A stretch of DNA of 64,000 nt, taken from positions 33,162 through 97,161 of the forward strand of contig CASIBO010000008.1 in assembly GCA_949372755.1 (NCBI GenBank), written 5' to 3'. The stretch comes from an uncultured Pseudomonadales bacterium (GTDB lineage Bacteria; Pseudomonadota; Gammaproteobacteria; Pseudomonadales; Azotimanducaceae). This document shows positions 1 to 64,000 of the stretch, piece by piece. Under the pieces are notes generated by a model. It did not search any database. It saw nothing but the letters and a program-made list of their open reading frames with translations, and was not told where the DNA came from. The position numbers and the translations under genes are program-made. How positions within the stretch are numbered: position 1 is the stretch's first letter; each line of letters begins with the position of its first letter.

Positions 1-58
1 TGAAGGGAAGCGCCGGCGTGGCCTAAACAAGTAGCGGGCCGGCGTTCGTAATGGTTGG

Positions 59-379
59 CTAGTACTGGAACTCAGGAAGATTAATGACGATGCCCGTGAG
101 CTCATCGCTCATATCGATCTGACAGCTGAGTCGTGAATTGGGCTCTCGGTCTGGGTTGAGATCGAGCATTGATTCTTCTGTTTCAGAAATGGCGCCGAGT
201 TTTGATAACCAATCACCGTCAACGAGCACGTGGCAGGTTGCGCACGAACACTCACCACCGCAGTCAGCATCAATGCCAGGGACCAAGTTGCTGGTCGCGA
301 TGACCATTAAGCTATCGCCGTTGTTGCCTTCAACCACGTGCTCGGTACCATTGTGTTCAATAAACTTAACGCTGGGCAT
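59..379 (-). CDS. [2Fe-2S] ferredoxin, adrenodoxin/putidaredoxin type
   Basis: 106 aa. The Cys pattern CGGECSCATCHV...LSCQ is typical of adrenodoxin-like ferredoxins. It sits directly downstream of a ferredoxin reductase. Confidence 0.9.
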   Translation of the reverse strand: MPSVKFIEHNGTEHVVEGNNGDSLMVIATSNLVPGIDADCGGECSCATCHVLVDGDWLSKLGAISETEESMLDLNPDREPNSRLSCQIDMSDELTGIVINLPEFQY

Positions 380-482
380 GTCACACTCCGTTTCTACAGT
401 TTTAAGATGGGGCTGATTATTCGATAGTTCCGATTAAAAGTATAGTCATCCATAAAGGATTTTAACCCTGCGCCCAGAAGCG

Positions 483-1694
483 TTAGGCGCTGGGCAGCAG
501 TGACTTCAGGTCAATGTCTGGGTTGGCTAAATCATCGGCGGCAACAGAATGCCCAAAGAGCTGCTTTGCAACCATAAACTCTTTCGGGCTGTTGACCGCA
601 TCGACCGCAACCACTTTACCGTCATGCAAATAAAACTGTGCAAATTGTAAGGTCTCTGGGTTACCTCGAAGCACGGAAGCATCGCCGTCGGCCGAAAATC
701 CCAGCATTTGAAGTTTTAGCTCATATTGATCCGACCAAAACCAGGGTACCGCCGCATAGGCTTTGTCGCCGCCGAGCATGTTGGCAGCGGCGGTGCGGGC
801 TTGCTCCATGGCATTCGGTACCGATTCCAGGCGTAACCTTCGGCCAAGTATGGGATTGGGATGATTGGTGCAGTCGCCCGCGGCATAGATGTCCGGGTGA
901 GAGGTTTGGCAGTGATCATTAACCGTAATGCCATTGTCACAGGCTAAACCGGCATCCAAGGCGAGCTGAATGTTCGGCATAATGCCGATGCCGACAATCA
1001 CGAGATCTGCTTCGATTTCGGCATCGCCGCACTGAACGTGGGTAACGCCTTGATCCGTGCCGCGAAAACCACTGCAGCCGGTTTCGGTATGAATCTTCAC
1101 CCCACGGCCTTCATGCAGTTGATGATAAAATGCGCTCATGAAGGGGGTTGTGACGCGTTGAAGAATGCGCGCTTCCATTTCGAGCACGTCCACAGATAAG
1201 CCAGCAGAGACAGCGACCGAGGCCACTTCGAGTCCAATATAGCCGCCGCCAACAATGCACAACCGTTTGGCATTTGCCATTTGGGCGCGGATTGCGTCGA
1301 CATCCGCCACGGTGCGCAGGTAGTGAATCCCGTTTAAGTCGCTACCTGGAATCGACAGTTTTCGGGGTGTACTGCCGGTTGCGATCAGTAGTTTGTCAAA
1401 ATCAAATGTGCTGTCCGCGGTGGTCACCGTTTTTTGGTCAGGATCAATCGCCGTCACGCTTGTGCCAAGATGAACTTCGACGTCTCGGTCGGCATAAAAC
1501 TTTTCAGGCCGAACCAGGAGTTTCTCTGCTGTCACGGCGCCGGAGAGATACGCTTTCGACAGAGGCGGGCGCTGATAGGGCAGGGTGGATTCCTCGCCAA
1601 TGAGTACGATTTTCCCGTCAAAGCCTTCTTGACGTAAGCTCGCGACGGCTTGGCCGGCCGCTTGGCCACCGCCAATAATTACCATTTGAGTCAT
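483..1694 (-). CDS. FAD-dependent ferredoxin-NAD(P)+ reductase (putidaredoxin-reductase-like)
   Basis: Rossmann motifs MVIIGGGQAAGQ and CIVGGGYIGLE, plus AAGDC. I placed the start at the ATG at 1694 (MTQMVIIGGG) rather than the ORF-track start at 1862, whose Arg/Pro-rich extension looks non-coding. Confidence 0.88.
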   Translation of the reverse strand: MTQMVIIGGGQAAGQAVASLRQEGFDGKIVLIGEESTLPYQRPPLSKAYLSGAVTAEKLLVRPEKFYADRDVEVHLGTSVTAIDPDQKTVTTADSTFDFDKLLIATGSTPRKLSIPGSDLNGIHYLRTVADVDAIRAQMANAKRLCIVGGGYIGLEVASVAVSAGLSVDVLEMEARILQRVTTPFMSAFYHQLHEGRGVKIHTETGCSGFRGTDQGVTHVQCGDAEIEADLVIVGIGIMPNIQLALDAGLACDNGITVNDHCQTSHPDIYAAGDCTNHPNPILGRRLRLESVPNAMEQARTAAANMLGGDKAYAAVPWFWSDQYELKLQMLGFSADGDASVLRGNPETLQFAQFYLHDGKVVAVDAVNSPKEFMVAKQLFGHSVAADDLANPDIDLKSLLPSA

Positions 1695-1926
1695 GTAATC
1701 CGCTCCTGGACAGTTTCTGCAATCGCGAAGGATAACACGCCCTGAAGGCCTGTGTCGGGGGGCAAGAGCCAGGCTTAAACCCGCCGCGGCGTAATAGGGT
1801 CTTTCACCAGATATTTGGCGAAGGTAAGGCAACGATTGGGGCGCGCCTGTCCTTACAGTCATCGATTTGACTGCCCGAGACGCCTTGCGCGCGTTATGAT
1901 TCAGCCTTGAGCAAGGCCAGGCCTGT

Positions 1927-2979
1927 ATGAATATTCTCTTGTTATCGCCCTATGATGCGGTGAGTCACCAGTACTGGCGCCGACAACTCACCGCGGGGTT
2001 TCCGGCGCACCACTTTGAGGTTGTGACACTACCAGCCCGGTACTTTGGCTGGCGTGTTCGCGGCAACGCAATGACCTTAGCCGATCGCTTAACGGTAGAT
2101 CAGGTTGCGCAGGCGGATCTTGTGCTCGCGACTTCGATGACAGACCTTGCAACCTTAAAAGGGCTGGTGCCAGCAATTGCAGGGGTGCCCTGCATTTTAT
2201 ATTTTCATGAAAACCAGTTTGCATTTCCCAGCCGTCAGGCGAGTGACCGGGACGTGGCCGCGCAATTGACGAGTATTTACAGCGCGCTTGCCGCGACCCA
2301 GCTGGTCTTTAATTCGGTTTTTAATCGAGATACTTTTTTTGCGGGTGCAAAAGCCTTGCTGAGAAAAATGCCGGATGGTGTCCCCGCTGGAGTGCTTGAG
2401 CTGCAGGAGTTGAATGCCCTCGTCCTGCCAGTGCCACTGCCCGACCCGCTCTTCACTAGGACGCCGAGCGTGAGGCGTCCGGACATTGTTTGGAATCATC
2501 GTTGGGAACACGATAAGGGTCCAGAGCGGCTCTTGGAAATTGTCCAGGCCTATGTTGCGTCCGGACTGCCCGGTAAATTCCACCTGGTGGGTCAGCAGTT
2601 TCGGACGGTACCACCGGCGATCAGTGAAGCGATCGCGCTGCTGACGGCGCACCAATTGCTGGGAGCGCTAGGATACATCGAAAGCCTTGCGGAGTATCAC
2701 GCGCTCTTAGCCCAAAGCGAGTTTGTCTTATCAACGGCGGATCATGAGTTTCAAGGTTTGGCTGTGATGGAGGCGATGGCGCTGGGCTGTCTGCCGGTGG
2801 TCCCTGACGCCTTGGTTTATCCTGAATATGTCCCGGCAGAAAGTCGCTATACAACGGCTGCCGAGGCTGTGCAGCGCTTTTCGCACCCAGCTCGCTACGC
2901 GCCCAGCGATTGCGTGGCCCCAATGGCGCTTCAGGCTCAGACCGAATCTTGGCGGGATTTGTTTTTAAGATCGGTGTAA
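1927..2979 (+). CDS. DUF3524-type glycosyltransferase (family of tRNA-queuosine mannosyltransferase-like GT4 enzymes)
   Basis: The N-terminus MNILLLSPYDAVSHQYWRRQL...FHENQFAFP...NHRWEHDKGPE matches my recollection of DUF3524 fused to a GT1/GT4 C-terminal domain. Confidence 0.7.
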   Translation: MNILLLSPYDAVSHQYWRRQLTAGFPAHHFEVVTLPARYFGWRVRGNAMTLADRLTVDQVAQADLVLATSMTDLATLKGLVPAIAGVPCILYFHENQFAFPSRQASDRDVAAQLTSIYSALAATQLVFNSVFNRDTFFAGAKALLRKMPDGVPAGVLELQELNALVLPVPLPDPLFTRTPSVRRPDIVWNHRWEHDKGPERLLEIVQAYVASGLPGKFHLVGQQFRTVPPAISEAIALLTAHQLLGALGYIESLAEYHALLAQSEFVLSTADHEFQGLAVMEAMALGCLPVVPDALVYPEYVPAESRYTTAAEAVQRFSHPARYAPSDCVAPMALQAQTESWRDLFLRSV

Positions 2980-3073
2980 GCCCGCGCCGCGCAACCCCCT
3001 TATGCCAGTAAGGCATGCCGCAAAAACCTTTGTTGCACAATCTTGTCTAGCAGGTGCCTGATGAGCCGGCGGG

Positions 3074-6010
3074 CTAAGCGGTAATGATGACCCGAATGGC
3101 ATCCAGGCGCGGCGAGACCTGATCTAAAAAAGATAAACCGGCCGCGCGTTTTTCTAGGGTCTGATCGACCTCTTCTTGTGACACTGCCGGATTATGTCGG
3201 GCTAAATGAGCAAGCCGATCATGGGCCGCCTCCTGACGCGCGTTGAAGGTTTTGCCCGCCGCTTGTATCTCAATCATGGTTTGCGCCTCAGCCAAGGTAC
3301 CGGCGAACTGCAGCATGGATTCGATCTGAGCGCGCTGCAATCCAATGAGCTTTGCTAAGGGCTCGGGTTTAGCAGGTAGCGCATCAAGCAGGGGGTCAAA
3401 GTCAAAGCGAGGCGTCAGATCAATTGGACCTGGCGCAATGATAAAGCGTAAGAACGGTTGTTCGAGATGCTGCTGGAGCTCCAAGCTAGGGGGCGCGGCG
3501 CAGTCTAGGCGGTATAGACATTCAACCAATAGGGTGCCGGCGGGTAGCGCGGGTCGTTTAATGAGGCTGACACACGCATTCCCGATTTGATCGGATAACA
3601 TTCGGTCGAGCGCTTGGTTTACGAGGGGATGCTCCCAAGTTAGAAACTGTACATCTTCTCTGGCCAGTGCGGTTGCACGATCGAGTGTGTAGGCAATCCC
3701 TTCTTCGGCTATTTCCGGGTATTGCAGGTGACCTTGAGACTCCGCGCTCACGGTGCTGCGGGTTTGAAGCAGGGCCGTTGGCTTGACCAGCTGAACCTGA
3801 CTCGACAAAGGCTCGAGTTCGAGTCCAAAGAAGCTGAAGGAATCACTCAGGTAATTCGACAGGGGTTTTTGCGCCTCTGCGTCAGATAGCGCTTGGGTAA
3901 TTCGGTCGCCATCCAAAGCGTCAAAGCTTGCGAACTCGAGTAATAAATCCCGTCCTTGCTCAAGTTTGGTTTGCAGGGTGGTCACCAATTGTTGGGTTTC
4001 GCTGATCAGTTTTTCCAGCGCCGTTTGATCGGTTGCTAGGGGAAATTGGTGCCGGAGTTGTTGATGCGCCTCGGCGCCGGCGGGATTCGGCGCGCGAAAC
4101 AAATCCAAACCGCGATGAAACCAGGCGAACCGGCGGGCAAGTTCAGAGTCTTGAGGGCAAGGAATGTGAATGGTCACGGGCTCGATCTGACCAATTCGGT
4201 CCAATCGTCCGATCCGTTGTTCGATCAGATCGGCTTGATCTGGCAGGTCAAACATGACGAGCTGGTGGGCGAATTGAAAATTACGGCCCTCTGAGCCTAT
4301 CTCTGAACAGACGAGCACTTGAGCCCCTTGATCGGGATCCGCGAAATACGCCGCTGAACGATCTCGCGCAATCAGGTCAAGGCCTTCATGAAAACAGCTG
4401 CTCTTGAGGCCAAGGCCAAGTCTTAGGTGTTTTTCAACCATCAGGGCTGACGCGGCGGTATGACAAATCACCAAGAACTTATCCGAGCTGCTGCCAATCA
4501 ATTGACCGAGCCAGTTCAGTCTCGGGTCAGTTGCCGTAATCCCGCTCGAATCAAAGCCGTCGCTGCCGGCAGGCAAGCTGGGTAGTTCAGCCGGTCGGAC
4601 CCGACGCTCGGTCAGACCCAAAACCTGGGCCCGACGGTTGCGAAACATCGCTTGGGCAGGACCATAGTGATCGAGTAATTGATGCAGTAAGGCGGCATCG
4701 CTGAGGGTGTTGGGGGCATTAAGGCGTCCGGCCAGAGCATCCCGTGCTGCCGGTGAGGCGGCAGTATCGGCCTGCCAAGTTTGAATCAAGTCGGCAAGTT
4801 CTGTGTAACGGGCTTGTTCGAGGAGAAAGTCGTCGAAGCGGTTGAAGCGAATTGGGTCGAGTAATTGCAGTCGACCAAAATGACCCTCAAGACCAAATTG
4901 CTCGGGTGTGGCGGACAGCAATAAAAGGCCGCGGGCCTGTTGGGCTAATTCGCTGGCCGCAAGGTAGGCGTCGCTCGGGGCCGCTTGCGTCCACTGCAGG
5001 TGATGTGCTTCATCGATAATGATCAGGTCCCAGGGGCAGGCTAGGGCTTGCTCAAGCCGCGAAGGATGATCCAAAAAGAGATCCAAGGTGCTGATGACCA
5101 GCTGTTGGGCCTCGAAGGGATTGAGCGCCGATGCGTTGATCGGCGCGTCTTCCGGTTTTGCCTCAGGCTGCTGCCTGGATTGTGTCGCCGGCGGTAAGCC
5201 GTGCTCAGCTGATAACGGATCGTCTGCTGTCGTATCTTCATTGATCGGTCCAAAGGCATCCTCTGCCGCTGGATCGTCGCTCCTGGATCGATTTTGGTCC
5301 TCAATTGCCGCACAACGAGCATCGTCGAGCACCGTAAATTCAAGATTAAATCGCCGGATCATCTCAACCAGCCATTGCACCTTCAAGGGTTCGGGCACCA
5401 GGATCATGACCCGTGATCCGCGTCCGGTTTGGAGCATTTGGGTCAGCACCAAACCGGCTTCAATGGTTTTGCCTAAACCCACTTCGTCGGCTAGCAGCGC
5501 CCGGGGCGTTTCCCGCTGGGCCAGTTGGTGGGCGATATAGAGCTGGTGTGGCAAAAGCGCGGTTCTAGGGCCAAGTAAGCCTCGAAAGGGTTGCTGGGCG
5601 AGTCTTGCCGCCTGTTTGAGGCTCTGATGTCGCAAATTAAAGGCCTCATTCGGATCGATTTGATTGAGAAATAATCGATCTTGGGGCTTACTAAATTGTA
5701 GCGTGGCGTCCAGTTCTGTTTCAGGAAGGTCTACCGGCCCGCTTGGGGCGTGATAACGATAAAAGAGCAAGCCATCGACCTCAAAACTGGCCTGAACCTC
5801 GAAGCGAGCGCCAGCACGGGTTCTAAGGGTATCGCCTTCATGGAACCGGGCGCGCACAAGAGGCGCATCCGCTTTGGCGTATTGCCGATTGGTTTCAGCG
5901 GCTGCAAAGGCGCACGTGACGGTTCGATGGTCGGTTTCCAATATTAGACCAAGGCCCAATTCGGGCTCGCTGCGACTGACCCAACGCTGCCCTGGTTTAA
6001 ATTCTTCCAT
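3074..6010 (-). CDS. rapA: RNA polymerase-associated SNF2-family ATPase RapA (HepA)
   Basis: 978 aa. RapA-like N-terminus (FKPGQRWVS..EPELGLG) and helicase motifs LLADEVGLGKT, DEAHHL and QRIGRLDRIGQ. Confidence 0.9.
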   Translation of the reverse strand: MEEFKPGQRWVSRSEPELGLGLILETDHRTVTCAFAAAETNRQYAKADAPLVRARFHEGDTLRTRAGARFEVQASFEVDGLLFYRYHAPSGPVDLPETELDATLQFSKPQDRLFLNQIDPNEAFNLRHQSLKQAARLAQQPFRGLLGPRTALLPHQLYIAHQLAQRETPRALLADEVGLGKTIEAGLVLTQMLQTGRGSRVMILVPEPLKVQWLVEMIRRFNLEFTVLDDARCAAIEDQNRSRSDDPAAEDAFGPINEDTTADDPLSAEHGLPPATQSRQQPEAKPEDAPINASALNPFEAQQLVISTLDLFLDHPSRLEQALACPWDLIIIDEAHHLQWTQAAPSDAYLAASELAQQARGLLLLSATPEQFGLEGHFGRLQLLDPIRFNRFDDFLLEQARYTELADLIQTWQADTAASPAARDALAGRLNAPNTLSDAALLHQLLDHYGPAQAMFRNRRAQVLGLTERRVRPAELPSLPAGSDGFDSSGITATDPRLNWLGQLIGSSSDKFLVICHTAASALMVEKHLRLGLGLKSSCFHEGLDLIARDRSAAYFADPDQGAQVLVCSEIGSEGRNFQFAHQLVMFDLPDQADLIEQRIGRLDRIGQIEPVTIHIPCPQDSELARRFAWFHRGLDLFRAPNPAGAEAHQQLRHQFPLATDQTALEKLISETQQLVTTLQTKLEQGRDLLLEFASFDALDGDRITQALSDAEAQKPLSNYLSDSFSFFGLELEPLSSQVQLVKPTALLQTRSTVSAESQGHLQYPEIAEEGIAYTLDRATALAREDVQFLTWEHPLVNQALDRMLSDQIGNACVSLIKRPALPAGTLLVECLYRLDCAAPPSLELQQHLEQPFLRFIIAPGPIDLTPRFDFDPLLDALPAKPEPLAKLIGLQRAQIESMLQFAGTLAEAQTMIEIQAAGKTFNARQEAAHDRLAHLARHNPAVSQEEVDQTLEKRAAGLSFLDQVSPRLDAIRVIITA

Positions 6011-6047
6011 GCTTCGGTAATACTCCGGGAGTTAAAAAAGATCGAGG

Positions 6048-6353
6048 ATGACTATGAACGACCAAACTCAAGTTGAGATCGAAGCGCAAGCGTTTAGACG
6101 GTTACTTGCGCATTTAGACGAGCACAAAGCGGTTCAAAATATCGATTTGATGAACCTGGCGGGGTTCTGTCGAAACTGTTTGAGCAAGTGGTATCGCACA
6201 GCGGCTGAGGATAAAGGAATCGCTTTGGATTATGAAGCGGCGCGTGAGCGAATTTATGGCATGCCCTATGCCGATTGGAAGGCGTTGTACCAGACGCCGG
6301 CAAGCGGGGAACAAAGCGCTGCGTTTGATGCGAAAACCAGTGATCCGACCTAA
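6048..6353 (+). CDS. DUF1244 domain protein
   Basis: 101 aa with the FRRLLAHL....NIDLMNLAGFCRNCLSKWY signature. Its 3' end overlaps the convergent thyA by 4 nt. Confidence 0.75.
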   Translation: MTMNDQTQVEIEAQAFRRLLAHLDEHKAVQNIDLMNLAGFCRNCLSKWYRTAAEDKGIALDYEAARERIYGMPYADWKALYQTPASGEQSAAFDAKTSDPT

Positions 6354-7189
6354 ACTGCCATTTTGGCCTTGATGGCGGCGTGGCTTTCATAGTGCGCAAG
6401 CGTGAGGTCTGCCAGTTCAAAATCATCGATTGTGGTCTGCCCCCGGTCTTTAATGACAAGAGTCGGGCTGGGCAGCGGCGCACGTTGGAGTTGCGCCTTC
6501 ACCTGCTCGACGGCATCGAGATAGATGTGTGCATTGCCAATGGTGTGAATGAACTCGCCGGCGACGAGTCCCGTTACCTTCGCAACCAAATGTAATAGCA
6601 GCGCATAGGAGGCAATGTTGAACGGCACACCCAGGAACATATCCGCCGAGCGCTGATACATCTGTAATGACAGGGTGTTGCCGGCGACAAAAAACTGGAA
6701 AAAGTTATGGCAGGGCGGTAACGCGACCTGATCAGGATCAATCTCGGCAGGATTCCAAGCATTCACAATAATACGCCGGGAATTCGGGTTGTGTCGGATC
6801 AGTTCAATAGCATCGGCGAGTTGGTCGATTACGCGGCCAGAAGGCGATTGCCAAGCCCGCCATTGAACGCCGTAGACGCGCCCCATGTCGCCATCGTTCT
6901 CGGTCAACCCGAGACGCGCTAAATAGTCCGCATAGTTTGCGTCCCAAATTTTATTTTGGGGATATACTTTTTTGAGGTCATCGATCTTGCTTGAGCCCGA
7001 AATAAACCACAAAAGCTCGGAGGCCATCACCTTCCAGGCTAATTTCTTTGTGGTCACAGCGGGGAACCCATCTCGCAGGTCATAGCGCGCGTGCAGCCCA
7101 AAATAGCTGAGTGTCCCAACACCGGTGCGGTCATCGCACTGGGTGCCATGCTCTAGTACTTGCTTGAGCTGTTGAAGATAAGTCTGCAT
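6350..7189 (-). CDS. thyA: thymidylate synthase
   Basis: 279 aa with DRTGVGT, LPPCH..FQFFV and a conserved C-terminus. This is the long ThyA form. Confidence 0.95.
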   Translation of the reverse strand: MQTYLQQLKQVLEHGTQCDDRTGVGTLSYFGLHARYDLRDGFPAVTTKKLAWKVMASELLWFISGSSKIDDLKKVYPQNKIWDANYADYLARLGLTENDGDMGRVYGVQWRAWQSPSGRVIDQLADAIELIRHNPNSRRIIVNAWNPAEIDPDQVALPPCHNFFQFFVAGNTLSLQMYQRSADMFLGVPFNIASYALLLHLVAKVTGLVAGEFIHTIGNAHIYLDAVEQVKAQLQRAPLPSPTLVIKDRGQTTIDDFELADLTLAHYESHAAIKAKMAV

Positions 7190-7212
7190 GAGTTTGCGTT
7201 ACGGTGGGGCGC

Positions 7213-7881
7213 TTAGCCGCACTTAGAATCTCCGCAGTTGAGGCAGGTCATGCAGCCATCCATCATGACCATCGCGGTCGTCAGGCATTTCTGGCAAAGC
7301 TGTGCGCCTGGCGGGAATGCGTTTGACTCAGTTTCGGCTGGCTCAACGCCTTCGGCTTGCGCGCGCTTTTCATTCATCATCGCGACGTGCTCACTCGACA
7401 ACGCTTGGTCCTTGATAAGGCCAATCCTGCGCATATGACGATCCAACACTTCTCCGATCTCGGCGACAAGTGACGGCATAAACCGGCCGCCTTTTTTGAA
7501 ATACCCGCCCTGTGGATCAAAGACCTGCTTAAGCTCCTCAACCATAAAGGTCGCATCGCCCCCCTTTCGGAAAACCGCTGAGATCACCCGCGTCAGCGCA
7601 AGGATCCATTGGAACTGATCCATGTTCTTGGAATTGATAAAGATCTCGAACGGCACTTCTTGCTCGTGTTCTGTACCGCTATTGAGCACCATATTGTTAA
7701 TCGTGATGTACATCGCGTGATCAGACAGCGGTGTTTTGATCTTATAGGTATAGCCTTTGAGCTCGTCCGGTCGCTGCACTTCTTCGTGCATGGTTTCTCG
7801 GGTGGGAGCAACTTTCGCGATCGGCTCATCTTTCTTTTTAATCGAAAAGCCGATGATATTCTTAGAGATTTTAACAGCCAT
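7213..7881 (-). CDS. nrdJ: class II (adenosylcobalamin-dependent) ribonucleotide reductase, small C-terminal fragment NrdJb
   Basis: 222 aa that continues the RNR sequence after NrdJa. The Cys-rich tail is CQKCLTTAMVMMDGCMTCLNCGDSKCG. The split resembles the NrdJa/NrdJb arrangement known in Pseudomonas. Confidence 0.85.
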   Translation of the reverse strand: MAVKISKNIIGFSIKKKDEPIAKVAPTRETMHEEVQRPDELKGYTYKIKTPLSDHAMYITINNMVLNSGTEHEQEVPFEIFINSKNMDQFQWILALTRVISAVFRKGGDATFMVEELKQVFDPQGGYFKKGGRFMPSLVAEIGEVLDRHMRRIGLIKDQALSSEHVAMMNEKRAQAEGVEPAETESNAFPPGAQLCQKCLTTAMVMMDGCMTCLNCGDSKCG

Positions 7882-8011
7882 TTTCGTCCTCTACAGTCAT
7901 TGAGTGGCTCTGATTTGGGCGCCACTGTGGTGATCCTATGCCAATTGTCCACGTGCACCTACGGCAAGGGTTTATGCCATTAAACCCAGGCCTTCAGCGC
8001 ATGCCGTTATC

Positions 8012-10174
8012 TTAAAATTTCCCGTAGTAACCTTCTTTCATTGCGTCAAAAAGGTTTGCGGCAGAATGGAGTTCACCGTCGTATTCGATTTCCTCGTTGC
8101 CCTTGAGTTCAACCACTTCGCCATCATCGAGCTCGAATTGATAGGTTGTGTTTTCAAGGTCTTGCTCTTTCACCAAGACGCCTTGAAACGCTTCGGGGTT
8201 AAACCGAAAGGTCGTGCAACCCTTAAGGCCCTGCTCGTACGCGTACAGGTAGATGTGCTTAAAGTCCTCATAAGGGTACTCGGTCGGCACATTCGCTGTT
8301 TTCGAAATGCTGGAGTCGATCCACTTTTGCGCAGCAGCCTGAATATCCACATGCTGAATCGGGGAGATGTCGTCGGCCGTAATAAAGTAGTCAGGCAGTT
8401 GGTGGTCCGGATTATCGGTGTAGGGCGCCGCATCCGGATTGACCATTGCGTTATAGGCCAATAACTCGAAAGAGAAGACGTCGACTTTTTCTTTCGACTT
8501 CTTCCCTTCGCGAATAACGTTGCGCGCGTAGTGATGGGCAAAGCTGGGCTCAATGCCATTACTGGCGTTGTTGGCTAGCGATAGGCTGATGGTCCCGGTT
8601 GGGGCAATTGAGCTGTGGTGCGTGAAACGACAACCGTGCTCGGTGAGCGCCTCAATCAAGCCAGTGTCCTCAGTGGCAATTTTTTGCATGTAACGAGAAT
8701 ACTTCGCGTGGAGCACGCGCCCAGGCAATTTATCGCCAAGCTTGATGCCGTCTTCGACCATCTCGGGTCGCAATCGCAGCATTTCGCCGGTGACCTCGAA
8801 GATCTCATCCATAATTGGGGCGGCGCCTTTTTCCTTCGCCAATTCGAGCCCGGTTTGCCAGCCCACGAGAGCGAGTTCCTTGGTTACGCGCTCGGTGAAG
8901 GCAACCGATGCGGGATCCCCATAGCTCATGCCCATCATGGTGATGGCAGAACCAAGCCCTAAGTAACCCATGCCATGCCGACGTTTACGTTCAATTTCAT
9001 GGCGCTGTTCCGGCAGCGGAAGACCATTTATTTCAACCACGTTATCCAGCATACGGGTAAAAATAGCGACGGCTTCACGGAAGGTCTCCCAATCGAAGTC
9101 AGCGTCTCCGTTAAAGGGTCGTTCAACAAAGCGGGTCAGGTTGACCGAGCCAAGCAGGCAACTGCCGTAAGGCGGCAGTGGTTGCTCACCGCAAGGATTG
9201 GTTGCACGAATATTTTCGCAAAACCAGTTGTTGTTCATCTCATTGACCTTGTCGATCAATATAAAACCCGGTTCCGCAAAATCATAGGTCGAGGCCATGA
9301 TCATGTCCCAGAGGCGCTGGGCTTTTACGGTCTTGCTGACTTTACAGGCAACAAGGCCCGCATCATTGGTGACGTACTTTGCTTTTGCTGGAAACTCGCG
9401 CCAGAGTACTTGCGAGGGATCATCCAAATCCAATTGATCTGATTCAAGTTCGCTTTGCGTGATCGGGAACGATAAGGCCCAATCGGTATCGTTTTTAACC
9501 GCTTCCATAAATTCAGCGGTGATCAGCAGGGATAAATTAAATTGACGGAGTCTTCCGTCTTCGCGTTTGGCTTTGATGAAGTCCATTACATCGGGGTGAC
9601 CGATTTCGAAGGTTGCCATTTGCGCGCCTCGTCGCCCCCCAGCGGACGAGACGGTAAAGCAGGTCTTGTCATAAATATCCATGAAAGACAGAGGCCCTGA
9701 CGTGTAGGCGCCGGCGCCCGACACGTAGGCGCCTTTGGGGCGCAAGGTCGAAAATTCATAGCCAATGCCGCAGCCCGCTTTTAAAGTGAGTCCCGCTTCA
9801 AGATTCTTTTGCAGAATATCTTCCATGGAATCAGAAATAATGCCGGAGACCGTGCAGTTAATCGTTGATGTGGCTGGTTTGTGCGCCTGGGCACCGGCGT
9901 TTGAGGTGATCCTACCTGCAGGGATGACACCATGACGCAGCGCCCACAGGAATTTCTCATACCAGTCTTGGCGGATGTCTTTCGCTTCGACTTCAACCAA
10001 GGCTTTTGCCACCCGTTGATAGGTTTGATCGATATTTTCATCGATGCGCTCGCCTTGTTTACTCTTTAAACAGTATTTGTTCTCCCAGATGTCGAGTGAG
10101 GTTGGCTGAAGCTTGATTTCGTTCACGTTAGCGGGAATGGCTTTGAGATCAGTTTTTTGGGCTGTGGAATCCAT
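8012..10174 (-). CDS. nrdJ: class II ribonucleotide reductase, large fragment NrdJa
   Basis: 720 aa with RNR active-site motifs (NPCGEQPL, STINCTV, SIAPTGT). Confidence 0.92.
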   Translation of the reverse strand: MDSTAQKTDLKAIPANVNEIKLQPTSLDIWENKYCLKSKQGERIDENIDQTYQRVAKALVEVEAKDIRQDWYEKFLWALRHGVIPAGRITSNAGAQAHKPATSTINCTVSGIISDSMEDILQKNLEAGLTLKAGCGIGYEFSTLRPKGAYVSGAGAYTSGPLSFMDIYDKTCFTVSSAGGRRGAQMATFEIGHPDVMDFIKAKREDGRLRQFNLSLLITAEFMEAVKNDTDWALSFPITQSELESDQLDLDDPSQVLWREFPAKAKYVTNDAGLVACKVSKTVKAQRLWDMIMASTYDFAEPGFILIDKVNEMNNNWFCENIRATNPCGEQPLPPYGSCLLGSVNLTRFVERPFNGDADFDWETFREAVAIFTRMLDNVVEINGLPLPEQRHEIERKRRHGMGYLGLGSAITMMGMSYGDPASVAFTERVTKELALVGWQTGLELAKEKGAAPIMDEIFEVTGEMLRLRPEMVEDGIKLGDKLPGRVLHAKYSRYMQKIATEDTGLIEALTEHGCRFTHHSSIAPTGTISLSLANNASNGIEPSFAHHYARNVIREGKKSKEKVDVFSFELLAYNAMVNPDAAPYTDNPDHQLPDYFITADDISPIQHVDIQAAAQKWIDSSISKTANVPTEYPYEDFKHIYLYAYEQGLKGCTTFRFNPEAFQGVLVKEQDLENTTYQFELDDGEVVELKGNEEIEYDGELHSAANLFDAMKEGYYGKF

Positions 10175-10316
10175 ATGTCAATATTGCCTCTCATCAGTTG
10201 ATGGTAATGGGTCGTTGTTCTGTCTAAGGCCTGTCGCAGGCCGGTCTTCAATTTGTTTGACCAAAGCGGTTTGCCTGCCGCGATGGGATCGCTCATAAAA
10301 TCGAGCGTCCTTTACT

Positions 10317-10367
10317 TCAATGCTCTGTGTACCAAAAGTGCTCTGTGTCCAAAAGTGCTCTGTGTCA
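10317..10367 (-). repeat. three tandem 17-bp direct repeats in the nrdJ 5' leader
   Basis: The minus strand reads ACACAGAGCACTTTTGG twice, followed by a degenerate third copy. Read directly from the sequence. Confidence 0.8.
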
Positions 10368-10563
10368 GATCGGTCTGTAAGCGCTTTTGAGGCCGCTTAT
10401 GAGCACCGCAAATCCTGACGGTATCGTGTGAGGTCATGCCAGCAAAGATTAGCCTAACCTGTGGACGCCCATCAACGGGGTGTGTTGCGCTCAGATTGCT
10501 GACTTGACCCTCTTTTGAAGGGTACGGCAGATGCCCTGAGTCGATGGCTTGGAGTCCTAAAAG

Positions 10564-10610
10564 CCCAGATATTGTGCTACACGACCTTTCTGAGCACAAG
10601 ATATAGTTGC
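10564..10610 (-). promoter_or_regulatory. putative pair of NrdR boxes upstream of nrdJab
   Basis: Two imperfect palindromes, CCCAGATATTGTGCTA and GCACAAGATATAGTTGC, resemble the NrdR consensus acaCwAtATaTwGtgt. Their centres are about 31 bp apart. An AT-rich stretch lies just upstream on the minus strand. Confidence 0.5.
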
Positions 10611-10752
10611 CCTGAAAATACATAAAATGCTAAAAAAAATCAAAAATAAGGGTCAGGTCTAGCGTAATTTAACCATAATCGACTGTTTACAGCGTGCCAT
10701 CTTTCGCGGGACACTCAATCAGAGCATCAATACAACCTTGGGATAAAACGCG

Positions 10753-11535
10753 ATGAATCAGTTGAAGACGAAAGTGGCTATTATTACCGGCGGCGGCAGT
10801 GGCATTGGCGCGGCAACTGCGGAACGTATTGCGGAACAAGGCGCCTCGGTGATGGTCACCGATATCAATGGTGATGCCGCGGAACAAACGGCGCGGGTAA
10901 TACAGCAGCGTGGGCAGTCTGCAAAAGCATTGGCCCAGGATGTGGCCGACCCTGCTGCTTGGGCGGCGGTGTTTACCAAGACCGCCAAAGCCTTCGGCCC
11001 AGTCAATGTCTTGGTCAATAATGCCGGCGTCAGCGGGGCCGGTCGGGATCGCTTTGAAGAGCCGGAAGGGCTTGATGCATGGCGGCAAATTATGAGTATC
11101 AATCTGGATGCTGTGAATTTGGGTTGCAGAATGGCGATTCAAGAGATGAAGGTGATGGGCGGCTCGATCGTCAATATTTCATCTGTCATGGGGTTGGTGG
11201 GGGGCGCGGGCCCAGCCTATAACGCCAGTAAAGGCGGCGTTCGGCTGCTGACTAAGTCGATTGCGAGCTATTGTGGACGGATGGGTTATCCGATTCGGTG
11301 CAACTCGGTGCATCCCGGTTATATTTGGACGCCAATGGTCCGTCAGATTGCTGAGGTTCATGAAGAGGTCGAAACCGAAGAGGCGTTACAGGAAATGTTA
11401 CTACTGCAGCACCCTATCGGCCGTTTGGGGGAGCCCGATGATATTGCCAACGGTATCCGGTTTTTAATCTCAGATGAGTCCAGCTTCATGACCGGTAGTG
11501 AGTTGGTCATCGATGGCGGCTATACCTGCGTTTAA
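10753..11535 (+). CDS. SDR family oxidoreductase
   Basis: TGGGSGIG cofactor motif, NNAG, and a YxxxK catalytic motif (YNASK). Confidence 0.85.
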   Translation: MNQLKTKVAIITGGGSGIGAATAERIAEQGASVMVTDINGDAAEQTARVIQQRGQSAKALAQDVADPAAWAAVFTKTAKAFGPVNVLVNNAGVSGAGRDRFEEPEGLDAWRQIMSINLDAVNLGCRMAIQEMKVMGGSIVNISSVMGLVGGAGPAYNASKGGVRLLTKSIASYCGRMGYPIRCNSVHPGYIWTPMVRQIAEVHEEVETEEALQEMLLLQHPIGRLGEPDDIANGIRFLISDESSFMTGSELVIDGGYTCV

Positions 11536-11710
11536 GCGACCTGCGTTTAGGCGGCGCCGTTTGACGAAGCGATAGCCTTTTAGCAAGCAGTATGGTTTCA
11601 TCCGAAGAAATCTTGGCGACGGCGATGCCGTAATGGCCTTAAGTCCTGCCTTGTCCAAGACAAAGGAGGGCTTTAAATCATAATCTTGAAAATGTGAATG
11701 GAGTTCGCGC

Positions 11711-13246
11711 ATGCACCTATCCCAGATAGCCTCACAAAACCCCGATAAGCCGGCCTATATTATGGCGGGCAGCGGCCAAACGGTGACCTATGAAGGGCTT
11801 GAGGCCGGATCAAACCAATTGGCGCAGCTGTTTCGGTCGTTAGGGCTCATGCGCGGTGATCACATTGCCATTCTCCTCGAGAATCATGCCTTGTTCCTGC
11901 AAATCTGTGTTGCTGCGCAACGTGCTGGAATCTATTACACCGCGATCAGCTACCGACTGCAGTCCGATGAAGTGGAATACATCGTGAATGATTGTGGCGC
12001 ACGGGTGTTCATTACCTCGATTGATCGTCGAGCAGTGGTTGAGCCTTTAATTGGCCGCCTAGAAAATTTGGATCAGTTTTTTATGCTCGATGGCGTGATT
12101 GCTGGGTTCGAGTCGTTAGAAGCAGCGATGCAGAACCAGTCCACTCAGATGATTGAGGACGAAAGTATCGGCACGTCTATGCTGTATTCTTCGGGAACAA
12201 CCGGGCGGCCCAAAGGGGTCTACCGCCAGTTACCTGAAGGCGTCTGGGGCGAAGAAGATGCCGGCGCGATGTTTCGAGCCCTGTACCAGGCCCAAGAAGA
12301 CAGCATCTATCTCACCCCGGCGCCGCTTTATCATGCGGCGCCTCTCACCTTTACCATGGCGTTCCTATTAGGGGGCATGACTTGTGTCGTGATGGAGCAT
12401 TTTGAAGCAAGTGCCGCTCTAGCAGCCATCGAAACCTACCGCGTGACACATTCCCAGTGGGTGCCGACCATGTTCATCCGGATGTTGAAGCTCGATGATG
12501 CTGAGCGCTTGAAATACGATGTGTCGAGTTTGGTGTGCGCAATCCATGCGGCAGCGCCGTGCCCGGTTCCAATAAAAGAACAAATGATCGAATGGTGGGG
12601 GCCGATTATCTACGAGTACTACGCCGGCTCAGAGGGCAATGGCTTTGTTGCCATCAATTCCGAAGAATGGTTGGCACATAAGGGTTCCGTTGGGCGCGGC
12701 CTGACGGCGGTTTTGCACATTTGCGATGATGCGGGCGATGAAGTGCCTGTTGGTCAGTCTGGCACCATTTACTTCGAAGGCGGTGGGGATTTTGAGTATC
12801 ACAATGATGCTGAGAAAACCGCTGAGTCCAGGCACCCGCAGGGTTGGTCAACCTTGGGAGACGTCGGGTATCTCGACGAAGAAGGCTTTCTGTATTTGAC
12901 CGACCGTAAAAGCTTCATGATCATCTCTGGCGGCGTCAATATTTACCCTCAGGAAACAGAAAACCTGTTGGTTACCCATCCGAAAGTAATGGATGTCGCG
13001 GTTTTTGGCGTGCCGAATGAGGAGTTTGGCGAAGAAGTGAAGGCCGTCGTTCAGCCTAAATCTTGGTCGGATGTAGGCCCTGAACTCGCCGCGGAGCTGA
13101 TGGAATTTTGCCGCGAGAATATCTCGCACATTAAATGCCCTCGATCCGTAGACTTTGAGCAAGAGCTGCCGCGTCATCCCACGGGCAAGCTCTATAAGCG
13201 CTTACTCAAAGATCGGTATTGGGCCGAGCACGGGAAAGCAATCTAA
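11711..13246 (+). CDS. AMP-dependent acyl-CoA synthetase/ligase
   Basis: AMP-binding motif YSSGTTGRPKGV, plus GDVGYLDEEGFLYLTDR and a C-terminal PRHPTGKL. Confidence 0.85.
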   Translation: MHLSQIASQNPDKPAYIMAGSGQTVTYEGLEAGSNQLAQLFRSLGLMRGDHIAILLENHALFLQICVAAQRAGIYYTAISYRLQSDEVEYIVNDCGARVFITSIDRRAVVEPLIGRLENLDQFFMLDGVIAGFESLEAAMQNQSTQMIEDESIGTSMLYSSGTTGRPKGVYRQLPEGVWGEEDAGAMFRALYQAQEDSIYLTPAPLYHAAPLTFTMAFLLGGMTCVVMEHFEASAALAAIETYRVTHSQWVPTMFIRMLKLDDAERLKYDVSSLVCAIHAAAPCPVPIKEQMIEWWGPIIYEYYAGSEGNGFVAINSEEWLAHKGSVGRGLTAVLHICDDAGDEVPVGQSGTIYFEGGGDFEYHNDAEKTAESRHPQGWSTLGDVGYLDEEGFLYLTDRKSFMIISGGVNIYPQETENLLVTHPKVMDVAVFGVPNEEFGEEVKAVVQPKSWSDVGPELAAELMEFCRENISHIKCPRSVDFEQELPRHPTGKLYKRLLKDRYWAEHGKAI

Positions 13247-13267
13247 GGCCAGGCAGGCGCCATCGCC

Positions 13268-14152
13268 TCAGCGGTTTTTGAGTAAGTTGGCCGGAGAGAA
13301 TTGGTCTGTCAGGATGGGGGCTGTCTGGTCCCAGTCTGCGCGCCTATTGAGGTATTTCGGAAAGCTCTCGATGGCAATACCGAACCGTGTCAGCGCCGGC
13401 GCTAAAGCGCGCGCATTGGTCTCGAGGGTTTCGCGGTCTGGCAGTCCTGCAGGCCGGGCAATGATGACCCGATTGCCACTAGCAGGCAGTTTAAAGTTAA
13501 AAAAATCTTTAAACACTGCTTTGTAAGTCTGTGATTCATAATCATAAAGTTGGGAAGAAGAGAAGGTGTTGGCTACCACGACGCCGCCCTCAGATAAGAG
13601 GGCGCGCGTTTCCGCCAGGAATTCTCGGGTCATCAGATGCTCAGGAATATACTCTCCGGTAAACGCATCCAGAATCACCAAATCGTACTTCGAGCCTAGT
13701 CGCGCCGCGCGCTTAATGAAGACCCGCGCATCTTGCACGGCAACATTAAGCTGATCGTTTGCTTTAAAATTGAAGAAGCCCTCAGCAACCCGAACAACGG
13801 CGGCATCGATTTCAACCACGTCGATTTGGGCCGTGGGATACAGCGCATTGAGCGCAGTCGGTAAAGTGCCTCCGCCTAAGCCAACGATGAGAATCGAGCT
13901 GGGATTGGGTTGCAGCAGCAGCCCGCCAAAGGTCATTCGGACATAGGAAAACACCACGCGATCCGGGTTCTCGGTATCAAAACAGGACTGTCGCCGATCG
14001 TCCCGGCGGACGGCGAACACCAAGCAGCGGTCATCGCCTTTTTGCTGGATTTCGATGTTTTGGTAGAGGGACTTCTCTCGATGAATAACCTCGCCCGTTG
14101 CGTTGCCCATACACAGCAGGCAGACAAGCGCGAAAACCCCGACGCGGCTCAT
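13268..14152 (-). CDS. spermidine-synthase-like methyltransferase-fold protein with signal peptide
   Basis: Starting at MSRVGVFALVCLLCMGNATG gives a signal peptide. SAM-fold motif ILIVGLGGG..VVEID..ILDAF. The start overlaps the upstream stop in an ATGA. Confidence 0.7.
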   Translation of the reverse strand: MSRVGVFALVCLLCMGNATGEVIHREKSLYQNIEIQQKGDDRCLVFAVRRDDRRQSCFDTENPDRVVFSYVRMTFGGLLLQPNPSSILIVGLGGGTLPTALNALYPTAQIDVVEIDAAVVRVAEGFFNFKANDQLNVAVQDARVFIKRAARLGSKYDLVILDAFTGEYIPEHLMTREFLAETRALLSEGGVVVANTFSSSQLYDYESQTYKAVFKDFFNFKLPASGNRVIIARPAGLPDRETLETNARALAPALTRFGIAIESFPKYLNRRADWDQTAPILTDQFSPANLLKNR

Positions 14153-14775
14153 GGGCGCCTTCGGTTGAAAGCGATGGCAAGGCTTCCTGCGAGCAACAAA
14201 ACCCCGACCATCGTGATCAAGATAGTATTCATGTCGAACCAAAGCACCAAGTAGAATGACGTCAGCAGAGTCCCTAGGGCGCTGCCGAGAGTCGATACGA
14301 AATACAAACCGCCCGCCACTTGCCCGCTGTGCCGGGTGTTATCGACCATCAATCGAACCGAATAGGGTGCGATCATGCCCAATAGCGCGGTTGGAATGAA
14401 AAACAAAAGGGTGGATGCCAGTAGCGAGCCATAGCGAGGGTCGTCAATCGCGGAAAAGACCGCATCCATGGCATTGTCAGCGAAAAAGACGATCGGCAAT
14501 AGGCCAATGGCCGCAAGTAAAAAAAACAAACCATACAGGCCAAGATTGGGTTGATTGATCGATAAGCGTCCGCCAATAAGGTATCCCATAGCCAGCGCCA
14601 CCATAAAGATGCTGATAATACTGCCCCAGACGTAAATGCTGCTGCCAAAGTAGGGCGCCAGGATACGACCGCCGAGTAGTTCCACCGACATAATGATAAA
14701 GCCACTGGTGAAGGCAAGCAGTAACACCAGCCAGCCAATGCGCTCTAGTTTTGTTTCTACCTGTTCGTCGGACAT
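14149..14775 (-). CDS. polytopic membrane protein (N-terminal module of the fused-MFS/spermidine-synthase family)
   Basis: About 208 aa counting from MSDEQVETKLERIGWLVLLL. It has multiple hydrophobic helices and is translationally coupled to the downstream synthase-like gene. Confidence 0.6.
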   Translation of the reverse strand: MSDEQVETKLERIGWLVLLLAFTSGFIIMSVELLGGRILAPYFGSSIYVWGSIISIFMVALAMGYLIGGRLSINQPNLGLYGLFFLLAAIGLLPIVFFADNAMDAVFSAIDDPRYGSLLASTLLFFIPTALLGMIAPYSVRLMVDNTRHSGQVAGGLYFVSTLGSALGTLLTSFYLVLWFDMNTILITMVGVLLLAGSLAIAFNRRRP

Positions 14776-14857
14776 ACCGCATACCACCTTGTCTTTTCCA
14801 CAGTATAACCGCTCGGCAAAATGGCGCCAGCAAGCCGACGCACCGCGCGGGCAATCT

Positions 14858-16669
14858 ATGGCATACTGGCGCGGCAAAACCCTAGGACAATCCGCTTTGA
14901 AAGCTCTGCTACGCCTCGTACCCTACGTTGCCCGATATCGATGGCAGGTTGTGGTTGGGTTCGTGGGGTTCTTTTTAGCGCGCTTTTTCGAAGTGAGCAC
15001 CTATTACGGGGTGGCGCTCGGGATCGATGCCATTGGCGCCCTTGTTCAAGAAGAGTCGCTACCGTTTGGTCTTGAAATATGGGAAATCGTTGTCGGCATT
15101 GTCAGCGCGGTTGTCCTGCGATTTATCTTTGTCTCGCGGGCGAGGCGGGCCTTCCGGCTCGTGGGGCAGAAGGTGTCCTTTGATCTGCGTGAGCAACTCT
15201 TCGCCAGCGTTTTGGTTCAAGGGCCTGCGTTTTTTGGGCGTATTGGGGTCGGAGATTTGATGACCCGTGCGATCCAAGATATTTCGCTAGTCCAACGCCT
15301 AATTGCCTTCGGTTTAATCCAAGTCGTCATCATGGTGTATGCGCCGCTGTTTGGTATGACGGCGATGCTGTTCAAGTCAGTGAGCCTGACGGTACTGATC
15401 TTGCCGCTTCTACCGATACTATATTTCTACGCGCAGTACGTCGCGACGCAAATGGCCGAGTCTTCCCAGCAAGTGCAGGAATCCTTGTCCATGCTCGCAG
15501 CCCACACCCAAGAAAACCTGAGCGGTATTCGGACGGTCCAGGCTCAAGCCCAAGAAGAAAACGAAATCAAACGATTCTTTAAAACCAACAATCAATACGC
15601 GTCGGCATTTTATGAGCAAGCCCGAATCAATTCGCTGATGACGGCCTGGACACCTTGGCTCACGGCGCTAGCGCAGCTGGCGATCATTGTTTACGGCGGC
15701 AATCTCGTGCTGACCGGAGCCCTGAGTGTGGGCGACCTGATCTTTTTCCTCGCCTGCTTGAACATGTTGTTACAGCCGATTCGAATGGCCGGGTTTTTTA
15801 TCACGATGGTGGCTCGCGCAAAGGTTGGCGTCGAACGCCTGTGTGAGGTCTTCGATGCGCCGCCCGAGATCATTGACCGCCCAACGGGGGAGGCGCCGGC
15901 TTTGATCCGCGGTGCATTTGTGTTTAAGCAGGCGTCTTTTACCTATCCTGGCGCTGTTGTGCCGGCCCTGAGCGATTTGAACTTCAGTATTGAGCGCGGC
16001 GAGTCCATTGGCATTGTAGGGCGGGTGGGCTCGGGTAAATCGACGCTGCTCAAACTGTGTACTCGGTTGCTTGAGCTCAATGAGGGCTCGGTTGAGCTGG
16101 ATGGCGTTCCGATTGATAGTTATGCACTGGCGCAACTGCGATCTCAGATTGCCCAGGTCCTGCAGGACCCTTTTCTGTTTGGCGAAGCCCTGGCGGCAAA
16201 TATCAGCTACGACGACCCAGAGCGGGCCCTAGACTTGATTTGGGATGCCGCCGATGCTGCCGCCTTGCGAGAGACCGTCCTGACCTTCCCGGAGCAAATG
16301 AGCACTTTGGTGGGTGAGCGGGGGGTTACGCTCAGCGGCGGCCAAAAACAACGCACGACGCTGGCCCGCGGGTTGATTCGTAATGCCCCGGTCCTGATTT
16401 TGGACGATTGCTTTAGCGCGGTGGATACCGAAACAGAAGAACATATCTTGAGTCGGTTAAAGCGTTTGCGCGCGGGTAAGACCACCATTTTAGTCAGTCA
16501 TCGGGTCTCAACACTGCGGCATACCGATCGCATTTTGGTGCTGGAAGGCGGTTGTCTGATGGAATCGGGCTCGCATGATGCCTTACTGGCCAAGGGCGGG
16601 CTGTACGCCGAACTCGAGCGGCTGCAGACCCAAGGTCAGCGGGCAGATTATGAGCCGGAGCTGGTTTGA
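14858..16669 (+). CDS. ABC transporter permease/ATPase (exporter half-transporter)
   Basis: Six-TM region followed by Walker A GRVGSGKST, the LSGGQKQR signature, and Walker B ILDD. I chose the MAYWRGK start to avoid overlapping the divergent gene. Confidence 0.85.
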   Translation: MAYWRGKTLGQSALKALLRLVPYVARYRWQVVVGFVGFFLARFFEVSTYYGVALGIDAIGALVQEESLPFGLEIWEIVVGIVSAVVLRFIFVSRARRAFRLVGQKVSFDLREQLFASVLVQGPAFFGRIGVGDLMTRAIQDISLVQRLIAFGLIQVVIMVYAPLFGMTAMLFKSVSLTVLILPLLPILYFYAQYVATQMAESSQQVQESLSMLAAHTQENLSGIRTVQAQAQEENEIKRFFKTNNQYASAFYEQARINSLMTAWTPWLTALAQLAIIVYGGNLVLTGALSVGDLIFFLACLNMLLQPIRMAGFFITMVARAKVGVERLCEVFDAPPEIIDRPTGEAPALIRGAFVFKQASFTYPGAVVPALSDLNFSIERGESIGIVGRVGSGKSTLLKLCTRLLELNEGSVELDGVPIDSYALAQLRSQIAQVLQDPFLFGEALAANISYDDPERALDLIWDAADAAALRETVLTFPEQMSTLVGERGVTLSGGQKQRTTLARGLIRNAPVLILDDCFSAVDTETEEHILSRLKRLRAGKTTILVSHRVSTLRHTDRILVLEGGCLMESGSHDALLAKGGLYAELERLQTQGQRADYEPELV

Positions 16670-18597
16670 TGAATCAAGCGAGCCCGCCGAATACGGATCC
16701 CAAAAAAGGCGACAAGCCCGACCGCGATCACGCCATGTTCGATGCCGAACTTTCGGGCAATGTACTGAACTTTCAGTTACTAAAGCGTGTGCTCACCTGG
16801 CTTGTGCCCTACCGGTTAAGCCTTTGGGTGAGCGGCGCATTGGTTTTGGTGGCGAGCTTTGCGGCTGTTTTGATGGAGGTCGTGATCAGCCGGGTGCTGG
16901 TGGATTACATCATCGTCGGCGACGCAGACAGCCCCATGCCGGACCTTGGCCTTATTGCCTTAACCCAACAATTGGAGGCAACCTTTGGCTTGCCTGCACT
17001 GTACGTGGCCGGTGGTTTGTTCTTCGCTTTGATGTCAATTGTTGCCCTGCTGGGGCACTGGCACCGGTTAACGCTCATCGACGCCATCGTGAAAGCGCTT
17101 CGGGATCTGCGGCAGGATCTGTTCGCGCACTTGGAGTCTCGGCCCAGTTCGTTTTTCGATCGGGTGCCTGTCGGGCGGATCATGACCCGGGTGACCAATG
17201 ATGTTGAGGCGCTCTACGAAATGCTCCGGGGTCTTGGCAGCTTGGTCGGTGAGTTTGTGCCGTTCTTTGTGGCACTCACAATCATGTTGTCGACCAGTGT
17301 CGAGCTGACGCTTATTTTGTTGTTATTGGTGCCCGTTGTGGGCTCGGCCACCTACTTTTTTCGCCAAGCCTCGCGCGAGATTTTTCGACAAGTTCGAAAC
17401 AGCGTCAGCGGGCTCAACCAATTTCTGCAAGAAAACCTTTCGGGGATGCAGGTGGTGCAACTCAGTCAGCGTCAGGACCAGAATCGAGCGGCTTATACCA
17501 AAATTAATCGCCTCAATTTAGAGCAAGAAAATCGCTCGATTAATTTAACCACCTACTATGGCGCGTTCAACGACTCGCTGGCTTCCATAGGCCTCGGCAT
17601 CATCATCTACTATGGCGGCGGGTCGGTAGTGCAATCGGAAATGTCTCTTGGTGGCGTGATTTTGTTCACGCGGTTTATGAACATGTTGTTCACACCGGTG
17701 GTTTTATTGGGTGAGCAGCTGAACGTCTTGTTTCGCGCAATGGCCAGTGGCGAGCGCATTTTTCAAGCTTTGGATTGGGATGAACAAATCCGCGAACCCA
17801 GTCAGCCAGCGACGTTGCCCGAGCGTCTCGAGGGACGGGTCGAGTTTAAAGGACTATCTTTTGGTTACACGAAAGACACGCAGGTATTAGACAATGTGAG
17901 TGTGTTAATTGAGCCGGGTAAAAAATTGGCCATTGTGGGGCCGACGGGTTCAGGCAAAAGCACGATGATTCGATTGCTGGGCCGTTTTTATGATTTCCCG
18001 GATGGCATGATTTTTCTCGATGGAATTGACTTGCAACACATCCCATCAAGGTTAGTCCGGCGCAGGATTGGCGTCGTGCTGCAAGATTTTCACATCTTCT
18101 CCGGCACGATTTTAGACAACATTACGTTGTCCGATCCCTTGATCACGCGAGCGCGGGCAATAGAGGCCGCCAAGACGGTTAATGCCCATCATTTTATAGA
18201 GGCGCTGCCGCAAGGTTATGACGCGCCCTTGGTTGAACGCGGCGCCAATCTGTCGCAAGGTCAGCGCCAGTTATTGGCGTTTGCGCGGGTGCTCGCAGCC
18301 GATCCGGAAATTTTGATTTTGGATGAAGCCACCGCCAGTATCGATACCGAGACCGAGCAGTTGATTCAAGAGGGCTTGCAGCGCTTGATGCAAGGCCGAA
18401 CCAGCATTTTAATCGCCCATCGCCTACAGACCATCCAAGAGGCCGATCATGTGATGGTGCTCGAGCTTGGAAAAGTTCGAGAATACGGCACGCATCAAGC
18501 CTTAATCGCGCAGGGTGGTCTGTATAAGACACTGCATGATCTCCAGTTTCAGGAACTCTCAACCGACGCTACAGCCCCCGTTCTTGCGCCTGAGTAA
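16666..18597 (+). CDS. ABC transporter permease/ATPase (second half-transporter of a heterodimer)
   Basis: Walker A GPTGSGKST, LSQGQRQL and ILDEATAS. ATGA overlap with the upstream ABC gene. Confidence 0.88.
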   Translation: MMNQASPPNTDPKKGDKPDRDHAMFDAELSGNVLNFQLLKRVLTWLVPYRLSLWVSGALVLVASFAAVLMEVVISRVLVDYIIVGDADSPMPDLGLIALTQQLEATFGLPALYVAGGLFFALMSIVALLGHWHRLTLIDAIVKALRDLRQDLFAHLESRPSSFFDRVPVGRIMTRVTNDVEALYEMLRGLGSLVGEFVPFFVALTIMLSTSVELTLILLLLVPVVGSATYFFRQASREIFRQVRNSVSGLNQFLQENLSGMQVVQLSQRQDQNRAAYTKINRLNLEQENRSINLTTYYGAFNDSLASIGLGIIIYYGGGSVVQSEMSLGGVILFTRFMNMLFTPVVLLGEQLNVLFRAMASGERIFQALDWDEQIREPSQPATLPERLEGRVEFKGLSFGYTKDTQVLDNVSVLIEPGKKLAIVGPTGSGKSTMIRLLGRFYDFPDGMIFLDGIDLQHIPSRLVRRRIGVVLQDFHIFSGTILDNITLSDPLITRARAIEAAKTVNAHHFIEALPQGYDAPLVERGANLSQGQRQLLAFARVLAADPEILILDEATASIDTETEQLIQEGLQRLMQGRTSILIAHRLQTIQEADHVMVLELGKVREYGTHQALIAQGGLYKTLHDLQFQELSTDATAPVLAPE

Positions 18598-19525
18598 TTG
18601 CCAGCCACGGCGCCATCACCACAAAGCCTCGAGACGTCTCAACGCCATTGTCGTCCAGCATCGCGATGTGATGCGCGTACTGCTCCCGGCTAGTCGATAG
18701 GGCCGCCATGCAATCGGTGGCGGTTAACCGCTGATCGACCGGGACCGGTTGCAGTACGCTCAACCAGTCTCGTTTGCTCAGCGGCCGAAACCACTGGGGG
18801 CCATCTTCAAACCGTTCGATAAAGTCTGCGTCCGTTAACCACCAACCTCGAAGATGATCGGCAGTGATGGCCTCTGGGTAACGCCAGTGCGCATCCAGCC
18901 AAGCCGTGAAAGGATGAAAAAGCCGGCCCTTTACGACCCCTTTGACCTCAGCATTTGATGTCCCAAATTGGGTTTTGAGCAAACTTTGGCCTGCGGGTGT
19001 CGTGGTCAAAGCCATTTGATGACTGAGCAATCGTTGCAGCTTAAGATCCAGTCGGTCGGTTGGATTGGGGCCGAACCAAGCGCTTTCTCGGGTGGTATCC
19101 CCAGTGCCAAGATAAAACTTTACCGCCAGTTCCCAATGCTCGAGGGTGTTTTCATGGCGAACAATGAGGTCAAATTCTCCGAGGGTCGTGGCCGGCCCCT
19201 GGACTTGGAGGTTACTGGCAAGCAACTCATATCCCTTTAAATGCGCGAGCGCGCATTGCCAGAGTCGTTCGAACTGAATCCCCAGCCGGAAACGTTGCCA
19301 GTCGGTTGGCGCCGGCCAGGCCAGCGGTGCTTTTTCAAAGACAAGCGCTGTGAAAAAATGTTGTTCTGGAAAGCCCTGGTTGGGCAACGCGATCAGTGGT
19401 GGACTATAAACACACCAATGGCCATCCCGCTGGAGCGGGTGGTGGTCGGGATTTTCCATTGAAGGGATTGTCATATTTAACCGTGCACTGGGGGCGTTGA
19501 AGGCAAGCTGTGTATTATACTGCAC
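18569..19525 (-). CDS. DUF1853 family protein
   Basis: GEFDLIV....EHWELAVKFYLG motif. The start is ambiguous: GTG at 19525 or ATG at 19474. Confidence 0.65.
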   Translation of the reverse strand: MQYNTQLAFNAPSARLNMTIPSMENPDHHPLQRDGHWCVYSPPLIALPNQGFPEQHFFTALVFEKAPLAWPAPTDWQRFRLGIQFERLWQCALAHLKGYELLASNLQVQGPATTLGEFDLIVRHENTLEHWELAVKFYLGTGDTTRESAWFGPNPTDRLDLKLQRLLSHQMALTTTPAGQSLLKTQFGTSNAEVKGVVKGRLFHPFTAWLDAHWRYPEAITADHLRGWWLTDADFIERFEDGPQWFRPLSKRDWLSVLQPVPVDQRLTATDCMAALSTSREQYAHHIAMLDDNGVETSRGFVVMAPWLAITQAQERGL

Positions 19526-19552
19526 AACCTCCTGCAGTTTTATTGATAGAGA

Positions 19553-20470
19553 GTGACTATGAGCTTTAGAGCGACGTTGATCAATTTTCTCCTCCGCCGA
19601 ACCCTAAAAAAAATGCTGATCCAGCAGGGGGCGGACATTCCGGTCTTGCGTCACCGCCTTGGCGCCAGTGAGCGCGCCACCGGCAAGCCCCGTGTCGGGG
19701 TTCAGGTCGAGATGATTGACCTCGACGGACTGTGCCTTCAAAAAGTCGTTCATGATGCCTGCACCTCGCAGCAGGCGGTATTGTATTTTCATGGCGGGGG
19801 TTACGTGCTGGCGGGTTCAGCCGGGCACATTGCACTTGCGGGACGATTGTCAGAGCTTGCTGGCGTTGCCGTTTACTTGGTCGATTATCGGTTGGCCCCG
19901 GAGCATCCTTTCCCAGCCGCTGTTGACGATGCGCTTAAGGCGTATCAAGGATTACTGGATCGGGGTTATGAGGCCAGCAACCTGATCGTCGCGGGCGACT
20001 CCGCGGGCGGAGGTTTGGCAGCAGCAACCTTGTTGAACCTCAAGAACCTAGGGTACGCCCAGCCTGCTGCGGCACTTCTGCTATCACCTTGGCTCGACCT
20101 GTCGCTCAGTGGCGACAGCATGACCCGCAACGACGATAAAGATGTGATGCTATCGACGGCGGTACTGACAGCATGGGCCAACGCTTATTTAGACGGCCGG
20201 GATTCACTGGCGCCCTTAGCATCACCGATCTATGGTGATCTGGCAGGGCTGGCGCCCATCCTCGTACACGTTGGGAGTACCGAAGTCCTGCGGTCCGATT
20301 CTGAGGATTTTGTGGATCGAGTGATTGAGCAGGGCGGTTCTGCCGTCTTAAAGGTCTGGGATGACTTGCCGCACGTGTTCCAAGTCCTGCTCGGACGGGT
20401 CCCGGAAGCAGAGGAATCTGTTGCGTTGCTTGCCCAATATTGTGTTCAGCAGCTCAAGCCCAAAACGTGA
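19553..20470 (+). CDS. alpha/beta hydrolase, HSL-type esterase/lipase
   Basis: Oxyanion-hole motif HGGGY and nucleophile elbow GDSAGG. Confidence 0.85.
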   Translation: MTMSFRATLINFLLRRTLKKMLIQQGADIPVLRHRLGASERATGKPRVGVQVEMIDLDGLCLQKVVHDACTSQQAVLYFHGGGYVLAGSAGHIALAGRLSELAGVAVYLVDYRLAPEHPFPAAVDDALKAYQGLLDRGYEASNLIVAGDSAGGGLAAATLLNLKNLGYAQPAAALLLSPWLDLSLSGDSMTRNDDKDVMLSTAVLTAWANAYLDGRDSLAPLASPIYGDLAGLAPILVHVGSTEVLRSDSEDFVDRVIEQGGSAVLKVWDDLPHVFQVLLGRVPEAEESVALLAQYCVQQLKPKT

Positions 20471-22662
20471 ATTCGTCCGCGGTCAAATTAAAACATTTGG
20501 TCTTGCTCGGGGGTGGGCATGCCCATATTGGCGTCCTGCGGATGCTCGGAATGCACCCTGAGCCTGATTTGAAAGTAACCTTGGTGAGCCCGAGCCGAGA
20601 AACACCCTATTCTGGGCTCCTGCCCGGCGTGGTTGGCGGACATTTTCCAGAGCAAGATTTATACATCGATTTAGGCCGTTTATGTCAATTTGCGGGTGCC
20701 GATTTGGTTTTAGCAACCGCAACCGCCATTGACCCAGATGGCTCCGAAATTGAACTTAAGAATCGCCCTAATTTAGCCTACGACTATCTGTCAATTGACG
20801 TGGGCATTGAGCCGGCGCTCACGGATCTCGCAGAATTTGATGCGGCCCTCGTACCCGTAAAGCCTATTTCCGGATTTATGGCCCGGTTTAATCTGGTATA
20901 TGAGCAGTATCGCGGTGGGGGCGCCTTTGCGATTGTTGGGGCTGGGGCGGCGGGCCTTGAATTGGCTTTCGCGCTGAATCACCGCTTTGGCGACAAGGCC
21001 GAAAAAAATGGTCTGCCAAAACCCCTTTTTTATCTGTGCCAGGCTGCGGCGGAAATTTTACCCGAGGCGCCGCCTCGACTGCGAGCAAACGTTCAAAAAG
21101 CATTGGCCGCGCAAGGCATCCAATTTCAGCCCCAGTTTCGTGCGGTGCGTCAAGGCGCAGGCCAGCTGGTGTCGGCAATTGGCGCTGTCTTAGAAGTCGA
21201 TCAGGTATTTTGGGCAACGGGTGCCGCGCCTCAGGCGTTTCTGCAGAACAGTGATTTAGCGTGTACCCCATCCGGGTTTATTGCGGTGAACGCACAGTTA
21301 CAATCGGTTAGCCATCCCAATGTCTTCGCGGTGGGTGATGCTGCCGATATGGTCGAGCAATCGCGGCCAAAAGCAGGCGTTTATGCTGTCCGGCAGGCCC
21401 CAGTTTTGTTTCAAAATCTAACGAGAATGCATCGCGGCCAGGCCTTGAAGCGCTTCAAGGCGCAGCAACGGGTTCTGTCGCTGATTTCGCTGGGCGAGCA
21501 AACGGCGCTGGGCTACAAAGGCCCTTTTTGGGGTTGGGGACGCAGCCTTTGGCGGCTTAAGCGCAGCATTGATTACAAGTTTTTGGATTCGTTTAAAAAC
21601 CTGCCGCTGATGGCGCCGCCGAGCCTATCGAGCGAGCAGGCGCTCGACCCCAGCATGCAGTGCCGAGGGTGTGGCGCGAAGGTGGCCTCGAGCATCTTGA
21701 GCGATGTGTTGGCTCAGTTGGATCCGGATGGCGGGCGGGTACTGGATGACTCAGCGGTTCTGACGCCACCGGCCGGTGAACTCATGATTCAATCGGTTGA
21801 TGCGTTTCGACCCATCATTGATGATCCGTATGTGCTGGCGAAAATTGCGGTCGTGCATGCCGTGAGCGATATTTACGCCATGGGCGGGCGCGTGGGGCCG
21901 ATCATGGTCAATCTCACGTTGCCCTACGGCAGTGAGTCCATTACTCGGTCGCTGCTGCAGCAGGTCATGGCGGGCGTGCTCAGCCAGACCAAGGCTGAAG
22001 GTGGACAGTTGGTCGGGGGGCACACGGCTGAAGGCCTTGAGCTCAATATCACGGTCAGTGTGACGGGTTGGGCGCCGTCGGATCACCTCAAAACCAGTCG
22101 TGGGGCACAGTTGGATGATCACTTAGTCCTGACTAAAGCGCTCGGGACGGGCACATTATTTGCAGCGTCAATGCGTGGCCAAGCGGCGCCTTCCTGGATC
22201 AATCACGCCGTTGCGATGATGTTGCAATCTAACCGAGCGGCAGGCGCGCTCGTTGCAGCGCCTTCGGTCCATGCGGTCACGGATGTGACCGGTTTTGGTC
22301 TAGCGGGTCATCTGCAGAATATGCTGGCGGTAGACCAAGGCGTCGACTTGATGTTGCCGCAACTGCCAGCGCTCAATGGGGCGTTAGCCAGTTTTTCAGA
22401 ACTGGGCGTTTACAGCACCGCCCATGAAAAGAACCAGCGCGCCGCGACTTTAGTGCGCACGCAGGACTTTTCGGATCCTGAACTGTTGGCTCGGCAGTCA
22501 CTGTTGTTTGACCCCCAGACTTCTGGTGGTTTGTTAATCAGCGTTGCTCCGGACGCCTCCCAGGATCTTGTTGCTCGATTACAGGCGTTGGGCTTTGATC
22601 AGGCGGCCGTCATCGGCAGGATAACGGATCAAAGGGGCATTGCTGTTAGCACTGGCGGGTAA
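20467..22662 (+). CDS. selD: FAD/NAD(P)-dependent oxidoreductase fused to selenide, water dikinase (SelD)
   Basis: The N-terminus has VLLGGGHAHIG and GAGAAGLE Rossmann motifs and GDAAD. The C-terminal half has SelD features (CRGCGAKV N-terminal loop, AIR-synthase-like fold motifs). The start is either GTG at 20467 (GTGA overlap with the esterase stop) or ATG at 20440. Confidence 0.8.
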   Translation: MNSSAVKLKHLVLLGGGHAHIGVLRMLGMHPEPDLKVTLVSPSRETPYSGLLPGVVGGHFPEQDLYIDLGRLCQFAGADLVLATATAIDPDGSEIELKNRPNLAYDYLSIDVGIEPALTDLAEFDAALVPVKPISGFMARFNLVYEQYRGGGAFAIVGAGAAGLELAFALNHRFGDKAEKNGLPKPLFYLCQAAAEILPEAPPRLRANVQKALAAQGIQFQPQFRAVRQGAGQLVSAIGAVLEVDQVFWATGAAPQAFLQNSDLACTPSGFIAVNAQLQSVSHPNVFAVGDAADMVEQSRPKAGVYAVRQAPVLFQNLTRMHRGQALKRFKAQQRVLSLISLGEQTALGYKGPFWGWGRSLWRLKRSIDYKFLDSFKNLPLMAPPSLSSEQALDPSMQCRGCGAKVASSILSDVLAQLDPDGGRVLDDSAVLTPPAGELMIQSVDAFRPIIDDPYVLAKIAVVHAVSDIYAMGGRVGPIMVNLTLPYGSESITRSLLQQVMAGVLSQTKAEGGQLVGGHTAEGLELNITVSVTGWAPSDHLKTSRGAQLDDHLVLTKALGTGTLFAASMRGQAAPSWINHAVAMMLQSNRAAGALVAAPSVHAVTDVTGFGLAGHLQNMLAVDQGVDLMLPQLPALNGALASFSELGVYSTAHEKNQRAATLVRTQDFSDPELLARQSLLFDPQTSGGLLISVAPDASQDLVARLQALGFDQAAVIGRITDQRGIAVSTGG

Positions 22663-22701
22663 GGTCCGCCGCGTCGGTTAGCTTGCGCAACCAGGGGTTA
22701 A

Positions 22702-23808
22702 TTGTATGATGCAATGAATGCAGATAAGGGTAGGCCGCGCATGAGTGCAGAATACAATCCAGAGTTTGACCCGACCGGGATAGAAGGCGGCGTCGATACC
22801 AATCAATTACCGTGGATCCAGTTGGCCTGCGCACCAGGCTGGCAATTTAAGCCGCTGCGGGCCAGTCGCGAAAGCGGCATGTTCTCAGCGATTGTGAAAC
22901 TGAATCAAGGTGTCAGCACGACGAATTTGTTGCACCTTGGCGCTATGGATCTGCTCATCCTCTCGGGCGAACTCAGCTTTATTGACGGCCCGCTGGCCGG
23001 CAGTATCGGCCCCGGCATTTGGGGTTACGTGCCGGCCAATGCCTGCGTGGCTGGATTGCAGGCGGTGCAGGACACCGAATTTCTCGCAAATTTCTATGGG
23101 CCGGTTGCGTTCTTGTCAGAGCAGCGCGCTGTGTTGAGTCTATTAACGGCGATGGACCTGCAACAGGGCGCGGACGCGCATGGCATGACGTTAGTGCCCA
23201 ATACCTTGGCCGAATGCATGCAGCCCCGAGCGCAACCGGCGCACAGCGCGGCCATGCCACTTGCCATTGCAGGCTCTAGCGCTGGTGAATTGGTGAATGC
23301 GCAAGCGGCGACAGCTGATTTTGTGCATCCGCACTTCGTCGATACCCGCGCCATTGCCTGGATTGTTGACCCAACTTTGCCAGACATCGGCTTAAAAGTG
23401 TTGCGGGTGAGTGAAGAAACGGGCGTCAGTTCCCTGATTGTTCGGCATAACGGCGTGGCTGGCCCGCATTACCATTTGGGGGCAGCCGATTTTCTAGTGC
23501 TCAACGGTCATATTGGTTACCGAGCGGGCCCGCCAGAAGGCTACGGGCCAGGCGTTTGGTTTTATGAGCCTGCTGGGGCTCGCCATGAAGCCACCCAGCG
23601 GGTCGGTGATCAGGAGGATCTCATTTACACGGCCAATGTTTATGGTCCGATTCAGTTCGATGAGGGGCCCGGCACGCCGATCAGTGCCGTGCAGTCTTGG
23701 ATGCAATACAAGCAAGCCGCGACAGCCTTTGGCCTTAAACTTGTGGCCAATCAATTTGAATCTGATTCGTCGCTACTTGCCTGGGCGCCGGTAGGTTCTA
23801 CAGGATAA
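22702..23808 (+). CDS. double cupin-domain protein (ChrR-like cupins)
   Basis: Two similar halves, each ending in a G.W.YVPA / GVWFYEPAGARH-type cupin motif. The family call is tentative. Confidence 0.5.
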   Translation: MYDAMNADKGRPRMSAEYNPEFDPTGIEGGVDTNQLPWIQLACAPGWQFKPLRASRESGMFSAIVKLNQGVSTTNLLHLGAMDLLILSGELSFIDGPLAGSIGPGIWGYVPANACVAGLQAVQDTEFLANFYGPVAFLSEQRAVLSLLTAMDLQQGADAHGMTLVPNTLAECMQPRAQPAHSAAMPLAIAGSSAGELVNAQAATADFVHPHFVDTRAIAWIVDPTLPDIGLKVLRVSEETGVSSLIVRHNGVAGPHYHLGAADFLVLNGHIGYRAGPPEGYGPGVWFYEPAGARHEATQRVGDQEDLIYTANVYGPIQFDEGPGTPISAVQSWMQYKQAATAFGLKLVANQFESDSSLLAWAPVGSTG

Positions 23809-23867
23809 GTCGAGTGCTGATACCGAAAGGTTCAGCGCAATAACAGAGCGTGAAGGAGACGCATTCA

Positions 23868-24101
23868 ATGGAATGGCGCATCCGAACAGAAAAAAGGATG
23901 AACGCAGCGGAGGATAAGACCACGCTATCCGGCGCATACAAGCTCGAGCGGCATCTTCCTGAGGGCATGCGCCGAAGGATGAGCGCACTGGGTGACAACC
24001 CGTTTAATGGCGCGAGCACCAATACGGGGGGACGGCGTCTCGAGGTTCACGGGGGTCGTGTACTGAATTTTTCCGCCCAAGACGACGGGCAATCAACGTG
24101 A
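23868..24101 (+). CDS. possible small basic protein (77 aa), unknown function
   Basis: An AAGGAG Shine-Dalgarno lies 9 nt upstream of the ATG, in an otherwise empty 310-bp gap. I recognise no family. Confidence 0.3.
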   Translation: MEWRIRTEKRMNAAEDKTTLSGAYKLERHLPEGMRRRMSALGDNPFNGASTNTGGRRLEVHGGRVLNFSAQDDGQST

Positions 24102-24119
24102 TCTCTAAGGAGCGCAGCC

Positions 24120-25115
24120 ATGACGCTTGAAACCGCTGAAACCATCGATGTCCACGCCCATGCCGTGCTAGAAGCCACGATGGGCGCCGCTGGCGCGCAC
24201 GGACCTACCTTAAGTTTTGAGGAACGACCCAAGTTTACCGTGGCCAATTATGAGCTTACCGGTGTCAGGTATCGCGGCAGTCCGTTTATGGATCCTGATC
24301 TTCGAATCCACTCAATGGATCAGGCGGGTATCGATTTTCAAATCCTGTCGCCGAACCCGTTAACTTATTTTCACTTTATTGAGGCTGATCAGGGTCAGGC
24401 GTTTTGTCGCACTCACAATGACGCTTTGGCAGATCTCGTTCAACATTACCCCGAGCGGCTAGCCGCTTTTGCTAGCGTGCCAATGCAGGATATTGGCTTT
24501 GCGGTTGAAGAGTTAGAGCGGTCGGTGCGGGAGCTTGGGTTTCTGGGCGCATACATCGGCACGGACTTTGGGATGCCGCTGAATGATGTGCGGCTTAATC
24601 CGTTTTATGAAAAGCTGGTGGATCTGAATGTCCCGCTCTTTATCCATCCGGCCCCAGCGGGCATTGACGGGCCTTTGGGCGATGCCAATCTTAAGCAATT
24701 TGACTTGGATATTATTGTTGGGTTTGCCGCTCAGGAGACCATTGCGGTGTGCACCTTGATTTATGGCGGCGTTTTACAACGCTACCCGGACTTGGATATT
24801 TGTCTGAGTCACGGTGGCGGGGCAACCGGTTACGCCTATGGGCGGATGCGCATGGCGGCTCAAAAGCGGCCCTGGGCAAGTGCGGAATTGCAAGCTGATG
24901 GCGCCTTTGATGCGCTCCTGCACCGGCTTTGGTTCGATACCCATGTTCATGATGCGGCATCGCTTGCGCTGCTCACCCAGCATGTTAACGAGGCGCGGTT
25001 GGTGTTTGGCACCAACTTTTCCGGTTGGGATCAACAAGACTATAATGTTCGGCAGGAAGCAAAGCCCTATACCCATAATGCCAAAAGATTGCTACGAGCG
25101 GGAGTAATAACGTGA
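24120..25115 (+). CDS. amidohydrolase-2 family protein (ACMSD-like decarboxylase/hydratase)
   Basis: Metal-ligand motif IDVHAHAV, later HP and SHGGG motifs, and an AGGAG RBS. Confidence 0.8.
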   Translation: MTLETAETIDVHAHAVLEATMGAAGAHGPTLSFEERPKFTVANYELTGVRYRGSPFMDPDLRIHSMDQAGIDFQILSPNPLTYFHFIEADQGQAFCRTHNDALADLVQHYPERLAAFASVPMQDIGFAVEELERSVRELGFLGAYIGTDFGMPLNDVRLNPFYEKLVDLNVPLFIHPAPAGIDGPLGDANLKQFDLDIIVGFAAQETIAVCTLIYGGVLQRYPDLDICLSHGGGATGYAYGRMRMAAQKRPWASAELQADGAFDALLHRLWFDTHVHDAASLALLTQHVNEARLVFGTNFSGWDQQDYNVRQEAKPYTHNAKRLLRAGVIT

Positions 25116-25699
25116 CGAATACCTCTGTAACCCTTGCGTCGTTGGCCGCGCGTTTAGATCGGCTTGAGTCGAAAGATGCCATTCGGGATATCGCGACGGC
25201 CTATGCGATTGCCTGCGATGAGCACGATATGCCGCGCCTCATGGATTTGTTCACGGTGGATGCTTGTTTCGATGCCCCTAATGGTTCTATGGTGGCAAAG
25301 GGGAAAGCGGCTATTCAAACTTTGTTTGAAAAAACCTTCAAAATTCGTGGTCCGGCCTATCATTGGACCCATGATATCACCATTGAAATTGATGCCGCGG
25401 ATCCCGATCGCGGGACAGGATTGGTTTTGAGTCATGCTGAAACCACGCCCAATGGCGTCGTCTCGATCGCCGCGATGCGCTACCAAGATGATTACCGCCG
25501 CGAATCGGACGGCCAATGGCGCTTTGCCAAGCGCGTCATCTCTTTTTTGTATTATGTCCCGGCGGGCGACTATTCCCAGGGCTTAAACCATCCGGATCGG
25601 GTGGTGATGGGTGGTCATCGGCTAAAAGCCGATTATCCAGAAGCGCTGCCAGCCTGGCAGGCCTTTATCAAGACGCATGGCCCGCTAGACTTGGATTAA
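25112..25699 (+). CDS. SnoaL-like / NTF2-fold protein
   Basis: 195 aa. N-terminal LE.RL..LE.KDAIRDI..YA...D pattern typical of SnoaL_4/NTF2-like proteins. GTGA overlap with the upstream gene. Confidence 0.65.
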   Translation: MTNTSVTLASLAARLDRLESKDAIRDIATAYAIACDEHDMPRLMDLFTVDACFDAPNGSMVAKGKAAIQTLFEKTFKIRGPAYHWTHDITIEIDAADPDRGTGLVLSHAETTPNGVVSIAAMRYQDDYRRESDGQWRFAKRVISFLYYVPAGDYSQGLNHPDRVVMGGHRLKADYPEALPAWQAFIKTHGPLDLD

Positions 25700-25705
25700 G
25701 ATCGT

Positions 25706-26881
25706 ATGAAAACCCAATCAAGACATGATGAGATGATGAGCCTCGCAGCACGGGCTCTACAGCACTTTGAACATCAGACAACGGATCTTGCGCCTGACAT
25801 TATGTCGCAACCGGTCGCCGCCTATATTGATCTCGCGCGCTATCAGGCGGAACGCGAGGGCATTTTTAAACAGTTGCCCTTAGCGCTTGCCCTGACGCTG
25901 GAACTACCCAGTCCCGGCGATTACAAAGCCATGACGGTGCTTGAAACCCCGATTATCATTGCGCGGAATCAAACCGGGGAGGTGAAGTGCTTTTTAAACG
26001 CCTGCCGTCATCGCGGGTCTCGGTTATGCGACGATGGTTGCGGTGCGGCCCGCGTGTTCTCCTGCCCATACCATGCCTGGACCTATGATGCAGAGGGTGC
26101 GCTGATTGGGCGGTATGGGGCTGAGACCTTTGGCGAGGTTGACCCAGCTGATTTTCATTTAACGGAACTGCCCTGCGCCGAACGTTGCGGGCTGATCTGG
26201 GTGACGCTCACGCCATCTCAGGCCATGGATATCGACGCCTGGTTGGGAGATTTTGCGGTGGAACTGGACACCCTCGCGCTGAGCGATTGGCACCTGCACG
26301 AGGTTCGGGTGATTGATGGGCCAGGCTGGAAGGTCACCCTTGACGGCTATTTGGAAGCCTATCACCACAACCTGGTGCATGGTGCGACAGTGGGGCAGCA
26401 TACGGTGGGGAATCTCTTGGTGCTCGACACCTATGGGCCCCATCAACGGCTGACTTTCGGTCGTAAAACCTTAGGGGCCTTGAGTGACCAAGCGCCAGCG
26501 GATTGGGCGCCTGCTGACCACATCAGGCTCATCCATTCTTGCTTTCCGAACTTATCAATCTCCGGGATCCTAGGGGATCACTGTTTGGTGAGTCAGATTT
26601 TTCCAGGGCCCAGCATCGATAGCACCCAGACCATTCAGTTTGTTCTTTCGGCGCGCGCGCCAGCCACGGAAAGTGACCAGCAAGCCACAGAGAATTTCAG
26701 TGCGATGGTCTTGCAAGCGGTCCAAGATGAAGATTACCGAATTGGCTTTGGCATTCAGGAATCAATCCTGACTGGCGCCAATGAGGCTTTTGTCTTTGGT
26801 CGGAACGAGCCGGCGGTTCAAAATTACCATCGATCGGTCGCGCGCTTTATGGCAGACCTTGGCAGGGCTGGCGCAGAATAG
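25706..26881 (+). CDS. Rieske [2Fe-2S] oxygenase alpha subunit
   Basis: Rieske motif CRHRGSRL...CPYHAW, and a mononuclear-iron EAYHHNLVH region. Confidence 0.85.
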   Translation: MKTQSRHDEMMSLAARALQHFEHQTTDLAPDIMSQPVAAYIDLARYQAEREGIFKQLPLALALTLELPSPGDYKAMTVLETPIIIARNQTGEVKCFLNACRHRGSRLCDDGCGAARVFSCPYHAWTYDAEGALIGRYGAETFGEVDPADFHLTELPCAERCGLIWVTLTPSQAMDIDAWLGDFAVELDTLALSDWHLHEVRVIDGPGWKVTLDGYLEAYHHNLVHGATVGQHTVGNLLVLDTYGPHQRLTFGRKTLGALSDQAPADWAPADHIRLIHSCFPNLSISGILGDHCLVSQIFPGPSIDSTQTIQFVLSARAPATESDQQATENFSAMVLQAVQDEDYRIGFGIQESILTGANEAFVFGRNEPAVQNYHRSVARFMADLGRAGAE

Positions 26882-27130
26882 TTGGGTTGCACGATGGTGG
26901 TTAGGCTGTTTGCTTGTGGGGCAGTTATAAGGTTTTAGATTCATCGTGTAAGCGACAGCAAGCGTCTGCGCAGGCCGTAATCTCACAGAATCAGTTGTGT
27001 ATCAGCACGCTTTTTAAAGACCCTGAGCAACGACTCATTGTAAGGGCTTTTATTAAATGCTCGTGTAAAAGGCTGTGACTAAAGGCGCTTGTTAAAGACT
27101 CGCATCGTGCGCGGTATTGAGGGAGAGGAT

Positions 27131-27709
27131 ATGCAAAAGCACCGTTGCCAGTGGTGCGGGGAGGATCCGCTGTATGTTAGTTACCACGATGAGGAGTGGG
27201 GCCTGCCCACGTATGATGATGCAACCTTGTTTGAGTTTTTAATCTTAGAAGGCGCGCAAGCGGGCTTGGCCTGGATCACCGTTTTGAGAAAGCGTGAAGG
27301 CTACCGGGCTCTATTTGACCAATTTGATCCGAACAAAGTCGCACACTTCAGCGATGCCAAGCTGGCCGCGCTGAGACTAGATGAGCGAATCATCCGTAAC
27401 CGCTTAAAGATTAACAGCGCGCGGCAAAATGCGCGTGCGTTCCTATCAGTACAAGCTGAGTGGGGCAGTTTTAGCCAGTATCTTTGGCATTTTGTCGACG
27501 GCAAGCCCGTTATCAATCAGGTGAGATCTTTGGCTGATGTGCCGGCCAAAACACCCTTGTCAGACCAAATCAGTAAGGATTTAAAGGCGCGCGGCTTTAA
27601 CTTTGTTGGCTCGACCATTGTCTATGCCTATCTGCAAGCAATGGGGGTCGTGAATGACCACACGGTTGATTGTTTTCGGTATCAGGAATGTCGCCGCCTG
27701 AGCCCTTAA
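27131..27709 (+). CDS. tag: DNA-3-methyladenine glycosylase I
   Basis: RCQWCGEDPLYVSYHDEEWG...FLILEGAQAGLAW is characteristic of Tag. Confidence 0.9.
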   Translation: MQKHRCQWCGEDPLYVSYHDEEWGLPTYDDATLFEFLILEGAQAGLAWITVLRKREGYRALFDQFDPNKVAHFSDAKLAALRLDERIIRNRLKINSARQNARAFLSVQAEWGSFSQYLWHFVDGKPVINQVRSLADVPAKTPLSDQISKDLKARGFNFVGSTIVYAYLQAMGVVNDHTVDCFRYQECRRLSP

Positions 27710-27913
27710 AAGACTCTGGTCGTGGTGGCAATGCGGCCTAAAAAACAATATAACTGAGTCAGTTGCAGCCGAATGTGAGATTCAACGTTTAGGAACGTGA
27801 TTGTATCAATATTTGATCCTGCCTTGGTTTCGAAGGTCGTTGCCAGAGGCCAGCCGCCCATCCTCGACCGGGATGCGAAGCACTTGCTCAAGGCTTGTTT
27901 TGAGTCTTTTAGA

Positions 27914-28033
27914 AAAGCGCCGTTAATGGTTTTTTTTAAAGCGCCGCTAATGGCTTTTTTCAAAGCGCCGCCAATGGCTTTTTTTAAAACGCCGCTCACG
28001 GCTTTTTTTAAAACGCCGCTAATGGCTTCAAAC
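27914..28033. repeat. five tandem copies of a 24-bp repeat (AAAGCGCCGCTAATGGCTTTTTTT-like)
   Basis: Read directly. The units start at 27914, 27938, 27962, 27986 and 28010. The array ends 83 bp upstream of the P450 start. Confidence 0.9.
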
Positions 28034-28116
28034 GCTTCGCAACCAGCGCAGCTCAATAGCAAGGGGCTTGAGGCGAATTCATCACCACAGTCTCCCAAAA
28101 AAAGGTTCTCAGAATC

Positions 28117-29310
28117 ATGAAGATCAATCTACTAGATGTTGCGTCGTTCGACGGCGGTCACCCCATTGCGCAGTACGATCACCTGCTGGCCGCAGCGCCG
28201 GTTTATTGGCATGAGGAACCGGGCGGTCGCGGCTTCTGGGCCGTCACTCGATATCAGGATGTTTATGATATTGGGCGCAACGCGGCGGTTTTTTCCTCCT
28301 CGCCGACGATCATGATTCAAGATCCGATGACCGATGCGAGCGGCGCGAGTGCGAGCAGCAAGATGATGCTCATGATGGATCCGCCGGAACATACCGGTTA
28401 TCGCAAGCTGATCAGTCGAGCCTTCACCCAGGGTCCGGCGCGGGACTATGAACCTCGAATCAAAGCCTTGGCGACGAGCATTATTGATGCCGTTGCGCAA
28501 AAGGGAGAGTGCGAGTTTATGTCGGAGGTGGCCGGCGAGATGCCCAGTTTTGTGATTGCGGACCTCATGGGCTTGCCCTTGAGCGATGGCCGGGAACTCT
28601 ACCGATTAACCGAGATTATTCATACTGATCCTGCGAGCCTGCCAAAAGGCGCGAGTGCCGAGGCGGTCCAGTCGATGTTTCATTATGCGATGACGGTTAT
28701 CAAAGAAAAGCGGGCGCAACCTGGCGAGGATCTCGCGAGCCAGTTATTGCAGGCGGAGCTAGATGGTCGGCGCCTGACCGACGAAGAATTCTTGTTGTTC
28801 TTTATGCTCTTGGTGGATGCAGGCGGGGACACGACCCGTAACTTAGTGGGTACTGGGACCTATGAGTTGATCCGCTCAGCGGGTGCCTGGGAACAACTGG
28901 CCGAGGATCCTACGGGGCGATTACCCTTAGCGGCAGAGGAACTCTTGCGACTGACCTCTCCTGTGATTTATATGCGCAGAACGCTGACGCAGGACTATGT
29001 GTTGAATGGGCAAGCGATGCAAAAAGGGGACAAGGTGGTGATGTACTATGGCGCGGCCAATCGTGATTCAAGGATGTTTACCGAACCCCACCGGTTAGAT
29101 TTAACGCGACAACAAGCGCGGCATCTCGCATTTGGTGGTGGCCATCATGTTTGCTTAGGTCAATGGTATGCGCGTCTCGAGATCGATGCGATTTTTACTG
29201 AAATGCTCACGCGCATGAAGCGCTTGCGAGTTTTAGAGCCGCCTCAGTGGCTGAACTCTACTTTTATTTCAGGGATGACGCATATGCCGATCGGATTTGA
29301 ATTACGGTGA
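28117..29310 (+). CDS. cytochrome P450
   Basis: Heme-ligand loop FGGGHHVCLG, I-helix LLVDAGGDTT, and EELLR (ExxR). Confidence 0.9.
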   Translation: MKINLLDVASFDGGHPIAQYDHLLAAAPVYWHEEPGGRGFWAVTRYQDVYDIGRNAAVFSSSPTIMIQDPMTDASGASASSKMMLMMDPPEHTGYRKLISRAFTQGPARDYEPRIKALATSIIDAVAQKGECEFMSEVAGEMPSFVIADLMGLPLSDGRELYRLTEIIHTDPASLPKGASAEAVQSMFHYAMTVIKEKRAQPGEDLASQLLQAELDGRRLTDEEFLLFFMLLVDAGGDTTRNLVGTGTYELIRSAGAWEQLAEDPTGRLPLAAEELLRLTSPVIYMRRTLTQDYVLNGQAMQKGDKVVMYYGAANRDSRMFTEPHRLDLTRQQARHLAFGGGHHVCLGQWYARLEIDAIFTEMLTRMKRLRVLEPPQWLNSTFISGMTHMPIGFELR

Positions 29311-29552
29311 GCGCGTCGCAACACAGCGTGGGTTTCTTTTTGGTTGCAGTGGTTTACCCGTTGCAAAGTTTGGTAGCATGTCGGGTGGTGGCGTCAGCGC
29401 GGTGGTCTGCGTCCTGCTCTTCAAAAGCAGTGAGGTCTCGTTAAGAGCGCCTTTCGTTCGACTCGGAGCGCCACTGCCACATTATTTGTATCCGCTTGCG
29501 TTGCTCTGCGCTACATGTTCGGGTCGGCGCGACCCTGTTCAAGATGCCTAAA

Positions 29553-29584
29553 GCCTCGAAAGCACTCGAGGTACTTTCGAGGGC
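29553..29584 (-). terminator. possible intrinsic terminator hairpin between convergent genes
   Basis: A roughly 10-bp stem (GCCTCGAAAG / CTTTCGAGGGC) with an 11-nt loop. On the minus strand it is followed by TTTAGG, which is only a weak U-tract. Confidence 0.35.
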
Positions 29585-29597
29585 TTACCGGGCCCGC

Positions 29598-30524
29598 TCA
29601 GTCGTTCTGATCGGGTTCAGGGAGCGGGTAGTGAATGCCCGGAATTCCGCCTTCGAGTGCTTGGTACCAGTCGGGTCTCGGCTGAACGGGGACATAAGGG
29701 GTCGGCACCATCGGTCGATCTGTGTTCCACTCGTGATGAATGGGGGGCATTTGGAAGGTGCCATGACTGGCATTGGTGCCACCATCGACCAATAAATCAA
29801 CACCAGTGATGTAGCTGGCAAGATCCGAGGCAAGGAACATCACGGCATTGGTAACTTCTTGCACTTCACCCAGGCGCCGCATTGGCGTACGGCTAGAGAT
29901 CCACTTGTCCATGCCCATGGCTTCGAGCATTGGGCGGGTCATCTCGGTCACGACAAAACCAGGCGATACGGCGTTGACCCGAACCCCGCGGTCCGCCCAC
30001 TCGGTGCCCATTTGGTAGGTCATATTCACCAAGCCGCCCTTGGCCGCGGCATAGCCGATTACGTTATTCTCATTACCGCCGCTCGCCATAATGGAGCAGA
30101 TGTTGACAATCGAGCCGCTGCCGCGTTCCAGCATGTGGCGTCCGCATTCTCGGGCATACATAAACGCGCCGGTTAAATCGACTGAGATAATGCGATTAAA
30201 GGTTTCAGTATCAAATTGTTCAGCCGAAACACCTCGGGGGTCAGCGATGCCCGCGTTGTTAATCAGAACATCAATTTTGCCTAATTGTTGCATCCCGGCT
30301 TGGATTACCGCATTCACATCGGCTTCATTTGAGACATCTCCCGCCACAACACAAACGCTCGCGCCTTTTAGTTCACAGGCTTTGCCGACTTGGGTCAGCG
30401 CGTCTTCGCTGCGCGCGGTCAAAATTAAACTGGCGCCAGCTTCTGCAAAGGCATAAGCGAACTGCTCGCCAAACCCATAACTTGCACCGGTAATAAGGAC
30501 GACCTTGTTGCTGAAATCAAACAC
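29598..30524 (-). CDS. SDR family oxidoreductase with C-terminal extension
   Basis: TGASYGFG, NNAG, and a YAAAK catalytic motif. There is a Pro-rich C-terminal tail of about 50 aa. Confidence 0.85.
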   Translation of the reverse strand: MFDFSNKVVLITGASYGFGEQFAYAFAEAGASLILTARSEDALTQVGKACELKGASVCVVAGDVSNEADVNAVIQAGMQQLGKIDVLINNAGIADPRGVSAEQFDTETFNRIISVDLTGAFMYARECGRHMLERGSGSIVNICSIMASGGNENNVIGYAAAKGGLVNMTYQMGTEWADRGVRVNAVSPGFVVTEMTRPMLEAMGMDKWISSRTPMRRLGEVQEVTNAVMFLASDLASYITGVDLLVDGGTNASHGTFQMPPIHHEWNTDRPMVPTPYVPVQPRPDWYQALEGGIPGIHYPLPEPDQND

Positions 30525-30840
30525 GTTGCGCTCCTGTTGGTTGTAGCGTTATGTCCCGCTGATTCGCTGAGTTTAAAGTGAAACGATCCGCAAATAAATT
30601 GCGCAAGCGATAAATCAGGCAGCGGTTTAGAACCTGACCCAAAAGGCGCCGAATTAAAATTGGGTGGCCTGGTCGCCCGCGGTCGAGCCATGTCACGCCA
30701 AAGCAGTTACTAAAAGCCCTTCGCGTCGTGTCGGGCTTCGCTGGCAAAGCATCCTGCACTAAAAGTGAGCCCGGGTCTCGACAGGGCAAGCCCTTATGCG
30801 ACATGCTAGACGCCTTTAATGATCGGCGTGACAAGGAGAC

Positions 30841-31932
30841 GTGAGCATGATTCCCAAGACTATTGATGAGGTGACGGTAGATTGGCTGAGCGCGGTGCTT
30901 AACGACACAATTGAAAGCGTTGAGATCGCGCAAATTGGTCAGGGCGTTGGCCTGATGGGTGATATTTTTCGAGTGACCTTACAACGCGCCAACTCGGAAT
31001 CGGCAGGTCCAGATAGTGTTGTCGTCAAGCTACCGTCGTCATTTGAAGACAATCGAGCCCAAGGCGTGGCGCTCGGAATGTTCGAAGCAGAAGTTCGTTT
31101 TTATAAGAGTCTTGCCGAGCAGGTGTCGGTTGGGTTACCGGTCGTTTATTTGGCTGAAATCATTGAAGGCACGGCAGATTTTGTCATCGTGATGGAGGAC
31201 CTCAGTCGCTTGACACTGGTGTCGCAAACCGACGGTATGACACTCGATCAAACCTTCGCGGCAGTGCGCGTACTTGCGACGATCCACGCAGTGTGGTGGG
31301 ACCGTGCCAAAGCGCCAGAATATGAGTGGATACTTGCCATGACCGGGCCGAGAATTGAATATGTGGATCAGCTGCTGGTCCAAATTTTACCGGCCTTTTT
31401 AGAAGGCTTTGGCCATTGCCTGCCAGAAGGTGGCGATGCGTTATACACCTTGTTTGCTGGAAACTACCTCAAATTTAACGCAACGCTTGCGGCAAGAAGC
31501 CCTTGGACCATTGCGCACCAGGACTATCGGGTCGAAAACCTGATGTTTGGCCCTGAGGGTTCGGGCGAGGTGATGGTGATTGATTGGCAAGGGATCGGCC
31601 GAGGCCCGGGGGCCTACGACTTGGCCTATCTGATGGGCGGGTCAATGGACGTGCAGTTGCGACGGGATAACGAGCACGATTTGGTGAAGGCCTACCATGA
31701 TCAGCTCGAGCTGAGCGGCATCACCGACTATAGTTTTGAGCAAGCATTCGAGGATTACGGCTTTGCCCATTTGATGGGCGGGCTCGCAACGGCAATGGTG
31801 ACCGGCGGCACCATGGATTTGAGCAATGATCGTGGCAAGCAACTGGTTGAAACCATGGCGCGTCGTCATGTCACCGCTGCACTCGATCACGATGGACTCG
31901 CTCGAGCGAAAGCGGTCCTACAACAAAATTAA
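30841..31932 (+). CDS. APH/choline-kinase-like phosphotransferase family protein
   Basis: Brenner motif HQDYRVENLMF followed by VIDWQ. Confidence 0.75.
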   Translation: MSMIPKTIDEVTVDWLSAVLNDTIESVEIAQIGQGVGLMGDIFRVTLQRANSESAGPDSVVVKLPSSFEDNRAQGVALGMFEAEVRFYKSLAEQVSVGLPVVYLAEIIEGTADFVIVMEDLSRLTLVSQTDGMTLDQTFAAVRVLATIHAVWWDRAKAPEYEWILAMTGPRIEYVDQLLVQILPAFLEGFGHCLPEGGDALYTLFAGNYLKFNATLAARSPWTIAHQDYRVENLMFGPEGSGEVMVIDWQGIGRGPGAYDLAYLMGGSMDVQLRRDNEHDLVKAYHDQLELSGITDYSFEQAFEDYGFAHLMGGLATAMVTGGTMDLSNDRGKQLVETMARRHVTAALDHDGLARAKAVLQQN

Positions 31933-31981
31933 CTTAGCGCAGGATTAGACGCTTTTAGCGCGTCGCGAGGACAATCGCATT

Positions 31982-32671
31982 ATGGTGATAAGACAAACTG
32001 AAAAAATGAATGTTTTGAGCTTGCTCTGGAGCGCGCAGGGGCGGCCCTGGCGGGGTGCTGTCTGCCAATCCTGGTTCAATCGCAGAAAACGGGCTTTTCA
32101 TGGCCTGCAAAAAAATGTGGGCGGCAAAGGGTGGGTTGGGTATCTTAGTAGTGCGCGGTCTCTCATGCTTAGTCTGACATTGATTTGTTTTGGGGTTGGT
32201 GGGCCTGCCTTAGCACGCGCCGACGGTGAGCTCTCACCCGGCATGGCAGCACCGGAATTTGAGTTGGCGAATCTAATGGACGACACACAAAGGCGCGGTC
32301 TGAAGGACTATTCTGGGCAGGTCGTGTACTTGGATTTTTGGGCCTCCTGGTGCGGACCTTGCCTGGTTGCGATGCCCAAGATCGAAACACTCCGGCAAAC
32401 CATTGATTCAGATGAGTTTGTTGTGCTGGCCGTTAATGTTGATCGCAATCTTAAAAAGGCCCGAAAGTTTTTAACCAAGATCGGCGTGGGCTATGACAGT
32501 TTAGTGGACGAGCAAGGGCGGGTATCGGCATCCTATGGCTTAAACGCCATGCCAAGCTCCTATGTGATTAACCGGGCAGGCGTTGTTACCAAAGTTCACG
32601 AAGGGTTTCGCGATGGTGATGAGGATGAATTACGAGCGCATATTAAGGCGGTGATCGACAGTGGTGCATAA
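31982..32671 (+). CDS. TlpA/ResA-like thiol:disulfide oxidoreductase (redoxin)
   Basis: WASWCGPC active site and a hydrophobic anchor LMLSLTLICFGVGGPALA. The start is ambiguous (31982, 32006 or 32165). Confidence 0.8.
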   Translation: MVIRQTEKMNVLSLLWSAQGRPWRGAVCQSWFNRRKRAFHGLQKNVGGKGWVGYLSSARSLMLSLTLICFGVGGPALARADGELSPGMAAPEFELANLMDDTQRRGLKDYSGQVVYLDFWASWCGPCLVAMPKIETLRQTIDSDEFVVLAVNVDRNLKKARKFLTKIGVGYDSLVDEQGRVSASYGLNAMPSSYVINRAGVVTKVHEGFRDGDEDELRAHIKAVIDSGA

Positions 32672-32879
32672 GGCTTTCAGAATGGTCACTGGGCTTTTGC
32701 TCGTATTGCTAGCAAGTTGTCAAACGGTTGAGCCTTGGGAGCGCGACCGACTGGCTCAGCAAGAAATGCAGTTGACGCCGAACGTTTTGGACGCGCGGCT
32801 CTCTGATCAGGTCTTTTTCAGCAAAGAAGCCGCGAGTGGGGGTGGGGCAACCGCCGGTGGCGGTTGTGGGTGCAATTAA
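32661..32879 (+). CDS. DUF4266 lipoprotein
   Basis: 72 aa with lipobox LLASC, the motif VEPWERDRLA, and a Gly/Cys C-terminus GGGCGCN. Confidence 0.8.
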   Translation: MVHKAFRMVTGLLLVLLASCQTVEPWERDRLAQQEMQLTPNVLDARLSDQVFFSKEAASGGGATAGGGCGCN

Positions 32880-34030
32880 TGACCTCTAAAACCCAAATTG
32901 GCCCCTTGGCCCTATTATCCGCCGCGGCGCTTGCTCTGCCCGCATTCTCGGCGAGCCAGCCCACGGAGCGTGTGGTATCGGTGAATACGTCGGTTTACCA
33001 AGAGGGCGATGCCAACGCCGCAGAGGTTGTGTTTGGCGATCTACAGCGGTTTCGGGTTAAAACCAACCAGTTTAATTTGAGCGCGCCAATAGGGCGGGAT
33101 TGGTCGATGTCTTTGGGGTACGACAATGAAGCGATGAGTGGCGCCTCGCCTTGGGGTACGGTGGCCGCGAGCGATGGTAGCGGTGATTTAATTATGTCTG
33201 GGGCCAGCATCGATGATTCACGCAATGGGGTGGATGTGAGCCTGACGCGACATTGGCGTGGTCAGTCACTTGGGGTCTCGGTCGGTTATTCTGGCGAGCA
33301 CGATTACCATTCCCGCTCGGTGGGGCTGAACTACGAGCGAGATTTCTTTAAGCAAAATACGACCCTTGCACTATCGGCCAGTTATGCAAGCGATGAACTA
33401 ACGCCCACAGACGCACAACTCTTTCAGCGGTTGGAAAAAGGCTCGAAGCACACACGATCATTTTACGCCTCGGTGAATCAGCTCTTGAGCCCGGTTTCGA
33501 TGCTCAATCTGGGATTTGGCATCACCAAGCGGGTTGGCGAGTTATCAGACCCTTATAAATTGCGCGATATTCGGCCGGGCAAACGCCTTGAGCGGACTTT
33601 AACAGCGAATTACCGGCGTTATTTCGACTGGCAGACCAGTAGCCTTGCCGTCAACTATCGCTACTTTTGGGATTCCTATTCGGTTGGGGCGCACACCCTT
33701 GCGATGAGCTGGATGCTCGGTGAGGAGACGGCCCTGCAGTGGGGACCGATGTTGCGGTATTACAGTCAAAGCGAAGCGGCGTTTTATAACCCCTTTGACC
33801 GCTATGATCAGCCCGAGAATGTGGCGCAATCCAGTGATTTCAGGCTGTCAACATTTGGTGCTGTCAGTTATGGGCTGAAGGCGCGGTATCGTATGAGCGA
33901 CGTGCAAGTCTCAATGCAGTACGAGCGCTACGACAGCGGCTCGGATTACGCGTTATCCAGCACTAAAACAGCGCATCCGGGATTGGTCGACTTTGACGTG
34001 GTATCCCTCGGCGCGGAGTACCGATTCTGA
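32879..34030 (+). CDS. DUF3570-like outer-membrane beta-barrel protein
   Basis: Signal peptide ending ALPAFSA, alternating beta-strand pattern, and a terminal aromatic residue (YRF). The start overlaps the upstream stop (TAATG). Confidence 0.7.
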   Translation: MTSKTQIGPLALLSAAALALPAFSASQPTERVVSVNTSVYQEGDANAAEVVFGDLQRFRVKTNQFNLSAPIGRDWSMSLGYDNEAMSGASPWGTVAASDGSGDLIMSGASIDDSRNGVDVSLTRHWRGQSLGVSVGYSGEHDYHSRSVGLNYERDFFKQNTTLALSASYASDELTPTDAQLFQRLEKGSKHTRSFYASVNQLLSPVSMLNLGFGITKRVGELSDPYKLRDIRPGKRLERTLTANYRRYFDWQTSSLAVNYRYFWDSYSVGAHTLAMSWMLGEETALQWGPMLRYYSQSEAAFYNPFDRYDQPENVAQSSDFRLSTFGAVSYGLKARYRMSDVQVSMQYERYDSGSDYALSSTKTAHPGLVDFDVVSLGAEYRF

Positions 34031-34059
34031 CGAGTCTGCAGGTCTTTCGGTTTACCGCC

Positions 34060-35004
34060 ATGGGCAGTCCCTGTGAGTTGAAACTATCCGGCGACTCCGC
34101 ACTCTGCCGACGGGTCGCGGCGGATTGCCAGCGCGAGGCAGAGCGCTTTGAGACGCGCTATTCACGATTCACCACCGACAGTATTACGGCGCAAATCAAC
34201 GCGGCGGCCGGCGGCGCAGTCGTGCCGATCGATGCCGAATGCCGCGCCATTTTAGAATACGCGGGGGTGTGTTGGTCGCTCAGTGATGGGTTATTCGATA
34301 TTACCTCGGGCGTTCTGCGTAGGGTTTGGACAAAAGACCGATTGCAACTGCCGGCGCCTGATGAACTGCGCCCGATCTTGGCCTTAATTGATTGGCAAAA
34401 GGTGGAGCTCAGTGAGGCCGGCGTTCGGCTTGGTATGTCGGGCATGGAAATTGACTTGGGTGGTGTCGTAAAAGAGTACGCCGCCGATGCTTTGGCGCAG
34501 CGCATCGGCTTGGCAGGCATTGATTCTGGCGTGGTCAATTTAGGCGGCGATATTTTCTGCGTTGGCTCCAATCCGGAAGGACTGCCTTGGCGCATTGGGA
34601 TTAAAAATCCGGACGGCCCGGGCGCCATTGCGCAGGTGGGCATAGCCAATGCTGGATTAGCAACCAGTGGCGGTTATGAACGTTACTTCGAAATTGGCGG
34701 CAAACGCGTCAGCCACTTGCTCAACCCGACGACGGGAATGCCGGTTGAAAGTCTTGCGAGTGTGAGTGTGATTGCCGATCAAAGTGTTGTTGCGGGCTCG
34801 ATTGCAACCATCGCATTGCTGAAGGGGCAGGCCGACGGGCTAGACTGGCTTAGAGCACTGGCATGTGACTTTTTGGCAATTGATGCCAGCGGACAGTGTT
34901 TTACACGTCCAGGTCAGGGCCTTGACGGAATAGCAGCAAGTGGCCCGGATCAAAAATTTACACGTTTAACGGATAATCGATCAATTCAGGACGCATTCCA
35001 ATGA
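34060..35004 (+). CDS. apbE: FAD:protein FMN transferase (ApbE family)
   Basis: AMGSPCELKL start motif, then GGVVKEYAAD, ATSGGYERYF and HLLNPTTG. No signal peptide is visible from the first ATG. Confidence 0.85.
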   Translation: MGSPCELKLSGDSALCRRVAADCQREAERFETRYSRFTTDSITAQINAAAGGAVVPIDAECRAILEYAGVCWSLSDGLFDITSGVLRRVWTKDRLQLPAPDELRPILALIDWQKVELSEAGVRLGMSGMEIDLGGVVKEYAADALAQRIGLAGIDSGVVNLGGDIFCVGSNPEGLPWRIGIKNPDGPGAIAQVGIANAGLATSGGYERYFEIGGKRVSHLLNPTTGMPVESLASVSVIADQSVVAGSIATIALLKGQADGLDWLRALACDFLAIDASGQCFTRPGQGLDGIAASGPDQKFTRLTDNRSIQDAFQ

Positions 35005-36359
35005 GCCGACGCCTGCTACCACTCCTGTTTTTCTTCACCACCCTCAGCGCGGTCGGTGATGACGCGGCACTCTTTACACTTTATAAAAATCGCGTGGCGC
35101 CGATCATTCAAGGTTCGTGTATTGGGTGTCATGTTAGCGGGGGCCGGGCCAGTTCAACCAGACTTGTTTATGCTTCTGGCTCGTCAACCTCGGTTCAGGA
35201 GGCAAACTTCGACCGGGTGCGGTCGTACATTGAAGGTAATATCAAAACGGGTTCGCAGTACACGTTTGTAAACAAAGGGCAGGGGCAGGGTCACGGTGGC
35301 GGTAACCGACTGTCTCGAGCGGAAGATGTCCAAGCGGTCACGGATTTTATCGACGCCATTGCGCTGTCGTTAAGCGACGGGGATGAGGATGGCGTCACCA
35401 ACGATCTGGATAACTGCCAAGACGTGGCCAATGCGGATCAAGCAGATCTCGACCAGGATGGCGAAGGCGATGCCTGTGACGCGGATATCGATGGGGACGC
35501 GGTCTCTAACGCGGATGAAACGGCGCAAGGCACATCGCCAGATGAGGCCGATTCCGATGGCGACGGGGTTTTAGATGGCGAGGACGCCTTGCCCTTGGAC
35601 GCAAGTGAAAGCAGCGATCGTGATGGCGATGGCACCGGAGACAATGCCGATGCTTTTCCGGATGATTCCGCCGAGACCCAGGACAGCGATAACGATGGTG
35701 TGGGCGATGTTCGTGATGCCTTTGATGAGGATCCCACTGAATTTGAAGATACGGATGGCGATGGGGTGGGCGATAATACGGATGTCTTCCCGGATGATCC
35801 CACTGAGTTCCAGGACAGCGATAATGATGGCGTCGGCGATGTTCGAGATGCTTTTGATAAGGACCCCTTTGAGTTTGAGGATACGGATGGCAATGGGGTT
35901 GGCGATGCGGCGGACCCCGATGATGACGGCGATGGGTACAGCGATGCCGAAGAACTTGCTGAGGGGACCGACCCCAAGAATCGTTTTTCTTGCAAATCAG
36001 GATGTTTCAGCTTTGACGTCGATGAAAGCCAAGCCGCGCAACCCTTGACCGATGGTCTATTGGTCATTCGTCACTTGTTCGGGTTCAGCGGCGATGCCCT
36101 GACGTCGGGCGCCATTGCGGGTTTGGCCGGCAGAGGGTCCTCAGAGCTGATTTCGGGCTATTTAACGGGCGCTGATGCGGAGCTGGACATTGATGGCGAT
36201 GGCAAGTCTGAACCGCTGACGGATGGTCTATTGCTGATCCGGTATTTGTTCGGGTTCTCGGGTGAGGCCCTGATTTCTGGCGCCATTGGTTCTGGCGCGG
36301 AGCGGGATACGGCGGAGGCCGTCGAGGCGTATATCAAGGCGCGTGTGCCTGGGCAGTAG
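35001..36359 (+). CDS. secreted CxxCH (PSCyt1-like) / thrombospondin type 3 repeat protein with C-terminal dockerin-like repeat pair
   Basis: Signal peptide, then VAPIIQGSCIGCHVSGG (CxxCH at 35118-35132). Many DxDxDGxGD repeats follow, then two LTDGLL(V/L)IR(H/Y)LFGFSG segments. ATGA overlap with apbE. Confidence 0.75.
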   Translation: MSRRLLPLLFFFTTLSAVGDDAALFTLYKNRVAPIIQGSCIGCHVSGGRASSTRLVYASGSSTSVQEANFDRVRSYIEGNIKTGSQYTFVNKGQGQGHGGGNRLSRAEDVQAVTDFIDAIALSLSDGDEDGVTNDLDNCQDVANADQADLDQDGEGDACDADIDGDAVSNADETAQGTSPDEADSDGDGVLDGEDALPLDASESSDRDGDGTGDNADAFPDDSAETQDSDNDGVGDVRDAFDEDPTEFEDTDGDGVGDNTDVFPDDPTEFQDSDNDGVGDVRDAFDKDPFEFEDTDGNGVGDAADPDDDGDGYSDAEELAEGTDPKNRFSCKSGCFSFDVDESQAAQPLTDGLLVIRHLFGFSGDALTSGAIAGLAGRGSSELISGYLTGADAELDIDGDGKSEPLTDGLLLIRYLFGFSGEALISGAIGSGAERDTAEAVEAYIKARVPGQ

Positions 36360-36804
36360 GTTGGTCTTGTGGGCAACGGCCTAAGCCATGCGGTGATGGC
36401 GAACGCGGCCCCAGACCAGCGATCTAGAAGACCGAAAAACGAGACAGTAGACAATCAAATCTTATTTGGTTGGAGAACCGTGGTAAAAGGTTAAAGCACG
36501 GTAGACCAAGGCGCTGCCTTGTTACGTTTATCGAGCGTCATCAATCCTTTCCAAACGGTCAGTAATCTTAGCTAATCGGGTATCTGGGTTGTAAACCCGT
36601 GCGGGACCGTTTCACCCCCCTAAACGCCAACCAGCCATCAACGAGCCCGGCCGGCGGATGCGGTCTTGATTGGTGGCGGGCGCGGCGCTCGTGTCGAGTG
36701 CGATCTAAAAGGGAGGCGTATTTAAAACGGTTTGCGGGCGGCACTTACCTCGAATGATTCGAAGATGGCGCCTATTTAGAAAGGCCGCCCATAATTTTGA
36801 GCGG

Positions 36805-37674
36805 TTAGGGCGCTTTAATGTGAACCGAGCCTTGGTCAGGAATGACGTTGCTAAGGCCTTCATAGATATCATCGGTCCAGCGCGTGTGCCCAACGCCCGC
36901 TGAATATCCGCCATCGACGGGGAGGGTGATGCCCGTGAGGTAGCTACCCGCATCCGATGCCAGCATTAACAGCGGTGCAGCCAGCTCTTCGAGCGTCCCC
37001 AGTCGGCCCAAGGGCGTTTTGTTATTGATATAGGTCTCGTATCCCGGCACAGCGAGGTACGGGCCCGTCATTTCGCTTGGGAAGTAGGCAGGTGCAAGGG
37101 CGTTAACTCGAATCCCCCGGTCTGCCCAACTGCAGGCGAGATTGCGTGTTAAATTGATCACGCCGGCCTTGGAGGTTTGATACGCCAAGGGGTGATCGCC
37201 ACTACCGCCCATTCCGAGTACCGACGTTAAATTAATAATCGAGCCACCTTTGCCGTCGGCCAACATTCGTTTGCCGGCTTCTTGGCAGCAATACCAAAGG
37301 CCGCTTAAGTTGGTCTTCAAGGTGGCCTCAAACAGTTCATGGGGGAGCTTTTCTGGGACAAAACCGCCATCGCCGACTTGGCCTGCATTATTAACCACGA
37401 TATCGATGCGCCCACATTCGGCCCAGGCTTGTTCGATCATGGCCGCAACCGCCGCGGGTTGATCCACATCGCAAGCAATGGCGATGGCCTTACCGCCAGT
37501 ATTATTAATGTGCGCCGATAAGGCTTCTAGCCGATCAAGCCGTCGAGCGGTGATCACGACCGTTGCGCCTTGGTTGGCTAAAATCTCAGCGAAGTAAGCG
37601 CCAAGGCCTGACGAGGCGCCGGTCACAACGGCGGTTTTGCCTGTTAAATCAAATAGCTTGTTTACGAGGTCCAT
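36805..37674 (-). CDS. SDR family oxidoreductase
   Basis: TGASSGLG, NNAG and YQTSK. I chose the start MDLVNKLFDL, which has GGAG upstream. Confidence 0.85.
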   Translation of the reverse strand: MDLVNKLFDLTGKTAVVTGASSGLGAYFAEILANQGATVVITARRLDRLEALSAHINNTGGKAIAIACDVDQPAAVAAMIEQAWAECGRIDIVVNNAGQVGDGGFVPEKLPHELFEATLKTNLSGLWYCCQEAGKRMLADGKGGSIINLTSVLGMGGSGDHPLAYQTSKAGVINLTRNLACSWADRGIRVNALAPAYFPSEMTGPYLAVPGYETYINNKTPLGRLGTLEELAAPLLMLASDAGSYLTGITLPVDGGYSAGVGHTRWTDDIYEGLSNVIPDQGSVHIKAP

Positions 37675-37967
37675 GGCCATCTCCAATGAGTAATGGGTTC
37701 GATTCAGCCCTATAGTTTCTCGAATTGCCCGTGAGTGCAAGACCTATCCTTGCGTTGGCAGTTGCTTGCTTCTCACTCGGGTCAGATCGCACATCCCGCC
37801 GATTGCATTAGGAGCCTTTAAAGGGGCATAAACTCGATTGCCTTACCCAAACAACGACTGTCACGCGGGTGCGGTGCAACCTATTAAAGCACTTGACAGA
37901 AAACCGTCAGCCGTGCTTTTTTAGAACCAGAGACCGTCACGTCAGTTTTATTACACGAGGATTTGAT

Positions 37968-39548
37968 ATGAACACACCAACGAAGGGTTCCGTTCGAACG
38001 ATGGATGCCGCGTTTCAAAAGCTGCTCGATGCCGATACCCATCCTGAAAATATTTCTGACGCTTTGAAGCGCAATGCGCCCATGGCGCCTGGGCCAACCT
38101 TGGTCCCGGTTAAGCGCTATACCTCACGCGTGTACCACGAACTCGAGAAAACCCATTTGTGGAAAAAAAGCTGGCAAATGGCCTGCCACGAAGACGATTT
38201 TAAAAATGTTGGGGACGCTGTGCCCTATGACATCACAACGATGTCTTTTCTGATCGTCAAGGTCAGCGAAGATGAGTACAAAGCGTATTACAACGCCTGC
38301 TTGCACAGAGGCCGTAAATTGCGTGAAAACCCAGGGCGATCGCTTGATGAGTTGCGTTGTCAGTTTCACGGCTGGTCCTGGAATCTTGATGGCTCGATCA
38401 AGCAGATACCCTGCGCGTATGATTTCCCCGGGCTCAAACGCGAAGAAGAGTCGCTCCCGGAGGTGCGACTCGCGCGTTGGGGCCGGTTTATCTTCATTAA
38501 CCCCGACCCCGATGGCGAGTCACTCGAGTCGTTTCTCGGGGATTTAGACAGCCATTTTCCGCTCTTGGCTTATGACAAGCGTTACAAGTCAGCGCACGTG
38601 GCCAAGGTTATTCGTGCCAATTGGAAGGTGGTCCAAGAGGCCTTCATGGAGTCCTATCATGTGCTCATGACCCACCCCCAGATCTTGACGGGCGGGGCCC
38701 ATGACCTGTGCACCAAGTACGATGCGTTTGAGAATTATTCCCGCGCGATTCGGTGCGGGGCGCTTGAAACTGAAGGCATGCCAGCCTGGGAGCCGGTGCA
38801 GCTGGATGGCGTGCACAAAGTGCAGCACCCGCTTAACGGTTGGGTCTATGAGGATCTCGGTGATGGGGTGGTTGAGGTGACAACACCCAAAGGCCTTTCT
38901 GGAAAATTCACAGAGGACGCGGTTTGGCTCGAGGGCGAGCTGACCGACGCCAATCCCCATTTGTGTAATTGGGTGGGCGGCCTACAACTGCCAGCAAAAG
39001 CCACAGCGGCGATGCAGGATCCCAAGGCGGTTGGCCGCATCAAAGACAAGCTTGGCGCGCGTGGCAGCAGTCGTGCGGTTGGCGCTGAGATTCAACGTCA
39101 AGTGCTGAAAGAAATTATCCCATCGATCGCAGACACGATTCCAGATGTCGAACTAACCGCATCAATCTTTTTCACCGTGTTCCCGAATTGGCATCCTTGG
39201 GGCTCGTTTAATCAGATTAATTACCGATTCCGGCCGAACGGCGACAACCATGAGGAATGTATCATGGAGTGCATGTACTTTACCCCGATTCCCGAGGATG
39301 GGGATTACACACCCGTTTCTGAAATTCATTGGCTGGGCGCCGATGATGATTACACCGAGGCGTCTGAGCTGGGGATGTTAACCAAGATTTTTAATCAGGA
39401 CCTGCGGAACCTGCCCTATGTCTATCAAGGCATGAAGGCCACGGCCCGCGAACACTTACGATTCGGCGATTACAATGAGTTGAAGCTTCGGCACTGGCAT
39501 GAGCTGTATGCAAAGCTCATTCAGGACCCCATTACCGAAACAGGTTGA
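37968..39548 (+). CDS. Rieske [2Fe-2S] oxygenase alpha subunit (long form)
   Basis: CLHRGRKL...CQFHGW Rieske motif and an ESYHVLMTHP iron site. The start is at MNTPTKG. Confidence 0.85.
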   Translation: MNTPTKGSVRTMDAAFQKLLDADTHPENISDALKRNAPMAPGPTLVPVKRYTSRVYHELEKTHLWKKSWQMACHEDDFKNVGDAVPYDITTMSFLIVKVSEDEYKAYYNACLHRGRKLRENPGRSLDELRCQFHGWSWNLDGSIKQIPCAYDFPGLKREEESLPEVRLARWGRFIFINPDPDGESLESFLGDLDSHFPLLAYDKRYKSAHVAKVIRANWKVVQEAFMESYHVLMTHPQILTGGAHDLCTKYDAFENYSRAIRCGALETEGMPAWEPVQLDGVHKVQHPLNGWVYEDLGDGVVEVTTPKGLSGKFTEDAVWLEGELTDANPHLCNWVGGLQLPAKATAAMQDPKAVGRIKDKLGARGSSRAVGAEIQRQVLKEIIPSIADTIPDVELTASIFFTVFPNWHPWGSFNQINYRFRPNGDNHEECIMECMYFTPIPEDGDYTPVSEIHWLGADDDYTEASELGMLTKIFNQDLRNLPYVYQGMKATAREHLRFGDYNELKLRHWHELYAKLIQDPITETG

Positions 39549-39817
39549 TGGGCGCCTTGAGCCCTGAGTGTCAGGCTGAAAGCCTTGCGGTTAGAAAGGT
39601 GCATCGCGAAGGTCAACTCGGCTGAGTGAGTTGTCTCTGAGGCTTTTCGGCGTGGGGCATCCGGGTTACAGATGAGGTGCTTTCGGACACTGCGGCGCGC
39701 TGAAGCTAACTATGTACCGGCGCGGCTGCTCGAATCAATTTAGGATAAACAGGCTCGTGCAGGCTTATGGCTGCAGGTTATGGTTTGGCTTAAGCGTTGG
39801 GAAACAGGGGAGCAGCA

Positions 39818-40543
39818 ATGGATTTGATTGATAAACGGGTGGTGCTGACCGGTGGCGCCAGTGGTATTGGGGCGGCGGTTCTGCGGCGCCTTGCCAATGC
39901 AGGCGCGCGCTGCGTACACGTCGCCGATCAAAACCAGGTTGCCCTGACAGCGCTGATCTCGGAGCTACCGCGGCAGTGCGATATCCAGGACGCAACCCTT
40001 GATGTAACCGATCGCGAGGCGCTTACAAACTGGTTTAACGCCGCGGATGCGGCCATGGGTGGCATCGATATTGTGATCAACAATGCGGGCATCATGTCGG
40101 GCCCTGTCGAGTTTCCGGAGACTCCCCTTGCGGCGATGATGAAGGTCATTGACGTGAATCTCATCGCCATGATGCTGGGCACTCGGTTAGCCGTAGAATT
40201 GATGCACGCCCGAGGGATTGCAGGGGTTGTCATCAACACGGCGTCGGTCGCTGCCTTTAACGCGATGCCGGCGGATCCAGCCTATGCTGCGTCCAAAGCC
40301 GGAATTGTTAATTTTACTCAGTCTTGCGCGCCGCTTGCGCAAAGCCATGGGGTTCGGGTGGTCGCAATCTGTCCCGGCGTGACCGATACCGCGATTGTGC
40401 CCCATGATGCGGCGTGGCTGAAACCTGCATTGGCCAGCGTGCAATTTTTAACGCCGGATGACATTGTCGACGCCATGGTACGGGTGATCGGTGAATCTGA
40501 GTTGACGGCCTCTTATGTCCGGGTCGACAATCAGCGGTTGTAA
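39818..40543 (+). CDS. SDR family oxidoreductase
   Basis: TGGASGIG, NNAG and YAASK. Confidence 0.85.
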   Translation: MDLIDKRVVLTGGASGIGAAVLRRLANAGARCVHVADQNQVALTALISELPRQCDIQDATLDVTDREALTNWFNAADAAMGGIDIVINNAGIMSGPVEFPETPLAAMMKVIDVNLIAMMLGTRLAVELMHARGIAGVVINTASVAAFNAMPADPAYAASKAGIVNFTQSCAPLAQSHGVRVVAICPGVTDTAIVPHDAAWLKPALASVQFLTPDDIVDAMVRVIGESELTASYVRVDNQRL

Positions 40544-40584
40544 TAACGTCGCGCATTCAATTTAACGAGCCTACTGGAGGCACT

Positions 40585-41481
40585 ATGACCCGAACTTCGC
40601 CAATCACCTTCGGCGTGATGTGTGCCGCAGATAGAATGACCCACGTCGGTCTGCAGCGTTTCGCGCAGCAGGTTGAAGCGGCGGGCCTAGATCAGATTTG
40701 GGTGCCGGAACTCTTAGGCCGAGATCCTTTTTTGACGGCCTCAGCGCTGCTATCGGCAACGCAAACGGTTCGAGTGGGTACCGCCATTGCCAACGTCTAT
40801 GTGCGCGATGCCCGGGCCACAAAGTCAGCGGCCTATTCATTGGTGGACGCGTTTGGGGATCGATTTGATTTGGGTTTAGGGGTTTCGAATCCGCTTGGCA
40901 ACGAACCCAGAGGACACCCTTGGCTTCCGCCAGTGACCAAAATACGGGATTTCATTGATCGATATGATGGGGCAGATTTATATTTTCAGGCGCCAGGAGG
41001 GCACATCCCTAGATATCTTGCGGCCCATGGTCCAAAACTGATGAAGTTGGCGGGGGAGCGGTTCGACGGCGCGTTTAGCTACCTGCAAACCCTTGCGTAT
41101 TCGAGGATTGCTAAAGGCCTTTTGGGCAAGGGTCGTCTGAATTTAATGCAGCCCACCGTCTTCTTAAAGGATCCAGAGGCAGCCCGGTCCTTGGCCAGAA
41201 AGGCGATTAAAATTTATATGCCGCTTGAGAACTATCATCGTGCTTGGCGGGAACGGGGTTTTGAAGACGCCGATTTTAAAGACGGCGGGTCTGATGCGTT
41301 TATCGACGCACTCATTCCTTGGGGTGACCCGGGGACGCTCACAGCGGCGTATAGCCAGCAAATCACGCAAGGCGTGGGTCACATCATTATGACCCCGCTG
41401 GGTTTGAATCTTGATCATGAACTAGGCTGGCAAGCGATCTCGGACTTAATCCAAGGCGTGAAGGCAGAGGCGGCGGCTTGA
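40585..41481 (+). CDS. LLM-class (luciferase-like) flavin-dependent oxidoreductase
   Basis: Its length and motifs (VPELLGRDPF..., GLGVSN) resemble F420/FMN-dependent LLM proteins. Confidence 0.7.
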   Translation: MTRTSPITFGVMCAADRMTHVGLQRFAQQVEAAGLDQIWVPELLGRDPFLTASALLSATQTVRVGTAIANVYVRDARATKSAAYSLVDAFGDRFDLGLGVSNPLGNEPRGHPWLPPVTKIRDFIDRYDGADLYFQAPGGHIPRYLAAHGPKLMKLAGERFDGAFSYLQTLAYSRIAKGLLGKGRLNLMQPTVFLKDPEAARSLARKAIKIYMPLENYHRAWRERGFEDADFKDGGSDAFIDALIPWGDPGTLTAAYSQQITQGVGHIIMTPLGLNLDHELGWQAISDLIQGVKAEAAA

Positions 41482-41656
41482 TGCTGCCGCGGGGGGCCCT
41501 CCAAATTGGGTTTAGCAGGCCGCCAAAGCGCGGGTGTTTTCGCCGGAGGCATCTTTCAGTCCCCATCACAAAGGCGCGTGTGTTGGGACAATTTAAAGTG
41601 CGTAACGATGACAGGGTGCCGCCTTACAGCGATTTAAATCAATGGCTGTGTCAGCA

Positions 41657-42679
41657 ATGAAAGCGGTTTTGATGCAATCTGGCCGACTTTGGCAGCAAGA
41701 TCTGCCGATGCCGGAGCCGCAACAAGGCGAGGTCTTAGTCCGAACCTGTGCGTGCGGTATCTGCGGCACCGATCTACATGCGGTGAAGCACACCGAAGCC
41801 TTGATCAAGACCTCCCGAGAAGTGGGTGGCGGCTTTAAGTTAACCACCGACCAACCGGTGGTGCTGGGCCATGAGTTCTGCGCTGAAATTATCGATTATG
41901 GGTCTGGCACCAATAGGACCTATGCAACTGGTCAATTGGTGTGTTCGATGCCGGTTTTGCTGCGTCCCCAGACGGTTGGGTTGGGGTACAGTGATCAAGC
42001 GCCTGGCGGCTTCAGTGAATACATGGTGTTGTCGGAGGCGCTGCTCGAGCCAGTCCCCGTCGGCATTTCGGCAGAGCAAGCAGCGCTGACGGAACCCTTG
42101 GCGGTTGGCCGGCATGCCGTCGCCAAAGCGCGGCTCGCAGGGCGGGAAGAGGTCTTGGTCGTCGGGTGTGGCCCGGTTGGTCTTGCCGTGATCGCAAGCC
42201 TCAAAGCGCAGGGCCATGGTCCGGTGTATGCAGCGGACTTTTCACCCGCTAGACGATTGATGGCCGAACGCTTGGGCGCAGATGTCGTGCTGGATCCGCA
42301 AGCCGGAGATCCACTGATGGCGCGGACGTGGCCAAAAGGCGGTCAGACCGTGATATTTGATTGTGTTGGCGTTGCCGGCATGATCGATCAATTATTTACG
42401 GCGGCGCCCCAAGATGCGCGTCTGGTCATTGTTGGGGTTTGCCTGGAAATGGATCATGCCCGCCCGCTAATCGCGGTGAACAAGGAACTGAATGTGCAAT
42501 ATGTTTTGGGGTACTCCCAAGCAGAATTTGCTGACACGCTCAAAGCCATGGCAGATGGCGCGTTCAACGTTGGGGACTGGATTACGGATATTGTCGGCTT
42601 GGACGGGGTAGAGGCGGCCTTTGAACAATTATCCTCCCCCGAAGCCCAAGGCAAGATACTAGTTGACCCCAGGCGGTAG
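41657..42679 (+). CDS. zinc-dependent alcohol dehydrogenase family (MDR) protein
   Basis: CGICGTDLH catalytic-zinc motif, GHEF, and the VVGCGPVG Rossmann motif. An alternative start is at 41642. Confidence 0.85.
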   Translation: MKAVLMQSGRLWQQDLPMPEPQQGEVLVRTCACGICGTDLHAVKHTEALIKTSREVGGGFKLTTDQPVVLGHEFCAEIIDYGSGTNRTYATGQLVCSMPVLLRPQTVGLGYSDQAPGGFSEYMVLSEALLEPVPVGISAEQAALTEPLAVGRHAVAKARLAGREEVLVVGCGPVGLAVIASLKAQGHGPVYAADFSPARRLMAERLGADVVLDPQAGDPLMARTWPKGGQTVIFDCVGVAGMIDQLFTAAPQDARLVIVGVCLEMDHARPLIAVNKELNVQYVLGYSQAEFADTLKAMADGAFNVGDWITDIVGLDGVEAAFEQLSSPEAQGKILVDPRR

Positions 42680-42806
42680 CGGGCTGCGCGTCGTTTTCCT
42701 ACGGCGTTGAGGTTGCCCTGATCCCTTGATCGACTTTAAGCATCGCATCGCTTTGTTTTAGACTTCTGATTCCGATTCGTTGGCGTTATCACCACAAGGT
42801 CGAACT

Positions 42807-43406
42807 ATGCATGACAAACCCGTAAACCCGGCCTGTGTTCGGAATCAGGGGCCGATTGAGGCAGCTCTCTCGAGCCGATTACCCGCTGGCACCAAGGTCC
42901 TCGAGCTGGGATCTGGAACCGGCCAACACGCGGTGTATATTGCTGAGCACCGACCGGACCTTGTATGGCAGGCCTCGGAGCAAGCCGATCACATGGTGGG
43001 GCTGCTGCAATGGATTACAGAGGCGAGCCTGCCGAATTTATTGCCGCCCAAAGTTATCGACCTGCGGTACTGGCCGGAGGGGTTGTCGGGATTTGACGCG
43101 GCGTACACCTCTAACCTGGTGCACTATGTTCCGGCGCAGTTGGTAGCCGCCCTCATGGCTGGCATTGCAGCCGCAGTCGTGCCAGGCGGGCCAGTGTTGT
43201 TTTATGGACCGTTTAATGAAAACGGTTTTACCAGTGGCGGCAATGCGCAGCTGGACGCTTGGCTGAAGGCTTCCGTGAGCCCTGACGCCGGTTTGTGGGA
43301 GCGTGCTGCTTTAGCAGACCTCGCTGCAAACCACGATCTTGCGTTTGAAGAAACGATTACGATGCCCAATAACAATGTGATGCTGGTATTCAAGAAGCAT
43401 CGGTGA
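42807..43406 (+). CDS. DUF938-type SAM-dependent methyltransferase
   Basis: RN..PI n-terminal motif, VLELGSGTGQH SAM motif, and YGPF..NG..TS..N..FD pattern. Confidence 0.7.
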   Translation: MHDKPVNPACVRNQGPIEAALSSRLPAGTKVLELGSGTGQHAVYIAEHRPDLVWQASEQADHMVGLLQWITEASLPNLLPPKVIDLRYWPEGLSGFDAAYTSNLVHYVPAQLVAALMAGIAAAVVPGGPVLFYGPFNENGFTSGGNAQLDAWLKASVSPDAGLWERAALADLAANHDLAFEETITMPNNNVMLVFKKHR

Positions 43407-43415
43407 TGGCGGGCG

Positions 43416-43817
43416 CTAGACGACGTCTTCGATCACCAAAACCTGCCGGTTGTGGAAGTTGCCAGACAAGCGGCTGACAAAATTTAACACCTTTATTTGC
43501 CAGCCGTATTTTGCATGCAGCGCTTGGTAGGCCTCAGCGCATTCATCGGGGTCCGCGGTTAGACGTGCTGTACCCAAGATCGCCTCACCCAAAGGCTTAC
43601 CACTTACCGTGCAAGGCTTGACTTGAATATCTGAAAAATTACGAAGGCGCTTAACCTTGCCAGCGTCGCCCGCTGAAAAGGCAACCAAAGCACCGTTTGC
43701 CACCTGTGCGACCCAAATCGGGGTCCAAACCCAATGCCCATCGCGTTTTTTCGTGGCGAGCGACAAGTAAGCGTGTTGAGCGATGGACGTTGGCATGACA
43801 GCTGGCTTCTTTTCCAA
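43416..43817 (-). CDS. PPOX-class (pyridoxamine 5'-phosphate oxidase-like) FMN/F420-binding protein
   Basis: 133 aa with YLSLATKKRDGHWVWTPIW, typical of PPOX-class probable F420-dependent enzymes. Tentative. Confidence 0.6.
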   Translation of the reverse strand: MEKKPAVMPTSIAQHAYLSLATKKRDGHWVWTPIWVAQVANGALVAFSAGDAGKVKRLRNFSDIQVKPCTVSGKPLGEAILGTARLTADPDECAEAYQALHAKYGWQIKVLNFVSRLSGNFHNRQVLVIEDVV

Positions 43818-44055
43818 TGGTTTCCCAATTTGACCACATCGAAAGCGTAGAGGGTAGATCCAAGGCTGATGCTGACTTCAGGTTGGGAGGGGCTAACGAT
43901 GATGAGCTACTGAACTCGATTTGATTGATTCAGCGTGAAGCTTTAACCTCTTATAACGATTTGAGATTAATAAGCTCTAAGGTTCAACGCCGCGCTTTTC
44001 AGTGCTTTTGGTGCAGCCAACCGTAGCAGTTTATTCCTGGAGAGAAAGCCACCTA

Positions 44056-47000
44056 ATGATCCATTTTTTTATTCCAGCGCTTTTTATGGTGGCGAGTCTC
44101 TTGGCATCTGCAGATTCGCGACCGGGCAGAGCGATCATCGATTTCGAGCCAAACAATTCGATCGACGCGGCGGAATCGATTCAGCTTGGACGTGAGGTCG
44201 ACGGCAGCCTTGCGAGTATGTCTGACGTGGATGTCTACATGGTCACGATTGATAAAACCTCCAAGCTATCGCTAGCCTTTCGAAGTGAGCTTCGAGAAAG
44301 TAACGGCTGGAAGTACGAGTTGCTTAATGAAGAGGGCAGTGTCCTGGGTGCTAGTTTTTGTGATTTTACGGATTGCGAAAATGGCGAGACGCTGTCCGTC
44401 GGCGTTCAAAGTGGTACTTATTATTTGAAGGTGCTTCCAGAATCGGATTCATCAAATGAGAGCTTCCTGCCGGATGGCGCCTACTTTTTTACCCTCACGG
44501 CGGTTGATGAATTTAGTACGGTTGAGTTTGAGCCAAACAATAGTACTGAGGTCTCGCAGGCTGTTAATTTTAATAAGACTTACGAAGGTCAGCTCTCAAG
44601 TATGTCCGATGTCGACTTCTACACGTTCGCGATTGATAACACGGCAAAGCTAGAGATCGCCTTTCAAAGTGAGCTTCGAGAAAGTAACGGCTGGAAGTAC
44701 GAGTTGCTTAATGAAGAGGGCGGTGTCCTGAGTGCTAGTTTTTGTGATTTTACGGATTGCGAAAATGGCGAGACGTTGTCCGTCGGGGTTCAGAGCGGTA
44801 CGTATTATTTGAAAGTGCTGCCAGAATCGGATTCCTCAAGTGAAAGTTTCCTGCCGGATGGCGCCTACTTTTTTACCCTCACGGCGGTTGATGATTTTAG
44901 TACGGTTGAGTTTGAGCCAAACAATAGTACTGAGGTCTCGCAGGCTGTTAATTTTAATGAGACTTACGAAGGTCAACTCTCAAGTATGACCGATGTCGAC
45001 TTCTACACAGTCACTGTTGAGAAAACTAAAAAGCTTGAGATCACCTTTCAAAGTGAGCTTCGCGAAAGTAACGGCTGGAAGTACGAGTTGCTTAATGAAG
45101 AGGGCAGTGTCCTGGGTGCTAGTTTTTGTGATTTTACGGATTGCGAAAATGGCGAGACGCTGTCCGTCGGCGTTCAAAGTGGTACTTATTATTTGAAGGT
45201 GCTGCCAGAATCGGATTCATCAAATGAGAGCTTCCTGCCGGATGGCGCCTACTTTTTTACCCTCACGGCGGGTGATGATTTTAGCACGGTTGAGTTTGAG
45301 CCAAACAATAGTACTGAGGCCTCGCAGGCTGTTAATTTTAATAAGACTTACGAAGGTCAGCTCTCAAGCATGTCCGATGTCGACTTCTACACGTTCGCGA
45401 TTGATAACACGGCAAAGCTAGAGATCGCCTTTCAAAGTGAGCTTCGAGAAAGTAACGGCTGGAAGTACGAGTTGCTCACTGAGGAGGGCAGTGTTCTGGG
45501 CGCTAGTTTTTGTGATTTTACGGATTGCGAAAATGGCGAGACGCTGTCTGTCGGCGTTCAGAGTGGGACGTATTTTCTGAAAGTGCTTCCAGAATCGGAT
45601 TCATCAAGTGAAAGTTTCCTGCCAGATGGCGCCTACTATTTTCTTATTGAATTCGGAGACAAGGATGAAGACGGCATATTTGATGAAGATGATAATTGCC
45701 TAAAAACTGCCAATCCGGATCAGCTCGATACCGACACAGATGGTTTTGGGGACGCCTGTGATGACGATGATGACGATGATGGTACAGCCGATACGAATGA
45801 TGCGTTCCCCCTAAACGCGGATGAAACCGTGGACTCAGATGGTGACGGCATTGGCAATAACGCTGATGCTGATGACGATAACGACGGCGTTGAAGACGGT
45901 AATGACGCATTCCCCTTTGATTCGGCGGAAAACTCAGACGCAGACCTTGATGGCGTAGGCGATAACAGTGACGCGTTCCCGCAGGATGCGAATGAGTCTT
46001 TAGATTCTGATCAGGACGAGGTTGGCGACAATGCTGATAATTGCCCAGAGCTTGGCAACACAGATCAAATCGATACCGATGGCGATGCTGCAGGCGATGC
46101 CTGTGATGCAGATGATGACAATGACGGGGTTTCGGACGAGTTAGATTTTTACCCCCTCGATTCAAGTCGAACGAAATATGGCGGGCAGCGGGCGCTGATC
46201 ATTGCTGGCGGTGGCCCGTACGAAGGTAATTTTCTATGGACGGCAACGCAAAACATGGCCAACGTCGCTTACGACGCGCTGCGGACCCAGGGCTTGAGCG
46301 ATGACAATATTGAGTATCTATCCGAGGAAGTTCGGGCGAGGGTAGATGGCTTGCCAACAGTAGCGAATATTAAAAAATCGATCGAAAGTTTGGCGGACGC
46401 CGATGAAGAAAAGATTACAGATGTGCTGATCTATATGGTCGATCATGGCGATGACGGAGTCTTTAAGATCGACGAATCGACCTTTTTAGGGGCGAGTGAT
46501 CTCAAGGTTTGGTTGGATGATCTGCATGCTAAACACGATATACGATCGACCCTCATTTATGATGCCTGCCAATCTGGATCCTTTATTCCTCTGCTGGGTT
46601 CACAAGACGATACCAACCGGTTAGTCATTACTAGCAGCGCAGCGCTAGAAAATGCATGGTTTGCCAGTGATGGCTATTTATCTTTTTCTTACTACTTCTG
46701 GACTATTTTCAGGAGCGGCGGTGACTTCTCCGAGGCCAGTATCGCCGCGAAAAATGCAATGGGTTTCCAGTTCAGGCAGACCGCTAAGTTTGATGCTAAC
46801 GGGAATGGTGTTAGCGATGAAAAAACAGATAAATTACTGATTAAGGACTTTGCGTTTGGGCTGGGCGCCGTGCAAGCAAGTGAGTTCCCTGTTGTGGGTG
46901 CAATTGAAGTTCAACGCGAACTTAATGGCGAGCTGTCAGTGCCAATCACCGTGGCGTCAGTCGGCGGAGGAACTGCCGTTGAAAAGGTCCTGGTGATACT

Positions 47001-50000
47001 CACGACACCAGACAAACCCATTATAGCGCCGGATGAGCCCTTGGTTAATCTGATCGATACCGAGCTGACACAAAATGAAGACGGAAGCTGGGGTGGGGTA
47101 GTAGCCGGGTTCGAGGCGAAAGGCAGCTATGAATTAAGCGTGATCGCCGAGAGTAAGAGTGGACTGACCTCTTTCCCAACAGAAGAAAACACCAATTCTG
47201 TGACGGTGCAGCAAAATATTGGTAGAGATCCAATTGTGCAGTCAGACACGGATAGAGATGGTGTTGCCGATGCGACCGATCCTGATGACGATAATGATAA
47301 TGTGCTGGACGCTGATGATGCTTTCCCAACCGATGCGGCGGAGTCTAAGGATACGGACGGCGACGGTGTTGGAGATAATGCCGACCTGGATGATGATAAC
47401 GATGCGCTGAGCGATGCGGACGAATTGTTGCTAGGGACAGATTCACTGAATGCGGATTCTGACTCGGACGGATTCAGTGATGGTCTGGATGCGCTCCCGT
47501 TAGATGCAACAGAAAGTATTGACACAGATTCCGATGGTGTCGGGAACAACGCTGATCAAGATGATGATGGCGATGGACTTGACGACATTTCTGAAATCCA
47601 ATCAGGCCTAAATCCGCTGTTAACAGACTCAGACAACGATGGTGTCGATGATGGTATTGATGCGTTTCCCTTAGATGGCAGTGAGACTGTCGATTCAGAC
47701 CTGGATGGAATTGGTGATACCCAAGATGCGTTTCCAACAAACCCAGATGAAACGTTAGACCAGGACGGGGATGGTATTGGTGACAACGCGGATGTGTTCG
47801 ATGATGATCCCTTTGAAGCCTATGACACGGATAGTGATGGTCTTGGCAATAACGCAGATCCAGATGACGACAATGATGGATTCTCGGACGATGAAGAGAT
47901 AGCCGCTGGCACCGATCCACTCGGTGCGTCATCCTGCCCAGGCTGTTTTTCTTTCGACGTTGACAACGACGGTGAGGCCAAAGCGTTAACCGATGGCCTG
48001 CTGGTGATCCGACACCTCTTCGGCTTTAGCGATGAGGCGTTAACCGCTGGTGCCGTCGGTAGCAATGCGAGTCGTACAACGCCTGCAGATATTGCAGCGT
48101 ATCTTACAAACGCGGCGACTGAGCTCGATGTCGATGGCGATGATGAGGCGAAAGCCTTAACCGATGGTTTATTACTCATTCGCCAGCTGTTCGGTTTTAC
48201 AGGTAATGCCTTAACGGCAGGCGCCGTCGGTGAGACCGCAGAGCGCGCCACCGCGAGTGCAATTCAGGCGTACATTACGCAACGCTTGCCTGACTCAAAT
48301 GGTTCGGCCAGTGGCTCGGATGACGGCGTGGGCGCTGACACCGGCGATGCTGGCGGCTCAGATACGGCTGGGTCTGACACTGGTGAAGATACGGGCGGGA
48401 CTACCTCTGGCGGCAGTACCGATGGGGGCACCAGCGACGGCGATACTGATTCGGGCGGCGACACCGGCGGCACTGATGGTGGTTCAGCCGGCACAAAAAC
48501 GATTGAGATAGACGTGGTTTATGACCGAGTGCCTTATCGCGCGCCGGAGTGCACGGCCTCAGGTTGCAGCTATCGGGGGCTGGATTACGCCAACATCGTA
48601 CAAAAGCCTGTGCGGTTTGCTAAAGCTCAGGTTTTGGATGCTGATTCGAAGGCGATCGTCACCGACAATCTTCGAACGGACGCCGCAGGACGATTGTCAT
48701 TCTCGGTTGGAGATGATGACGCTTTTATCGTGCGGGTTTATGCTGAGAGCCCAGGGAATGGCTCCGCCAGCTGGGGACTACGGATCGTTGACAACAATGG
48801 TGCTGATCAGGAAGGCAGCTACCCGGTTTATGTTTTGGAATCCCAAGCCGTGGGCGCGAATGCCGTTGACGAGCCGTTAACGCTACGGGCAGCGTCAGGA
48901 TGGGGGCTCACAAAATATACCCAAACGCGATCGGCCGCGCCGTTTGCGATCCTGGATTCAATGGTTTCGGCGACCCTCTACGCGTTAAGCGGCCGCAGTA
49001 CACTGATTTTTGCACCGGTTGATGTCTATTGGAGCATTGCGAATTCCACAGATACGGTTGGAACCTCGTATTATTCTGGTGCTTATATCATGATCCTTGG
49101 CGATGCCGAGGTAGATACCGATGAATATGATGAATCGGTGATCGTTCATGAGTGGGGCCATTATTTTCAATCAATTTTATCGAAAGACGACAGCCTTGGT
49201 GGCAGCCACGGCGGTGGTGATCTGCTGGATATGCGGGTTGCCTTTAGCGAGGGTTGGGCCAACGCTTATTCGGGTCTTGCGACGGCGCGGGATGCCTATA
49301 TCGATACCTCTGGCAGTCAACAAGCGGGTGGGTTCGGCATCGCACTTGAAATTGAACTAACTGAAAGAGAGGGTGCAGTTAAAGGCTGGTATTCCGAAGA
49401 TAGCGCCCAGTATTTGGTCTATGACTTATTTGATGATGGGGCGTCCGATGACGATAATGTCGCGCTGCCAGTCTCTGTGATGATGTCGTCGCTTATCGAT
49501 TTTATGCCCCAGCAGGCTGCGGCAACATCAATATTCAGCTTCAGTGCTGGGGTAATCGATGCGCAACCGAACCAATCCAGTTTGATCATGGCCTTGTTGG
49601 ATCGCGAAAATATTGGCCGAGGCAGGGTGCAAATTGATTCCCTTGGCTCAGGGGAAACCAATTCGGCAGGCGAATACGCTGCGGTTGAGAATATTGAGGC
49701 GATGACATTGCCGGTTTATACCGTGCTTGATAGCAGTCTGATCTCAGCAGACATGTGCCAAGATGTCTTGCCGGCGTCTGCGCCACGAGTATTCGGTATC
49801 GATAATAAACTGGGGGCTTATCGCTTTGCTCAGTTTGAAATATCTCAGGCAGGCAACTATACCGTCCGACTCACTACGACAGCGAAACCCTTGGGCGCTG
49901 CTAGCGATCCTGATTTTGGCGTTTACAATGCACAGGGCTTGATCGGCCCTCAGCTTAACGAGCTAACGGGAGCCGTGGATCTAGAGTCCCACATCTTGCA

Positions 50001-50106
50001 GTTGGCGAAAGGTCAATATTGGGCTTGGGCACACGATTACAACAATTATCAGCGAGGCAGTAATTCCGGTCGGTATTGCCAGCGTTTGGAGGTCGTGCCG
50101 CAATGA
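44056..50106 (+). CDS. giant secreted multidomain protein: 4x PPC-like repeats, TSP3 repeats, clan-CD C13-like peptidase, TSP3 repeats, dockerin-like pair, Gly/Ser/Thr/Asp linker, HExxH metallopeptidase, C-terminal PPC-like domain
   Basis: Signal peptide MIHFFIPALFMVASLLASA. FEPNNS...SDVD.Y repeats. Clan-CD dyad VDHGDDG (His codon 46444-46446) and YDACQSGSF (Cys codon 46567-46569). HEWGH at 49147-49161 with a downstream EGWANAY. Confidence 0.85.
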   Translation: MIHFFIPALFMVASLLASADSRPGRAIIDFEPNNSIDAAESIQLGREVDGSLASMSDVDVYMVTIDKTSKLSLAFRSELRESNGWKYELLNEEGSVLGASFCDFTDCENGETLSVGVQSGTYYLKVLPESDSSNESFLPDGAYFFTLTAVDEFSTVEFEPNNSTEVSQAVNFNKTYEGQLSSMSDVDFYTFAIDNTAKLEIAFQSELRESNGWKYELLNEEGGVLSASFCDFTDCENGETLSVGVQSGTYYLKVLPESDSSSESFLPDGAYFFTLTAVDDFSTVEFEPNNSTEVSQAVNFNETYEGQLSSMTDVDFYTVTVEKTKKLEITFQSELRESNGWKYELLNEEGSVLGASFCDFTDCENGETLSVGVQSGTYYLKVLPESDSSNESFLPDGAYFFTLTAGDDFSTVEFEPNNSTEASQAVNFNKTYEGQLSSMSDVDFYTFAIDNTAKLEIAFQSELRESNGWKYELLTEEGSVLGASFCDFTDCENGETLSVGVQSGTYFLKVLPESDSSSESFLPDGAYYFLIEFGDKDEDGIFDEDDNCLKTANPDQLDTDTDGFGDACDDDDDDDGTADTNDAFPLNADETVDSDGDGIGNNADADDDNDGVEDGNDAFPFDSAENSDADLDGVGDNSDAFPQDANESLDSDQDEVGDNADNCPELGNTDQIDTDGDAAGDACDADDDNDGVSDELDFYPLDSSRTKYGGQRALIIAGGGPYEGNFLWTATQNMANVAYDALRTQGLSDDNIEYLSEEVRARVDGLPTVANIKKSIESLADADEEKITDVLIYMVDHGDDGVFKIDESTFLGASDLKVWLDDLHAKHDIRSTLIYDACQSGSFIPLLGSQDDTNRLVITSSAALENAWFASDGYLSFSYYFWTIFRSGGDFSEASIAAKNAMGFQFRQTAKFDANGNGVSDEKTDKLLIKDFAFGLGAVQASEFPVVGAIEVQRELNGELSVPITVASVGGGTAVEKVLVILTTPDKPIIAPDEPLVNLIDTELTQNEDGSWGGVVAGFEAKGSYELSVIAESKSGLTSFPTEENTNSVTVQQNIGRDPIVQSDTDRDGVADATDPDDDNDNVLDADDAFPTDAAESKDTDGDGVGDNADLDDDNDALSDADELLLGTDSLNADSDSDGFSDGLDALPLDATESIDTDSDGVGNNADQDDDGDGLDDISEIQSGLNPLLTDSDNDGVDDGIDAFPLDGSETVDSDLDGIGDTQDAFPTNPDETLDQDGDGIGDNADVFDDDPFEAYDTDSDGLGNNADPDDDNDGFSDDEEIAAGTDPLGASSCPGCFSFDVDNDGEAKALTDGLLVIRHLFGFSDEALTAGAVGSNASRTTPADIAAYLTNAATELDVDGDDEAKALTDGLLLIRQLFGFTGNALTAGAVGETAERATASAIQAYITQRLPDSNGSASGSDDGVGADTGDAGGSDTAGSDTGEDTGGTTSGGSTDGGTSDGDTDSGGDTGGTDGGSAGTKTIEIDVVYDRVPYRAPECTASGCSYRGLDYANIVQKPVRFAKAQVLDADSKAIVTDNLRTDAAGRLSFSVGDDDAFIVRVYAESPGNGSASWGLRIVDNNGADQEGSYPVYVLESQAVGANAVDEPLTLRAASGWGLTKYTQTRSAAPFAILDSMVSATLYALSGRSTLIFAPVDVYWSIANSTDTVGTSYYSGAYIMILGDAEVDTDEYDESVIVHEWGHYFQSILSKDDSLGGSHGGGDLLDMRVAFSEGWANAYSGLATARDAYIDTSGSQQAGGFGIALEIELTEREGAVKGWYSEDSAQYLVYDLFDDGASDDDNVALPVSVMMSSLIDFMPQQAAATSIFSFSAGVIDAQPNQSSLIMALLDRENIGRGRVQIDSLGSGETNSAGEYAAVENIEAMTLPVYTVLDSSLISADMCQDVLPASAPRVFGIDNKLGAYRFAQFEISQAGNYTVRLTTTAKPLGAASDPDFGVYNAQGLIGPQLNELTGAVDLESHILQLAKGQYWAWAHDYNNYQRGSNSGRYCQRLEVVPQ
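44143..45655 (+). repeat. four tandem 384-bp (128-aa) near-identical coding repeats
   Basis: The FEPNN start recurs at 44143, 44527, 44911 and 45295. Off-frame ORFs 44456-44653 and 45224-45421 are almost identical, which indicates a 768-bp higher-order periodicity. Confidence 0.9.
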
Positions 50107-50771
50107 AAAACCTATTGATGATGCTCTCGGTTCTGGCATTGCTCGGTTGCAAGGCTCTTGATTCAACGGTGAGTGCGAACCCTGAGGGCCCAGTTGGGGC
50201 GGAGGTCATTCCCGGAACCGACACTACAACCTCTAAGGCGACTAGCCCGTTGACCAACCCGCTGCCGGTCAGCGATGGTGAGGTTAGCAGGCGTGCTAAC
50301 GGCAATGGTCCGTTGTGGACGATCCGCTCTGAGCAAATTGCGGCGCGATCGCAAGGTCACAGCGTAAAAACCCAATCACGAACCGCCAAGCCGCAAGGCC
50401 CCTTTACGGTGCGGTATGTCTTAGAGAGCTGGACCCCTGATGACCACCGTTTGGTGGTAGAAGTGCAAAGTAATCAAGTCATTAGTGATTGGTGGCTTGA
50501 TTTGCCGCAAATATCTGAAAAGCTCGAAACAGCTCAGTTTGCTAAGAAACATAATGCGACAGAGCCGGGCGCGGCGGAGTCGAGGACTTTTAGGTTGGGT
50601 ACACTGCCCCGGGCCAACCGATTGTTGTTGACCGTCCGAGCATTGGTTTCGGGTGTAACGACCTCAAAAACGGTTGTGATACCCCTAAGGTCGCGCTTAA
50701 ACCAAGGCGTTCGAACCTGTGATGAGGCTAGGACTGATTGCGTCGTGGCGTTGCCGGGAACGCTTCGATGA
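50103..50771 (+). CDS. lipoprotein of unknown function
   Basis: MKNLLMMLSVLALLGC lipobox. The ATG overlaps the stop of the giant gene (ATGA). Confidence 0.6.
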   Translation: MKNLLMMLSVLALLGCKALDSTVSANPEGPVGAEVIPGTDTTTSKATSPLTNPLPVSDGEVSRRANGNGPLWTIRSEQIAARSQGHSVKTQSRTAKPQGPFTVRYVLESWTPDDHRLVVEVQSNQVISDWWLDLPQISEKLETAQFAKKHNATEPGAAESRTFRLGTLPRANRLLLTVRALVSGVTTSKTVVIPLRSRLNQGVRTCDEARTDCVVALPGTLR

Positions 50772-50849
50772 GAATTTTCTTCGATGCTTAAAGCGGACGT
50801 TGCTTAATGGGCGCCAAGCTATTTCAGGATCATTTTGATATATTTAGGC

Positions 50850-50877
50850 TTGCAACCGGAGCGCTCCATGGTAGAAT
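50850..50877 (+). promoter_or_regulatory. candidate sigma70 promoter
   Basis: TTGCAA, a 16-nt spacer, then TAGAAT with TGn immediately upstream (extended -10). It lies about 75 bp upstream of the 50953 start. Confidence 0.45.
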
Positions 50878-50952
50878 CGGAAAAGGATTTGTGTCCATTT
50901 ACGACCGATTGATAGGTATGTTTAGCCAATATAATTGAAGCTTAGAGGAACT

Positions 50953-53900
50953 GAGATGAAGAACCTGAAACATTCATTGTTGCTTTTAATGAAAGCGGCA
51001 TTAGCGAGCGTGGTGTTAATGGCCTCTGCTGCGGTTGCAGACAACCAGATTATTACGGTGTCCCCTGCAGAACCAGCGTTCGGAGAGAGTGATGAGTCGG
51101 TTACTTTTTCGGTGGTCTATGCAACCGACCCGGAAAATACGGGGGTTCCTGGCTTCGGGCTAAAGATGTACTTTAATAGTGCCGTTTTAGAAGGCAAGGC
51201 ACTCAATGTGAATCCTGATATCGGTGGTCAGCAGACGGGTCCTTCTGTTCAAGCCGATAGTGCGGACGGCGATAATGATGCAAATACCGATAAAGTCGTT
51301 GTTGTAGCCTGGATCGAAAATACCAAGCAAGAAGGTTTTGGTGATACGGTGAGTGTTCCTTGGCCGGAAGTTGAAGATTTTACCGGTGGTGTATCGATAA
51401 TCGATGTCACCTTTGGTCGAGCCGACACAACTTTTACAGGAAAGAGTCAGGTTAATTTTATACTCAGTACAGCGGCAGGGTTTGACGCCAAGGCTGATTC
51501 GTTTGATGTTATTTTCAAAGACGATGAAACTGCGCCCGTAGTCACACTGGGCGAGTCTAGCGTCACAATTGAAGCCGTTGGGCCGCTAACCTCGGAAGAT
51601 AACGCTACAGCCCTTGCCGATTTTATTAAAACCATAACGGTTGAAGATAACAAGGATACTCTGACCACTGAGAATCTAGACGCATTTGTCACCCAAGATG
51701 GCGCGTTGGTTGCAGCCCCCGAAGGCTTTGCACCAGGCACTTACGAAATCACATTTATTGCATCGGATAGTTCCGGCAATAAGTCAGAAGGTGTCGTGGT
51801 GACCCTGACGGTTGCTGATACGACCCAGCCGGTCCTAAGCGGTGTATCCAATGTCGCATTATCCGCCGCAGATAAGAATGGTGCTCCATCTGCTGGCGTA
51901 CTTGCCGCCGTCGCGCTTGATAGCGTTGATGGTGAAGTTGTGGTCGCTTATTCCGTTGGTGGGGCTGATGTGGGAGATAATTTCCCACTAGGCGAGACAA
52001 CCGTTACGGTAAAAGCAGCCGACTCAGCTGGCAACATGGCGGAAGGCACCTTAGTCGTTACCGTTAGTGATACCACCAGTCCAGTCATTGTTTCTGCTGC
52101 CGGGGTAGCCTTGGAAGCCGATGGCGAGCTGGGGTATGGTGGTAGTACAGCAAGTATTATTGCCGCAATCGGTGTGTCGGATAATGTTGATGATGCGCCG
52201 GCGGTCACGCTAGGCGCGTCTGTGCCGGAAGTCTTGCCGTTTGGGGTTACCCAAGTTGCTGTAGTGGTGACGGATGCCGCGGGTAACGCAACAGAGGGTA
52301 CTGTGCCCGTTACCGTTGCCGATACTACGAAACCAGAATTCTCGGGCGCTAACTTACTGGTGCTAACCGTTGATGCGGCTGATGAAGTGGTTGCTAGTGA
52401 TGATGCCCGGGTCACGACCTGGTTGGCCGGCGTCACCGCAACGGATATTGTCGATGGCGCAACGGATGTTACCAACAGCGCGTTACCCAGTACTTTTGCA
52501 GTGGGTGAAGCGGTTATTACCTTTACATCCTCCGATTCGCGAGGTAATGAAGCATCAGCCGAGGCCACCATACTCGTGACGGTCGGGCCAGCGGTCACGG
52601 TTGCGGACGCTATAACAGTAGTGTCGCTAGATGGCGCGGCTTTGCCAGCGTCTCAAACGCAAATTGCGGCGTTTATTGCTGCCGCTAGTGCAACGGATTT
52701 CTCGGGCGTGGTCTTGGATGTGACGAACGATGCTCCAGATACTTTCGCTATTGGCGACACCTTAGTGACCTTTAGCGCGGTTGATGCCGATGATCGACAA
52801 GGCCAGAGCAGCTCGACGGTCACGGTTGTCGCAGCATCTGCTGAAAACGACACCGATAATGATGGCATCGATGATCTGTTTGAAGTTGAAAATGGACTCG
52901 ACCCCAATGCAGACGATGCTGAGGCTGATGCCGATGGTGATGGCCGAAGCAATCTAGACGAGTACCTAGAAGGTACAGATCCTAATGTAGATGATGTGAA
53001 ACCGATTGTTACCGCACCGGCCGATGTGGCGACGGGTGCAACTGGCGCGCTCACGAAGGCTGATCTAGGCGAAGCAACAGCGAGCGATACCTTAGATGGC
53101 GATCTTACGCCCATTGCCGATAACCCTGGTCCTTATGCACCCGGTAGCTACACGGTCACATGGTCGGCGACGGATGCGGCTGGCAACGTGGGTATTGCGA
53201 CGCAATCCGTCGTGATATCGCCGCAGGCGTCGGTCACGCCAAAAGGTCGGGTAGCGGAAGGCGCAGACTTCCTGGTTGAGGTCACATTAAATGGGCCCGC
53301 GCCAGCGTATCCGGTTGAAATCCCTGTAACGCTTGGCGGCACAGCTGAGCTAGACAGTGATTACACCGTATCCGTATCGTCCATCGTGATCGAGTCGGGT
53401 CGAATCGGTATTATGACAATCTCGGTGCTGTCTGATGAAGTTGAAGAGGGTACAGAAAGCATTGAAGTGACCTTGGGTGCACCTGCTGCCAATGCAGTAT
53501 TGGGCTCAGCCTTAACAAGCCTGATTAGTATTATTGAAACGCAGGAGCCACCTGCTCTGAAGTTGTCCGTTAGTCAGGGCGATCAAAATGGTCGGAAGGT
53601 TGCAGCGGAAGGTGGGTCCGTTATGGTCACGCTCAGTATCAAGGACCCCAATGGCACGCATACAGTGGACTGGAGCGGATCAGACAACAACCTGGTCGCA
53701 ACCTCTGAAGACGGTGCGATGATGTTCGAATTTGATCCAGCCGCATTAGCAGAAGGTGGCTATGAAGTCGCAGCGATTGTCACAGATAGTGGCATTGCAG
53801 AGACAACCTTCGATATTGGCGTCTTGATTCGAGTCGCTGCAGAAGCGGTTGAAGCGGACTCGGATGGTGACGGGGTTCCAGATAGTAAGGATACGTCTGA

Positions 53901-54609
53901 AGAAACGAATGTTATCGCGGTCGACGCCGACGCCGGCACGGCCGCTGTAACGGCGGATGCGGGCGTGAAGCTTGTAATCGGTGATGCGGCTCAAGCGTCT
54001 GGCACATCCGGTATCGCGGTCTCGGAAGAGACTATCGCGGCCAGCGGAGCGGATGGTGGTGAAGCGCCAAGCAATGGTGATGACGAAGACTTCAACTACC
54101 CAGCTGGGGTCTACGACTTCCAAGTTCAAGATCTGCCGGTACCGGGTCAATCTGTTCGATTGAGCATTCCGGTCGCAGCAGGCATTCCGGCTGATGCTGT
54201 CATGCGGAAGTATACGGAAGCTGAAGGCTGGTTTGATTTCGTCATCGATGAAAACAATGGCGTTGCTTCGGCCCCTGGTGACGATGGTGCTTGCCCATCC
54301 GTCGGCTCTGAACTGTATGTTGATGGCTTAACGGAAGGCGACACCTGCCTGCAGCTCACCGTACAAGACGGTGGTCCAAACGATGCAGACGGCTCCGTGA
54401 ACGGTGAATACGATGATCCAAGCGGGATTGCTGAAGCCGCGCCAGTTAAAGTTGTTATCGTTCCTGACACCTCGAGTCGAAAGAAAGTCGGCGGGGGTTG
54501 TAGTGTCTCTGAAGGCGGCCCGGGTGATTTTGGTCTTGTGTTCTTAGCGTTGCTCGGCGCGCTCGGTTTGTTCCGAAAGCGCCTTGCTGCGAGCCTTCTG
54601 AATCGTTGA
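50953..54609 (+). CDS. large cell-surface protein: cohesin-like N-domain, HYR/Ig-like repeats, TSP3/EF-hand-like segment, Calx-beta, choice-of-anchor-like domain, C-terminal Cys-containing TM sorting signal
   Basis: Signal peptide MKNLKHSLLLLMKAALASVVLMASAAVA. Repeated DTT.PV...G...V...A.D..GN units. The Calx-beta-like segment is AEGADFLVEV...LDSDYTV...EGTESIEVTL. The C-terminus reads DGGPNDADGSVNGEYDDPSG, then GGGCSVSEGG, a hydrophobic helix, and RKR. Confidence 0.8.
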   Translation, partial: EMKNLKHSLLLLMKAALASVVLMASAAVADNQIITVSPAEPAFGESDESVTFSVVYATDPENTGVPGFGLKMYFNSAVLEGKALNVNPDIGGQQTGPSVQADSADGDNDANTDKVVVVAWIENTKQEGFGDTVSVPWPEVEDFTGGVSIIDVTFGRADTTFTGKSQVNFILSTAAGFDAKADSFDVIFKDDETAPVVTLGESSVTIEAVGPLTSEDNATALADFIKTITVEDNKDTLTTENLDAFVTQDGALVAAPEGFAPGTYEITFIASDSSGNKSEGVVVTLTVADTTQPVLSGVSNVALSAADKNGAPSAGVLAAVALDSVDGEVVVAYSVGGADVGDNFPLGETTVTVKAADSAGNMAEGTLVVTVSDTTSPVIVSAAGVALEADGELGYGGSTASIIAAIGVSDNVDDAPAVTLGASVPEVLPFGVTQVAVVVTDAAGNATEGTVPVTVADTTKPEFSGANLLVLTVDAADEVVASDDARVTTWLAGVTATDIVDGATDVTNSALPSTFAVGEAVITFTSSDSRGNEASAEATILVTVGPAVTVADAITVVSLDGAALPASQTQIAAFIAAASATDFSGVVLDVTNDAPDTFAIGDTLVTFSAVDADDRQGQSSSTVTVVAASAENDTDNDGIDDLFEVENGLDPNADDAEADADGDGRSNLDEYLEGTDPNVDDVKPIVTAPADVATGATGALTKADLGEATASDTLDGDLTPIADNPGPYAPGSYTVTWSATDAAGNVGIATQSVVISPQASVTPKGRVAEGADFLVEVTLNGPAPAYPVEIPVTLGGTAELDSDYTVSVSSIVIESGRIGIMTISVLSDEVEEGTESIEVTLGAPAANAVLGSALTSLISIIETQEPPALKLSVSQGDQNGRKVAAEGGSVMVTLSIKDPNGTHTVDWSGSDNNLVATSEDGAMMFEFDPAALAEGGYEVAAIVTDSGIAETTFDIGVLIRVAAEAVEADSDGDGVPDSKDTSEETNVIAVDADAGTAAVTADAGVKLVIGDAAQASGTSGIAVSEETIAASGADGGEAPSNGDDEDFNYPAGVYDFQVQDLPVPGQSVRLSIPVAAGIPADAVMRKYTEAEGWFDFVIDENNGVASAPGDDGACPSVGSELYVDGLTEGDTCLQLTVQDGGPNDADGSVNGEYDDPSGIAEAAPVKVVIVPDTSSRKKVGGGCSVSEGGPGDFGLVFLALLGALGLFRKRLAASLLNR

Positions 54610-54613
54610 TTTG

Positions 54614-55063
54614 ATGACGCGTTCGCGTAATTTACACGAGTTGATTTGGGGCGCCTTGATAGGCGCCCTTTTTCTTTGGGGTGGCGCTTCCTGGTATTGG
54701 GCTCTGACGCCTAGCTTTAGTTGGGTCATGTTGCAGTGGCCAATGTTTTTTGCAGTGTGTGTGGCCAGCCCTGTTCTAGAGGAATATGTGTTTAGGGGGC
54801 TTCTTTATGAAGCGGTTGATGCACGCTGGCCTCGGGTCTGGCCGGCGGGTGCACGCTTATCGATCAGCTTCGCAAATGCCATGACGACCTGGCTGTTTGT
54901 GATAGCGCACATGATCGCGCGGGATCCAATCGCGGGCGCTTTAGTGCTTCTACCCTCGATCTATTTAGGGTTGTTACGGGCGCGTTATGGTGGAATAGGC
55001 GTCTGCATGCTCGTCCATGCGGCCTGGAACATTGGGTGGTTCAGTTTGTTTCCGCCGGCGTAG
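54614..55063 (+). CDS. CPBP-family (CAAX-like) glutamic-type intramembrane protease, small form
   Basis: All three CPBP motifs are present: EEYVFRG, FVIAHM and HAAWN. There are four predicted TM helices. The gene starts 5 nt after the stop of the surface-protein gene. Confidence 0.8.
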   Translation: MTRSRNLHELIWGALIGALFLWGGASWYWALTPSFSWVMLQWPMFFAVCVASPVLEEYVFRGLLYEAVDARWPRVWPAGARLSISFANAMTTWLFVIAHMIARDPIAGALVLLPSIYLGLLRARYGGIGVCMLVHAAWNIGWFSLFPPA

Positions 55064-55155
55064 AATTTGGAAGTCCCAGATTCTACGCTATAGTCAGTTA
55101 GCCAAGAATTTGTCACAATGACGGCGTCGCGTCTGTCACTAAAAAGGAATCTCTT

Positions 55156-55455
55156 ATGCCATTTTTTATGAGACTCGGTCTGCTCTGGTTGCTGAGCGCC
55201 TTTTGCTCAGCGTCGTTCGCCAGTATCCCGGCTGGGCGAATCAATGCGATCAATGCGCAGTTAGCGGCAGGGCAGTATCAAGCAGCAGAAAAAGCAACTT
55301 TAGTTCTACTCGAATCCCAGCAACTCTCAACCGATGATGTGAACACCTTAGAGGCTCTGGCGAGTGGTTTCACGGCTGCAGGACTTCGTGACCAAGCCGG
55401 GACGCTGTTATCCAAAGGCTGCAGAACTGTTAGGTGCACCGCAAACCAGCAGTGA
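55156..55455 (+). CDS. signal peptide plus helical-repeat fragment, probably the displaced N-terminus of the CHAT protein
   Basis: MPFFMRLGLLWLLSAFCSASFA signal peptide. The ORF overlaps the next ORF by 92 nt in a different frame, and the repeat-like sequence continues across the junction. Confidence 0.45.
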   Translation: MPFFMRLGLLWLLSAFCSASFASIPAGRINAINAQLAAGQYQAAEKATLVLLESQQLSTDDVNTLEALASGFTAAGLRDQAGTLLSKGCRTVRCTANQQ

Positions 55456-57379
55456 TCGAGCAACGTTGCTGCGTATTGGTGCGAGCTTGCAAGCTTTAAA
55501 CCTACGAAGTCAGGCCGCGGGAATTCTGACTCGGGGCATTCGAATTACAGGTAAAGATGCAGCCGATAGTTTAAATGCCGCTGGGTTTCAGTCGCTGGGT
55601 GATCTTGCCTTTGAAACCGGTGATCTAGAGGCTGCAGATTCCGCTTATACCAATTCTGAAACGGCCCTGGAGGCTGATGACCTTCAAGCGCGTGCGGCTT
55701 TATTGGTGCGGCAAATTAAGCTCGCAGTCGCCAGCACGGATGCCGTTCAAACCCGAGACTACTATAAAGCCTATCAAGGCCTACTCTTACAATTAACGGG
55801 TGATACAAGTCTTGCCCGAATGAACTTAAACGTTGCGGCAAGCCTGATGGCATCTGGCGAGTCAACCTGGGCGCCCGATGTTACGCTGCTCATCGAACAG
55901 TCAGCGATGATTGGTTCGGCGGACGCGCAGCTGATGTCCGAGGTGGAACAAATGCGCGGTCAGGTGGCCGCGCTCTCGGGTCAGCCGGATGCGGCGCTGA
56001 AGATGCTCAGGCGCGCACTCGCGGGACTGGGCTCGGACGCAACGCCTGCTCAAACCTATCGTCTGTATTGGCAGATCGGTAAGCTTCAGGCTGAGGCCGG
56101 TGAAATCGATGCGGCATTAAAAAATTACGAGCGCGCCATCGCAAATCTAGACCGGATTCGCGGAGAGTTGTTGCAGGGCAGCACCTTGGTGTTTACCGAA
56201 AGGGTGCTACCGGTTTATCAAGGCTACATCGAGTTGTTATTAGAGAAAGCCAAGGTGCCTGGTCAGGAGGGCAAGTGGTTAGGGCAAGTGCAACAAACCC
56301 TAGAAGGCCTTAATGCAGCAGAAATTTTAGATTATTTTGACGACAACTGCGTGCTACCTCGCGATGTGATGAGTCTTAGCAACACGGCGGCCGGGACGGC
56401 GGTGTTGTACCCGATTACGCTAGGCACGCGTCCCGTACTGCTCGTGCGAACTGCGAACGGCATCTTCCGATTTGATCTGGCGGTGGGTAACGCCGAACTA
56501 AAATCGATGGCGCTGGCTTTTCGCGAGGCCATCACAAATCCCGAAACATCCCTGAGCGCTTATCAAGCCCAAGCGAGCGCACTCTTCACGGCGCTTTTAG
56601 GGCCTGCTCAGGGCTTGATCGAGCGATCTTCGATTACGACGCTGGTCACGGTGCCAAGTGCGTATTTACGGCTTGTGCCCATGGCGGCGCTGCACGATGG
56701 CGAAGACTTCCTAGTCAACCGGTATCAGTTAGCCACCACTCTTGGGCTGCAATTGACGGAAAATGCGAGCGTTGACAATGTCAACAGCTCGGCTTTTATC
56801 GGCGGCGTGTCGGACGCGGTACAAGGGTTTGTTTCCCTGCCGGGTGTTGAAACCGAACTGGCAGAACTGAAAGGCGCGTTATCTGCAACGCCGCTGCTGA
56901 ATCGAAATTTTTCAGTCGCCAATGTCTCAAGACGCTTAAGTTCTGGCAATGACAGCATTGTTCATCTAGCGACGCATGGTTATTTCGATGGTGATCATGC
57001 CAATTCATTTCTGTTAGCGCATGATGACAAAATCACGCTCGATCGGTTGCAAAGCACAGTGGGGGCTCGGCGTTTCACGGGTAATCCCTTAGACCTTTTA
57101 GTGCTCAGTGCGTGCGAAACCGCGAAGGGAGACGAGCGGGCGGCGCTGGGGTTGGCCGGGGTGTCTCTCAAGGCTGGTGCGCGCAGCACGGTGGCATCCC
57201 TCTGGCCCATTGCGGACGCGGCAACTGCCATGCTGATGAAGCGCTTCTATGAAGAATTGCGCGCCGGAAAAAGCAAAGCGGCGGCGCTTCAGTCGGCCCA
57301 GCAGATGCTGTTGTCCGACCCCGAATGGGCGCATCCAAATTATTGGAGCCCCTACCTACTCATCGGCAATTGGCTCTAG
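55364..57379 (+). CDS. TPR-like repeat / CHAT domain protein (caspase-fold clan CD peptidase)
   Basis: The C-terminal CHAT signature is HLATHGYF...LLVLSACETAKG...ASLWPI.D. The N-terminal region is helical-repeat. Confidence 0.8.
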   Translation: MVSRLQDFVTKPGRCYPKAAELLGAPQTSSDRATLLRIGASLQALNLRSQAAGILTRGIRITGKDAADSLNAAGFQSLGDLAFETGDLEAADSAYTNSETALEADDLQARAALLVRQIKLAVASTDAVQTRDYYKAYQGLLLQLTGDTSLARMNLNVAASLMASGESTWAPDVTLLIEQSAMIGSADAQLMSEVEQMRGQVAALSGQPDAALKMLRRALAGLGSDATPAQTYRLYWQIGKLQAEAGEIDAALKNYERAIANLDRIRGELLQGSTLVFTERVLPVYQGYIELLLEKAKVPGQEGKWLGQVQQTLEGLNAAEILDYFDDNCVLPRDVMSLSNTAAGTAVLYPITLGTRPVLLVRTANGIFRFDLAVGNAELKSMALAFREAITNPETSLSAYQAQASALFTALLGPAQGLIERSSITTLVTVPSAYLRLVPMAALHDGEDFLVNRYQLATTLGLQLTENASVDNVNSSAFIGGVSDAVQGFVSLPGVETELAELKGALSATPLLNRNFSVANVSRRLSSGNDSIVHLATHGYFDGDHANSFLLAHDDKITLDRLQSTVGARRFTGNPLDLLVLSACETAKGDERAALGLAGVSLKAGARSTVASLWPIADAATAMLMKRFYEELRAGKSKAAALQSAQQMLLSDPEWAHPNYWSPYLLIGNWL

Positions 57380-57391
57380 GAGGGGACACGC

Positions 57392-58972
57392 ATGAAACGC
57401 ATACAAACGATATTAACCACCTGTCTTCTGGCGCTGTCTTTAATCACCAGCAGTCAGGTTGCAGCTGATAATCAAGATCTTGCTAGTGGTATTGTTCTAA
57501 AAGCAGTGACGGTGACCGATGCCACAGTCTTTAGCGAGACCGACCTAAACACTGCAATGGCACCTGCGATCGGTAAAACCGTCTATATTGAAGACATCCT
57601 AGGGATGGTCGACGCCGTTACCGCGCTTTACGTCGAGGCCGGCTACATCACCTCTGGCGCTATTCTGCCTAATCAAGATGTTGCTGATGGCCGTATTACG
57701 ATTGCGGTCGTTGAAGGGCAGCTAAATGGCGTGATCATCAATAGCGCAGGGCGTTTAAAAACGGCTTTCATTGAGTCTAAGATTAAGGCCACCGCCAGCG
57801 GCCCGCTCAATCTTGCGGATTTGCAGAGGGCGATCTCTCGACTTGAGGCGGAACCAACAATTTCCCATGTGCGGGGCGATTTAAAGCCGGGCGACACGCG
57901 GGGCACGTCGATTTTGGATCTTGAAGTCGTCGAAGCCGATGCGTTTAAAATTTTGGTTGGCGCCGACAATTACAAAAGCCCCAGTGTGGGTGAGGGCCAA
58001 GCCGTTGTCTCGCTTGCACATTTAAACCTGCTGGGCTTCAACGATCAGCTGAATGTTAGTGCTCAGCGGAGTGATGGCGTGGATGCCATATCGGTTCGCT
58101 ACGATGTACCCATTTCGATCTTACGATCTCGCCTGGCGGTCTATCATAGCCAAGGTGACACCTTGGTGGTTGAAGAGCCTTTTGATGAAATTTTTCTCGA
58201 AAGCGAGACCGACACGTCCGGGATTCAACTTTCCTCAACTTGGCGAGAAGACAATGGGCGGTCTTGGCGAACGAATCTGTCTTGGGAAACCAAGGAGAGC
58301 CTCACGACGTTGCTCGGTTTGCCCTTTGACTTTTCGCCCGGGTCTCGCCTGGGTGTGACCGAAGCCAGTGTGCTCGGCTTCAATGTTGAATATAGCCAGC
58401 GCGGCGATGGTATGGGATTCATGCTTCGTGCTGGCTTGCGTTCAGGCAGCGATGACAAGGGCCAGGGCAATGCAGCCGATGAGGGTGATTTCAGTCTCTA
58501 TCAGGTGCAAACCCAGTGGATTAAGCGTTTAAACCAAGATCCGCTGCAACCCGCGTGGCTGCTCAACTTTAATCTCAATTATCAGGAAACGAGCGACACG
58601 TTACCGGCATTTGAACGCATGGGCTTGGGCGGTCATGGCACGGTGCGGGGTTTTCGGGAAAATCGTTGGCTAAAAGACTCGGGGCTGACCGCATCGCTGA
58701 TGCTCAGTGCGCCGCTGCTGGAAGCGGGTAGTCAAAACGGTATCGCCGTGCGTGCGATGCTGTTTTACGACTACGGTCGAGGGGAGAACTCGGTGGCAGC
58801 GCTTAATGTTGATACCGAGGTTTCGCTTAGAAGCGCAGGCTTTGGGTTAACCGCCGACTATCAAAAATTGAAGTTTCGAATTGAACGCGCGCTGCGCCTG
58901 AACAAGAAAGACAAACTCGGCAATGCCTTACAAGACAGCGGTATCCATGTGGGAGTGACGTATGAACTCTAA
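57392..58972 (+). CDS. ShlB/FhaC/HecB-family two-partner secretion outer-membrane transporter (TpsB)
   Basis: Signal peptide, POTRA-like N-terminus, a beta-barrel with the GLGGHGTVRGF motif, and a terminal YEL. Confidence 0.88.
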   Translation: MKRIQTILTTCLLALSLITSSQVAADNQDLASGIVLKAVTVTDATVFSETDLNTAMAPAIGKTVYIEDILGMVDAVTALYVEAGYITSGAILPNQDVADGRITIAVVEGQLNGVIINSAGRLKTAFIESKIKATASGPLNLADLQRAISRLEAEPTISHVRGDLKPGDTRGTSILDLEVVEADAFKILVGADNYKSPSVGEGQAVVSLAHLNLLGFNDQLNVSAQRSDGVDAISVRYDVPISILRSRLAVYHSQGDTLVVEEPFDEIFLESETDTSGIQLSSTWREDNGRSWRTNLSWETKESLTTLLGLPFDFSPGSRLGVTEASVLGFNVEYSQRGDGMGFMLRAGLRSGSDDKGQGNAADEGDFSLYQVQTQWIKRLNQDPLQPAWLLNFNLNYQETSDTLPAFERMGLGGHGTVRGFRENRWLKDSGLTASLMLSAPLLEAGSQNGIAVRAMLFYDYGRGENSVAALNVDTEVSLRSAGFGLTADYQKLKFRIERALRLNKKDKLGNALQDSGIHVGVTYEL

Positions 58973-61358
58973 AATGACTTTTCGATCGATCGCCTATTCG
59001 GCAACGTGTTCTGCTTGGTTGCTTGCCAGTTCAGCGGTTATCGCCGATATCACGCTTCAGGAAACGGGCGAAACCTTAACCGGGGACATGACCATCAGCC
59101 AAGAGATGGGGCTGACCCAAGGTACAAACTTGTTGCACACCTTTTTAGCTTTTAACGTTGATCCGGGTGAATCAGCGACCTTTACGGGTAGCAATGCCAT
59201 TACTAATATTGTTGCGCGGGTAAGTGGTGATGGGGCCTCCCAAATCGATGGGTTATTACGCTCAACCATTACCGATGCGAACTTGTTCCTGATTAATCCC
59301 AACGGGGTTGCGTTTGGGGCGGGCGCCAGTATTGATATTAACGGCAGCCTGCACATCTCAACAGCGGACAGCATTGTCTTCGGGGATGATTCCAGGCTGT
59401 TGGTGTCGGACACCGGTGCCAGTGGCTTTACCGCTGCGGCGCCATCGGCCTTTGGTTTTTCAGGGGTTGGGGCTGGCATCACCTTCGACGGCACGATGAT
59501 TTCAACCCTCAACACGGATCGCGCGGCAGGCCTTTCCCTAGTGGGCGGTGATATTACGTTGTCTGAGAGCTCGATTACGTTTGCCGGTGGCACCATTGAC
59601 CTGATTGCGACCCAGGGCGAGCAGGATGTGGCCATCACGATGGCAGATCGCAGCTTTGACAACACGGCCCTAGGCGCGATTACGATTACCAATGCAGAAT
59701 TCGTGGCCGGCAAGGTTGATCTGGACGTCAGTGGCGATGCGGCAGGGCAGTTATCGCTTGCCGGCGCCAACGTGACCTTAGAGCGCGCGTTCGTGTTTTC
59801 CGATACCGAAGGCACCGGCACCGGTGGCGCCATTAATGTGCTTGCGACCGAGGCGTTAACGTTAATCGAGGGTGCGCGGATTACCACCGATACCACAGGT
59901 GGCGGCGCGGGCGGTGACCTGGTCATCCTGGCTGGCGATGTGTCGCTATCGGGCACCAACACAGCACTTGCCGCAAGTACGATTTCGGCTGGAGGCATTG
60001 CCGGCAGCATTGACGTGACAGCCAATAGTATTGACATCCTTGACGGCGCTCAGGTGAGCTCGGTAACCAGTACGGCCAGTCCGGGCGGTGATATTACCCT
60101 CAACACCGGTGATTTAACGATGGCGTCTGGTGGCCAAATCTCGGGGCAAGCAACCTCGCGCGGGCAAGGCGCTGATGTGGTCATTAACGCAACCGAATCA
60201 ATTGTCATTGATGCCACCGGTACCAACCCAGGCGAAGAGACTGGGATCCGGGTCGACAGCATTAATTTCTTACCGTTCTTCGTGGGCGGGGATGCGGGCG
60301 ATATTGTCATTACAGCCCCCAGCTTAACGCTAAAGGGCAGTGCGGTGATTGCAGCGCAAGCGTCCTTGCCCAGTTCAGGCGCACCTGGCGCCATCACGTT
60401 GAATGTCGAGCAACTGGCAATTGAAGGCGGTAGCTCTGTTTCAACCTTATCGAGCGCAAGTGCCGATGCGGGCGCAATCTCCGTTAATGCGAGCACCGTA
60501 TCCCTTATCGGCGCGGGTTCTGGGTTTAACTCAACCACGCGGCGAAGCGGTGGGGGCGGCAGCATTGTCGTTATGGCCGATAATTTCACGATGAGCGGCG
60601 GCGCAACGGCAGATACCTCGACAGAAGGCGCTGGGGCTGCCGGTAATATCAGTATTGATGTCACGGGTTCGGTCAACTTGACGGATGCGAGCTCTGAACT
60701 TGCCAGTCGGTCAAGCGGTGAAGGCAGGGGAGGTAATATCAGTGTCTCGGGTGAATCCTTAACGTTTAGTAACAACGGCGTGCTGTCGGTCACCGCAAGT
60801 GGCGCCGGAGACGCCGGTAACATCAGCCTTATGGCCCTGAACCGGCTGGAAGTATTGGATGGCGCGCAGGTTCAAACCAATGCTGAAAACTCGGGTGGGG
60901 GTAATATTGATGTTGCGGTCATCGATACCATCTATTTGCGCAACGGTACCCTGACGGCTTCCGCTGGTGGCGCTGAGGGCAGTAGCAACGGCGGTAATAT
61001 CAACATCGACCCCAGATTCCTGATTTTAGACAACGCAAGCATTGTGGCCCAGGCGGTTGCAGGCAATGGCGGTGTGATCGAATTGGTCGCAGACAACTAT
61101 ATCGCCGACATTAACAGCTTCTTGGATGCCTCTAGCGAGCTTGGGAATGATGGCGAGGTGCGCATTACAACACCTTATAACTCCATCTCTGGCGTTTTAG
61201 GCACGCTCAACGCGAACTTCGATGCGGTGGCGCAGATCGCAACCGATGCGTGCTCCGCGCGTAATTTAGAGCAGCGTAGCAGCCTGATCGTTGAGCAGAA
61301 ACGCGGCAACCTTAATGCGCCGGGTGATTTAAGGCCGATTCAGGGCGAAGAGTGCTAG
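58962..61358 (+). CDS. filamentous-hemagglutinin N-terminal (TPS) domain protein, beta-helical TpsA exoprotein
   Basis: The TPS domain reads GTNLLHTFLAFNV..GESATF....IVARVSG...SQIDG......NLFLINPNGVAFG. A Gly/Ala/Ser/Thr-rich beta-helix repeat region follows. It overlaps tpsB by 11 nt. Confidence 0.85.
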   Translation: MNSKMTFRSIAYSATCSAWLLASSAVIADITLQETGETLTGDMTISQEMGLTQGTNLLHTFLAFNVDPGESATFTGSNAITNIVARVSGDGASQIDGLLRSTITDANLFLINPNGVAFGAGASIDINGSLHISTADSIVFGDDSRLLVSDTGASGFTAAAPSAFGFSGVGAGITFDGTMISTLNTDRAAGLSLVGGDITLSESSITFAGGTIDLIATQGEQDVAITMADRSFDNTALGAITITNAEFVAGKVDLDVSGDAAGQLSLAGANVTLERAFVFSDTEGTGTGGAINVLATEALTLIEGARITTDTTGGGAGGDLVILAGDVSLSGTNTALAASTISAGGIAGSIDVTANSIDILDGAQVSSVTSTASPGGDITLNTGDLTMASGGQISGQATSRGQGADVVINATESIVIDATGTNPGEETGIRVDSINFLPFFVGGDAGDIVITAPSLTLKGSAVIAAQASLPSSGAPGAITLNVEQLAIEGGSSVSTLSSASADAGAISVNASTVSLIGAGSGFNSTTRRSGGGGSIVVMADNFTMSGGATADTSTEGAGAAGNISIDVTGSVNLTDASSELASRSSGEGRGGNISVSGESLTFSNNGVLSVTASGAGDAGNISLMALNRLEVLDGAQVQTNAENSGGGNIDVAVIDTIYLRNGTLTASAGGAEGSSNGGNINIDPRFLILDNASIVAQAVAGNGGVIELVADNYIADINSFLDASSELGNDGEVRITTPYNSISGVLGTLNANFDAVAQIATDACSARNLEQRSSLIVEQKRGNLNAPGDLRPIQGEEC

Positions 61359-61592
61359 CTGGATAGACCTTGCTCTCAAAGGGTGGTTAAAAGCTGCGAA
61401 GCCTCTTAGCAGTGAACGAAAAAAGATCTATAGGCTTCAATTGCGCGTGATCAGTGTCTTCATGGCTTAATTTAAAGCGAGCGGTGGTGGTCGCTAAGCC
61501 GCCAAGCCCTTCCGAGCACAGTTCCTAGAGTGCATTAACACCTAAGGACTTTTATTCTATGCCAGCCTACCCGATCAGATTGAGACATTGGA

Positions 61593-64000
61593 GTGAACGC
61601 TATCAACAAGCCGACTAAGCCGATTGGGATTAAAAGCCAACTAAAGGTCTTATTGGGATTAACGGTATTAATTGGCAGTTTTTTTTCCTCAGCTGTCTCC
61701 GCGGCCGATGCTTTCGAGCCAAACGATGCGCTGAGTCAAGCCACGCTATTGGTGGTTGGTAACCCTAATCCGCAGCCACATACTTTAGATCCTGACAAGG
61801 ACGTTGACTGGTTCAGGTTTAATGCACAGTTTTTCGAAGTCTATGACATCAGGACACTTGGGCTCGGCGCAACAGTTGACCTTGCTATTGAGGTTTTCGA
61901 TGAGAATGGTGATCGCGTTGGTGAAGTTGAAGACTCCGGTTTTAAAGGCGAGGCAGAGGCGTTTTCTTTTCGTGCACCGTCAACTGGTACATTTTACCTC
62001 AAGGTATATGACTATTATTGTATTAATGGTGGTGATGGCTGCGCCGCGCCAAGAGGCGATGAAGCAGCCTATAGCATTCTGATCTTTATACCTATCGGCG
62101 CAGTGGGTGGCGCTGATTTGGCGATCGTTCATGAATCTGCGACGGAGGGTGTTGTAGGGACCCCATTCTCACTTGGTATTGAAGTGACAAATAATGGCGG
62201 CCAAGAAGAAGACGACACAGCGGACAACCTCTTAATCCTTACCTATTCTGAGCCGCAATTGCCAAAGCCTGCAAGCCTGCCTGAAGGATGCGAGGGCGAG
62301 GTAGGGCTCGTGATGTGTACTAAAGACCAGTTGGTCGCCGAGGATCGTTTTGGTTACACCCTCAATTTTGAATTTTCGGATGTTGGCAAAGTTCGGTTCA
62401 CCAGCACCGTGGCCGCCTTCGAAAATCCAGATTACACCCTGCAGCAAGCGGATGATCAGTGGTCAAATAATGTCGTTGACGAGGTCGTGACTATTAGCGA
62501 GGGCTCGGGCGGCGGCATTACGGATAGCGATAATGATGGTGAACCCGATAGCACTGATAACTGTCCCAATACCGCTAATGCAAACCAAACAGACACCGAT
62601 AACGATGACGAGGGCGATGCCTGCGATAAGGACGATGATGGGGATGACATTGCGGATAGCGCCGACAATTGTCCCCTGATCAAAAACACAAACCAAACCA
62701 ATACGGATGATGACAGCAAGGGTGATGCCTGCGACACCGACGATGATGACGACGCGTTGCTCGACGGCGCGGACAATTGTCCCCTGATTGCTAACGCTGG
62801 CCAAGCTAACAACGATGATGATGCGAACGGCGACGCGTGTGATGCCGACGATGATAACGACGCAATACTGGATGAGGTGGACAATTGCACCTTGATTGCG
62901 AATGCGGAACAGGCGGATGCGGATCTTGATGGAGATGGGAATGCGTGTGACACAGACATTGATGGCGACCAGGTGCTCAACAATGTCGACAATTGCCCGC
63001 TGATTGAAAACCAAAATCAAGCCGATGAGGACCTTGATGGGGATGGCGATGCGTGTGATGCCGATATTGACGATGACCAGGTGTTCAACGACGCCGACAA
63101 TTGCCCCTTTGACCCGAATACCGATCAAGCTGATTTAGATAAAGACAATACGGGCGACGCGTGTGATGCCGATATCGACGGCGATGCTGTGCTCAATGGG
63201 GATGACAACTGCAAGCTGATCGTGAATGCGGATCAAGCCGATGAAGATGAGGATGGGCTCGGGGATGCGTGTGATGAGAATAGCGCCCTCGACAGTGACG
63301 AGGACGGAATAAACGACGATCTGGACAATTGCCCGAATGATGCCAATGCCGATCAAGCGGATGCGGATAATGATGGTGTGGGCGATATTTGTGATACCAG
63401 TCCAAATGATTCCGATGATGACGGCATTGATGATGATGTAGACAACTGCCCATTAGTTGATAACAGCGATCAGTTTGATTTTGATGATGATGCGGTGGGG
63501 GATGCCTGTGATGCTGATGCCGATGGTGACTCGATTGGTGATGCGGAGGATTTGTTTCCCTTTGACGCGAGAGGGGGGCTGGACGCGGACAATGATGGTA
63601 TGGCCGATGAATGGGAGGCGCTCAACGGTTTAGATAGTGTGGATGCCGCTGATGCGAGCTCGGATGCGGACGGTGATGGGTTAACAGCGCTCGAGGAGTT
63701 TGAGGGCGAAACCGACCCCAACCAGTCGGATCTGCTGGCCCAGAGTCTTACGTTTGAGGCGCCGAAATTCTTGGTGATCGGTCAAGCCGCAACGATCAAG
63801 CTTTTTTACGTCGCGGCAGATGGTCAAAGCACCACGGGACTTGCATTTAGAGTGCATTACGATAAAGCGGTCCTAAACGGCTTGATTGGTGATTATTTCT
63901 CAGTGTTTCAAGAGGGTGGGATCCGCCTTGGCGGGGTGGCATTCGACGATATCGAAGATCTCGACAATGACCCGCTTACCGACACCTATGAGGTGTTCGC
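61593..64000 (+). CDS. secreted PPC-domain / canonical TSP3-repeat / cohesin-like protein (3' end outside the window)
   Basis: This ORF is not in the supplied track because it has no stop in the window, so I translated it by eye. It has a signal-like VLLGLTVLIGSFFSSAVSAADA, a PPC motif FEPND...DVDWFRF, about 10 repeats of DNCP...N..Q.D.D.DG.GDACD, and then a FRVHYDKAVL cohesin-like segment. The start codon is uncertain: GTG at 61593, with an in-frame TGA at 61581. Confidence 0.75.
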   Translation, partial: MNAINKPTKPIGIKSQLKVLLGLTVLIGSFFSSAVSAADAFEPNDALSQATLLVVGNPNPQPHTLDPDKDVDWFRFNAQFFEVYDIRTLGLGATVDLAIEVFDENGDRVGEVEDSGFKGEAEAFSFRAPSTGTFYLKVYDYYCINGGDGCAAPRGDEAAYSILIFIPIGAVGGADLAIVHESATEGVVGTPFSLGIEVTNNGGQEEDDTADNLLILTYSEPQLPKPASLPEGCEGEVGLVMCTKDQLVAEDRFGYTLNFEFSDVGKVRFTSTVAAFENPDYTLQQADDQWSNNVVDEVVTISEGSGGGITDSDNDGEPDSTDNCPNTANANQTDTDNDDEGDACDKDDDGDDIADSADNCPLIKNTNQTNTDDDSKGDACDTDDDDDALLDGADNCPLIANAGQANNDDDANGDACDADDDNDAILDEVDNCTLIANAEQADADLDGDGNACDTDIDGDQVLNNVDNCPLIENQNQADEDLDGDGDACDADIDDDQVFNDADNCPFDPNTDQADLDKDNTGDACDADIDGDAVLNGDDNCKLIVNADQADEDEDGLGDACDENSALDSDEDGINDDLDNCPNDANADQADADNDGVGDICDTSPNDSDDDGIDDDVDNCPLVDNSDQFDFDDDAVGDACDADADGDSIGDAEDLFPFDARGGLDADNDGMADEWEALNGLDSVDAADASSDADGDGLTALEEFEGETDPNQSDLLAQSLTFEAPKFLVIGQAATIKLFYVAADGQSTTGLAFRVHYDKAVLNGLIGDYFSVFQEGGIRLGGVAFDDIEDLDNDPLTDTYEVF

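What the first reader, a model, noticed from the sequence alone, without database searches (positions are those of the whole stretch)
31982..36359. TlpA-DUF4266-DUF3570-ApbE operon extended by a CxxCH/TSP3 protein, a candidate extracytoplasmic redox/flavinylation module of unknown function
Five tightly packed or overlapping genes encode the following:

- a periplasmic thiol:disulfide oxidoreductase
- a tiny lipoprotein with a GGGCGCN tail
- a predicted outer-membrane barrel
- an FMN transferase
- a secreted protein whose N-terminus carries a single heme-binding-type CxxCH in a PSCyt1-like context (VAPIIQGSCIGCH)

The core DUF4266/DUF3570/ApbE/thioredoxin association recurs in genomes as far as I recall, but I know of no assigned function. 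The CxxCH/TSP3 protein, coupled by an ATGA overlap and carrying the same dockerin-like module as the giant protease, links this operon to the 44-64 kb locus.
Basis: partly seen in the sequence, partly recalled or inferred. Interest (0 to 1): 0.6.

Follow-up and report, generated by a model that had tools for sequence, protein, structure and literature searches.

The report
Flavin outer-membrane barrel operon with haem partner
This five-gene operon is a published but functionally unsolved thiol-and-flavin redox system built round an outer-membrane barrel; here it is joined by a secreted haem-type protein that keeps turning up beside this barrel in related marine bacteria, which gives the orphan system a testable partner.

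Summary
All five genes lie at 31982-36359 on the + strand, tightly coupled (TAATG and ATGA overlaps), and their domains are as described.

The four-gene core (TlpA-like reductase, DUF4266, DUF3570, ApbE) is not new. Meheust et al. 2021 (eLife, PMC8238504) described more than 500 such clusters and showed that DUF3570 is flavinylated at two [S/T]GA[S/T] sites. Its function is still unknown. This scan has also noted the cluster type before, in at least 188 other genomes.

Three points go beyond the paper:
- **Haem-type partner.** The fifth protein begins with an unannotated 100-residue module with invariant CxxCH and a distal His. A gene with this module lies within 6 kb of DUF3570 in 44 of 79 related loci, in four different architectures, against 2 of 50 loci in a class-wide sample. 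It is a real partner, not a chance neighbour.
- **ApbE without an export signal.** 103 of 106 DUF3570-linked ApbEs lack one.
- **Flavin sites facing outward.** A confident model gives a 16-strand barrel with both flavin serines in extracellular loop 2.

The dockerin-like tail occurs in at least 12 proteins genome-wide, so it does not tie the operon to the 44-64 kb locus.

Best reading: a thiol to flavin to haem relay across the outer membrane. Haem binding, flavinylation and direction of electron flow are untested.

The parts
31982..32671 (+). TlpA/ResA-like thiol:disulfide oxidoreductase with a WCGPC active site. The start is either 31982 (229 aa, N-terminal anchor) or 32165 (168 aa, signal peptide MLSLTLICFGVGGPALARA).
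   Evidence: Pfam Redoxin E 5e-23 and NCBIfam ResA/TlpA subfamily hits below their cut-offs. tlpA holds this position in most related loci.
32661..32879 (+). DUF4266 small lipoprotein (lipobox LASC, Gln at +2). It has a Gly-rich tail that ends in GCGC plus one residue.
   Evidence: Pfam PF14086 E 3.6e-21. 117 of 118 homologues in the surveyed loci end in CGC plus one residue, and 107 end in GCGCN. The CXC motif is noted in PMC8238504.
32864..34030 (+). DUF3570, a predicted 16-strand outer-membrane beta-barrel. The probable start is ATG 32879, overlapping the DUF4266 stop as TAATG. The C-terminus is ...EYRF.
   Evidence: Pfam PF12094 E 8e-49. AlphaFold model pLDDT 89.2, pTM 0.84. Foldseek matches outer-membrane barrels at E about 1e-8, with best TM-scores for the 16-strand barrels BcsC (0.56), PelB (0.52) and PgaA (0.50).
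33137..33208 (+). Two ApbE target motifs, MSGAS: SGAS at residues 92-95 and 112-115, with acceptor serines S95 and S115. They flank a short hairpin in the predicted extracellular loop L2.
   Evidence: Motif scan. G93, A94, S95, S112 and A114 are invariant in 61 homologues. Loop parity comes from the model's strand map. Two-site flavinylation was shown for the C. luteolum homologue (PMC8238504).
34060..35004 (+). ApbE-family FAD:protein FMN transferase without any signal peptide or lipobox. The frame is open for 21 codons upstream (from 33997) but holds no ATG, GTG or TTG there.
   Evidence: Pfam PF02424 E 2e-68, residues 1-267 on profile positions 1-258. Motifs DLGG, GGD, SGGYER and HLLNP are present. 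Upstream frame. 103 of 106 DUF3570-linked ApbEs lack a hydrophobic N-terminus.
35001..35057 (+). Sec-type signal peptide of the fifth protein (MSRRLLPLLFFFTTLSAVG).
   Evidence: Read directly from the sequence. 81% of module-bearing neighbour proteins have a hydrophobic N-terminus.
35058..35381 (+). Unannotated module of about 100 residues resembling cytochrome c. CxxCH lies at residues 40-44, and the conserved motif K-x-x-G-x-G-H-G-G-G has His98 as the probable sixth haem ligand.
   Evidence: 296 representative proteins at E<=1e-3. Conservation of C40, C43, H44 and H98. Model pLDDT 96.2, four helices in class-I cytochrome c order. hhalign to PSD/PSCyt3-type cytochrome domains gives 63%, E 7e-5, with His98 aligned to their Met. 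There is no Pfam hit above cut-off and no Foldseek hit.
35382..35969 (+). Acidic thrombospondin type-3 (calcium-binding) repeat linker. It contains a 132-bp tandem duplication at 35658-35906.
   Evidence: Pfam TSP_3 E 1e-10 and TSP3_bac E 8e-8. Tandem Repeats Finder: period 132, 1.9 copies, 84% match. Relatives are 408-410 aa against 452 aa here.
35970..36359 (+). Dockerin-like paired repeat (PLTDGLL-IR-LFGFSG, twice). This module is shared with at least 12 other secreted proteins of the genome.
   Evidence: phmmer against all ORFs of the genome. No Pfam or PDB sequence match.
36507..36521 (+). Weak terminator-like hairpin after the last gene. The next gene (36805-37740) lies on the opposite strand.
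   Evidence: Consensus scan. There were fewer such sites than in shuffled sequence, so it is only suggestive.

Best explanation
The operon is a member of the published ApbE/DUF3570/thioredoxin-like/DUF4266 system, of the type whose DsbD is encoded elsewhere. This lineage has added a secreted mono-haem protein.

**Proposed working**
1. Reducing power from cytoplasmic thioredoxin crosses the inner membrane through DsbD, which lies on another contig.
2. It reaches the periplasmic TlpA-like reductase.
3. TlpA reduces the C-terminal Cys-Gly-Cys of the DUF4266 outer-membrane lipoprotein.
4. The Gly-rich tail of DUF4266 delivers electrons to two FMN groups. These are bound covalently to Ser95 and Ser115 of the 16-strand DUF3570 barrel, at its extracellular mouth.
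5. The flavins pass electrons to the haem of the fifth protein.
6. That protein is held at the cell surface by its calcium-binding TSP3 linker and dockerin-like module.
7. It hands electrons to an external acceptor, most plausibly a metal such as Fe(III), or oxygen.

The operon's ApbE has no export signal, and the target loop faces outward. FMN is therefore most likely attached to the unfolded precursor in the cytoplasm, before Sec export and barrel assembly.

**Shown here**
- Gene content.
- Intact motifs.
- The barrel prediction.
- The missing export signal.
- The recurrent linkage of the haem-type module to this barrel clade.

**Shown in the literature**
- A DUF3570 is flavinylated at two sites by its cognate ApbE in the E. 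coli cytoplasm.

**Inferred**
- Every electron-transfer step.
- The direction of flow.
- Haem binding.
- Surface location of the fifth protein.
- The final acceptor.
For: **Core membership**
- Pfam hits, two SGAS motifs and the CGC tail.
- The published description of 227 clusters with DsbD and 316 without, and the two-site flavinylation experiment.
- This genome has one DsbD, unlinked on contig 10.

**Haem partner**
- In 79 loci whose DUF3570 is 34-96% identical to this one, 44 have a gene with the CxxCH module within 6 kb. Among loci with at least 4 kb of flank on both sides the count is 24 of 41.
- The partner appears in four architectures:
  - module + TSP3 + dockerin-like, after apbE;
  - proteins of 236-318 aa with the module at the C-terminus, before DUF4266 or tlpA;
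  - proteins of 1373-1891 aa combining the module with PSCyt3 and CBM60;
  - forms of 400-860 aa.
- The module is otherwise rare. It was found in 8 of 400 evenly sampled genomes of the class and in 2 of 50 class-wide DUF3570 loci.
- On the DUF3570 tree the architectures occupy different clades, and the type seen here occurs in two subclades.
- The domains that accompany the module (TSP3, dockerin-like, CBM60, cadherin/Big_9) are typical of surface proteins.
- CcmE and two secretins are present in this genome.

**Haem-type nature of the module**
- C, C, H and H are invariant or nearly so.
- The model has pLDDT 96. CxxCH sits at the end of helix 1, and the distal His lies 9 residues before the last helix.
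- hhalign aligns that His with the Met ligand of PSD-type cytochrome domains.

**Outward-facing flavins**
- The odd strand connections are 16, 22, 2, 13, 14, 4, 28 and 16 residues long. The even ones are 3, 2, 4, 2, 4, 5 and 2. Both serines therefore lie in loop L2.
- Most invariant residues cluster at the same end of the barrel.

**Cytoplasmic flavinylation**
- 103 of 106 linked ApbEs lack a hydrophobic N-terminus. The same test is positive for 83-87% of the TlpA and DUF4266 controls.
- The genome's second ApbE is a normal lipoprotein.
- In the published experiment, signal-less DUF3570 was insoluble in the cytoplasm yet still flavinylated.
Against: - No haem family model reaches its cut-off on the fifth protein (Cytochrom_C E 0.12).
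- Foldseek finds no solved structure like the module (best E 6.8). A profile search of PDB sequences gives only E about 0.3 to cytochromes c.
- In 10 of 21 loci of the short type, the module gene sits where tlpA normally is and no tlpA lies within 6 kb. That fits a periplasmic donor role at least as well as a surface acceptor role.
- One fairly close relative (L095, DUF3570 62% identical) has the four core genes but no fifth gene.
- The 80 related loci are kin and were retrieved through the flavin-site peptides. The counts are therefore not independent events.
- The loop assignment rests on a predicted model and the usual long-loop-outside rule. I could not inspect coordinates.
- No precedent is known to me for exporting a pre-flavinylated protein through Sec.
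Confidence: 0.5

Rival explanations
1. The haem-type module works on the periplasmic side. It would be a second or alternative electron donor or acceptor for DUF4266/DUF3570, for example by linking the barrel to the respiratory cytochrome c pool. It would then be interchangeable with TlpA rather than the terminal surface acceptor.
For: In 10 of 21 short-type loci the module gene lies directly upstream of DUF4266, in the usual tlpA position, and no tlpA lies within 6 kb. c-type cytochromes mature in the periplasm, and nothing shows export beyond it. Meheust et al. report flavin/cytochrome interchange in other systems.
Against: The module is fused to domains typical of surface proteins: TSP3, dockerin-like, CBM60 and cadherin/Big_9. 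The flavin sites and conserved residues of the barrel are predicted on the extracellular side. This operon has both tlpA and the module gene.
Confidence: 0.25
2. The fifth gene is a lineage-specific surface or matrix protein. It happens to be co-transcribed and has no functional tie to the flavin barrel.
For: In the closest relatives the wider synteny (EcKL kinase upstream, SDR and Rieske genes downstream) is conserved as well. L095 lacks the gene. The dockerin-like tail is a common tag in this genome.
Against: The same rare module recurs beside this barrel clade in four architectures, at different positions and on either strand, across several families. The genes are coupled by an ATGA overlap.
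Confidence: 0.12
3. The operon's signal-less ApbE is not what flavinylates the barrel in vivo. The exported lipoprotein ApbE paralogue would do that in the periplasm. The cluster enzyme would have another cytoplasmic role, or would be exported by an unrecognised route or from an unannotated start.
For: A second ApbE with a lipobox exists on the same contig. The frame of the cluster apbE is open upstream of its ATG, and that stretch keeps the family's conserved N-terminal strand, so the start is uncertain. The review PMC12052999 describes ApbE as periplasmic as a rule.
Against: The open upstream frame is only 21 codons long and is not hydrophobic. Relatives with clear starts have about 10-25 hydrophilic residues before the conserved motif. 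The trait holds in 103 of 106 loci. The cognate cluster ApbE flavinylated DUF3570 in E. coli.
Confidence: 0.15
4. The barrel is mainly a channel for a metal. Its flavins would reduce Fe(III) or Cu(II) in transit, and the haem protein would be an accessory metal or electron shuttle. It would then be an uptake device rather than an electron outlet.
For: 25 published clusters contain a VIT1 iron transporter. In two loci a TonB-dependent receptor directly follows apbE. Unverified notes of this scan describe copper-type variants in methane and ammonia oxidisers.
Against: No transporter or metal-binding gene is in this operon or its flanks. I could not inspect the lumen of the model.
Confidence: 0.2

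Closest known systems
ApbE / DUF3570 / thioredoxin-like / DUF4266 clusters, called the 'DsbD system' (Meheust, Huang, Rivera-Lugo, Banfield and Light, eLife 2021, PMC8238504)
   Same: It has the same four gene families in the usual order, two [S/T]GA[S/T] sites in DUF3570, and a CXC at the C-terminus of DUF4266. It belongs to the subset of 316 clusters without a neighbouring DsbD.
   Different: A fifth, haem-type gene is present. The paper's main text does not discuss three points: that DUF3570 is an outer-membrane barrel, that the linked ApbE lacks an export signal, and that cytochrome-type partners exist. The thioredoxin-like protein here matches Redoxin/AhpC-TSA/Thioredoxin_8, not the PF13899 family named in the paper.
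Porin-cytochrome outer-membrane conduits (MtrCAB of Shewanella, Pcc of Geobacter)
   Same: The logic is similar: an outer-membrane barrel with a lipoprotein and a surface haem protein, proposed to carry electrons across the outer membrane. In those systems holo-cytochromes are exported by type II secretion.
   Different: There is no homology. The barrel here has 16 strands, not 26. The cofactors would be one dithiol, two FMN and one haem, rather than twenty haems. The electron source would be thiol-based (DsbD/TlpA), not quinol-based. This is a resemblance in working principle only.
Planctomycete-type PSCyt/PSD cytochrome proteins paired with DUF1501 (Pfam PF07635, PF07627, PF07631, PF07394)
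   Same: The module is remotely similar to their N-terminal cytochrome c domain (hhalign 63%, E 7e-5). The larger module proteins carry PSCyt3. PSCyt3/PSD4 + DUF1501 pairs flank DUF3570 clusters in several loci. This genome has such a pair on contig 7.
   Different: The fifth protein has no PSCyt2, PSCyt3 or PSD domain and fails the PSCyt1 model. Its distal ligand position holds His where those domains have Met. The function of that family is also unknown.
Flavinylated FMN-binding domains of NqrC/RnfG and the PplA extracellular electron-transfer system (Light et al. 2018)
   Same: ApbE attaches FMN to a Ser or Thr in a similar motif, for electron transfer outside the cytoplasm.
   Different: The carrier here is a beta-barrel loop, not an FMN_bind domain. 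ApbE is not exported. The input is a thiol relay, not a quinol or NADH dehydrogenase.
Cytoplasmic ApbE of Klebsiella pneumoniae that flavinylates a soluble fumarate reductase (cited in the review PMC12052999)
   Same: It is an ApbE paralogue without a signal peptide, present alongside a normal exported lipoprotein ApbE in the same genome.
   Different: Its substrate stays in the cytoplasm, whereas here the substrate is an exported outer-membrane protein.

Membership tests
ApbE/DUF3570/thioredoxin-like/DUF4266 flavinylation cluster (Meheust 2021) | DUF3570 (PF12094) gene next to an ApbE (PF02424) gene | tested here: met
   Pfam E 8e-49 and 2e-68; the genes are 29 nt apart.
ApbE/DUF3570/thioredoxin-like/DUF4266 flavinylation cluster (Meheust 2021) | Two conserved [S/T]GA[S/T] flavinylation motifs in DUF3570 | tested here: met
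   SGAS at residues 92-95 and 112-115; the core residues are invariant in 61 homologues.
ApbE/DUF3570/thioredoxin-like/DUF4266 flavinylation cluster (Meheust 2021) | Secreted DUF4266 with a C-terminal CXC | tested here: met
   PF14086 E 3.6e-21, lipobox present, ends GGGCGCN.
ApbE/DUF3570/thioredoxin-like/DUF4266 flavinylation cluster (Meheust 2021) | Exported thioredoxin-like protein in the cluster | tested here: met
   Redoxin E 5e-23, WCGPC active site, hydrophobic N-terminal segment. The Pfam family differs from the PF13899 named in the paper.
ApbE/DUF3570/thioredoxin-like/DUF4266 flavinylation cluster (Meheust 2021) | DsbD encoded in the cluster (this defines the 'DsbD system' proper) | tested here: not met
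   The only DsbD_TM match in the genome is on contig 10. The paper counts 316 such DsbD-less clusters.
ApbE/DUF3570/thioredoxin-like/DUF4266 flavinylation cluster (Meheust 2021) | Covalent FMN on DUF3570 | not testable with these tools
   Shown only for the C. luteolum homologue.
Canonical exported ApbE flavin transferase | ApbE fold and catalytic motifs | tested here: met
   Full-length Pfam match of 231 bits; DLGG, GGD, SGGYER and HLLNP present.
Canonical exported ApbE flavin transferase | N-terminal signal peptide or lipobox | tested here: not met
   The ORF starts at profile position 1, and the upstream open frame is 21 non-hydrophobic codons. 103 of 106 linked ApbEs are alike.
Class I c-type cytochrome / PSCyt1 | CxxCH haem-attachment motif, conserved in the family | tested here: met
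   C40, C43 and H44 are present in 99% of 335 aligned sequences and invariant in two smaller alignments.
Class I c-type cytochrome / PSCyt1 | Match to a curated cytochrome c model above its cut-off | tested here: not met
   Cytochrom_C E 0.12, 14.1 bits against a cut-off of 21.3; PSCyt1 not listed at E<=10.
Class I c-type cytochrome / PSCyt1 | Fold like solved cytochromes c | tested here: inconclusive
   The model is confident and its helix order matches class I, and hhalign gives 63% to PSD-type cytochrome domains. However, Foldseek finds no PDB match.
Class I c-type cytochrome / PSCyt1 | Covalently bound haem | not testable with these tools
   This needs a haem stain or spectroscopy. The Ccm system is present in the genome.
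Outer-membrane beta-barrel protein | Closed barrel with an even strand number, short periplasmic turns and a C-terminal aromatic residue | tested here: met
   16 long strands with alternating long and short connections, ending in ...YRF. Foldseek probability is 1.00 to OmpG, BcsC, PelB and PgaA.
Type I dockerin (PF00404) | Match to the dockerin model or to solved dockerins | tested here: not met
   No Pfam hit at E<=10 and no dockerin in the PDB sequence search. The resemblance is only in the repeat pattern.
JDVT-CTERM proteins reported beside DUF4266/DUF3570/TlpA (Haft 2023) | C-terminal Cys, transmembrane segment with DP, Arg-rich tail | tested here: not met
   No real JDVT-type tail was found in any ORF of the 130 surveyed loci, nor in the fifth protein. 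The two pattern matches lack the transmembrane segment.

The most novel reading that the evidence does not exclude
This is a new kind of trans-outer-membrane electron conduit that needs no multihaem cytochromes. A dithiol on a lipoprotein tail would thread into a 16-strand barrel and reduce two covalent flavins at the outer mouth, which in turn reduce a surface-tethered mono-haem protein. The flavins would be installed in the cytoplasm by a signal-less ApbE on the unfolded precursor. That would be the first case of a covalent flavin carried through Sec and BAM.
Probability: 0.25. Interest if true: 0.85.

Novelty: new variant of a known kind. Interest (0 to 1): 0.55.

Why it matters
DUF3570 systems occur in about a quarter of the sampled Gammaproteobacteria (91 of 401 genomes) and in many other phyla, yet nobody knows what they do.

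- **A concrete redox partner.** The partner gives biochemists a defined pair to reconstitute. A small domain predicted with pLDDT 96 should be easy to express and to test for haem.
- **A topology problem for the published model.** The export-less ApbE and the outward-facing flavin loop raise a question the published model does not address. If FMN is attached before export, views on where flavinylation can occur, and on what Sec and BAM can carry, would have to change.
- **Possible ecological role.** In abundant marine oligotrophs (HTCC2089/Azotimanducaceae, OM182, Pseudohongiella), a thiol-fed surface reductase could bear on iron acquisition or on extracellular superoxide production.

Tried and rejected
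- **Pfam on the module and tail.** Scans of the N-terminal 140 residues and the C-terminal 129 residues at E<=10 gave only a sub-threshold Cytochrom_C hit. There was no PSCyt1 and no dockerin.
- **PDB sequence searches.** The profile search with the module gave cytochromes c only at E about 0.3. The search with the C-terminal module gave nothing meaningful.
- **Foldseek on the module model.** There was no match, so I do not file the module as a class I cytochrome c.
- **hhalign to a second set of cytochrome domains (A6).** The probability was only 28%.
- **First attempt at search for related loci.** The nine-sequence alignment failed for lack of a conserved stretch. It was repeated with five sequences.
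- **Link to JDVT-CTERM (Haft 2023).** It was tested and rejected, because no such tails occur near any surveyed locus.
- **The dockerin-like tail as a tie to the 44-64 kb locus.** This was rejected because the module is in at least 12 ORFs on six contigs.
- **Genes downstream of apbE in Pseudohongiella loci.** They look like housekeeping genes by their N-terminal sequences (no family scan was run on them) and were dropped as clues.
- **Supplementary tables of Meheust et al.** The copies held did not contain the per-gene signal-peptide data.
- **Model coordinates.** They were not available to scripts. I could not measure the His-His distance in the module or inspect the barrel lumen.
- **Multimer prediction.** None was possible with the tools and caps.

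Full report
**1. What is there**

The window holds five same-strand ORFs at 31982-36359. Pfam assigns them as follows:
- Redoxin/AhpC-TSA/Thioredoxin, E 5e-23.
- DUF4266, E 3.6e-21.
- DUF3570, E 8e-49.
- ApbE, E 2e-68.
- A protein with TSP_3 and TSP3_bac repeats.

NCBIfam gives only sub-threshold ResA/TlpA/DsbE similarity for the first gene and ApbE for the fourth.

The genes are tightly packed:
- tlpA and DUF4266 overlap.
- The DUF4266 stop and the likely DUF3570 ATG form TAATG.
- apbE and the fifth gene overlap as ATGA.
- The next gene downstream is on the other strand, after a weak hairpin.

The flanking genes are catabolic: P450, SDR, an EcKL-type kinase and a Rieske oxygenase.

By its closest relatives the genome belongs in or near the HTCC2089/Azotimanducaceae group of marine Pseudomonadales.

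**2. The core is already described**

Meheust et al. (eLife 2021, PMC8238504) reported gene clusters of ApbE, DUF3570, a thioredoxin-like protein and DUF4266. There were 227 clusters with DsbD and 316 without. They noted the C-terminal CXC of DUF4266. They also showed that C. luteolum DUF3570 is flavinylated at two [S/T]GA[S/T] sites when co-expressed with its ApbE. They state that the function 'remains uncertain'.

Every sequence feature is met here:
- Two SGAS motifs 20 residues apart.
- A GGGCGCN tail on DUF4266. 117 of 118 homologues in my survey end in CGC plus one residue.
- A WCGPC reductase active site.
- Intact ApbE motifs.

The genome's single DsbD is on another contig, so this is the DsbD-less class.

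In a sample of 401 genomes of the class, 91 carry DUF3570. The order tlpA-DUF4266-DUF3570-apbE is the norm. The literature library holds no later work on DUF3570. This scan has noted the cluster type 237 times in at least 188 genomes.

**3. The fifth protein and its module**

After a signal peptide come four parts:
- About 100 residues with CxxCH.
- An acidic TSP3 linker with a 132-bp tandem duplication. This explains 452 aa here against 408 aa in most relatives.
- A paired repeat resembling a dockerin.

An exhaustive search with the N-terminal part found 296 representative proteins. Many are giant and carry several copies. C40, C43 and H44 are kept in 99% and H98 in 95% of 335 aligned sequences. 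G48, L55, N69, K92, G95, G100 and G101 are kept in 81-93% of them. H98 lies in K-x-x-G-x-G-H-G-G-G. Smaller alignments agree.

AlphaFold gives a very confident model (pLDDT 96.2) with four helices. CxxCH sits at the end of the first helix, and the conserved His lies in the loop nine residues before the last helix. That is the order of elements in class I cytochromes c, with His in the place of the usual Met.

Profile comparison with the N-terminal cytochrome domain of PSD/PSCyt3-type proteins gives 63% probability and E 7e-5. It aligns His98 with their Met. A second set gives 28%.

Against this:
- No curated haem model reaches its cut-off.
- The PDB profile search gives cytochromes c only at E about 0.3.
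- Foldseek finds nothing.

I therefore call it a haem-type, cytochrome-c-like module, and I do not call it a proven member of a known family. The Ccm maturation system is present.

**4. Is the fifth gene a partner or a neighbour?**

Orthologues down to 39% identity keep the five-gene order. That alone is weak evidence, because the wider synteny is kept too.

I therefore built an HMM of the module. With it I surveyed 51 DUF3570 loci sampled evenly across the class and 80 named loci most similar to this barrel.

Within 6 kb of DUF3570, a module gene is present in:
- 44 of 79 related loci.
- 24 of 41 related loci that have at least 4 kb on both sides. Eight more of these carry other CxxCH proteins.
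- 2 of 50 loci in the class-wide sample.

The module itself is rare. It was found in 8 of 400 sampled genomes at E<=1e-5. This is a floor, because only 12 candidates per genome were scored.

The partner comes in different forms:
- The module-TSP3-dockerin-like type after apbE, in two separate subclades.
- Proteins of 236-318 aa with an unannotated beta-rich N-terminal half and the module at the C-terminus, placed before tlpA or directly before DUF4266.
- Proteins of 1373-1891 aa with the module, PSCyt3 and CBM60.
- Forms of 400-860 aa, one with cadherin/Big_9 domains.

On a DUF3570 tree these types fall in different clades: Pseudohongiella/OM182 against Azotimanducaceae/Rariloculaceae.

Other loci of the same clade carry PSCyt3/PSD4-type dihaem proteins with DUF1501, or RoxA-like dihaem proteins. 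A linkage that persists through changes of architecture, position and strand argues for a functional tie.

Caveats:
- The loci are kin.
- Many 'none' rows are short contigs.
- One relative with full flanks (L095) lacks the gene.

**5. The dockerin-like tail is not a specific link**

The C-terminal 129 residues match the 2034-aa protein at 44002-50106 (E 1e-40). They also match at least eleven other ORFs on contigs 1, 3, 6, 7, 8 and 16, at either end of the proteins. One of these, on contig 7, combines the dockerin-like module, the CxxCH module, PSCyt3 and CBM60, and is followed by a DUF1501 gene. The tail is best read as a general anchoring tag. I did not test that.

**6. ApbE has no export signal**

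The ORF starts at MGSPCE, which is Pfam position 1. The frame is open for only 21 more codons, which are not hydrophobic and contain no ATG, GTG or TTG. Those codons still spell the family's conserved N-terminal strand (...LQVFRFTA-MGSPCE; compare MQLYTTSFQA-MGCPCE in relatives) and are kept in seven close relatives. A near-cognate start is therefore possible.

More important, the trait is general:
- Of 106 DUF3570-linked ApbEs, 103 lack any hydrophobic segment in the first 60 residues.
- The same test is positive for 83% of TlpA, 87% of DUF4266 and 81% of module proteins.
- These ApbEs have a median of about 11 residues before a clade-specific A-M-[AG]-x-P-C-[ED] motif.

The genome's other ApbE is a normal lipoprotein with MGT. 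The ApbE review describes the enzyme as a periplasmic lipoprotein and knows cytosolic forms only for cytosolic fumarate reductases.

**7. The barrel and the position of the flavins**

With 61 homologues, AlphaFold gives pLDDT 89.2 and pTM 0.84. Foldseek returns only outer-membrane barrels, with the best TM-scores for the 16-strand BcsC, PelB and PgaA.

The model has 16 long strands. The connections alternate between long (16, 22, 2, 13, 14, 4, 28 and 16 residues) and short (3, 2, 4, 2, 4, 5 and 2). The chain ends in ...YRF. By the standard rule the long connections are extracellular loops.

Both acceptor serines lie in the second of these loops, at the two ends of a short hairpin. Most invariant residues sit at the same end of the barrel: E47, E145-Y148, D177-P181, G225-P238, D270, Q302-F307 and D325-L328.

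This is inference from a model. I could not inspect coordinates.

**8. How it most likely works**

The proposed electron path is:
1. Cytoplasmic thioredoxin.
2. DsbD.
3. The TlpA-like reductase.
4. The Cys-Gly-Cys of the DUF4266 lipoprotein. Gln at +2 predicts outer-membrane sorting, and the Gly-rich tail is long enough to reach up a barrel.
5. Two FMN groups at the outer mouth of DUF3570.
6. The haem of the fifth protein, tethered at the surface.
7. An external acceptor.

The attachment of FMN is best placed in the cytoplasm, on the unfolded precursor. Two points support this. The enzyme is not exported, and the target loop would be out of reach after assembly. In the published experiment the signal-less barrel protein was insoluble yet still flavinylated.

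Two secretins show that a type II route for a folded haem protein may exist.

All electron-transfer steps, the direction of flow and the end function are inferred.

The main rival places the haem module in the periplasm as a donor. In 10 of 21 short-type loci it occupies the tlpA position and no tlpA is nearby.

**9. Verdict**

- The core is known.
- Three features make it a new variant of a known kind: the recurrent haem-type partner, the export-less ApbE as a rule, and the outward-facing flavin loop.
- These features turn an orphan system into a set of direct experiments.
- Notes of this scan on other genomes reported haem partners of DUF3570 in myxobacteria and sediment Gammaproteobacteria, and an export-less ApbE. 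I tested the ApbE point here and did not test the others.

Noticed in passing
window 33997-34062: The apbE frame is open for 21 codons before its first ATG, and there is no ATG, GTG or TTG in that stretch. The last 10 codons (LQVFRFTA and preceding residues) match the conserved N-terminal strand of relatives. They are kept in seven close relatives, with one synonymous Leu change. ATT (34024) and CTG (34027, 34036) are possible near-cognate starts.
   Followed up: partly
window 35658-35906: A 132-bp tandem duplication (1.9 copies, 84% match) lies inside the TSP3 linker of the fifth gene. Most relatives are 408-410 aa against 452 aa here, so the repeat number varies within the population.
   Followed up: partly
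G000 contigs C1, C3, C6, C7, C8, C16 (e.g. C3:2873-4528, C6:366934-368628, C8:98584-111876): The dockerin-like paired repeat occurs in at least 12 ORFs of the genome. It sits at the N-terminus just after the signal peptide, internally, or at the C-terminus. It looks like a genome-wide anchoring tag for secreted proteins.
   Followed up: partly
L172:3583-8557 (G000:C7:31582-36556): A 1211-aa paralogue combines the dockerin-like module, the CxxCH module, PSCyt3 and CBM60, and is followed by a DUF1501 gene. In other genomes this kind of pair sits beside the DUF3570 cluster; here it is unlinked.
   Followed up: partly
L128, L131, L132, L137-L139, L141, L143, L160, L163: In Pseudohongiella/OM182-type loci, a 236-277-aa protein (unannotated beta-rich N-terminal half, CxxCH module at the C-terminus) lies directly upstream of DUF4266. 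No tlpA lies within 6 kb, as if the haem protein replaced the thiol reductase.
   Followed up: partly
L135:8001-11042: In a relative whose DUF3570 is 95% identical, the gene is split into three ORFs (101, 140 and 171 aa), and the fifth gene is frameshifted near its end. This is either decay of the operon or assembly error in that MAG.
   Followed up: no
L095 (MAG MED698): A relative with DUF3570 62% identical keeps tlpA-DUF4266-DUF3570-apbE and the same downstream SDR and Rieske genes, but has no fifth gene. The haem-type partner is therefore dispensable or encoded elsewhere in that lineage.
   Followed up: no
L037, L042, L044, L047, L066, L077: Some DUF3570 proteins of the class are 830-940 aa, about twice the usual length. 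They keep two flavin motifs near the N-terminus. The extra domain was not examined.
   Followed up: no
L143:10412-14892 and L163: A TonB-dependent receptor (981-989 aa) and an M20 peptidase directly follow apbE on the same strand in two OM182-type loci. This is a weak hint of a link to iron or peptide uptake.
   Followed up: partly
window 31982-32165: The tlpA ORF has a 61-residue Arg/Lys-rich extension before its hydrophobic segment, with a good GAGGA 10 nt before ATG 31982. Close relatives keep the long form (217-230 aa) and distant ones are 160-195 aa. The protein may be membrane-anchored rather than cleaved.
   Followed up: no
DUF3570-linked ApbE genes in L002-L170: These ApbEs share a clade-specific A-M-[AG]-x-P-C-[ED] motif (80 of 107 strictly, more with variants) where canonical ApbE has MGT. 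The conserved Cys is unexplained.
   Followed up: no

Follow-up and report, generated by a model that had tools for sequence, protein, structure and literature searches.

An eight-gene block, probably of adjoining export modules, known in kind and partly new in variant, conserved in marine Pseudomonadales

Several described systems resemble parts of the locus reported here. Non-cellulosomal cohesin-dockerin pairs and the large TSP3-repeat calcium-binding proteins of marine bacteria form one comparison set. The M4 metalloproteases with PPC domains (thermolysin, LasB, ProA, aureolysin) and two-partner secretion (type Vb; FhaB/FhaC, HMW1/HMW1B) are further points of comparison. The JDVT-CTERM/MrtJ sorting pair is related to the MYXO-CTERM/myxosortase system (mBio 2025, PMC11980579). 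According to Haft 2023 (bioRxiv 10.1101/2023.06.07.544157), JDVT-CTERM and MrtJ genes stand next to each other in 16 of 17 genomes and have no further consistent neighbour.

We analysed a window of 64,000 nucleotides from an uncultured Pseudomonadales bacterium; related loci are designated by L numbers. Positions 44056-64000 carry eight consecutive genes, g1 to g8, on the + strand, all encoding exported or envelope proteins, as the initial annotation had stated. Read by eye, each product shows an export feature, be it a signal-like peptide at the N-terminus, a lipobox or several transmembrane segments; such a run of adjoining export genes is far beyond chance. Intergenic gaps from g1 to g8 are -4, 184, 4, 92, 12, -11 and 234 nt, a spacing that suggests the units g1-g2, g3-g4(-g5-g6-g7) and g8. 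The locus is best read as a composite of known kinds of module, including some new variants, and it was correctly remarked at the outset that no described system combines these parts. Its features are as follows.

44056..50106, + strand: g1, Sec-exported multidomain protease of 2016 aa (the same 2016-aa product called in L001)
44215..45642, + strand: g1 tandem repeat, 384 bp in 3.7 copies with 90% matches, encoding the PPC-like N-terminal units
46189..46935, + strand: g1 Peptidase_C13 domain (legumain-type, caspase-haemoglobinase fold), Pfam 40.9 bits against a cut-off of 22.8
47935..48291, + strand: g1 EF-hand/dockerin-like pair, DxDxDGxxxALTDGLLxIRxLFGF
48442..50103, + strand: g1 C-terminal domain (g1C), with a beta-sandwich, a predicted thermolysin-fold Zn-metalloprotease (HEWGH and downstream Glu) and a PPC/collagen-binding-like domain
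50103..50771, + strand: g2, 222-aa lipoprotein with an LLGC lipobox, of no known family
50956..54609, + strand: g3, surface protein of 1217 aa; HYR, Ig-like and choice-of-anchor-U domains, sorting tag at the C-terminus
51040..51528, + strand: g3 N-terminal domain, homologous to the g8 C-terminal domain by cross-match and joint alignment
54481..54606, + strand: g3 tripartite C-terminal sorting tag, KKVGGGC-SVSEGGPGDF, hydrophobic helix, RKR
54614..55063, + strand: g4 MrtJ, CPBP/Rce1-like glutamic-type intramembrane protease, NF033192 81.5 bits against a cut-off of 75
55156..57379, + strand: g5, exported TPR-CHAT cysteine protease, CHAT 194.9 bits, 740 aa when intact
57392..58972, + strand: g6, TpsB outer-membrane transporter, POTRA_2 and ShlB/Omp85 barrel
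58962..61358, + strand: g7, TpsA of 798 aa, TPS domain with NPNG motif
61593..64000, + strand: g8, truncated at the end of the window; stop-to-stop ORF of about 913 aa in L001

The g1 protein begins with a signal peptide, four PPC-like units, TSP3 repeats and the C13 legumain-like domain, and continues with TSP3, the EF-hand/dockerin-like pair, an acidic Gly/Ser/Thr linker, the thermolysin-fold metalloprotease and a PPC-like end. Matches to TSP_3 and TSP3_bac both exceed their cut-offs. The N-terminal PPC-like units are confined to the nearest lineages, L001 and L010, and local GC content dips at their coding sequence because of the tandem repeat. When isolated, the C13 segment reaches 47.2 bits against Pfam Peptidase_C13. 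Plant asparaginyl endopeptidases align across both its His motif (VDHGD) and its Cys motif (DACQSG). In L002, L015 and L006 the g1 orthologues lack this domain. The EF-hand-like pair is the best-conserved part of g1 among orthologues (51-92% identity); in L006 it retains 51% identity, as against 37% for the catalytic domain.

The C-terminal domain of g1 has no sequence match in Pfam or PDB. Its family comprises at least 1575 homologues without a Pfam model, and across 50 sequences the catalytic H, E, H and E do not vary. A search with its AF2 model (pLDDT 92.8) using Foldseek matched ProA, thermolysin, aureolysin and LasB with a probability of 1.0 and a TM of about 0.6, together with the collagen-binding and PPC domains of ColG. 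The model points to a thermolysin-like metalloprotease of an unannotated family. As in the M4 metalloproteases with PPC domains, the predicted fold and the invariant HExxH with downstream Glu are accompanied by a C-terminal PPC/collagen-binding-like domain. Identity to these enzymes, however, is about 10%, there is no Pfam M4 match, and an FTP/PepSY propeptide was not detected for g1C. Unlike them, g1C is fused behind the EF-hand-like pair in this clade, and behind the C13 peptidase too in the closest lineages, and a dedicated lipoprotein gene comes next. This gene, g2, overlaps the end of g1 by 4 nt (ATGA) and is translationally coupled to it. Two C-terminal Cys are conserved in its product, and it follows g1 in L010, L012, L002, L015 and L006.

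The g1 protein would be exported by Sec and then presumably secreted, the TSP3 repeats acting as calcium-binding spacers and the PPC-like units as substrate-binding modules. The legumain-type peptidase may serve for autoprocessing or as a second catalytic domain, and the conserved core is the EF-hand-like pair with the thermolysin-fold zinc protease. The g2 lipoprotein might be a dedicated partner of g1, as inhibitor, chaperone or anchor.

Orthologues of g3 are found at every related locus. The g3 tail reads GGGCSVSEGGPGDFGL-TM-RKR and scores 19.9 bits against NF033191 (JDVT-CTERM), below the cut-off of 27. All 12 related contigs examined keep the tag at the end of g3. The g4 gene starts 4 bp past g3, its EExxxR, FxxxH and HxxxN motifs are invariant, and its homologues are named MrtJ by NCBI. 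With g4 above the MrtJ cut-off and bearing all three catalytic motifs, and with its client immediately upstream, g3-g4 is the JDVT-CTERM/MrtJ sorting pair already described in Haft 2023, which likewise gives the tag as tripartite, with a single-Cys motif, a hydrophobic helix and a basic cluster. The tag and the CPBP protease had been named by the initial annotation, which did not recognise the pair's known identity. In place of the DP that is near-invariant in the family nine residues after the Cys, the g3 tag has PGDF (ADAG in L006); judged by sequence, it is a clade-specific variant of JDVT-CTERM. The pair also differs in lying between protease and TPS genes, which are absent from the neighbours named in the passages of Haft's survey considered here. 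MrtJ is predicted to be the sorting enzyme for g3. After export, the g3 protein would be modified at the one Cys in its tag, cleaved within the membrane by the adjacent MrtJ and then displayed at the surface. Surface sorting of this kind is proposed for JDVT-CTERM and shown for MYXO-CTERM.

The next three genes encode a TPR-CHAT protease and a two-partner secretion pair. The CHAT gene is present, as had been claimed, but it is not intact in the window. Compared with a 99.5%-identical contig, one additional C at about 55412 causes a frameshift, so that the opening 86 codons, which include the signal peptide, are out of frame with everything after them; CHAT is hence dispensable here, unless this is a sequencing error. 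Homologues P0001-P0003 are intact at 740 aa. Conserved features are the signal-like peptide and three motifs, HLATHG, LSACETA and WSPYLLIGNW. As in type Vb systems, g6 has POTRA_2 and a ShlB barrel, g7 has a TPS domain with NPNG, and the two genes overlap. TpsA, the most conserved protein of the block, has a repeat region rich in Gly, Ser and Ala that would fit a beta-helix, and towards the C-terminus a Cys...SSL...PGDL...Cys motif, whose two Cys recall the HMW1 tether. No domain, toxin or otherwise, was detectable by Pfam in its C-terminal 558 aa. The string differs from type Vb systems in including an exported TPR-CHAT protease gene and a short TpsA without toxin or prodomain. TpsB would move the TpsA fibre across the outer membrane, and the exported protease may target TpsA or its partners, either in the periplasm or on the cell surface.

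Beyond this clade, the modules come apart. TPR-CHAT with TpsA/TpsB recurs across phyla without the remaining genes: CHAT and TPS genes occur together in 16 of the 20 metagenome loci flanked by 3 kb or more on both sides, and without other block genes in L008, L009, L024 (Oscillatoria, cyanobacterium) and L025. Among all 80 metagenome loci, g1C, g2 and g3 were found in none and a MrtJ-like gene in one. Conversely, no g5-g7 homologues were found at the more distant MrtJ-like loci L017 and L018, and the g1C family stands alone in Kangiella and Variovorax. In L026, an intermediate lineage whose CHAT is 43% identical, a giant TSP3/C13 protein is encoded directly upstream of CHAT-TpsB-TpsA, which hints at a link between these modules.

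We compared gene neighbourhoods, as proposed with the initial annotation. The eight-gene order is kept in every related marine Pseudomonadales (HTCC2089/Azotimanducaceae-type) contig long enough to span the block, in five lineages: L001 (about 99% protein identity to the window block), L010 (72-95%), L002 and L015 (40-68%) and L006 (35-64%). That all eight genes are retained at 35-64% identity exceeds what is preserved in many syntenic regions and, as such, tells against a composite reading. On the upstream side, the window and L015 share DUF938 and PNPOx genes; on the downstream side, L001 and L006 share a gene for an LRR protein. With flanks partly syntenic too, the block looks vertically inherited. 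For the same reason, and because the parts occur independently elsewhere, conservation alone is insufficient to argue for one system. We therefore favour, with moderate confidence, the view that three or four separately known export modules stand side by side and do not form one new machine.

Modules do recur between the proteins, as initially proposed. The g8 protein, which would be a further secreted calcium-binding protein, consists of a signal peptide, a PPC domain, 10 TSP_3 repeats, the g3-shared domain (from 63732) and one EF-hand/dockerin-like segment, a single copy of which ends g8 in all lineages. TSP3 repeats are found in g1 and g8, and by eye g3 has short acidic stretches that resemble them. 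In L007, g8 matches the g3 N-terminus with 33% identity (tblastn, E = 9e-7). The shared g3/g8 domain and the g1/g8 EF-hand-like module argue for a conserved protein-protein interaction among at least g1, g3 and g8. The domain names first given to these modules fared less well. PPC holds for g8, but the g1 unit is sub-threshold in Pfam (E = 0.023, 16 bits against 25.9). Dockerin could not be confirmed, the g1 pair matching Dockerin_1 at only E = 0.13 (13 bits against 22.9). Cohesin finds no support in the g3/g8 domain, which gave no signal in Pfam or a PDB profile search and an unusable AF2 model (pLDDT 42.5). As in non-cellulosomal cohesin-dockerin and TSP3 proteins, the block has acidic TSP3 repeats, a tandem DxDxDG...hydrophobic-helix module and a beta-rich domain recurring in partner proteins. 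In contrast to them, Cohesin and Dockerin_1 are both below family threshold here, and by eye the calcium loop seems to exceed that of canonical dockerins by one residue.

These shared modules are the basis of the integrated alternative, a single co-acting system as first suggested, which we regard as possible and distinctly less probable. It would be a cellulosome-like but protease-bearing surface assembly, in which MrtJ-anchored g3 is a scaffold through its N-terminal domain, the EF-hand/dockerin-like modules of g1 and g8 dock in a calcium-dependent manner to that domain and its g8 copy, and the TpsA fibre and CHAT protease contribute to assembly, maturation or release. The invariant order across five lineages, the domain common to g3 and g8, the EF-hand-like module being the most conserved part of g1, the tight spacing from g3 to g7 and the coupling seen in L026 are consistent with it. 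Against it stand the sub-threshold Dockerin_1 match, the failure to detect cohesin by Pfam, PDB profile search or modelling, the partly syntenic flanks, the frameshifted CHAT, and the fact that every module works elsewhere without the others. The shared modules of the original proposal hold, and the gene order it suggested comparing is conserved, but its co-action is unproven. The g3/g8 domain sharing, the EF-hand-like module more conserved than the catalytic domain, and L026 also tell against a composite reading.

Fortuitous adjacency, with unrelated export genes gathered at a permissive site and kept through synteny in a slowly rearranging family, seems improbable. Flank synteny (upstream in L015, downstream in L006), the separability of the modules, and promoter and terminator scans that gave nothing informative beyond chance would agree with it, but the downstream flank varies by lineage (SLH/SLT versus LRR) and yet the block is intact, modules are common to g1, g3 and g8, and eight exported products are unlikely in a random neighbourhood. 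That CHAT-TpsB-TpsA is a contact-dependent inhibition or polymorphic-toxin locus, or an anti-phage defence related to Craspase TPR-CHAT, is very improbable: CdiA toxins are delivered by TPS systems, caspase-like peptidases are known as polymorphic-toxin releasing peptidases and the type III-E CRISPR protease likewise goes by the name TPR-CHAT, but this TpsA has just 798 aa and no Pfam-detectable C-terminal domain, no small immunity-like gene follows it, CHAT bears a signal peptide, PADLOC yields weak BovA matches only and CRISPR genes are absent nearby.

No mobility genes were found in the block or the flanks examined. The reading of adjoining, self-sufficient export modules is, on balance, the one we prefer: the block is probably a non-mobile part of the chromosome in a marine Pseudomonadales lineage (HTCC2089/Ca. 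Azotimanducaceae-like), passed on by vertical descent, and its modules together would furnish the cell surface and secretome.

Eight consecutive genes on the + strand (g1 to g8) span positions 44056-64000 of the window, and a signal-like peptide, a lipobox or a polytopic topology was read by eye in each of their products. Gene content and N-termini thus agree with the initial annotation, which had described a same-strand run of exported or envelope proteins. On balance we lean towards reading the block as a composite locus, in which three or four self-sufficient export modules have been kept together by one lineage; the modules would jointly furnish the cell surface with adhesin-like and proteolytic calcium-binding proteins. 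The intergenic gaps from g1 to g8 measure -4, 184, 4, 92, 12, -11 and 234 nt, sizes from which three units can be proposed: g1-g2, g3-g4 (perhaps extending over g5-g7) and g8. A promoter and terminator scan of the block gave counts not above those of shuffled sequence. Upstream lie metabolic genes for an SDR, a luciferase-like oxygenase, a zinc alcohol dehydrogenase and a DUF938 methyltransferase, together with a PNPOx-like gene on the opposite strand. No integrase or transposase is found among these upstream genes, as had been noticed earlier for this left border.

Contigs related to the window were retrieved via homologues of the TPR-CHAT protease (g5) and of the CPBP protease MrtJ (g4).

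Related contigs and their amino-acid identity to the window.
L001, 445-kb ENA contig: ~99%
L010, Fram Strait Pseudomonadales MAG: 72-95%
L002, L003 and L016, related contigs: 40-68%
L015, Ca. Azotimanducaceae / HTCC2089 MAG: 40-68%
L006 and L007, related contigs: 35-64%

The order and strand of g1 to g8 are the same in all related contigs, wherever the contig is long enough; the gene-order comparison proposed with the initial annotation therefore finds the order kept, within one clade only. Of the eight genes, conservation is highest for TpsA (g7) and lowest for MrtJ and g2. Part of the flanking gene content is shared too: DUF938 and PNPOx genes also lie upstream of the block in L015. A gene for a 1357-aa LRR protein follows g8 in L001 (19343-22223, just past the window end), and an LRR gene also follows it in L006 (19504-20427). 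An SLH gene, followed by SLT, takes the place of the LRR gene in locus L005, and SLH is also present at the end of the L015 contig. The LRR/SLH position might add a ninth exported protein to the set, one that varies between lineages. Because gene order and, in part, flanks are conserved in the clade, the block has the look of chromosomal sequence inherited vertically; functional coupling is not proven by this pattern alone. A mobile genomic island is not supported by the upstream genes, which are metabolic, devoid of integrase or transposase, and shared with L015.

The first unit comprises two overlapping genes:

g1, 44056-50106, + strand: 2016-aa protein with an N-terminal signal peptide
g2, 50103-50771, + strand: LLGC lipoprotein, in ATGA overlap with g1

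After the signal peptide of g1, a 384-bp tandem repeat encodes nearly identical units of 128 aa, about four in number, which match Pfam PPC below threshold (E = 0.023). TSP3 repeats scoring above cut-off come after these PPC-like units, and further TSP3-type repeats lie 3' of a Peptidase_C13 domain. The latter exceeds the family cut-off of 22.8 with 40.9-47.2 bits, over the central part of the model only (positions 110-189 of 258); in alignment with plant legumains (asparaginyl endopeptidases), its DHG and DACQSG fall on the catalytic His and Cys motifs. Behind the second TSP3 stretch lies a pair of EF-hand-like segments (DxDxDGxxxALTDGLLxIRxLFGF), connected by an acidic Gly/Ser/Thr linker to the 554-aa C-terminal domain with the HEWGH motif (g1C). 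The AlphaFold2 model of g1C (pLDDT 92.8) matches ProA, thermolysin, aureolysin, LasB and vibriolysin with a Foldseek probability of 1.0, a TM of ~0.6 and ~10% identity, and its final ~100 residues match ColG collagen-binding/PPC domains. The domain thus resembles Peptidase M4 (thermolysin) in predicted fold and in HExxH with a downstream Glu, but differs in that its sequence gave no match, M4 included, in Pfam, NCBIfam or PDB. Its homologues form a family of at least 1575 proteins, mostly stand-alone, of 520-830 aa and with PKD or CarboxypepD_reg domains, from Kangiella, Aliikangiella, Arenicella, Variovorax and many metagenomes; the H, E, H and downstream E are invariant in 50 members. Since both the C13 domain and the thermolysin-fold g1C are supported in this way, g1 can rightly be called a dual-peptidase protein, as had been proposed. 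Large secreted proteins processed in cis by caspase-like domains are known, and the C13 domain may therefore have this alternative role, by analogy.

Throughout the clade, g1 keeps just two parts, the EF-hand-like pair and the metalloprotease; the C13 domain and PPC-like repeats are confined to the closest lineages. In L006 (872-5026), a 1384-aa g1 orthologue has a Reprolysin_5-type domain in their place. Compared across these orthologues, the N-terminal "warhead" modules appear to have been swapped around a constant EF-hand-like pair and thermolysin-fold core. The lipoprotein g2 belongs to no known family and is kept after g1 in all relatives. A 176-aa lipoprotein likewise lies 3' of the g1C homologue in Kangiella koreensis; because g2 and the small lipoprotein after the Kangiella and Variovorax g1C homologues gave no significant profile-profile match (probability 1%), a g1C plus g2-like partner outside the clade is a positional analogy only.

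The g3 product (1217 aa) carries HYR, Ig-like and choice-of-anchor-U domains and has the C-terminal end KKVGGGCSVSEGGPGDFGLVFLALLGALGLFRKR... The next gene, g4, starts 4 bp further on, an adjacency found in all related loci. It scores 81.5 bits against NF033192 (MrtJ), above the curated cut-off of 75, and its close homologues are named MrtJ by NCBI. All three CPBP motifs (EExxxR, FxxxH, HxxxN) are present, and no variation is seen at the core catalytic residues (EE...R, H, H...N) among 9 close and 61 diverse homologues. The parts of Haft's in silico survey (2023, bioRxiv 10.1101/2023.06.07.544157) used here define the JDVT-CTERM tag by one invariant Cys, a near-invariant DP nine residues on, a leucine-rich helix and an Arg cluster. 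They report typically one client per genome, adjoining MrtJ in 16 of 17 genomes and without consistent extra neighbours, and MrtJ sorting as proposed there rests on genome comparisons alone. The g3-g4 pair resembles this system in the MrtJ match, the CPBP motifs and the client-protease adjacency. It differs in its tag, which reaches 19.9 bits against NF033191 (JDVT-CTERM; cut-off 27) and has the single Cys and the Asp at +9 but DF where JDVT-CTERM has DP. The tripartite tag layout recurs in every one of the 12 related contigs whose g3 tails were examined. We therefore assign g3-g4, on these alignments, as a predicted variant member of the described JDVT-CTERM/MrtJ system, since the tag falls below the cut-off with DF, yet the variant is conserved in all 12 contigs. 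As a marine example whose tag diverges and whose client is large and well conserved, the locus gives an experimental handle on MrtJ sorting.

The g5 product matches PF12770 (CHAT) with 194.9 bits over positions 2-289 of 289, and its CHAT dyad, H603/H607 and C653, is invariant in 26 homologues. Intact homologues are 733-747 aa long, all unbroken, with a signal-like N-terminus and conserved HLATHG, LSACETA and terminal WSPYLLIGNW motifs. In the window, an extra C at ~55412 (55405-55415, TTATCCAAAGG against TTATCAAAGG in the 99.5%-identical L001) shifts the frame after codon 86 to a stop at about codon 99, splitting the signal peptide from the TPR-CHAT body; the insertion either reflects a sequencing error or marks g5 as a pseudogene of this strain. 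Exact-sequence look-up of the window's CHAT and TpsB products gave no match; for CHAT, the listed ORF start was wrong and the frame is shifted. Type III-E CRISPR TPR-CHAT (Craspase) and other defence proteins were tried as candidates for g5 and rejected: PADLOC returned only weak BovA matches (~21 bits), the neighbours are TPS genes, and g5 has a signal peptide.

The two following genes, which overlap by 11 nt, correspond to two-partner secretion (TPS, type Vb) in gene adjacency and domain content. TpsB (g6) has POTRA_2 (73.7 bits) and ShlB barrel (94.3 bits) matches, and the 798-aa TpsA (g7) an N-terminal TPS domain (PF05860, 101.5 bits; TIGR01901, 67.2 bits) with an NPNG motif. The signal-peptide region of g6 carries compensating +1/-1 indels relative to L001 at 57449 and 57460, 11 nt apart, which alter about 4 codons. 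After its TPS domain, g7 continues into a Gly/Ser/Ala-rich repetitive region that is consistent with a beta-helix; no Pfam-detectable domain is present in its C-terminal 558 aa. CHAT-linked TpsA proteins (g7 at 61150-61355, L008, the Oscillatoria locus L024, L025 and about 20 metagenome loci) share the C-terminal pattern ...SS.LG.DG.V.I, LLR..C, SSF.V.GRGGLP..P, often with a final Cys, which is covered by no Pfam model. Among CHAT-linked TpsA, the only set in which it was assessed, a strict regular expression matches 11 of 20 complete proteins, and most others match by eye.

CHAT homologues of 31-45% identity adjoin TpsA or TpsB, in both orientations, in L008, L009, L024 and L025, and a CHAT gene lies beside TPS genes in 16 of the 20 metagenome loci (from a set of 80) whose flanks reach 3 kb or more in both directions. 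CHASE2-domain genes adjoin CHAT-TPS in L009 (6604-7800) and L024 (1-2121), the Oscillatoria neighbour being a CHAT-CHASE2 fusion. Full-text literature searches for CHAT together with TPS gave no matches; the repeated linkage of exported TPR-CHAT to TPS is not covered in TPS reviews, one of which leaves a CHAT association unmentioned and states that the genes of maturation proteases seem to lie outside TPS operons. On a tentative reading, less likely than not, exported TPR-CHAT would be a dedicated third partner, an in-locus maturation or release enzyme, of a multi-phylum TPS subclass whose TpsA proteins carry a conserved Cys...SSF-V-GRGGLP-like motif at the C-terminal end. The marine clade studied here would have brought this triad together with EF-hand-tagged proteases and an adhesin sorted by MrtJ, as a single locus for calcium-dependent surface assembly. 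If true, CHAT would fill a role for which classical TPS operons have no enzyme in the locus. As the linkage recurs, the question of a TpsA maturation or release enzyme is directly testable via a single neighbouring gene.

Beyond the clade, g1C, g2 and g3 occur in none of the 80 metagenome CHAT loci, and an MrtJ-like gene in one, L085 (7345-7803), 2 kb downstream of the CHAT gene. There, CHAT is divergently paired with TpsB and TpsA, and a BAX-inhibitor-like membrane protein and a 149-aa gene precede the MrtJ-like CPBP gene. The latter has no adjoining Cys-tagged client, and its position near CHAT is probably a coincidence. Homologues of g5-g7 are absent from the distant MrtJ-like loci L017 and L018; a genome scan with MrtJ alignment A5 returned mainly the same clade, so that distant MrtJ contexts rest on these two loci and the consulted parts of Haft's survey. 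In Kangiella and Variovorax, g1C homologues stand alone beside housekeeping genes. A single one of the 80 loci, L026 (41-10329), has a TSP3 protein near CHAT, its CHAT being 43% identical to that of the window. This TSP3 protein is at least 1842 aa long and combines Ig-like domains with 8 TSP3 repeats and a C13-like domain; its gene lies 83 nt 5' of the CHAT-TpsB-TpsA string, and MrtJ, g3 and g1C are all absent. L026 represents an intermediate lineage. Judged by these neighbourhoods, the modules of the block do not appear to travel together elsewhere.

The product of the last gene, g8, has a signal peptide and matches PPC (31.5 bits) and, ten times over, TSP_3 (2.5e-63); past the window end, as read from L001, come a domain homologous to the g3 N-terminus and one EF-hand-like segment. 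At its codon 9, the 8-nt unit AAGCCGA[CT] occurs twice in the window (61600-61625) and three times in L001 (~16465-16500), where the third copy shifts the frame at the g8 start and the gene caller's start lies 3' of the signal peptide. The difference could be slipped-strand variation or assembly noise.

An integrated system for protease display, which we hold to be rather unlikely, would draw on the domain common to g3 and g8, on the EF-hand-like module that g1 and g8 share and that is better conserved than the catalytic domain, and on the gene arrangement of L026. Its would-be mechanism, however, lies in the cohesin-like and dockerin-like identities given in the initial annotation, and these were not confirmed. 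The sole dockerin or cohesin match in Pfam (E <= 10) is Dockerin_1 in the g1 EF-hand-like pair, at E = 0.13 and 13 bits against a cut-off of 22.9; the shared g3/g8 domain has no cohesin profile match in Pfam or PDB, and its model, built from the two window sequences only, has a pLDDT of 42.5, too low for use. Of the single system that had been envisaged, the conserved eight-gene order thus stands within the clade; the separate occurrence of the modules elsewhere and the unconfirmed cohesin and dockerin modules speak against it. Adjacency by pure chance is improbable. A CDI or defence role, for which PADLOC gave weak matches only and the g7 C-terminus offers no Pfam domain, was rejected as very improbable indeed.

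We therefore retain the composite locus as the favoured reading. Its novelty lies in the divergent JDVT tag, in the presence of a gene for an exported CHAT protease at a TPS locus and in an unannotated thermolysin-fold family, all of kinds already known. The family comprises at least 1575 metalloproteases without a family model, mostly annotated as hypothetical or PKD-domain proteins, one member of which is accompanied here by a presumably dedicated lipoprotein partner. For an oligotrophic marine gammaproteobacterial lineage, the locus suggests a cell surface bearing calcium-stabilised proteases and adhesins, which might serve, for example, in particle or protein scavenging.

Follow-up and report, generated by a model that had tools for sequence, protein, structure and literature searches.

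A predicted two-protease exoprotein from a marine bacterium that joins a legumain-fold cysteine domain to a thermolysin-fold zinc domain

In MARTX and large clostridial toxins, a single secreted chain unites a clan-CD C80 autoprocessing domain with further enzymatic modules; some MARTX toxins include other peptidases, and the module content differs between strains. Among zinc peptidases, the M4 enzymes place their Glu 19 residues past the second His of the HExxH motif, and precursors of the vibriolysin type carry a C-terminal PPC-fold domain. In the protealysin-emfourin system, an M4 peptidase is co-transcribed with its protein inhibitor in one operon (PMC9505478), and the S1 residues of the C13 cysteine peptidase legumain are Arg44 and His45 (PMC4357240). 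Here we describe a marine bacterium gene, found in a window of 64,000 nucleotides (the whole stretch of DNA analysed), whose product is predicted from sequence and structural models to be secreted, to measure 2016 residues and to contain both a cysteine protease of legumain fold and a zinc protease of thermolysin fold. We read it, with a probability of about 60%, as a Sec-exported, calcium-binding, modular exoprotease in which a variable head is joined to a conserved tail.

The region 44056-50106 holds a sole open frame, which extends over 44002-50106 on the plus strand and is uninterrupted over 6 kb. Its ATG at 44056 is likely the start codon, given the upstream GGAGAG and an N-terminus matching that of the homologues P0002, P0014 and P0015, which share the signal-peptide N-terminus; 2016 codons follow without a break. 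The original prediction had placed two catalytic signatures on a single polypeptide, and all four quoted motifs indeed lie in this frame, MVDHGDDG at residues 794-801, YDACQSGSF at 835-843, VIVHEWGHYF at 1695-1704 and SEGWANAY at 1731-1738. The features of the locus are as follows.

44056-50106, plus: exoprotein gene, stop codon included (single ORF; start context; intact orthologues L049 and L051)
44056-44112, plus: putative Sec-type signal peptide MIHFFIPALFMVASLLASA (hydrophobic core followed by ASA/D, the slash marking the cut, as read from the sequence)
44131-45660, plus: four tandem 128-residue PPC-like repeats (384-bp tandem array; alignment A4)
45661-46170, plus: TSP3 calcium-binding array 1, nine DxDxDG motifs (Pfam TSP_3/TSP3_bac, NCBIfam throspo3_MtsC)
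46171-46875, plus: C13-like (clan CD) cysteine peptidase, residues 706-940 (Pfam Peptidase_C13; PDB profile; AF2/Foldseek; dN/dS)
46444-46446, plus: catalytic His797, in MVDHGDDG (aligned to the catalytic His of OaAEP1/AEPs)
46567-46569, plus: catalytic Cys838, in YDACQSGSF (aligned to the catalytic Cys)
46876-47235, plus: Ig/FN3-like β-sandwich after the C13 unit (all-β in the model; weak FN3/monobody matches)
47236-47940, plus: TSP3 calcium-binding array 2, 11 motifs (Pfam TSP3_bac; motif count)
47941-48291, plus: dockerin-like EF-hand repeat pair (read from the sequence; Pfam Dockerin_1 E 0.095)
48292-48492, plus: G/D/S/T/A low-complexity linker, 67 residues (composition G23 D14 S11 T11 A5)
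48493-48807, plus: CarboxypepD_reg-like β-sandwich at the N-terminus of the tail (model strands 2-99; PF13620)
48808-49707, plus: thermolysin-fold zinc metallopeptidase core of the tail, uncurated family (AF2, Foldseek, homologues)
49147-49161, plus: HEWGH zinc-binding/catalytic motif with His1698, Glu1699 (49150-49152) and His1702 (invariant H219, E220 and H223 in alignment A1)
49207-49209, plus: invariant His1718 of the GGxHG loop (G236, G237 and H239 invariant in A1)
49249-49251, plus: Glu1732 of SEGWANAY, proposed third zinc ligand (E253 and G254 invariant in A1)
49708-50103, plus: C-terminal β-sandwich of the tail with a PPC/collagen-binding-domain fold (Foldseek)
50103-50771, plus: partner gene for a 222-residue lipoprotein, MKNLLMMLSVLALLGC (sequence; its start codon ATG shares bases with the exoprotein stop codon in CAATGA)

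Residues 706-940 matched Pfam Peptidase_C13 at 40.9-45.9 bits (E 7e-12) against a cut-off of 22.8 bits. A profile search against the PDB recovered legumains and AEPs with an E-value of 2.5e-11, the His and Cys being aligned to the catalytic residues of OaAEP1 and its relatives. The AF2 model of this region has a pLDDT of 87.9, with the catalytic His following strand 789-795, and its top 50 Foldseek matches in the PDB are all C13 structures (legumain, plant AEP/PAL and PIGK), with E-values down to 7e-11. In the family alignment of C13-like units (A2), YDAC.S.SF is invariant and DHG nearly so; of the 19 cysteines, Cys838 alone has no obvious partner. The proposed C13 peptidase is thus well founded in profile, dyad and fold, whereas the label “legumain-like” applies to fold and dyad but not to specificity. 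The Arg-His pair of the legumain S1 pocket is Leu-Trp here, as it commonly is family-wide (Leu in 197 and Trp in 239 of 319 units), so that Asn specificity is not expected. An Ig-like domain always comes next after the C13 unit in the family, whose profile matches cover both; in relatives it gave InlK_D3-like matches. No characterised member was found among the bacterial C13-like relatives.

The tail (residues 1480-2016) comprises a β-sandwich, a thermolysin-like core and a PPC-fold domain. Its sequence found no counterpart in Pfam, NCBIfam or the PDB, and the metallopeptidase falls into no curated family; homology searches did place it in a family of more than 1816 proteins with invariant motifs. 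In 36 aligned homologues that share 34-63% identity (A1), the HExxH, GGxH, D, R and E-G positions are invariant, and PF13620 was found in 26 of them. Together with the C13 score above its cut-off, the invariance of HExxH, GGxH and E-G at such identities puts the catalytic signatures beyond chance. The AF2 model of the tail has a pLDDT of 91.6 and a pTM of 0.92. Structural similarity search of the core against the PDB gave M4 peptidases as the best matches (ProA, aureolysin, LasB and vibriolysin; probability 1.0, E 5e-7), with moderate TM-scores of 0.55-0.61 when normalised to the target; at the sequence level, hhalign gave a probability of only 0.7% and Pfam M4 did not match. In the model, HExxH sits on module helix 214-229, and helix 247-263, which comes next, carries the invariant Glu; together with the fold, this arrangement agrees with the gluzincin assignment made earlier. 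We infer that Glu1732 is the third zinc ligand, His1718 being the other candidate. The C-terminal domain resembles the collagen-binding domain of ColG (2o8o/1nqj) and the PPC domain of a B. anthracis collagenase (5sv5), with E-values of 5e-6 to 5e-5 and a probability of 1.0. On these sequence and model grounds, the putative tail metallopeptidase belongs to a large family, previously undescribed and uncurated.

The remaining modules were recognized with varying firmness. The N-terminal array consists of 3.7 copies of a 384-bp unit with 90% matches, in which every repeat carries a Cys pair and the pattern EFEPNNS...DVDFY...GTYYLKV; orthologues have four, three or one copies. Four repeats are present as predicted, but at the sequence level their PPC label falls short of the threshold (Pfam PPC E 0.026); in a PDB profile search, the top matches are all collagenase PPC/CBD domains with E-values of 0.12-1. 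Both TSP3 arrays were recovered by Pfam, the Pfam TSP_3/TSP3_bac and NCBIfam throspo3_MtsC region covering residues 534-697; they contain 9 and 11 motifs of the DxDxDG type, and Asp makes up about 32% of their residues. The dockerin-like pair is likewise present as EF-hand repeats, which read DVDNDGEAKALTDGLL... and DVDGDDEAKALTDGLL..., though the Dockerin_1 label itself is weak. The same TSP3-dockerin cassette also terminates many exoproteins of this lineage. The G/S/T/D linker of the original prediction is present too; nearly all its residues are G, D, S, T or A, and it has the highest dN/dS within the protein (0.36).

Comparison with related genomes revealed different heads on the same tail. 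The locus is syntenic with L001 and L002, and nucleotide synteny with L001 restarts at window position 47625, within TSP3 array 2; the boundary at which the variable head gives way to the conserved tail lies near this position. Syntenic relatives possess the same TSP3-dockerin-linker-tail with a reprolysin-like head, another HExxH head or no head: L012 is an intact ORF of the reprolysin-like type, L013 bears a HEAAH head, and P0002, P0011, P0014 and P0015 are headless. An M4 head is possibly joined to this tail at the locus as well. The C13 orthologues L053, L003 and L004 lack the tail and end after the dockerin pair. As the tail is kept while the protease heads differ among related genomes, the locus illustrates how protease domains are shuffled in nature. 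We propose that the fusion arose via homologous recombination between the TSP3-dockerin cassettes, near-identical to one another, with which neighbouring exoprotease genes terminate. Counted for recombination are 540 bp of TSP3-dockerin DNA in L049, 83% identical between the big gene and the adjacent reprolysin-like gene, and a dS of about 0.55 in the head versus about 1.5 in the tail. The C13 part appears here as one of several exchangeable heads, which is beyond the view of a single-sequence reading.

Once the protein is secreted, its TSP3 and dockerin-like repeats would bind Ca2+, and the C13 and zinc domains would act on extracellular protein as independent endopeptidases of different specificities, the zinc enzyme being thermolysin-like and the cysteine enzyme not Asn-specific. 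The PPC-type domains would serve as substrate-binding or maturation modules, and the chain would probably be cut at the G/D/S/T linker. A lesser but real possibility, already raised in the original prediction, is that the C13 head is not degradative but processes its own chain in cis, for example to free the zinc peptidase or to shed the PPC repeats. It would then be analogous to the clan-CD cysteine protease domain found in MARTX toxins and in large clostridial toxins, and dedicated autoprocessing domains are included in clan CD (clan overview, PMC4357240). The position of the domain in mid-chain, enclosed by flexible Ca-binding arrays and a low-complexity linker, also fits, and the altered S1 pocket is compatible with a narrow, self-directed specificity. 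However, thousands of large proteins contain the C13+Ig unit but no second peptidase, and the presence of the unit in the three tail-less orthologues argues for a role that does not require the tail; conversely, there are headless and stand-alone forms of the tail, which presumably function without C13.

A small signal-peptide gene lies directly 3' of the tail gene in 43 of the 44 loci, at a spacing of -33 to +63 nt, in both Gamma- and Betaproteobacteria and often with overlapping stop and start codons. The partners, of about 170-225 residues, are secreted or lipidated by signal peptides or lipoboxes and share a conserved C-terminal ...SMPA.E. The window partner, which most likely serves the tail enzyme as its dedicated inhibitor or its anchor, is weakly homologous to distant partners (one phmmer link with E 4.8e-5; hhalign probability 32%). 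It is rather unlikely, yet conceivable, that enzyme and partner form a protease/cognate-inhibitor pair of the immunity type, in which case the exoprotein would be an effector aimed at specific targets, or an enzyme under tight control, and not a general nutrient scavenger. The consistent pairing, the export signals with the shared motif and the operon precedent of an M4-fold protease with its inhibitor (PMC9505478) speak for such a pair. By contrast, the window partner lacks SMPA.E, no partner matched a curated family, known inhibitor families included (weak Ig-like hints only; the partners are probably Ig-like), and accessories of the PPC, PKD and β-sandwich kinds are what degradative exoproteases typically carry.

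Strong purifying selection acts on both catalytic domains, with dN/dS values of 0.056-0.061 for the C13 domain and 0.055-0.056 for the metallopeptidase core. Intact two-peptidase orthologues come from independent metagenome contigs: L049 encodes 2017 residues with no stops at 81% identity, and L051 has three N-terminal repeats. In L011, the counterpart of residues 604-2016 lies in one frame. The two peptidase domains are predicted to fold separately, each with a complete catalytic signature, their competence being read from residues, fold and selection. The combination is rare, in line with the original prediction: the tail is absent from all 150 best representatives of the C13-like family, and a C13 domain is listed in none of the 120 best of the more than 1816 tail homologues.

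It is quite improbable that the C13-like domain is no hydrolase at all, but a binding pseudo-peptidase or a transpeptidase/ligase like GPI8 and the plant peptide asparaginyl ligases. The latter two share the fold and are among the fold matches, and the S1 pocket differs from that of legumain; about half of the domain copies in the wider family lack the His and/or the Cys, so that non-catalytic use of the fold is common and tolerated. Here, however, His-Gly and Ala-Cys are kept, as probably is the equivalent of legumain Asn42 (in a low-scoring alignment segment); dN/dS is about 0.06 with the motifs unaltered in orthologues, and an acceptor or substrate partner is not evident. We regard an assembly chimera or decaying pseudogene as practically negligible: long internal repeats (384 bp x 3.7, TSP3 arrays) can mislead assemblers, and L001, L002, L011 and L052 show frame changes that may be assembly errors or real decay, but the window ORF is unbroken, L049 and L051 are full-length and from different projects, dN/dS is low in all domains and the flanking genes are conserved.

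Compared to known systems, the exoprotein resembles MARTX and large clostridial toxins as a giant secreted chain with a clan-CD cysteine peptidase and another catalytic module, but its cysteine domain is C13-like and not C80, RTX-type repeats and a translocation region are lacking, and it possesses a putative Sec signal peptide and the accessory domains of degradative exoproteases. With legumain, AEP and GPI8 (MEROPS C13, clan CD), the head shares the Peptidase_C13 profile, the α/β fold and the His-Gly...Ala-Cys order. It differs in the S1 pair and in having an Ig-like domain in place of the C-terminal LSAM-type prodomain, and its relatives are bacterial and extracellular units inside giant multidomain proteins, often in tandem with one copy degenerate. 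As in ColG/ColH (M9) and the PPC/PKD exoproteases, a zinc endopeptidase is followed by a Ca-dependent-type PPC/CBD-fold β-sandwich, tail homologues carry PKD domains, and the N-terminal repeats show the EPNN...DxDxY...GxYY pattern; unlike in ColG/ColH, the PPC-like repeats stand at the N-terminus, the chain holds another peptidase of a different class, and the core is unrelated in sequence, its fold being closer to M4 than to M9. The predicted two-lobed gluzincin fold, with HExxH on one helix and Glu on the next, is that of the M4 enzymes (ProA, LasB/pseudolysin, aureolysin, vibriolysin MCP-02), and the C-terminal PPC-fold domain recalls vibriolysin-type precursors. Yet the tail has no sequence relationship to M4, places its Glu 29 residues past the second His in an E-G-W context, inserts an invariant GGxHG loop between HExxH and Glu, and starts with a CarboxypepD_reg-like β-sandwich instead of an FTP/PepSY propeptide; a conserved small partner gene lies downstream as well. 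Although this partner differs from emfourin in being secreted or lipidated and probably Ig-like, with a hypothetical inhibitor role, the arrangement is that of protealysin-emfourin, a thermolysin-fold peptidase gene with a small, co-oriented gene directly after it.

The region is spanned by a single open frame (window 44002-50106, + strand). The ATG at 44056 is probably the start of the gene, because GGAGAG lies upstream and homologues have N-termini that match the resulting MIHFFIPALFMVASLLASADSRPGRAIIDFEPNNS; the product has 2016 residues. The original prediction placed the signatures of a cysteine peptidase and of an HExxH metallopeptidase in this one chain, and the motifs it quoted are all found in the translation where it had placed them:

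Window 44056-50106, + strand: exoprotein gene
Residues 794-801: MVDHGDDG
Residues 835-843: YDACQSGSF, with Cys838 at nt 46567-46569
Residues 1695-1704: VIVHEWGHYF, with Glu1699 at nt 49150-49152
Residues 1731-1738: SEGWANAY

The accessory parts proposed along with them (four repeats, two TSP3 arrays, a dockerin-like pair and a linker) are likewise present in the sequence. A 384-bp tandem array encodes four repeats of 128 residues, which scored E 0.026 against Pfam PPC, below the cut-off, and found the PPC/CBD domains of collagenases as their best matches in a profile search of the PDB, at a weak E of 0.12-1. The copy number of this PPC-like repeat (window 44215-45642) varies among orthologues, with four copies in the window and in L049, three in L051 and a single one in the tail-less locus L053. 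Of the 20 DxDxDG motifs, 9 lie in the first TSP3 array and 11 in the second, and TSP_3 and TSP3_bac both score above their cut-offs. The dockerin-like EF-hand segment is duplicated, its DxDxDG...ALTDGLL motif being visible by eye, and gave E 0.095 and 13.3 bits against Dockerin_1 (cut-off 22.9), while the linker comprises 67 residues composed of G, D, S, T and A. Nine obvious pairs take up 18 of the 19 cysteines and leave Cys838 alone without an obvious partner, as expected of an extracellular protein whose catalytic thiol is free. A promoter and terminator scan revealed no enrichment over shuffles.

Residues 706-940 matched Pfam Peptidase_C13 (PF01650) at 40.9-45.9 bits (cut-off 22.8), over the central profile positions 110-189 of 258 only. 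Searches with phmmer and the family profile linked this domain to plant asparaginyl endopeptidases, human legumain and GPI transamidase, and the profile of the C13-like family alignment reached the legumains and asparaginyl endopeptidases in the PDB with a best E of 2.5e-11. In the AlphaFold2 model of residues 699-1065, built with 14 homologues as input (mean pLDDT 87.9), the strands 789-795 and 830-836 precede His797 and Cys838, respectively. Structural similarity search of this model using Foldseek revealed that the top 50 PDB matches are all C13 structures, with E values of 7e-11 to 2e-8 and a probability of 1.0. His797-Gly798 and Ala837-Cys838 align on the C13 catalytic dyad and are conserved in the family alignment as well as in the orthologues. 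Altogether, the passed Pfam threshold, the C13 fold and the aligned dyad bear out the assignment of a cysteine-peptidase domain.

The term “legumain-like”, which the original prediction also applied, fits only in part. In legumain, Arg44 and His45 help form the Asn/Asp-specific S1 site, and the legumain subfamily carries a C-terminal LSAM-type prodomain (PMC4357240). The S1 positions of the present domain read N-F-L-W, compared to N-Y-R-H in legumain, in a low-scoring segment of the alignment; the family consensus is NxLW, placing Leu/Trp at the Arg44/His45 positions family-wide. Judged from the sequence at these two positions, the domain is legumain-like in fold and dyad but not in its specificity pocket. 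In addition, no LSAM-type prodomain follows the C13 domain in the AlphaFold2 model or in the relatives, where an all-β Ig-like sandwich is found instead.

An exhaustive profile search for the C13 domain together with this Ig-like domain yielded 5290 clusters (50% identity) at E<=1e-3 and 2257 at E<=1e-30, which overturned the impression of a rare family given by a word-based search with 14 relatives. The members are mostly giant proteins of bacteria that also contain NHL or LVIVD propellers, PKD domains or dockerins. Two units per protein are usual, and the catalytic His and/or Cys is missing from about half of all units, which suggests, as far as sequence goes, that the two-unit giants are pairs of an active enzyme and a pseudo-enzyme. 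The family representatives P0135-P0284 mostly have two C13 plus Ig units, many of them joined to NHL or LVIVD β-propellers. As the 150 best representatives are biased to two-copy giants, with the metallopeptidase tail in 0 of 150 and close single-copy relatives undersampled, metagenome contigs were scanned directly. No characterised member was found among the bacterial relatives of the C13 domain. These C13-fold units form a very large and divergent branch of C13, with an S1 pocket unlike that of legumain.

The last 537 residues (the tail) have no match in Pfam, NCBIfam or PDB sequences by phmmer and profile searches of the PDB. The tail has more than 1816 homologues, found in Kangiella, Arenicella, Steroidobacteraceae, Collimonas, Variovorax and others; the majority stand alone as proteins of 500-800 aa that carry the label “hypothetical”, “putative lipoprotein” or “PKD domain-containing”. 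No Pfam peptidase model matched any of 36 diverse homologues, in which only accessory β-sandwich domains were detected. In the alignment of these 36 members, with 34-63% identity to the window, the residues H219, E220, H223, G236, G237, H239, D246, R248, E253 and G254 are invariant (module numbering; add 1479 for the protein). The AlphaFold2 model of the tail (pLDDT 91.6, pTM 0.92) consists of an N-terminal β-sandwich, a mixed α/β core and a C-terminal β-sandwich. The HExxH motif sits on the helix 214-229, and the invariant Glu253 sits on the following helix 247-263, 29 residues past the second His, with an invariant GGxHG loop in between.

Structural similarity search using Foldseek showed that the core resembles Legionella ProA, aureolysin, LasB, vibriolysin and PlM4P (probability 1.0, E 5e-7 to 1e-4), with target-normalised TM scores of 0.54-0.61 against M4 structures and matches to M36 as well. 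The C-terminal domain resembles the CBD of ColG and the PPC domain of B. anthracis collagenase, with E values of 5e-6 to 5e-5 and a probability of 1.0. The invariant HExxH/Glu on successive helices and the thermolysin-like two-lobed fold agree with the prediction of a gluzincin. Membership of M4 was rejected, as the likeness is at the level of the fold only, with no link in sequence: for the tail module of the window, Pfam M4 profiles gave nothing at E<=10, and for the 36 homologues nothing at E<=0.01, and hhalign of the tail alignment against a genuine M4 domain returned a probability of 0.7%. Ahead of the core, Pfam found no FTP/PepSY match, and a CarboxypepD_reg-like β-sandwich is present instead. 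On the predicted structure, the tail is a gluzincin of an uncurated family rather than an M4 member. A literature search on “HEWGH” and on multi-peptidase fusions found nothing relevant. With a confident thermolysin-like model and a conserved arrangement of two genes, this large family (>1800 homologues, from Gamma- and Betaproteobacteria) can now be curated in Pfam or MEROPS and taken up by biochemistry.

Scanning metagenomes with the C13 region retrieved six contigs of 88-92% identity. L049 carries an intact orthologue of 2017 codons without stops, L051 an intact orthologue with three PPC repeats, and L011 (a Pseudomonadales MAG) residues 604-2016 in one frame. Given the intact orthologues in L049 and L051, an assembly chimera was rejected as very unlikely. 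Compared with L049 or L011, the window has dN/dS values of 0.056-0.061 for the C13 domain and 0.055-0.056 for the metallopeptidase core, and the catalytic motifs are identical. Likeness to MAGs that bear the labels Pseudomonadales and Candidatus Azotimanducaceae puts the source organism among the marine Pseudomonadales. Judging by its sequence, the gene encodes one chain of secreted type, in which two peptidase domains of different catalytic classes are both complete and under selective constraint. This fusion is unusual, yet recurrent in the lineage of the window as read from its relatives.

Several related contigs are syntenic with the window. They share a DUF938 methyltransferase gene upstream, while the shared downstream genes encode a small lipoprotein, an exoprotein with HYR domain, a CHAT-TPR protein and a TpsB/TpsA pair. 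In the related locus L001, nucleotide similarity takes in the flanks as well as the 3' portion of the gene, starting near nt 47625 within the second TSP3 array, whereas the 5' 3.6 kb, encoding the PPC repeats, first TSP3 array, C13 and Ig domains, is replaced by other genes. Across the relatives, the constant unit consists of TSP3, the dockerin pair, the linker and the tail, and it is preceded by different heads:

Window, L011, L049-L052 and L054: C13 head
L012, and likewise L002/P0005: reprolysin-like metzincin head, in one intact ORF
L013: HEAAH...SEGW head, no Pfam match
L001: possible M4 head, frames broken
P0011 and P0002/P0014/P0015: no head

In L001, an assembly rich in frameshifts, the M4-tail stretch changes frame two or three times, and a fusion of M4 to the tail there is possible. 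The head of L013 (8510-9400, in an Azotimanducaceae MAG) has about 250 aa with LVHEAAH...SEGW, lacks a Pfam match and may, from these motifs, be a further uncurated small metallopeptidase. In P0002/P0014/P0015, the end of the second TSP3 array comes directly after the same signal peptide plus half of a PPC repeat. Conversely, C13 proteins that end right behind the dockerin pair, without a tail, occur in L053, L003 and L004.

In L049, the neighbouring reprolysin-like gene closes with a TSP3-dockerin cassette (5028-5567), and its DNA is 83% identical over 540 bp to the cassette within the two-peptidase gene (9543-10082). Recombination between these two cassettes would give exactly the architecture of L012 and L002, and recombination at TSP3-dockerin DNA is, from such sequence likeness, the likely mechanism of the head swaps. 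The reprolysin-like gene found upstream in L049 is absent from the window. Compared to L011 and L049, dS is about 0.55 in the first TSP3 array, C13 domain and dockerin pair (45661-48291) and about 1.5-1.6 in the metallopeptidase module (48493-50103); this difference between head and tail suggests a mosaic history by recombination.

Immediately behind the two-peptidase gene lies a partner gene, whose ATG overlaps the stop codon (CAATGA), followed by further genes:

Window 50103-50771, + strand: partner gene, 222-aa lipoprotein MKNLLMMLSVLALLGC...
Window 50935-54609, + strand: exoprotein of 1224 aa, HYR and Ig-like domains
Window 55364-61358, + strand: conserved gene cluster (TPR-CHAT protein; ShlB/FhaC-type TpsB transporter; TPS-domain TpsA exoprotein)
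Window about 62500-63400: further TSP3-type repeat array with a 108-bp period, DNCP...DEDLDGDGNACD

The HYR/Ig-like exoprotein gene occupies the same place downstream of the partner in L001, L002, L011, L013 and L049, and the TPR-CHAT/TpsB/TpsA cluster is also downstream in L001 and L002. CHAT is another caspase-like fold of clan CD. The last array is probably part, by its sequence, of a + strand gene continuing beyond the end of the window.

A survey of 44 loci with a tail gene, from Kangiella to Collimonas (Gamma- and Betaproteobacteria), showed that 43 carry a small gene (170-225 aa; signal peptide or lipobox) starting -33 to +63 nt from the stop; the lone exception lies at a contig end. 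The partners join into one phmmer single-linkage cluster, to which the window's subgroup is tied weakly (one edge of E 4.8e-5; hhalign probability 32%), and jackhmmer seeded with the window's partner recovered its close clade only. Searches of the partner proteins against Pfam, NCBIfam and the PDB gave no curated family, with weak Ig-like hints. The protealysin-emfourin operon is a precedent for a dedicated inhibitor beside a protease (PMC9505478), and by this analogy we hypothesize that the partner is a dedicated inhibitor or an anchor.

Overall, the locus presents calcium-binding arrays, PPC-type β-sandwiches, a conserved operon of tail and partner, and variable heads. We propose that the exoprotein would be exported via Sec and released outside the cell, where calcium binding would fold the TSP3 and dockerin-like repeats. 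The two peptidase domains would then attack extracellular proteins independently of each other and with complementary specificities, and the chain would probably be cleaved in the exposed linker. In a bolder reading, to which we give a probability of roughly one in four, the locus is a “protease chassis”. Its constant part would comprise the TSP3-dockerin junction, the linker, the undescribed zinc peptidase of thermolysin fold, the PPC domain and the lipoprotein partner, onto which C13-like, reprolysin-like, M4 or other HExxH domains, or none, would be swapped repeatedly via shared TSP3-dockerin DNA. Head and tail would be interdependent, one maturing or releasing the other, the partner would control the tail, and proteolysis would thereby be re-tooled.

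Several alternatives bear on the individual parts. By analogy with MARTX toxins, the C13 unit might be a self-processing domain; it occurs both on the constant unit and in chains without a tail. The MARTX autoprocessing domain belongs to clan-CD family C80, with self-cleavage activated by inositol phosphate, and the domain of the window is C13-like in profile and fold. The tail and its partner might form an effector/immunity-type pair; the two genes are adjacent throughout most of the survey. The C13 unit might also be a ligase or a pseudo-enzyme; about half of the units in the family lack His and/or Cys, though the single unit in the window retains both. That the two-peptidase chain is an artefact, be it a chimera or a pseudogene, is very unlikely from the sequence comparison, because of the intact orthologues, the low dN/dS and the unchanged motifs.

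If the reading of a constant tail with exchanged heads is true, marine populations could re-tool extracellular proteolysis by cassette exchange. More generally, the locus offers a traceable case of domain shuffling, in which entire catalytic domains are acquired and lost by secreted proteases at shared repeat cassettes; such recombination could let the particle-degrading bacteria of the sea diversify proteolysis outside the cell. Multidomain exoproteases and both of the folds are already well known, and the present analysis, in which we infer function, brings no conceptual surprise and does not overturn current ideas; compared to these known systems, it adds concrete new families and a likely mechanism of shuffling.
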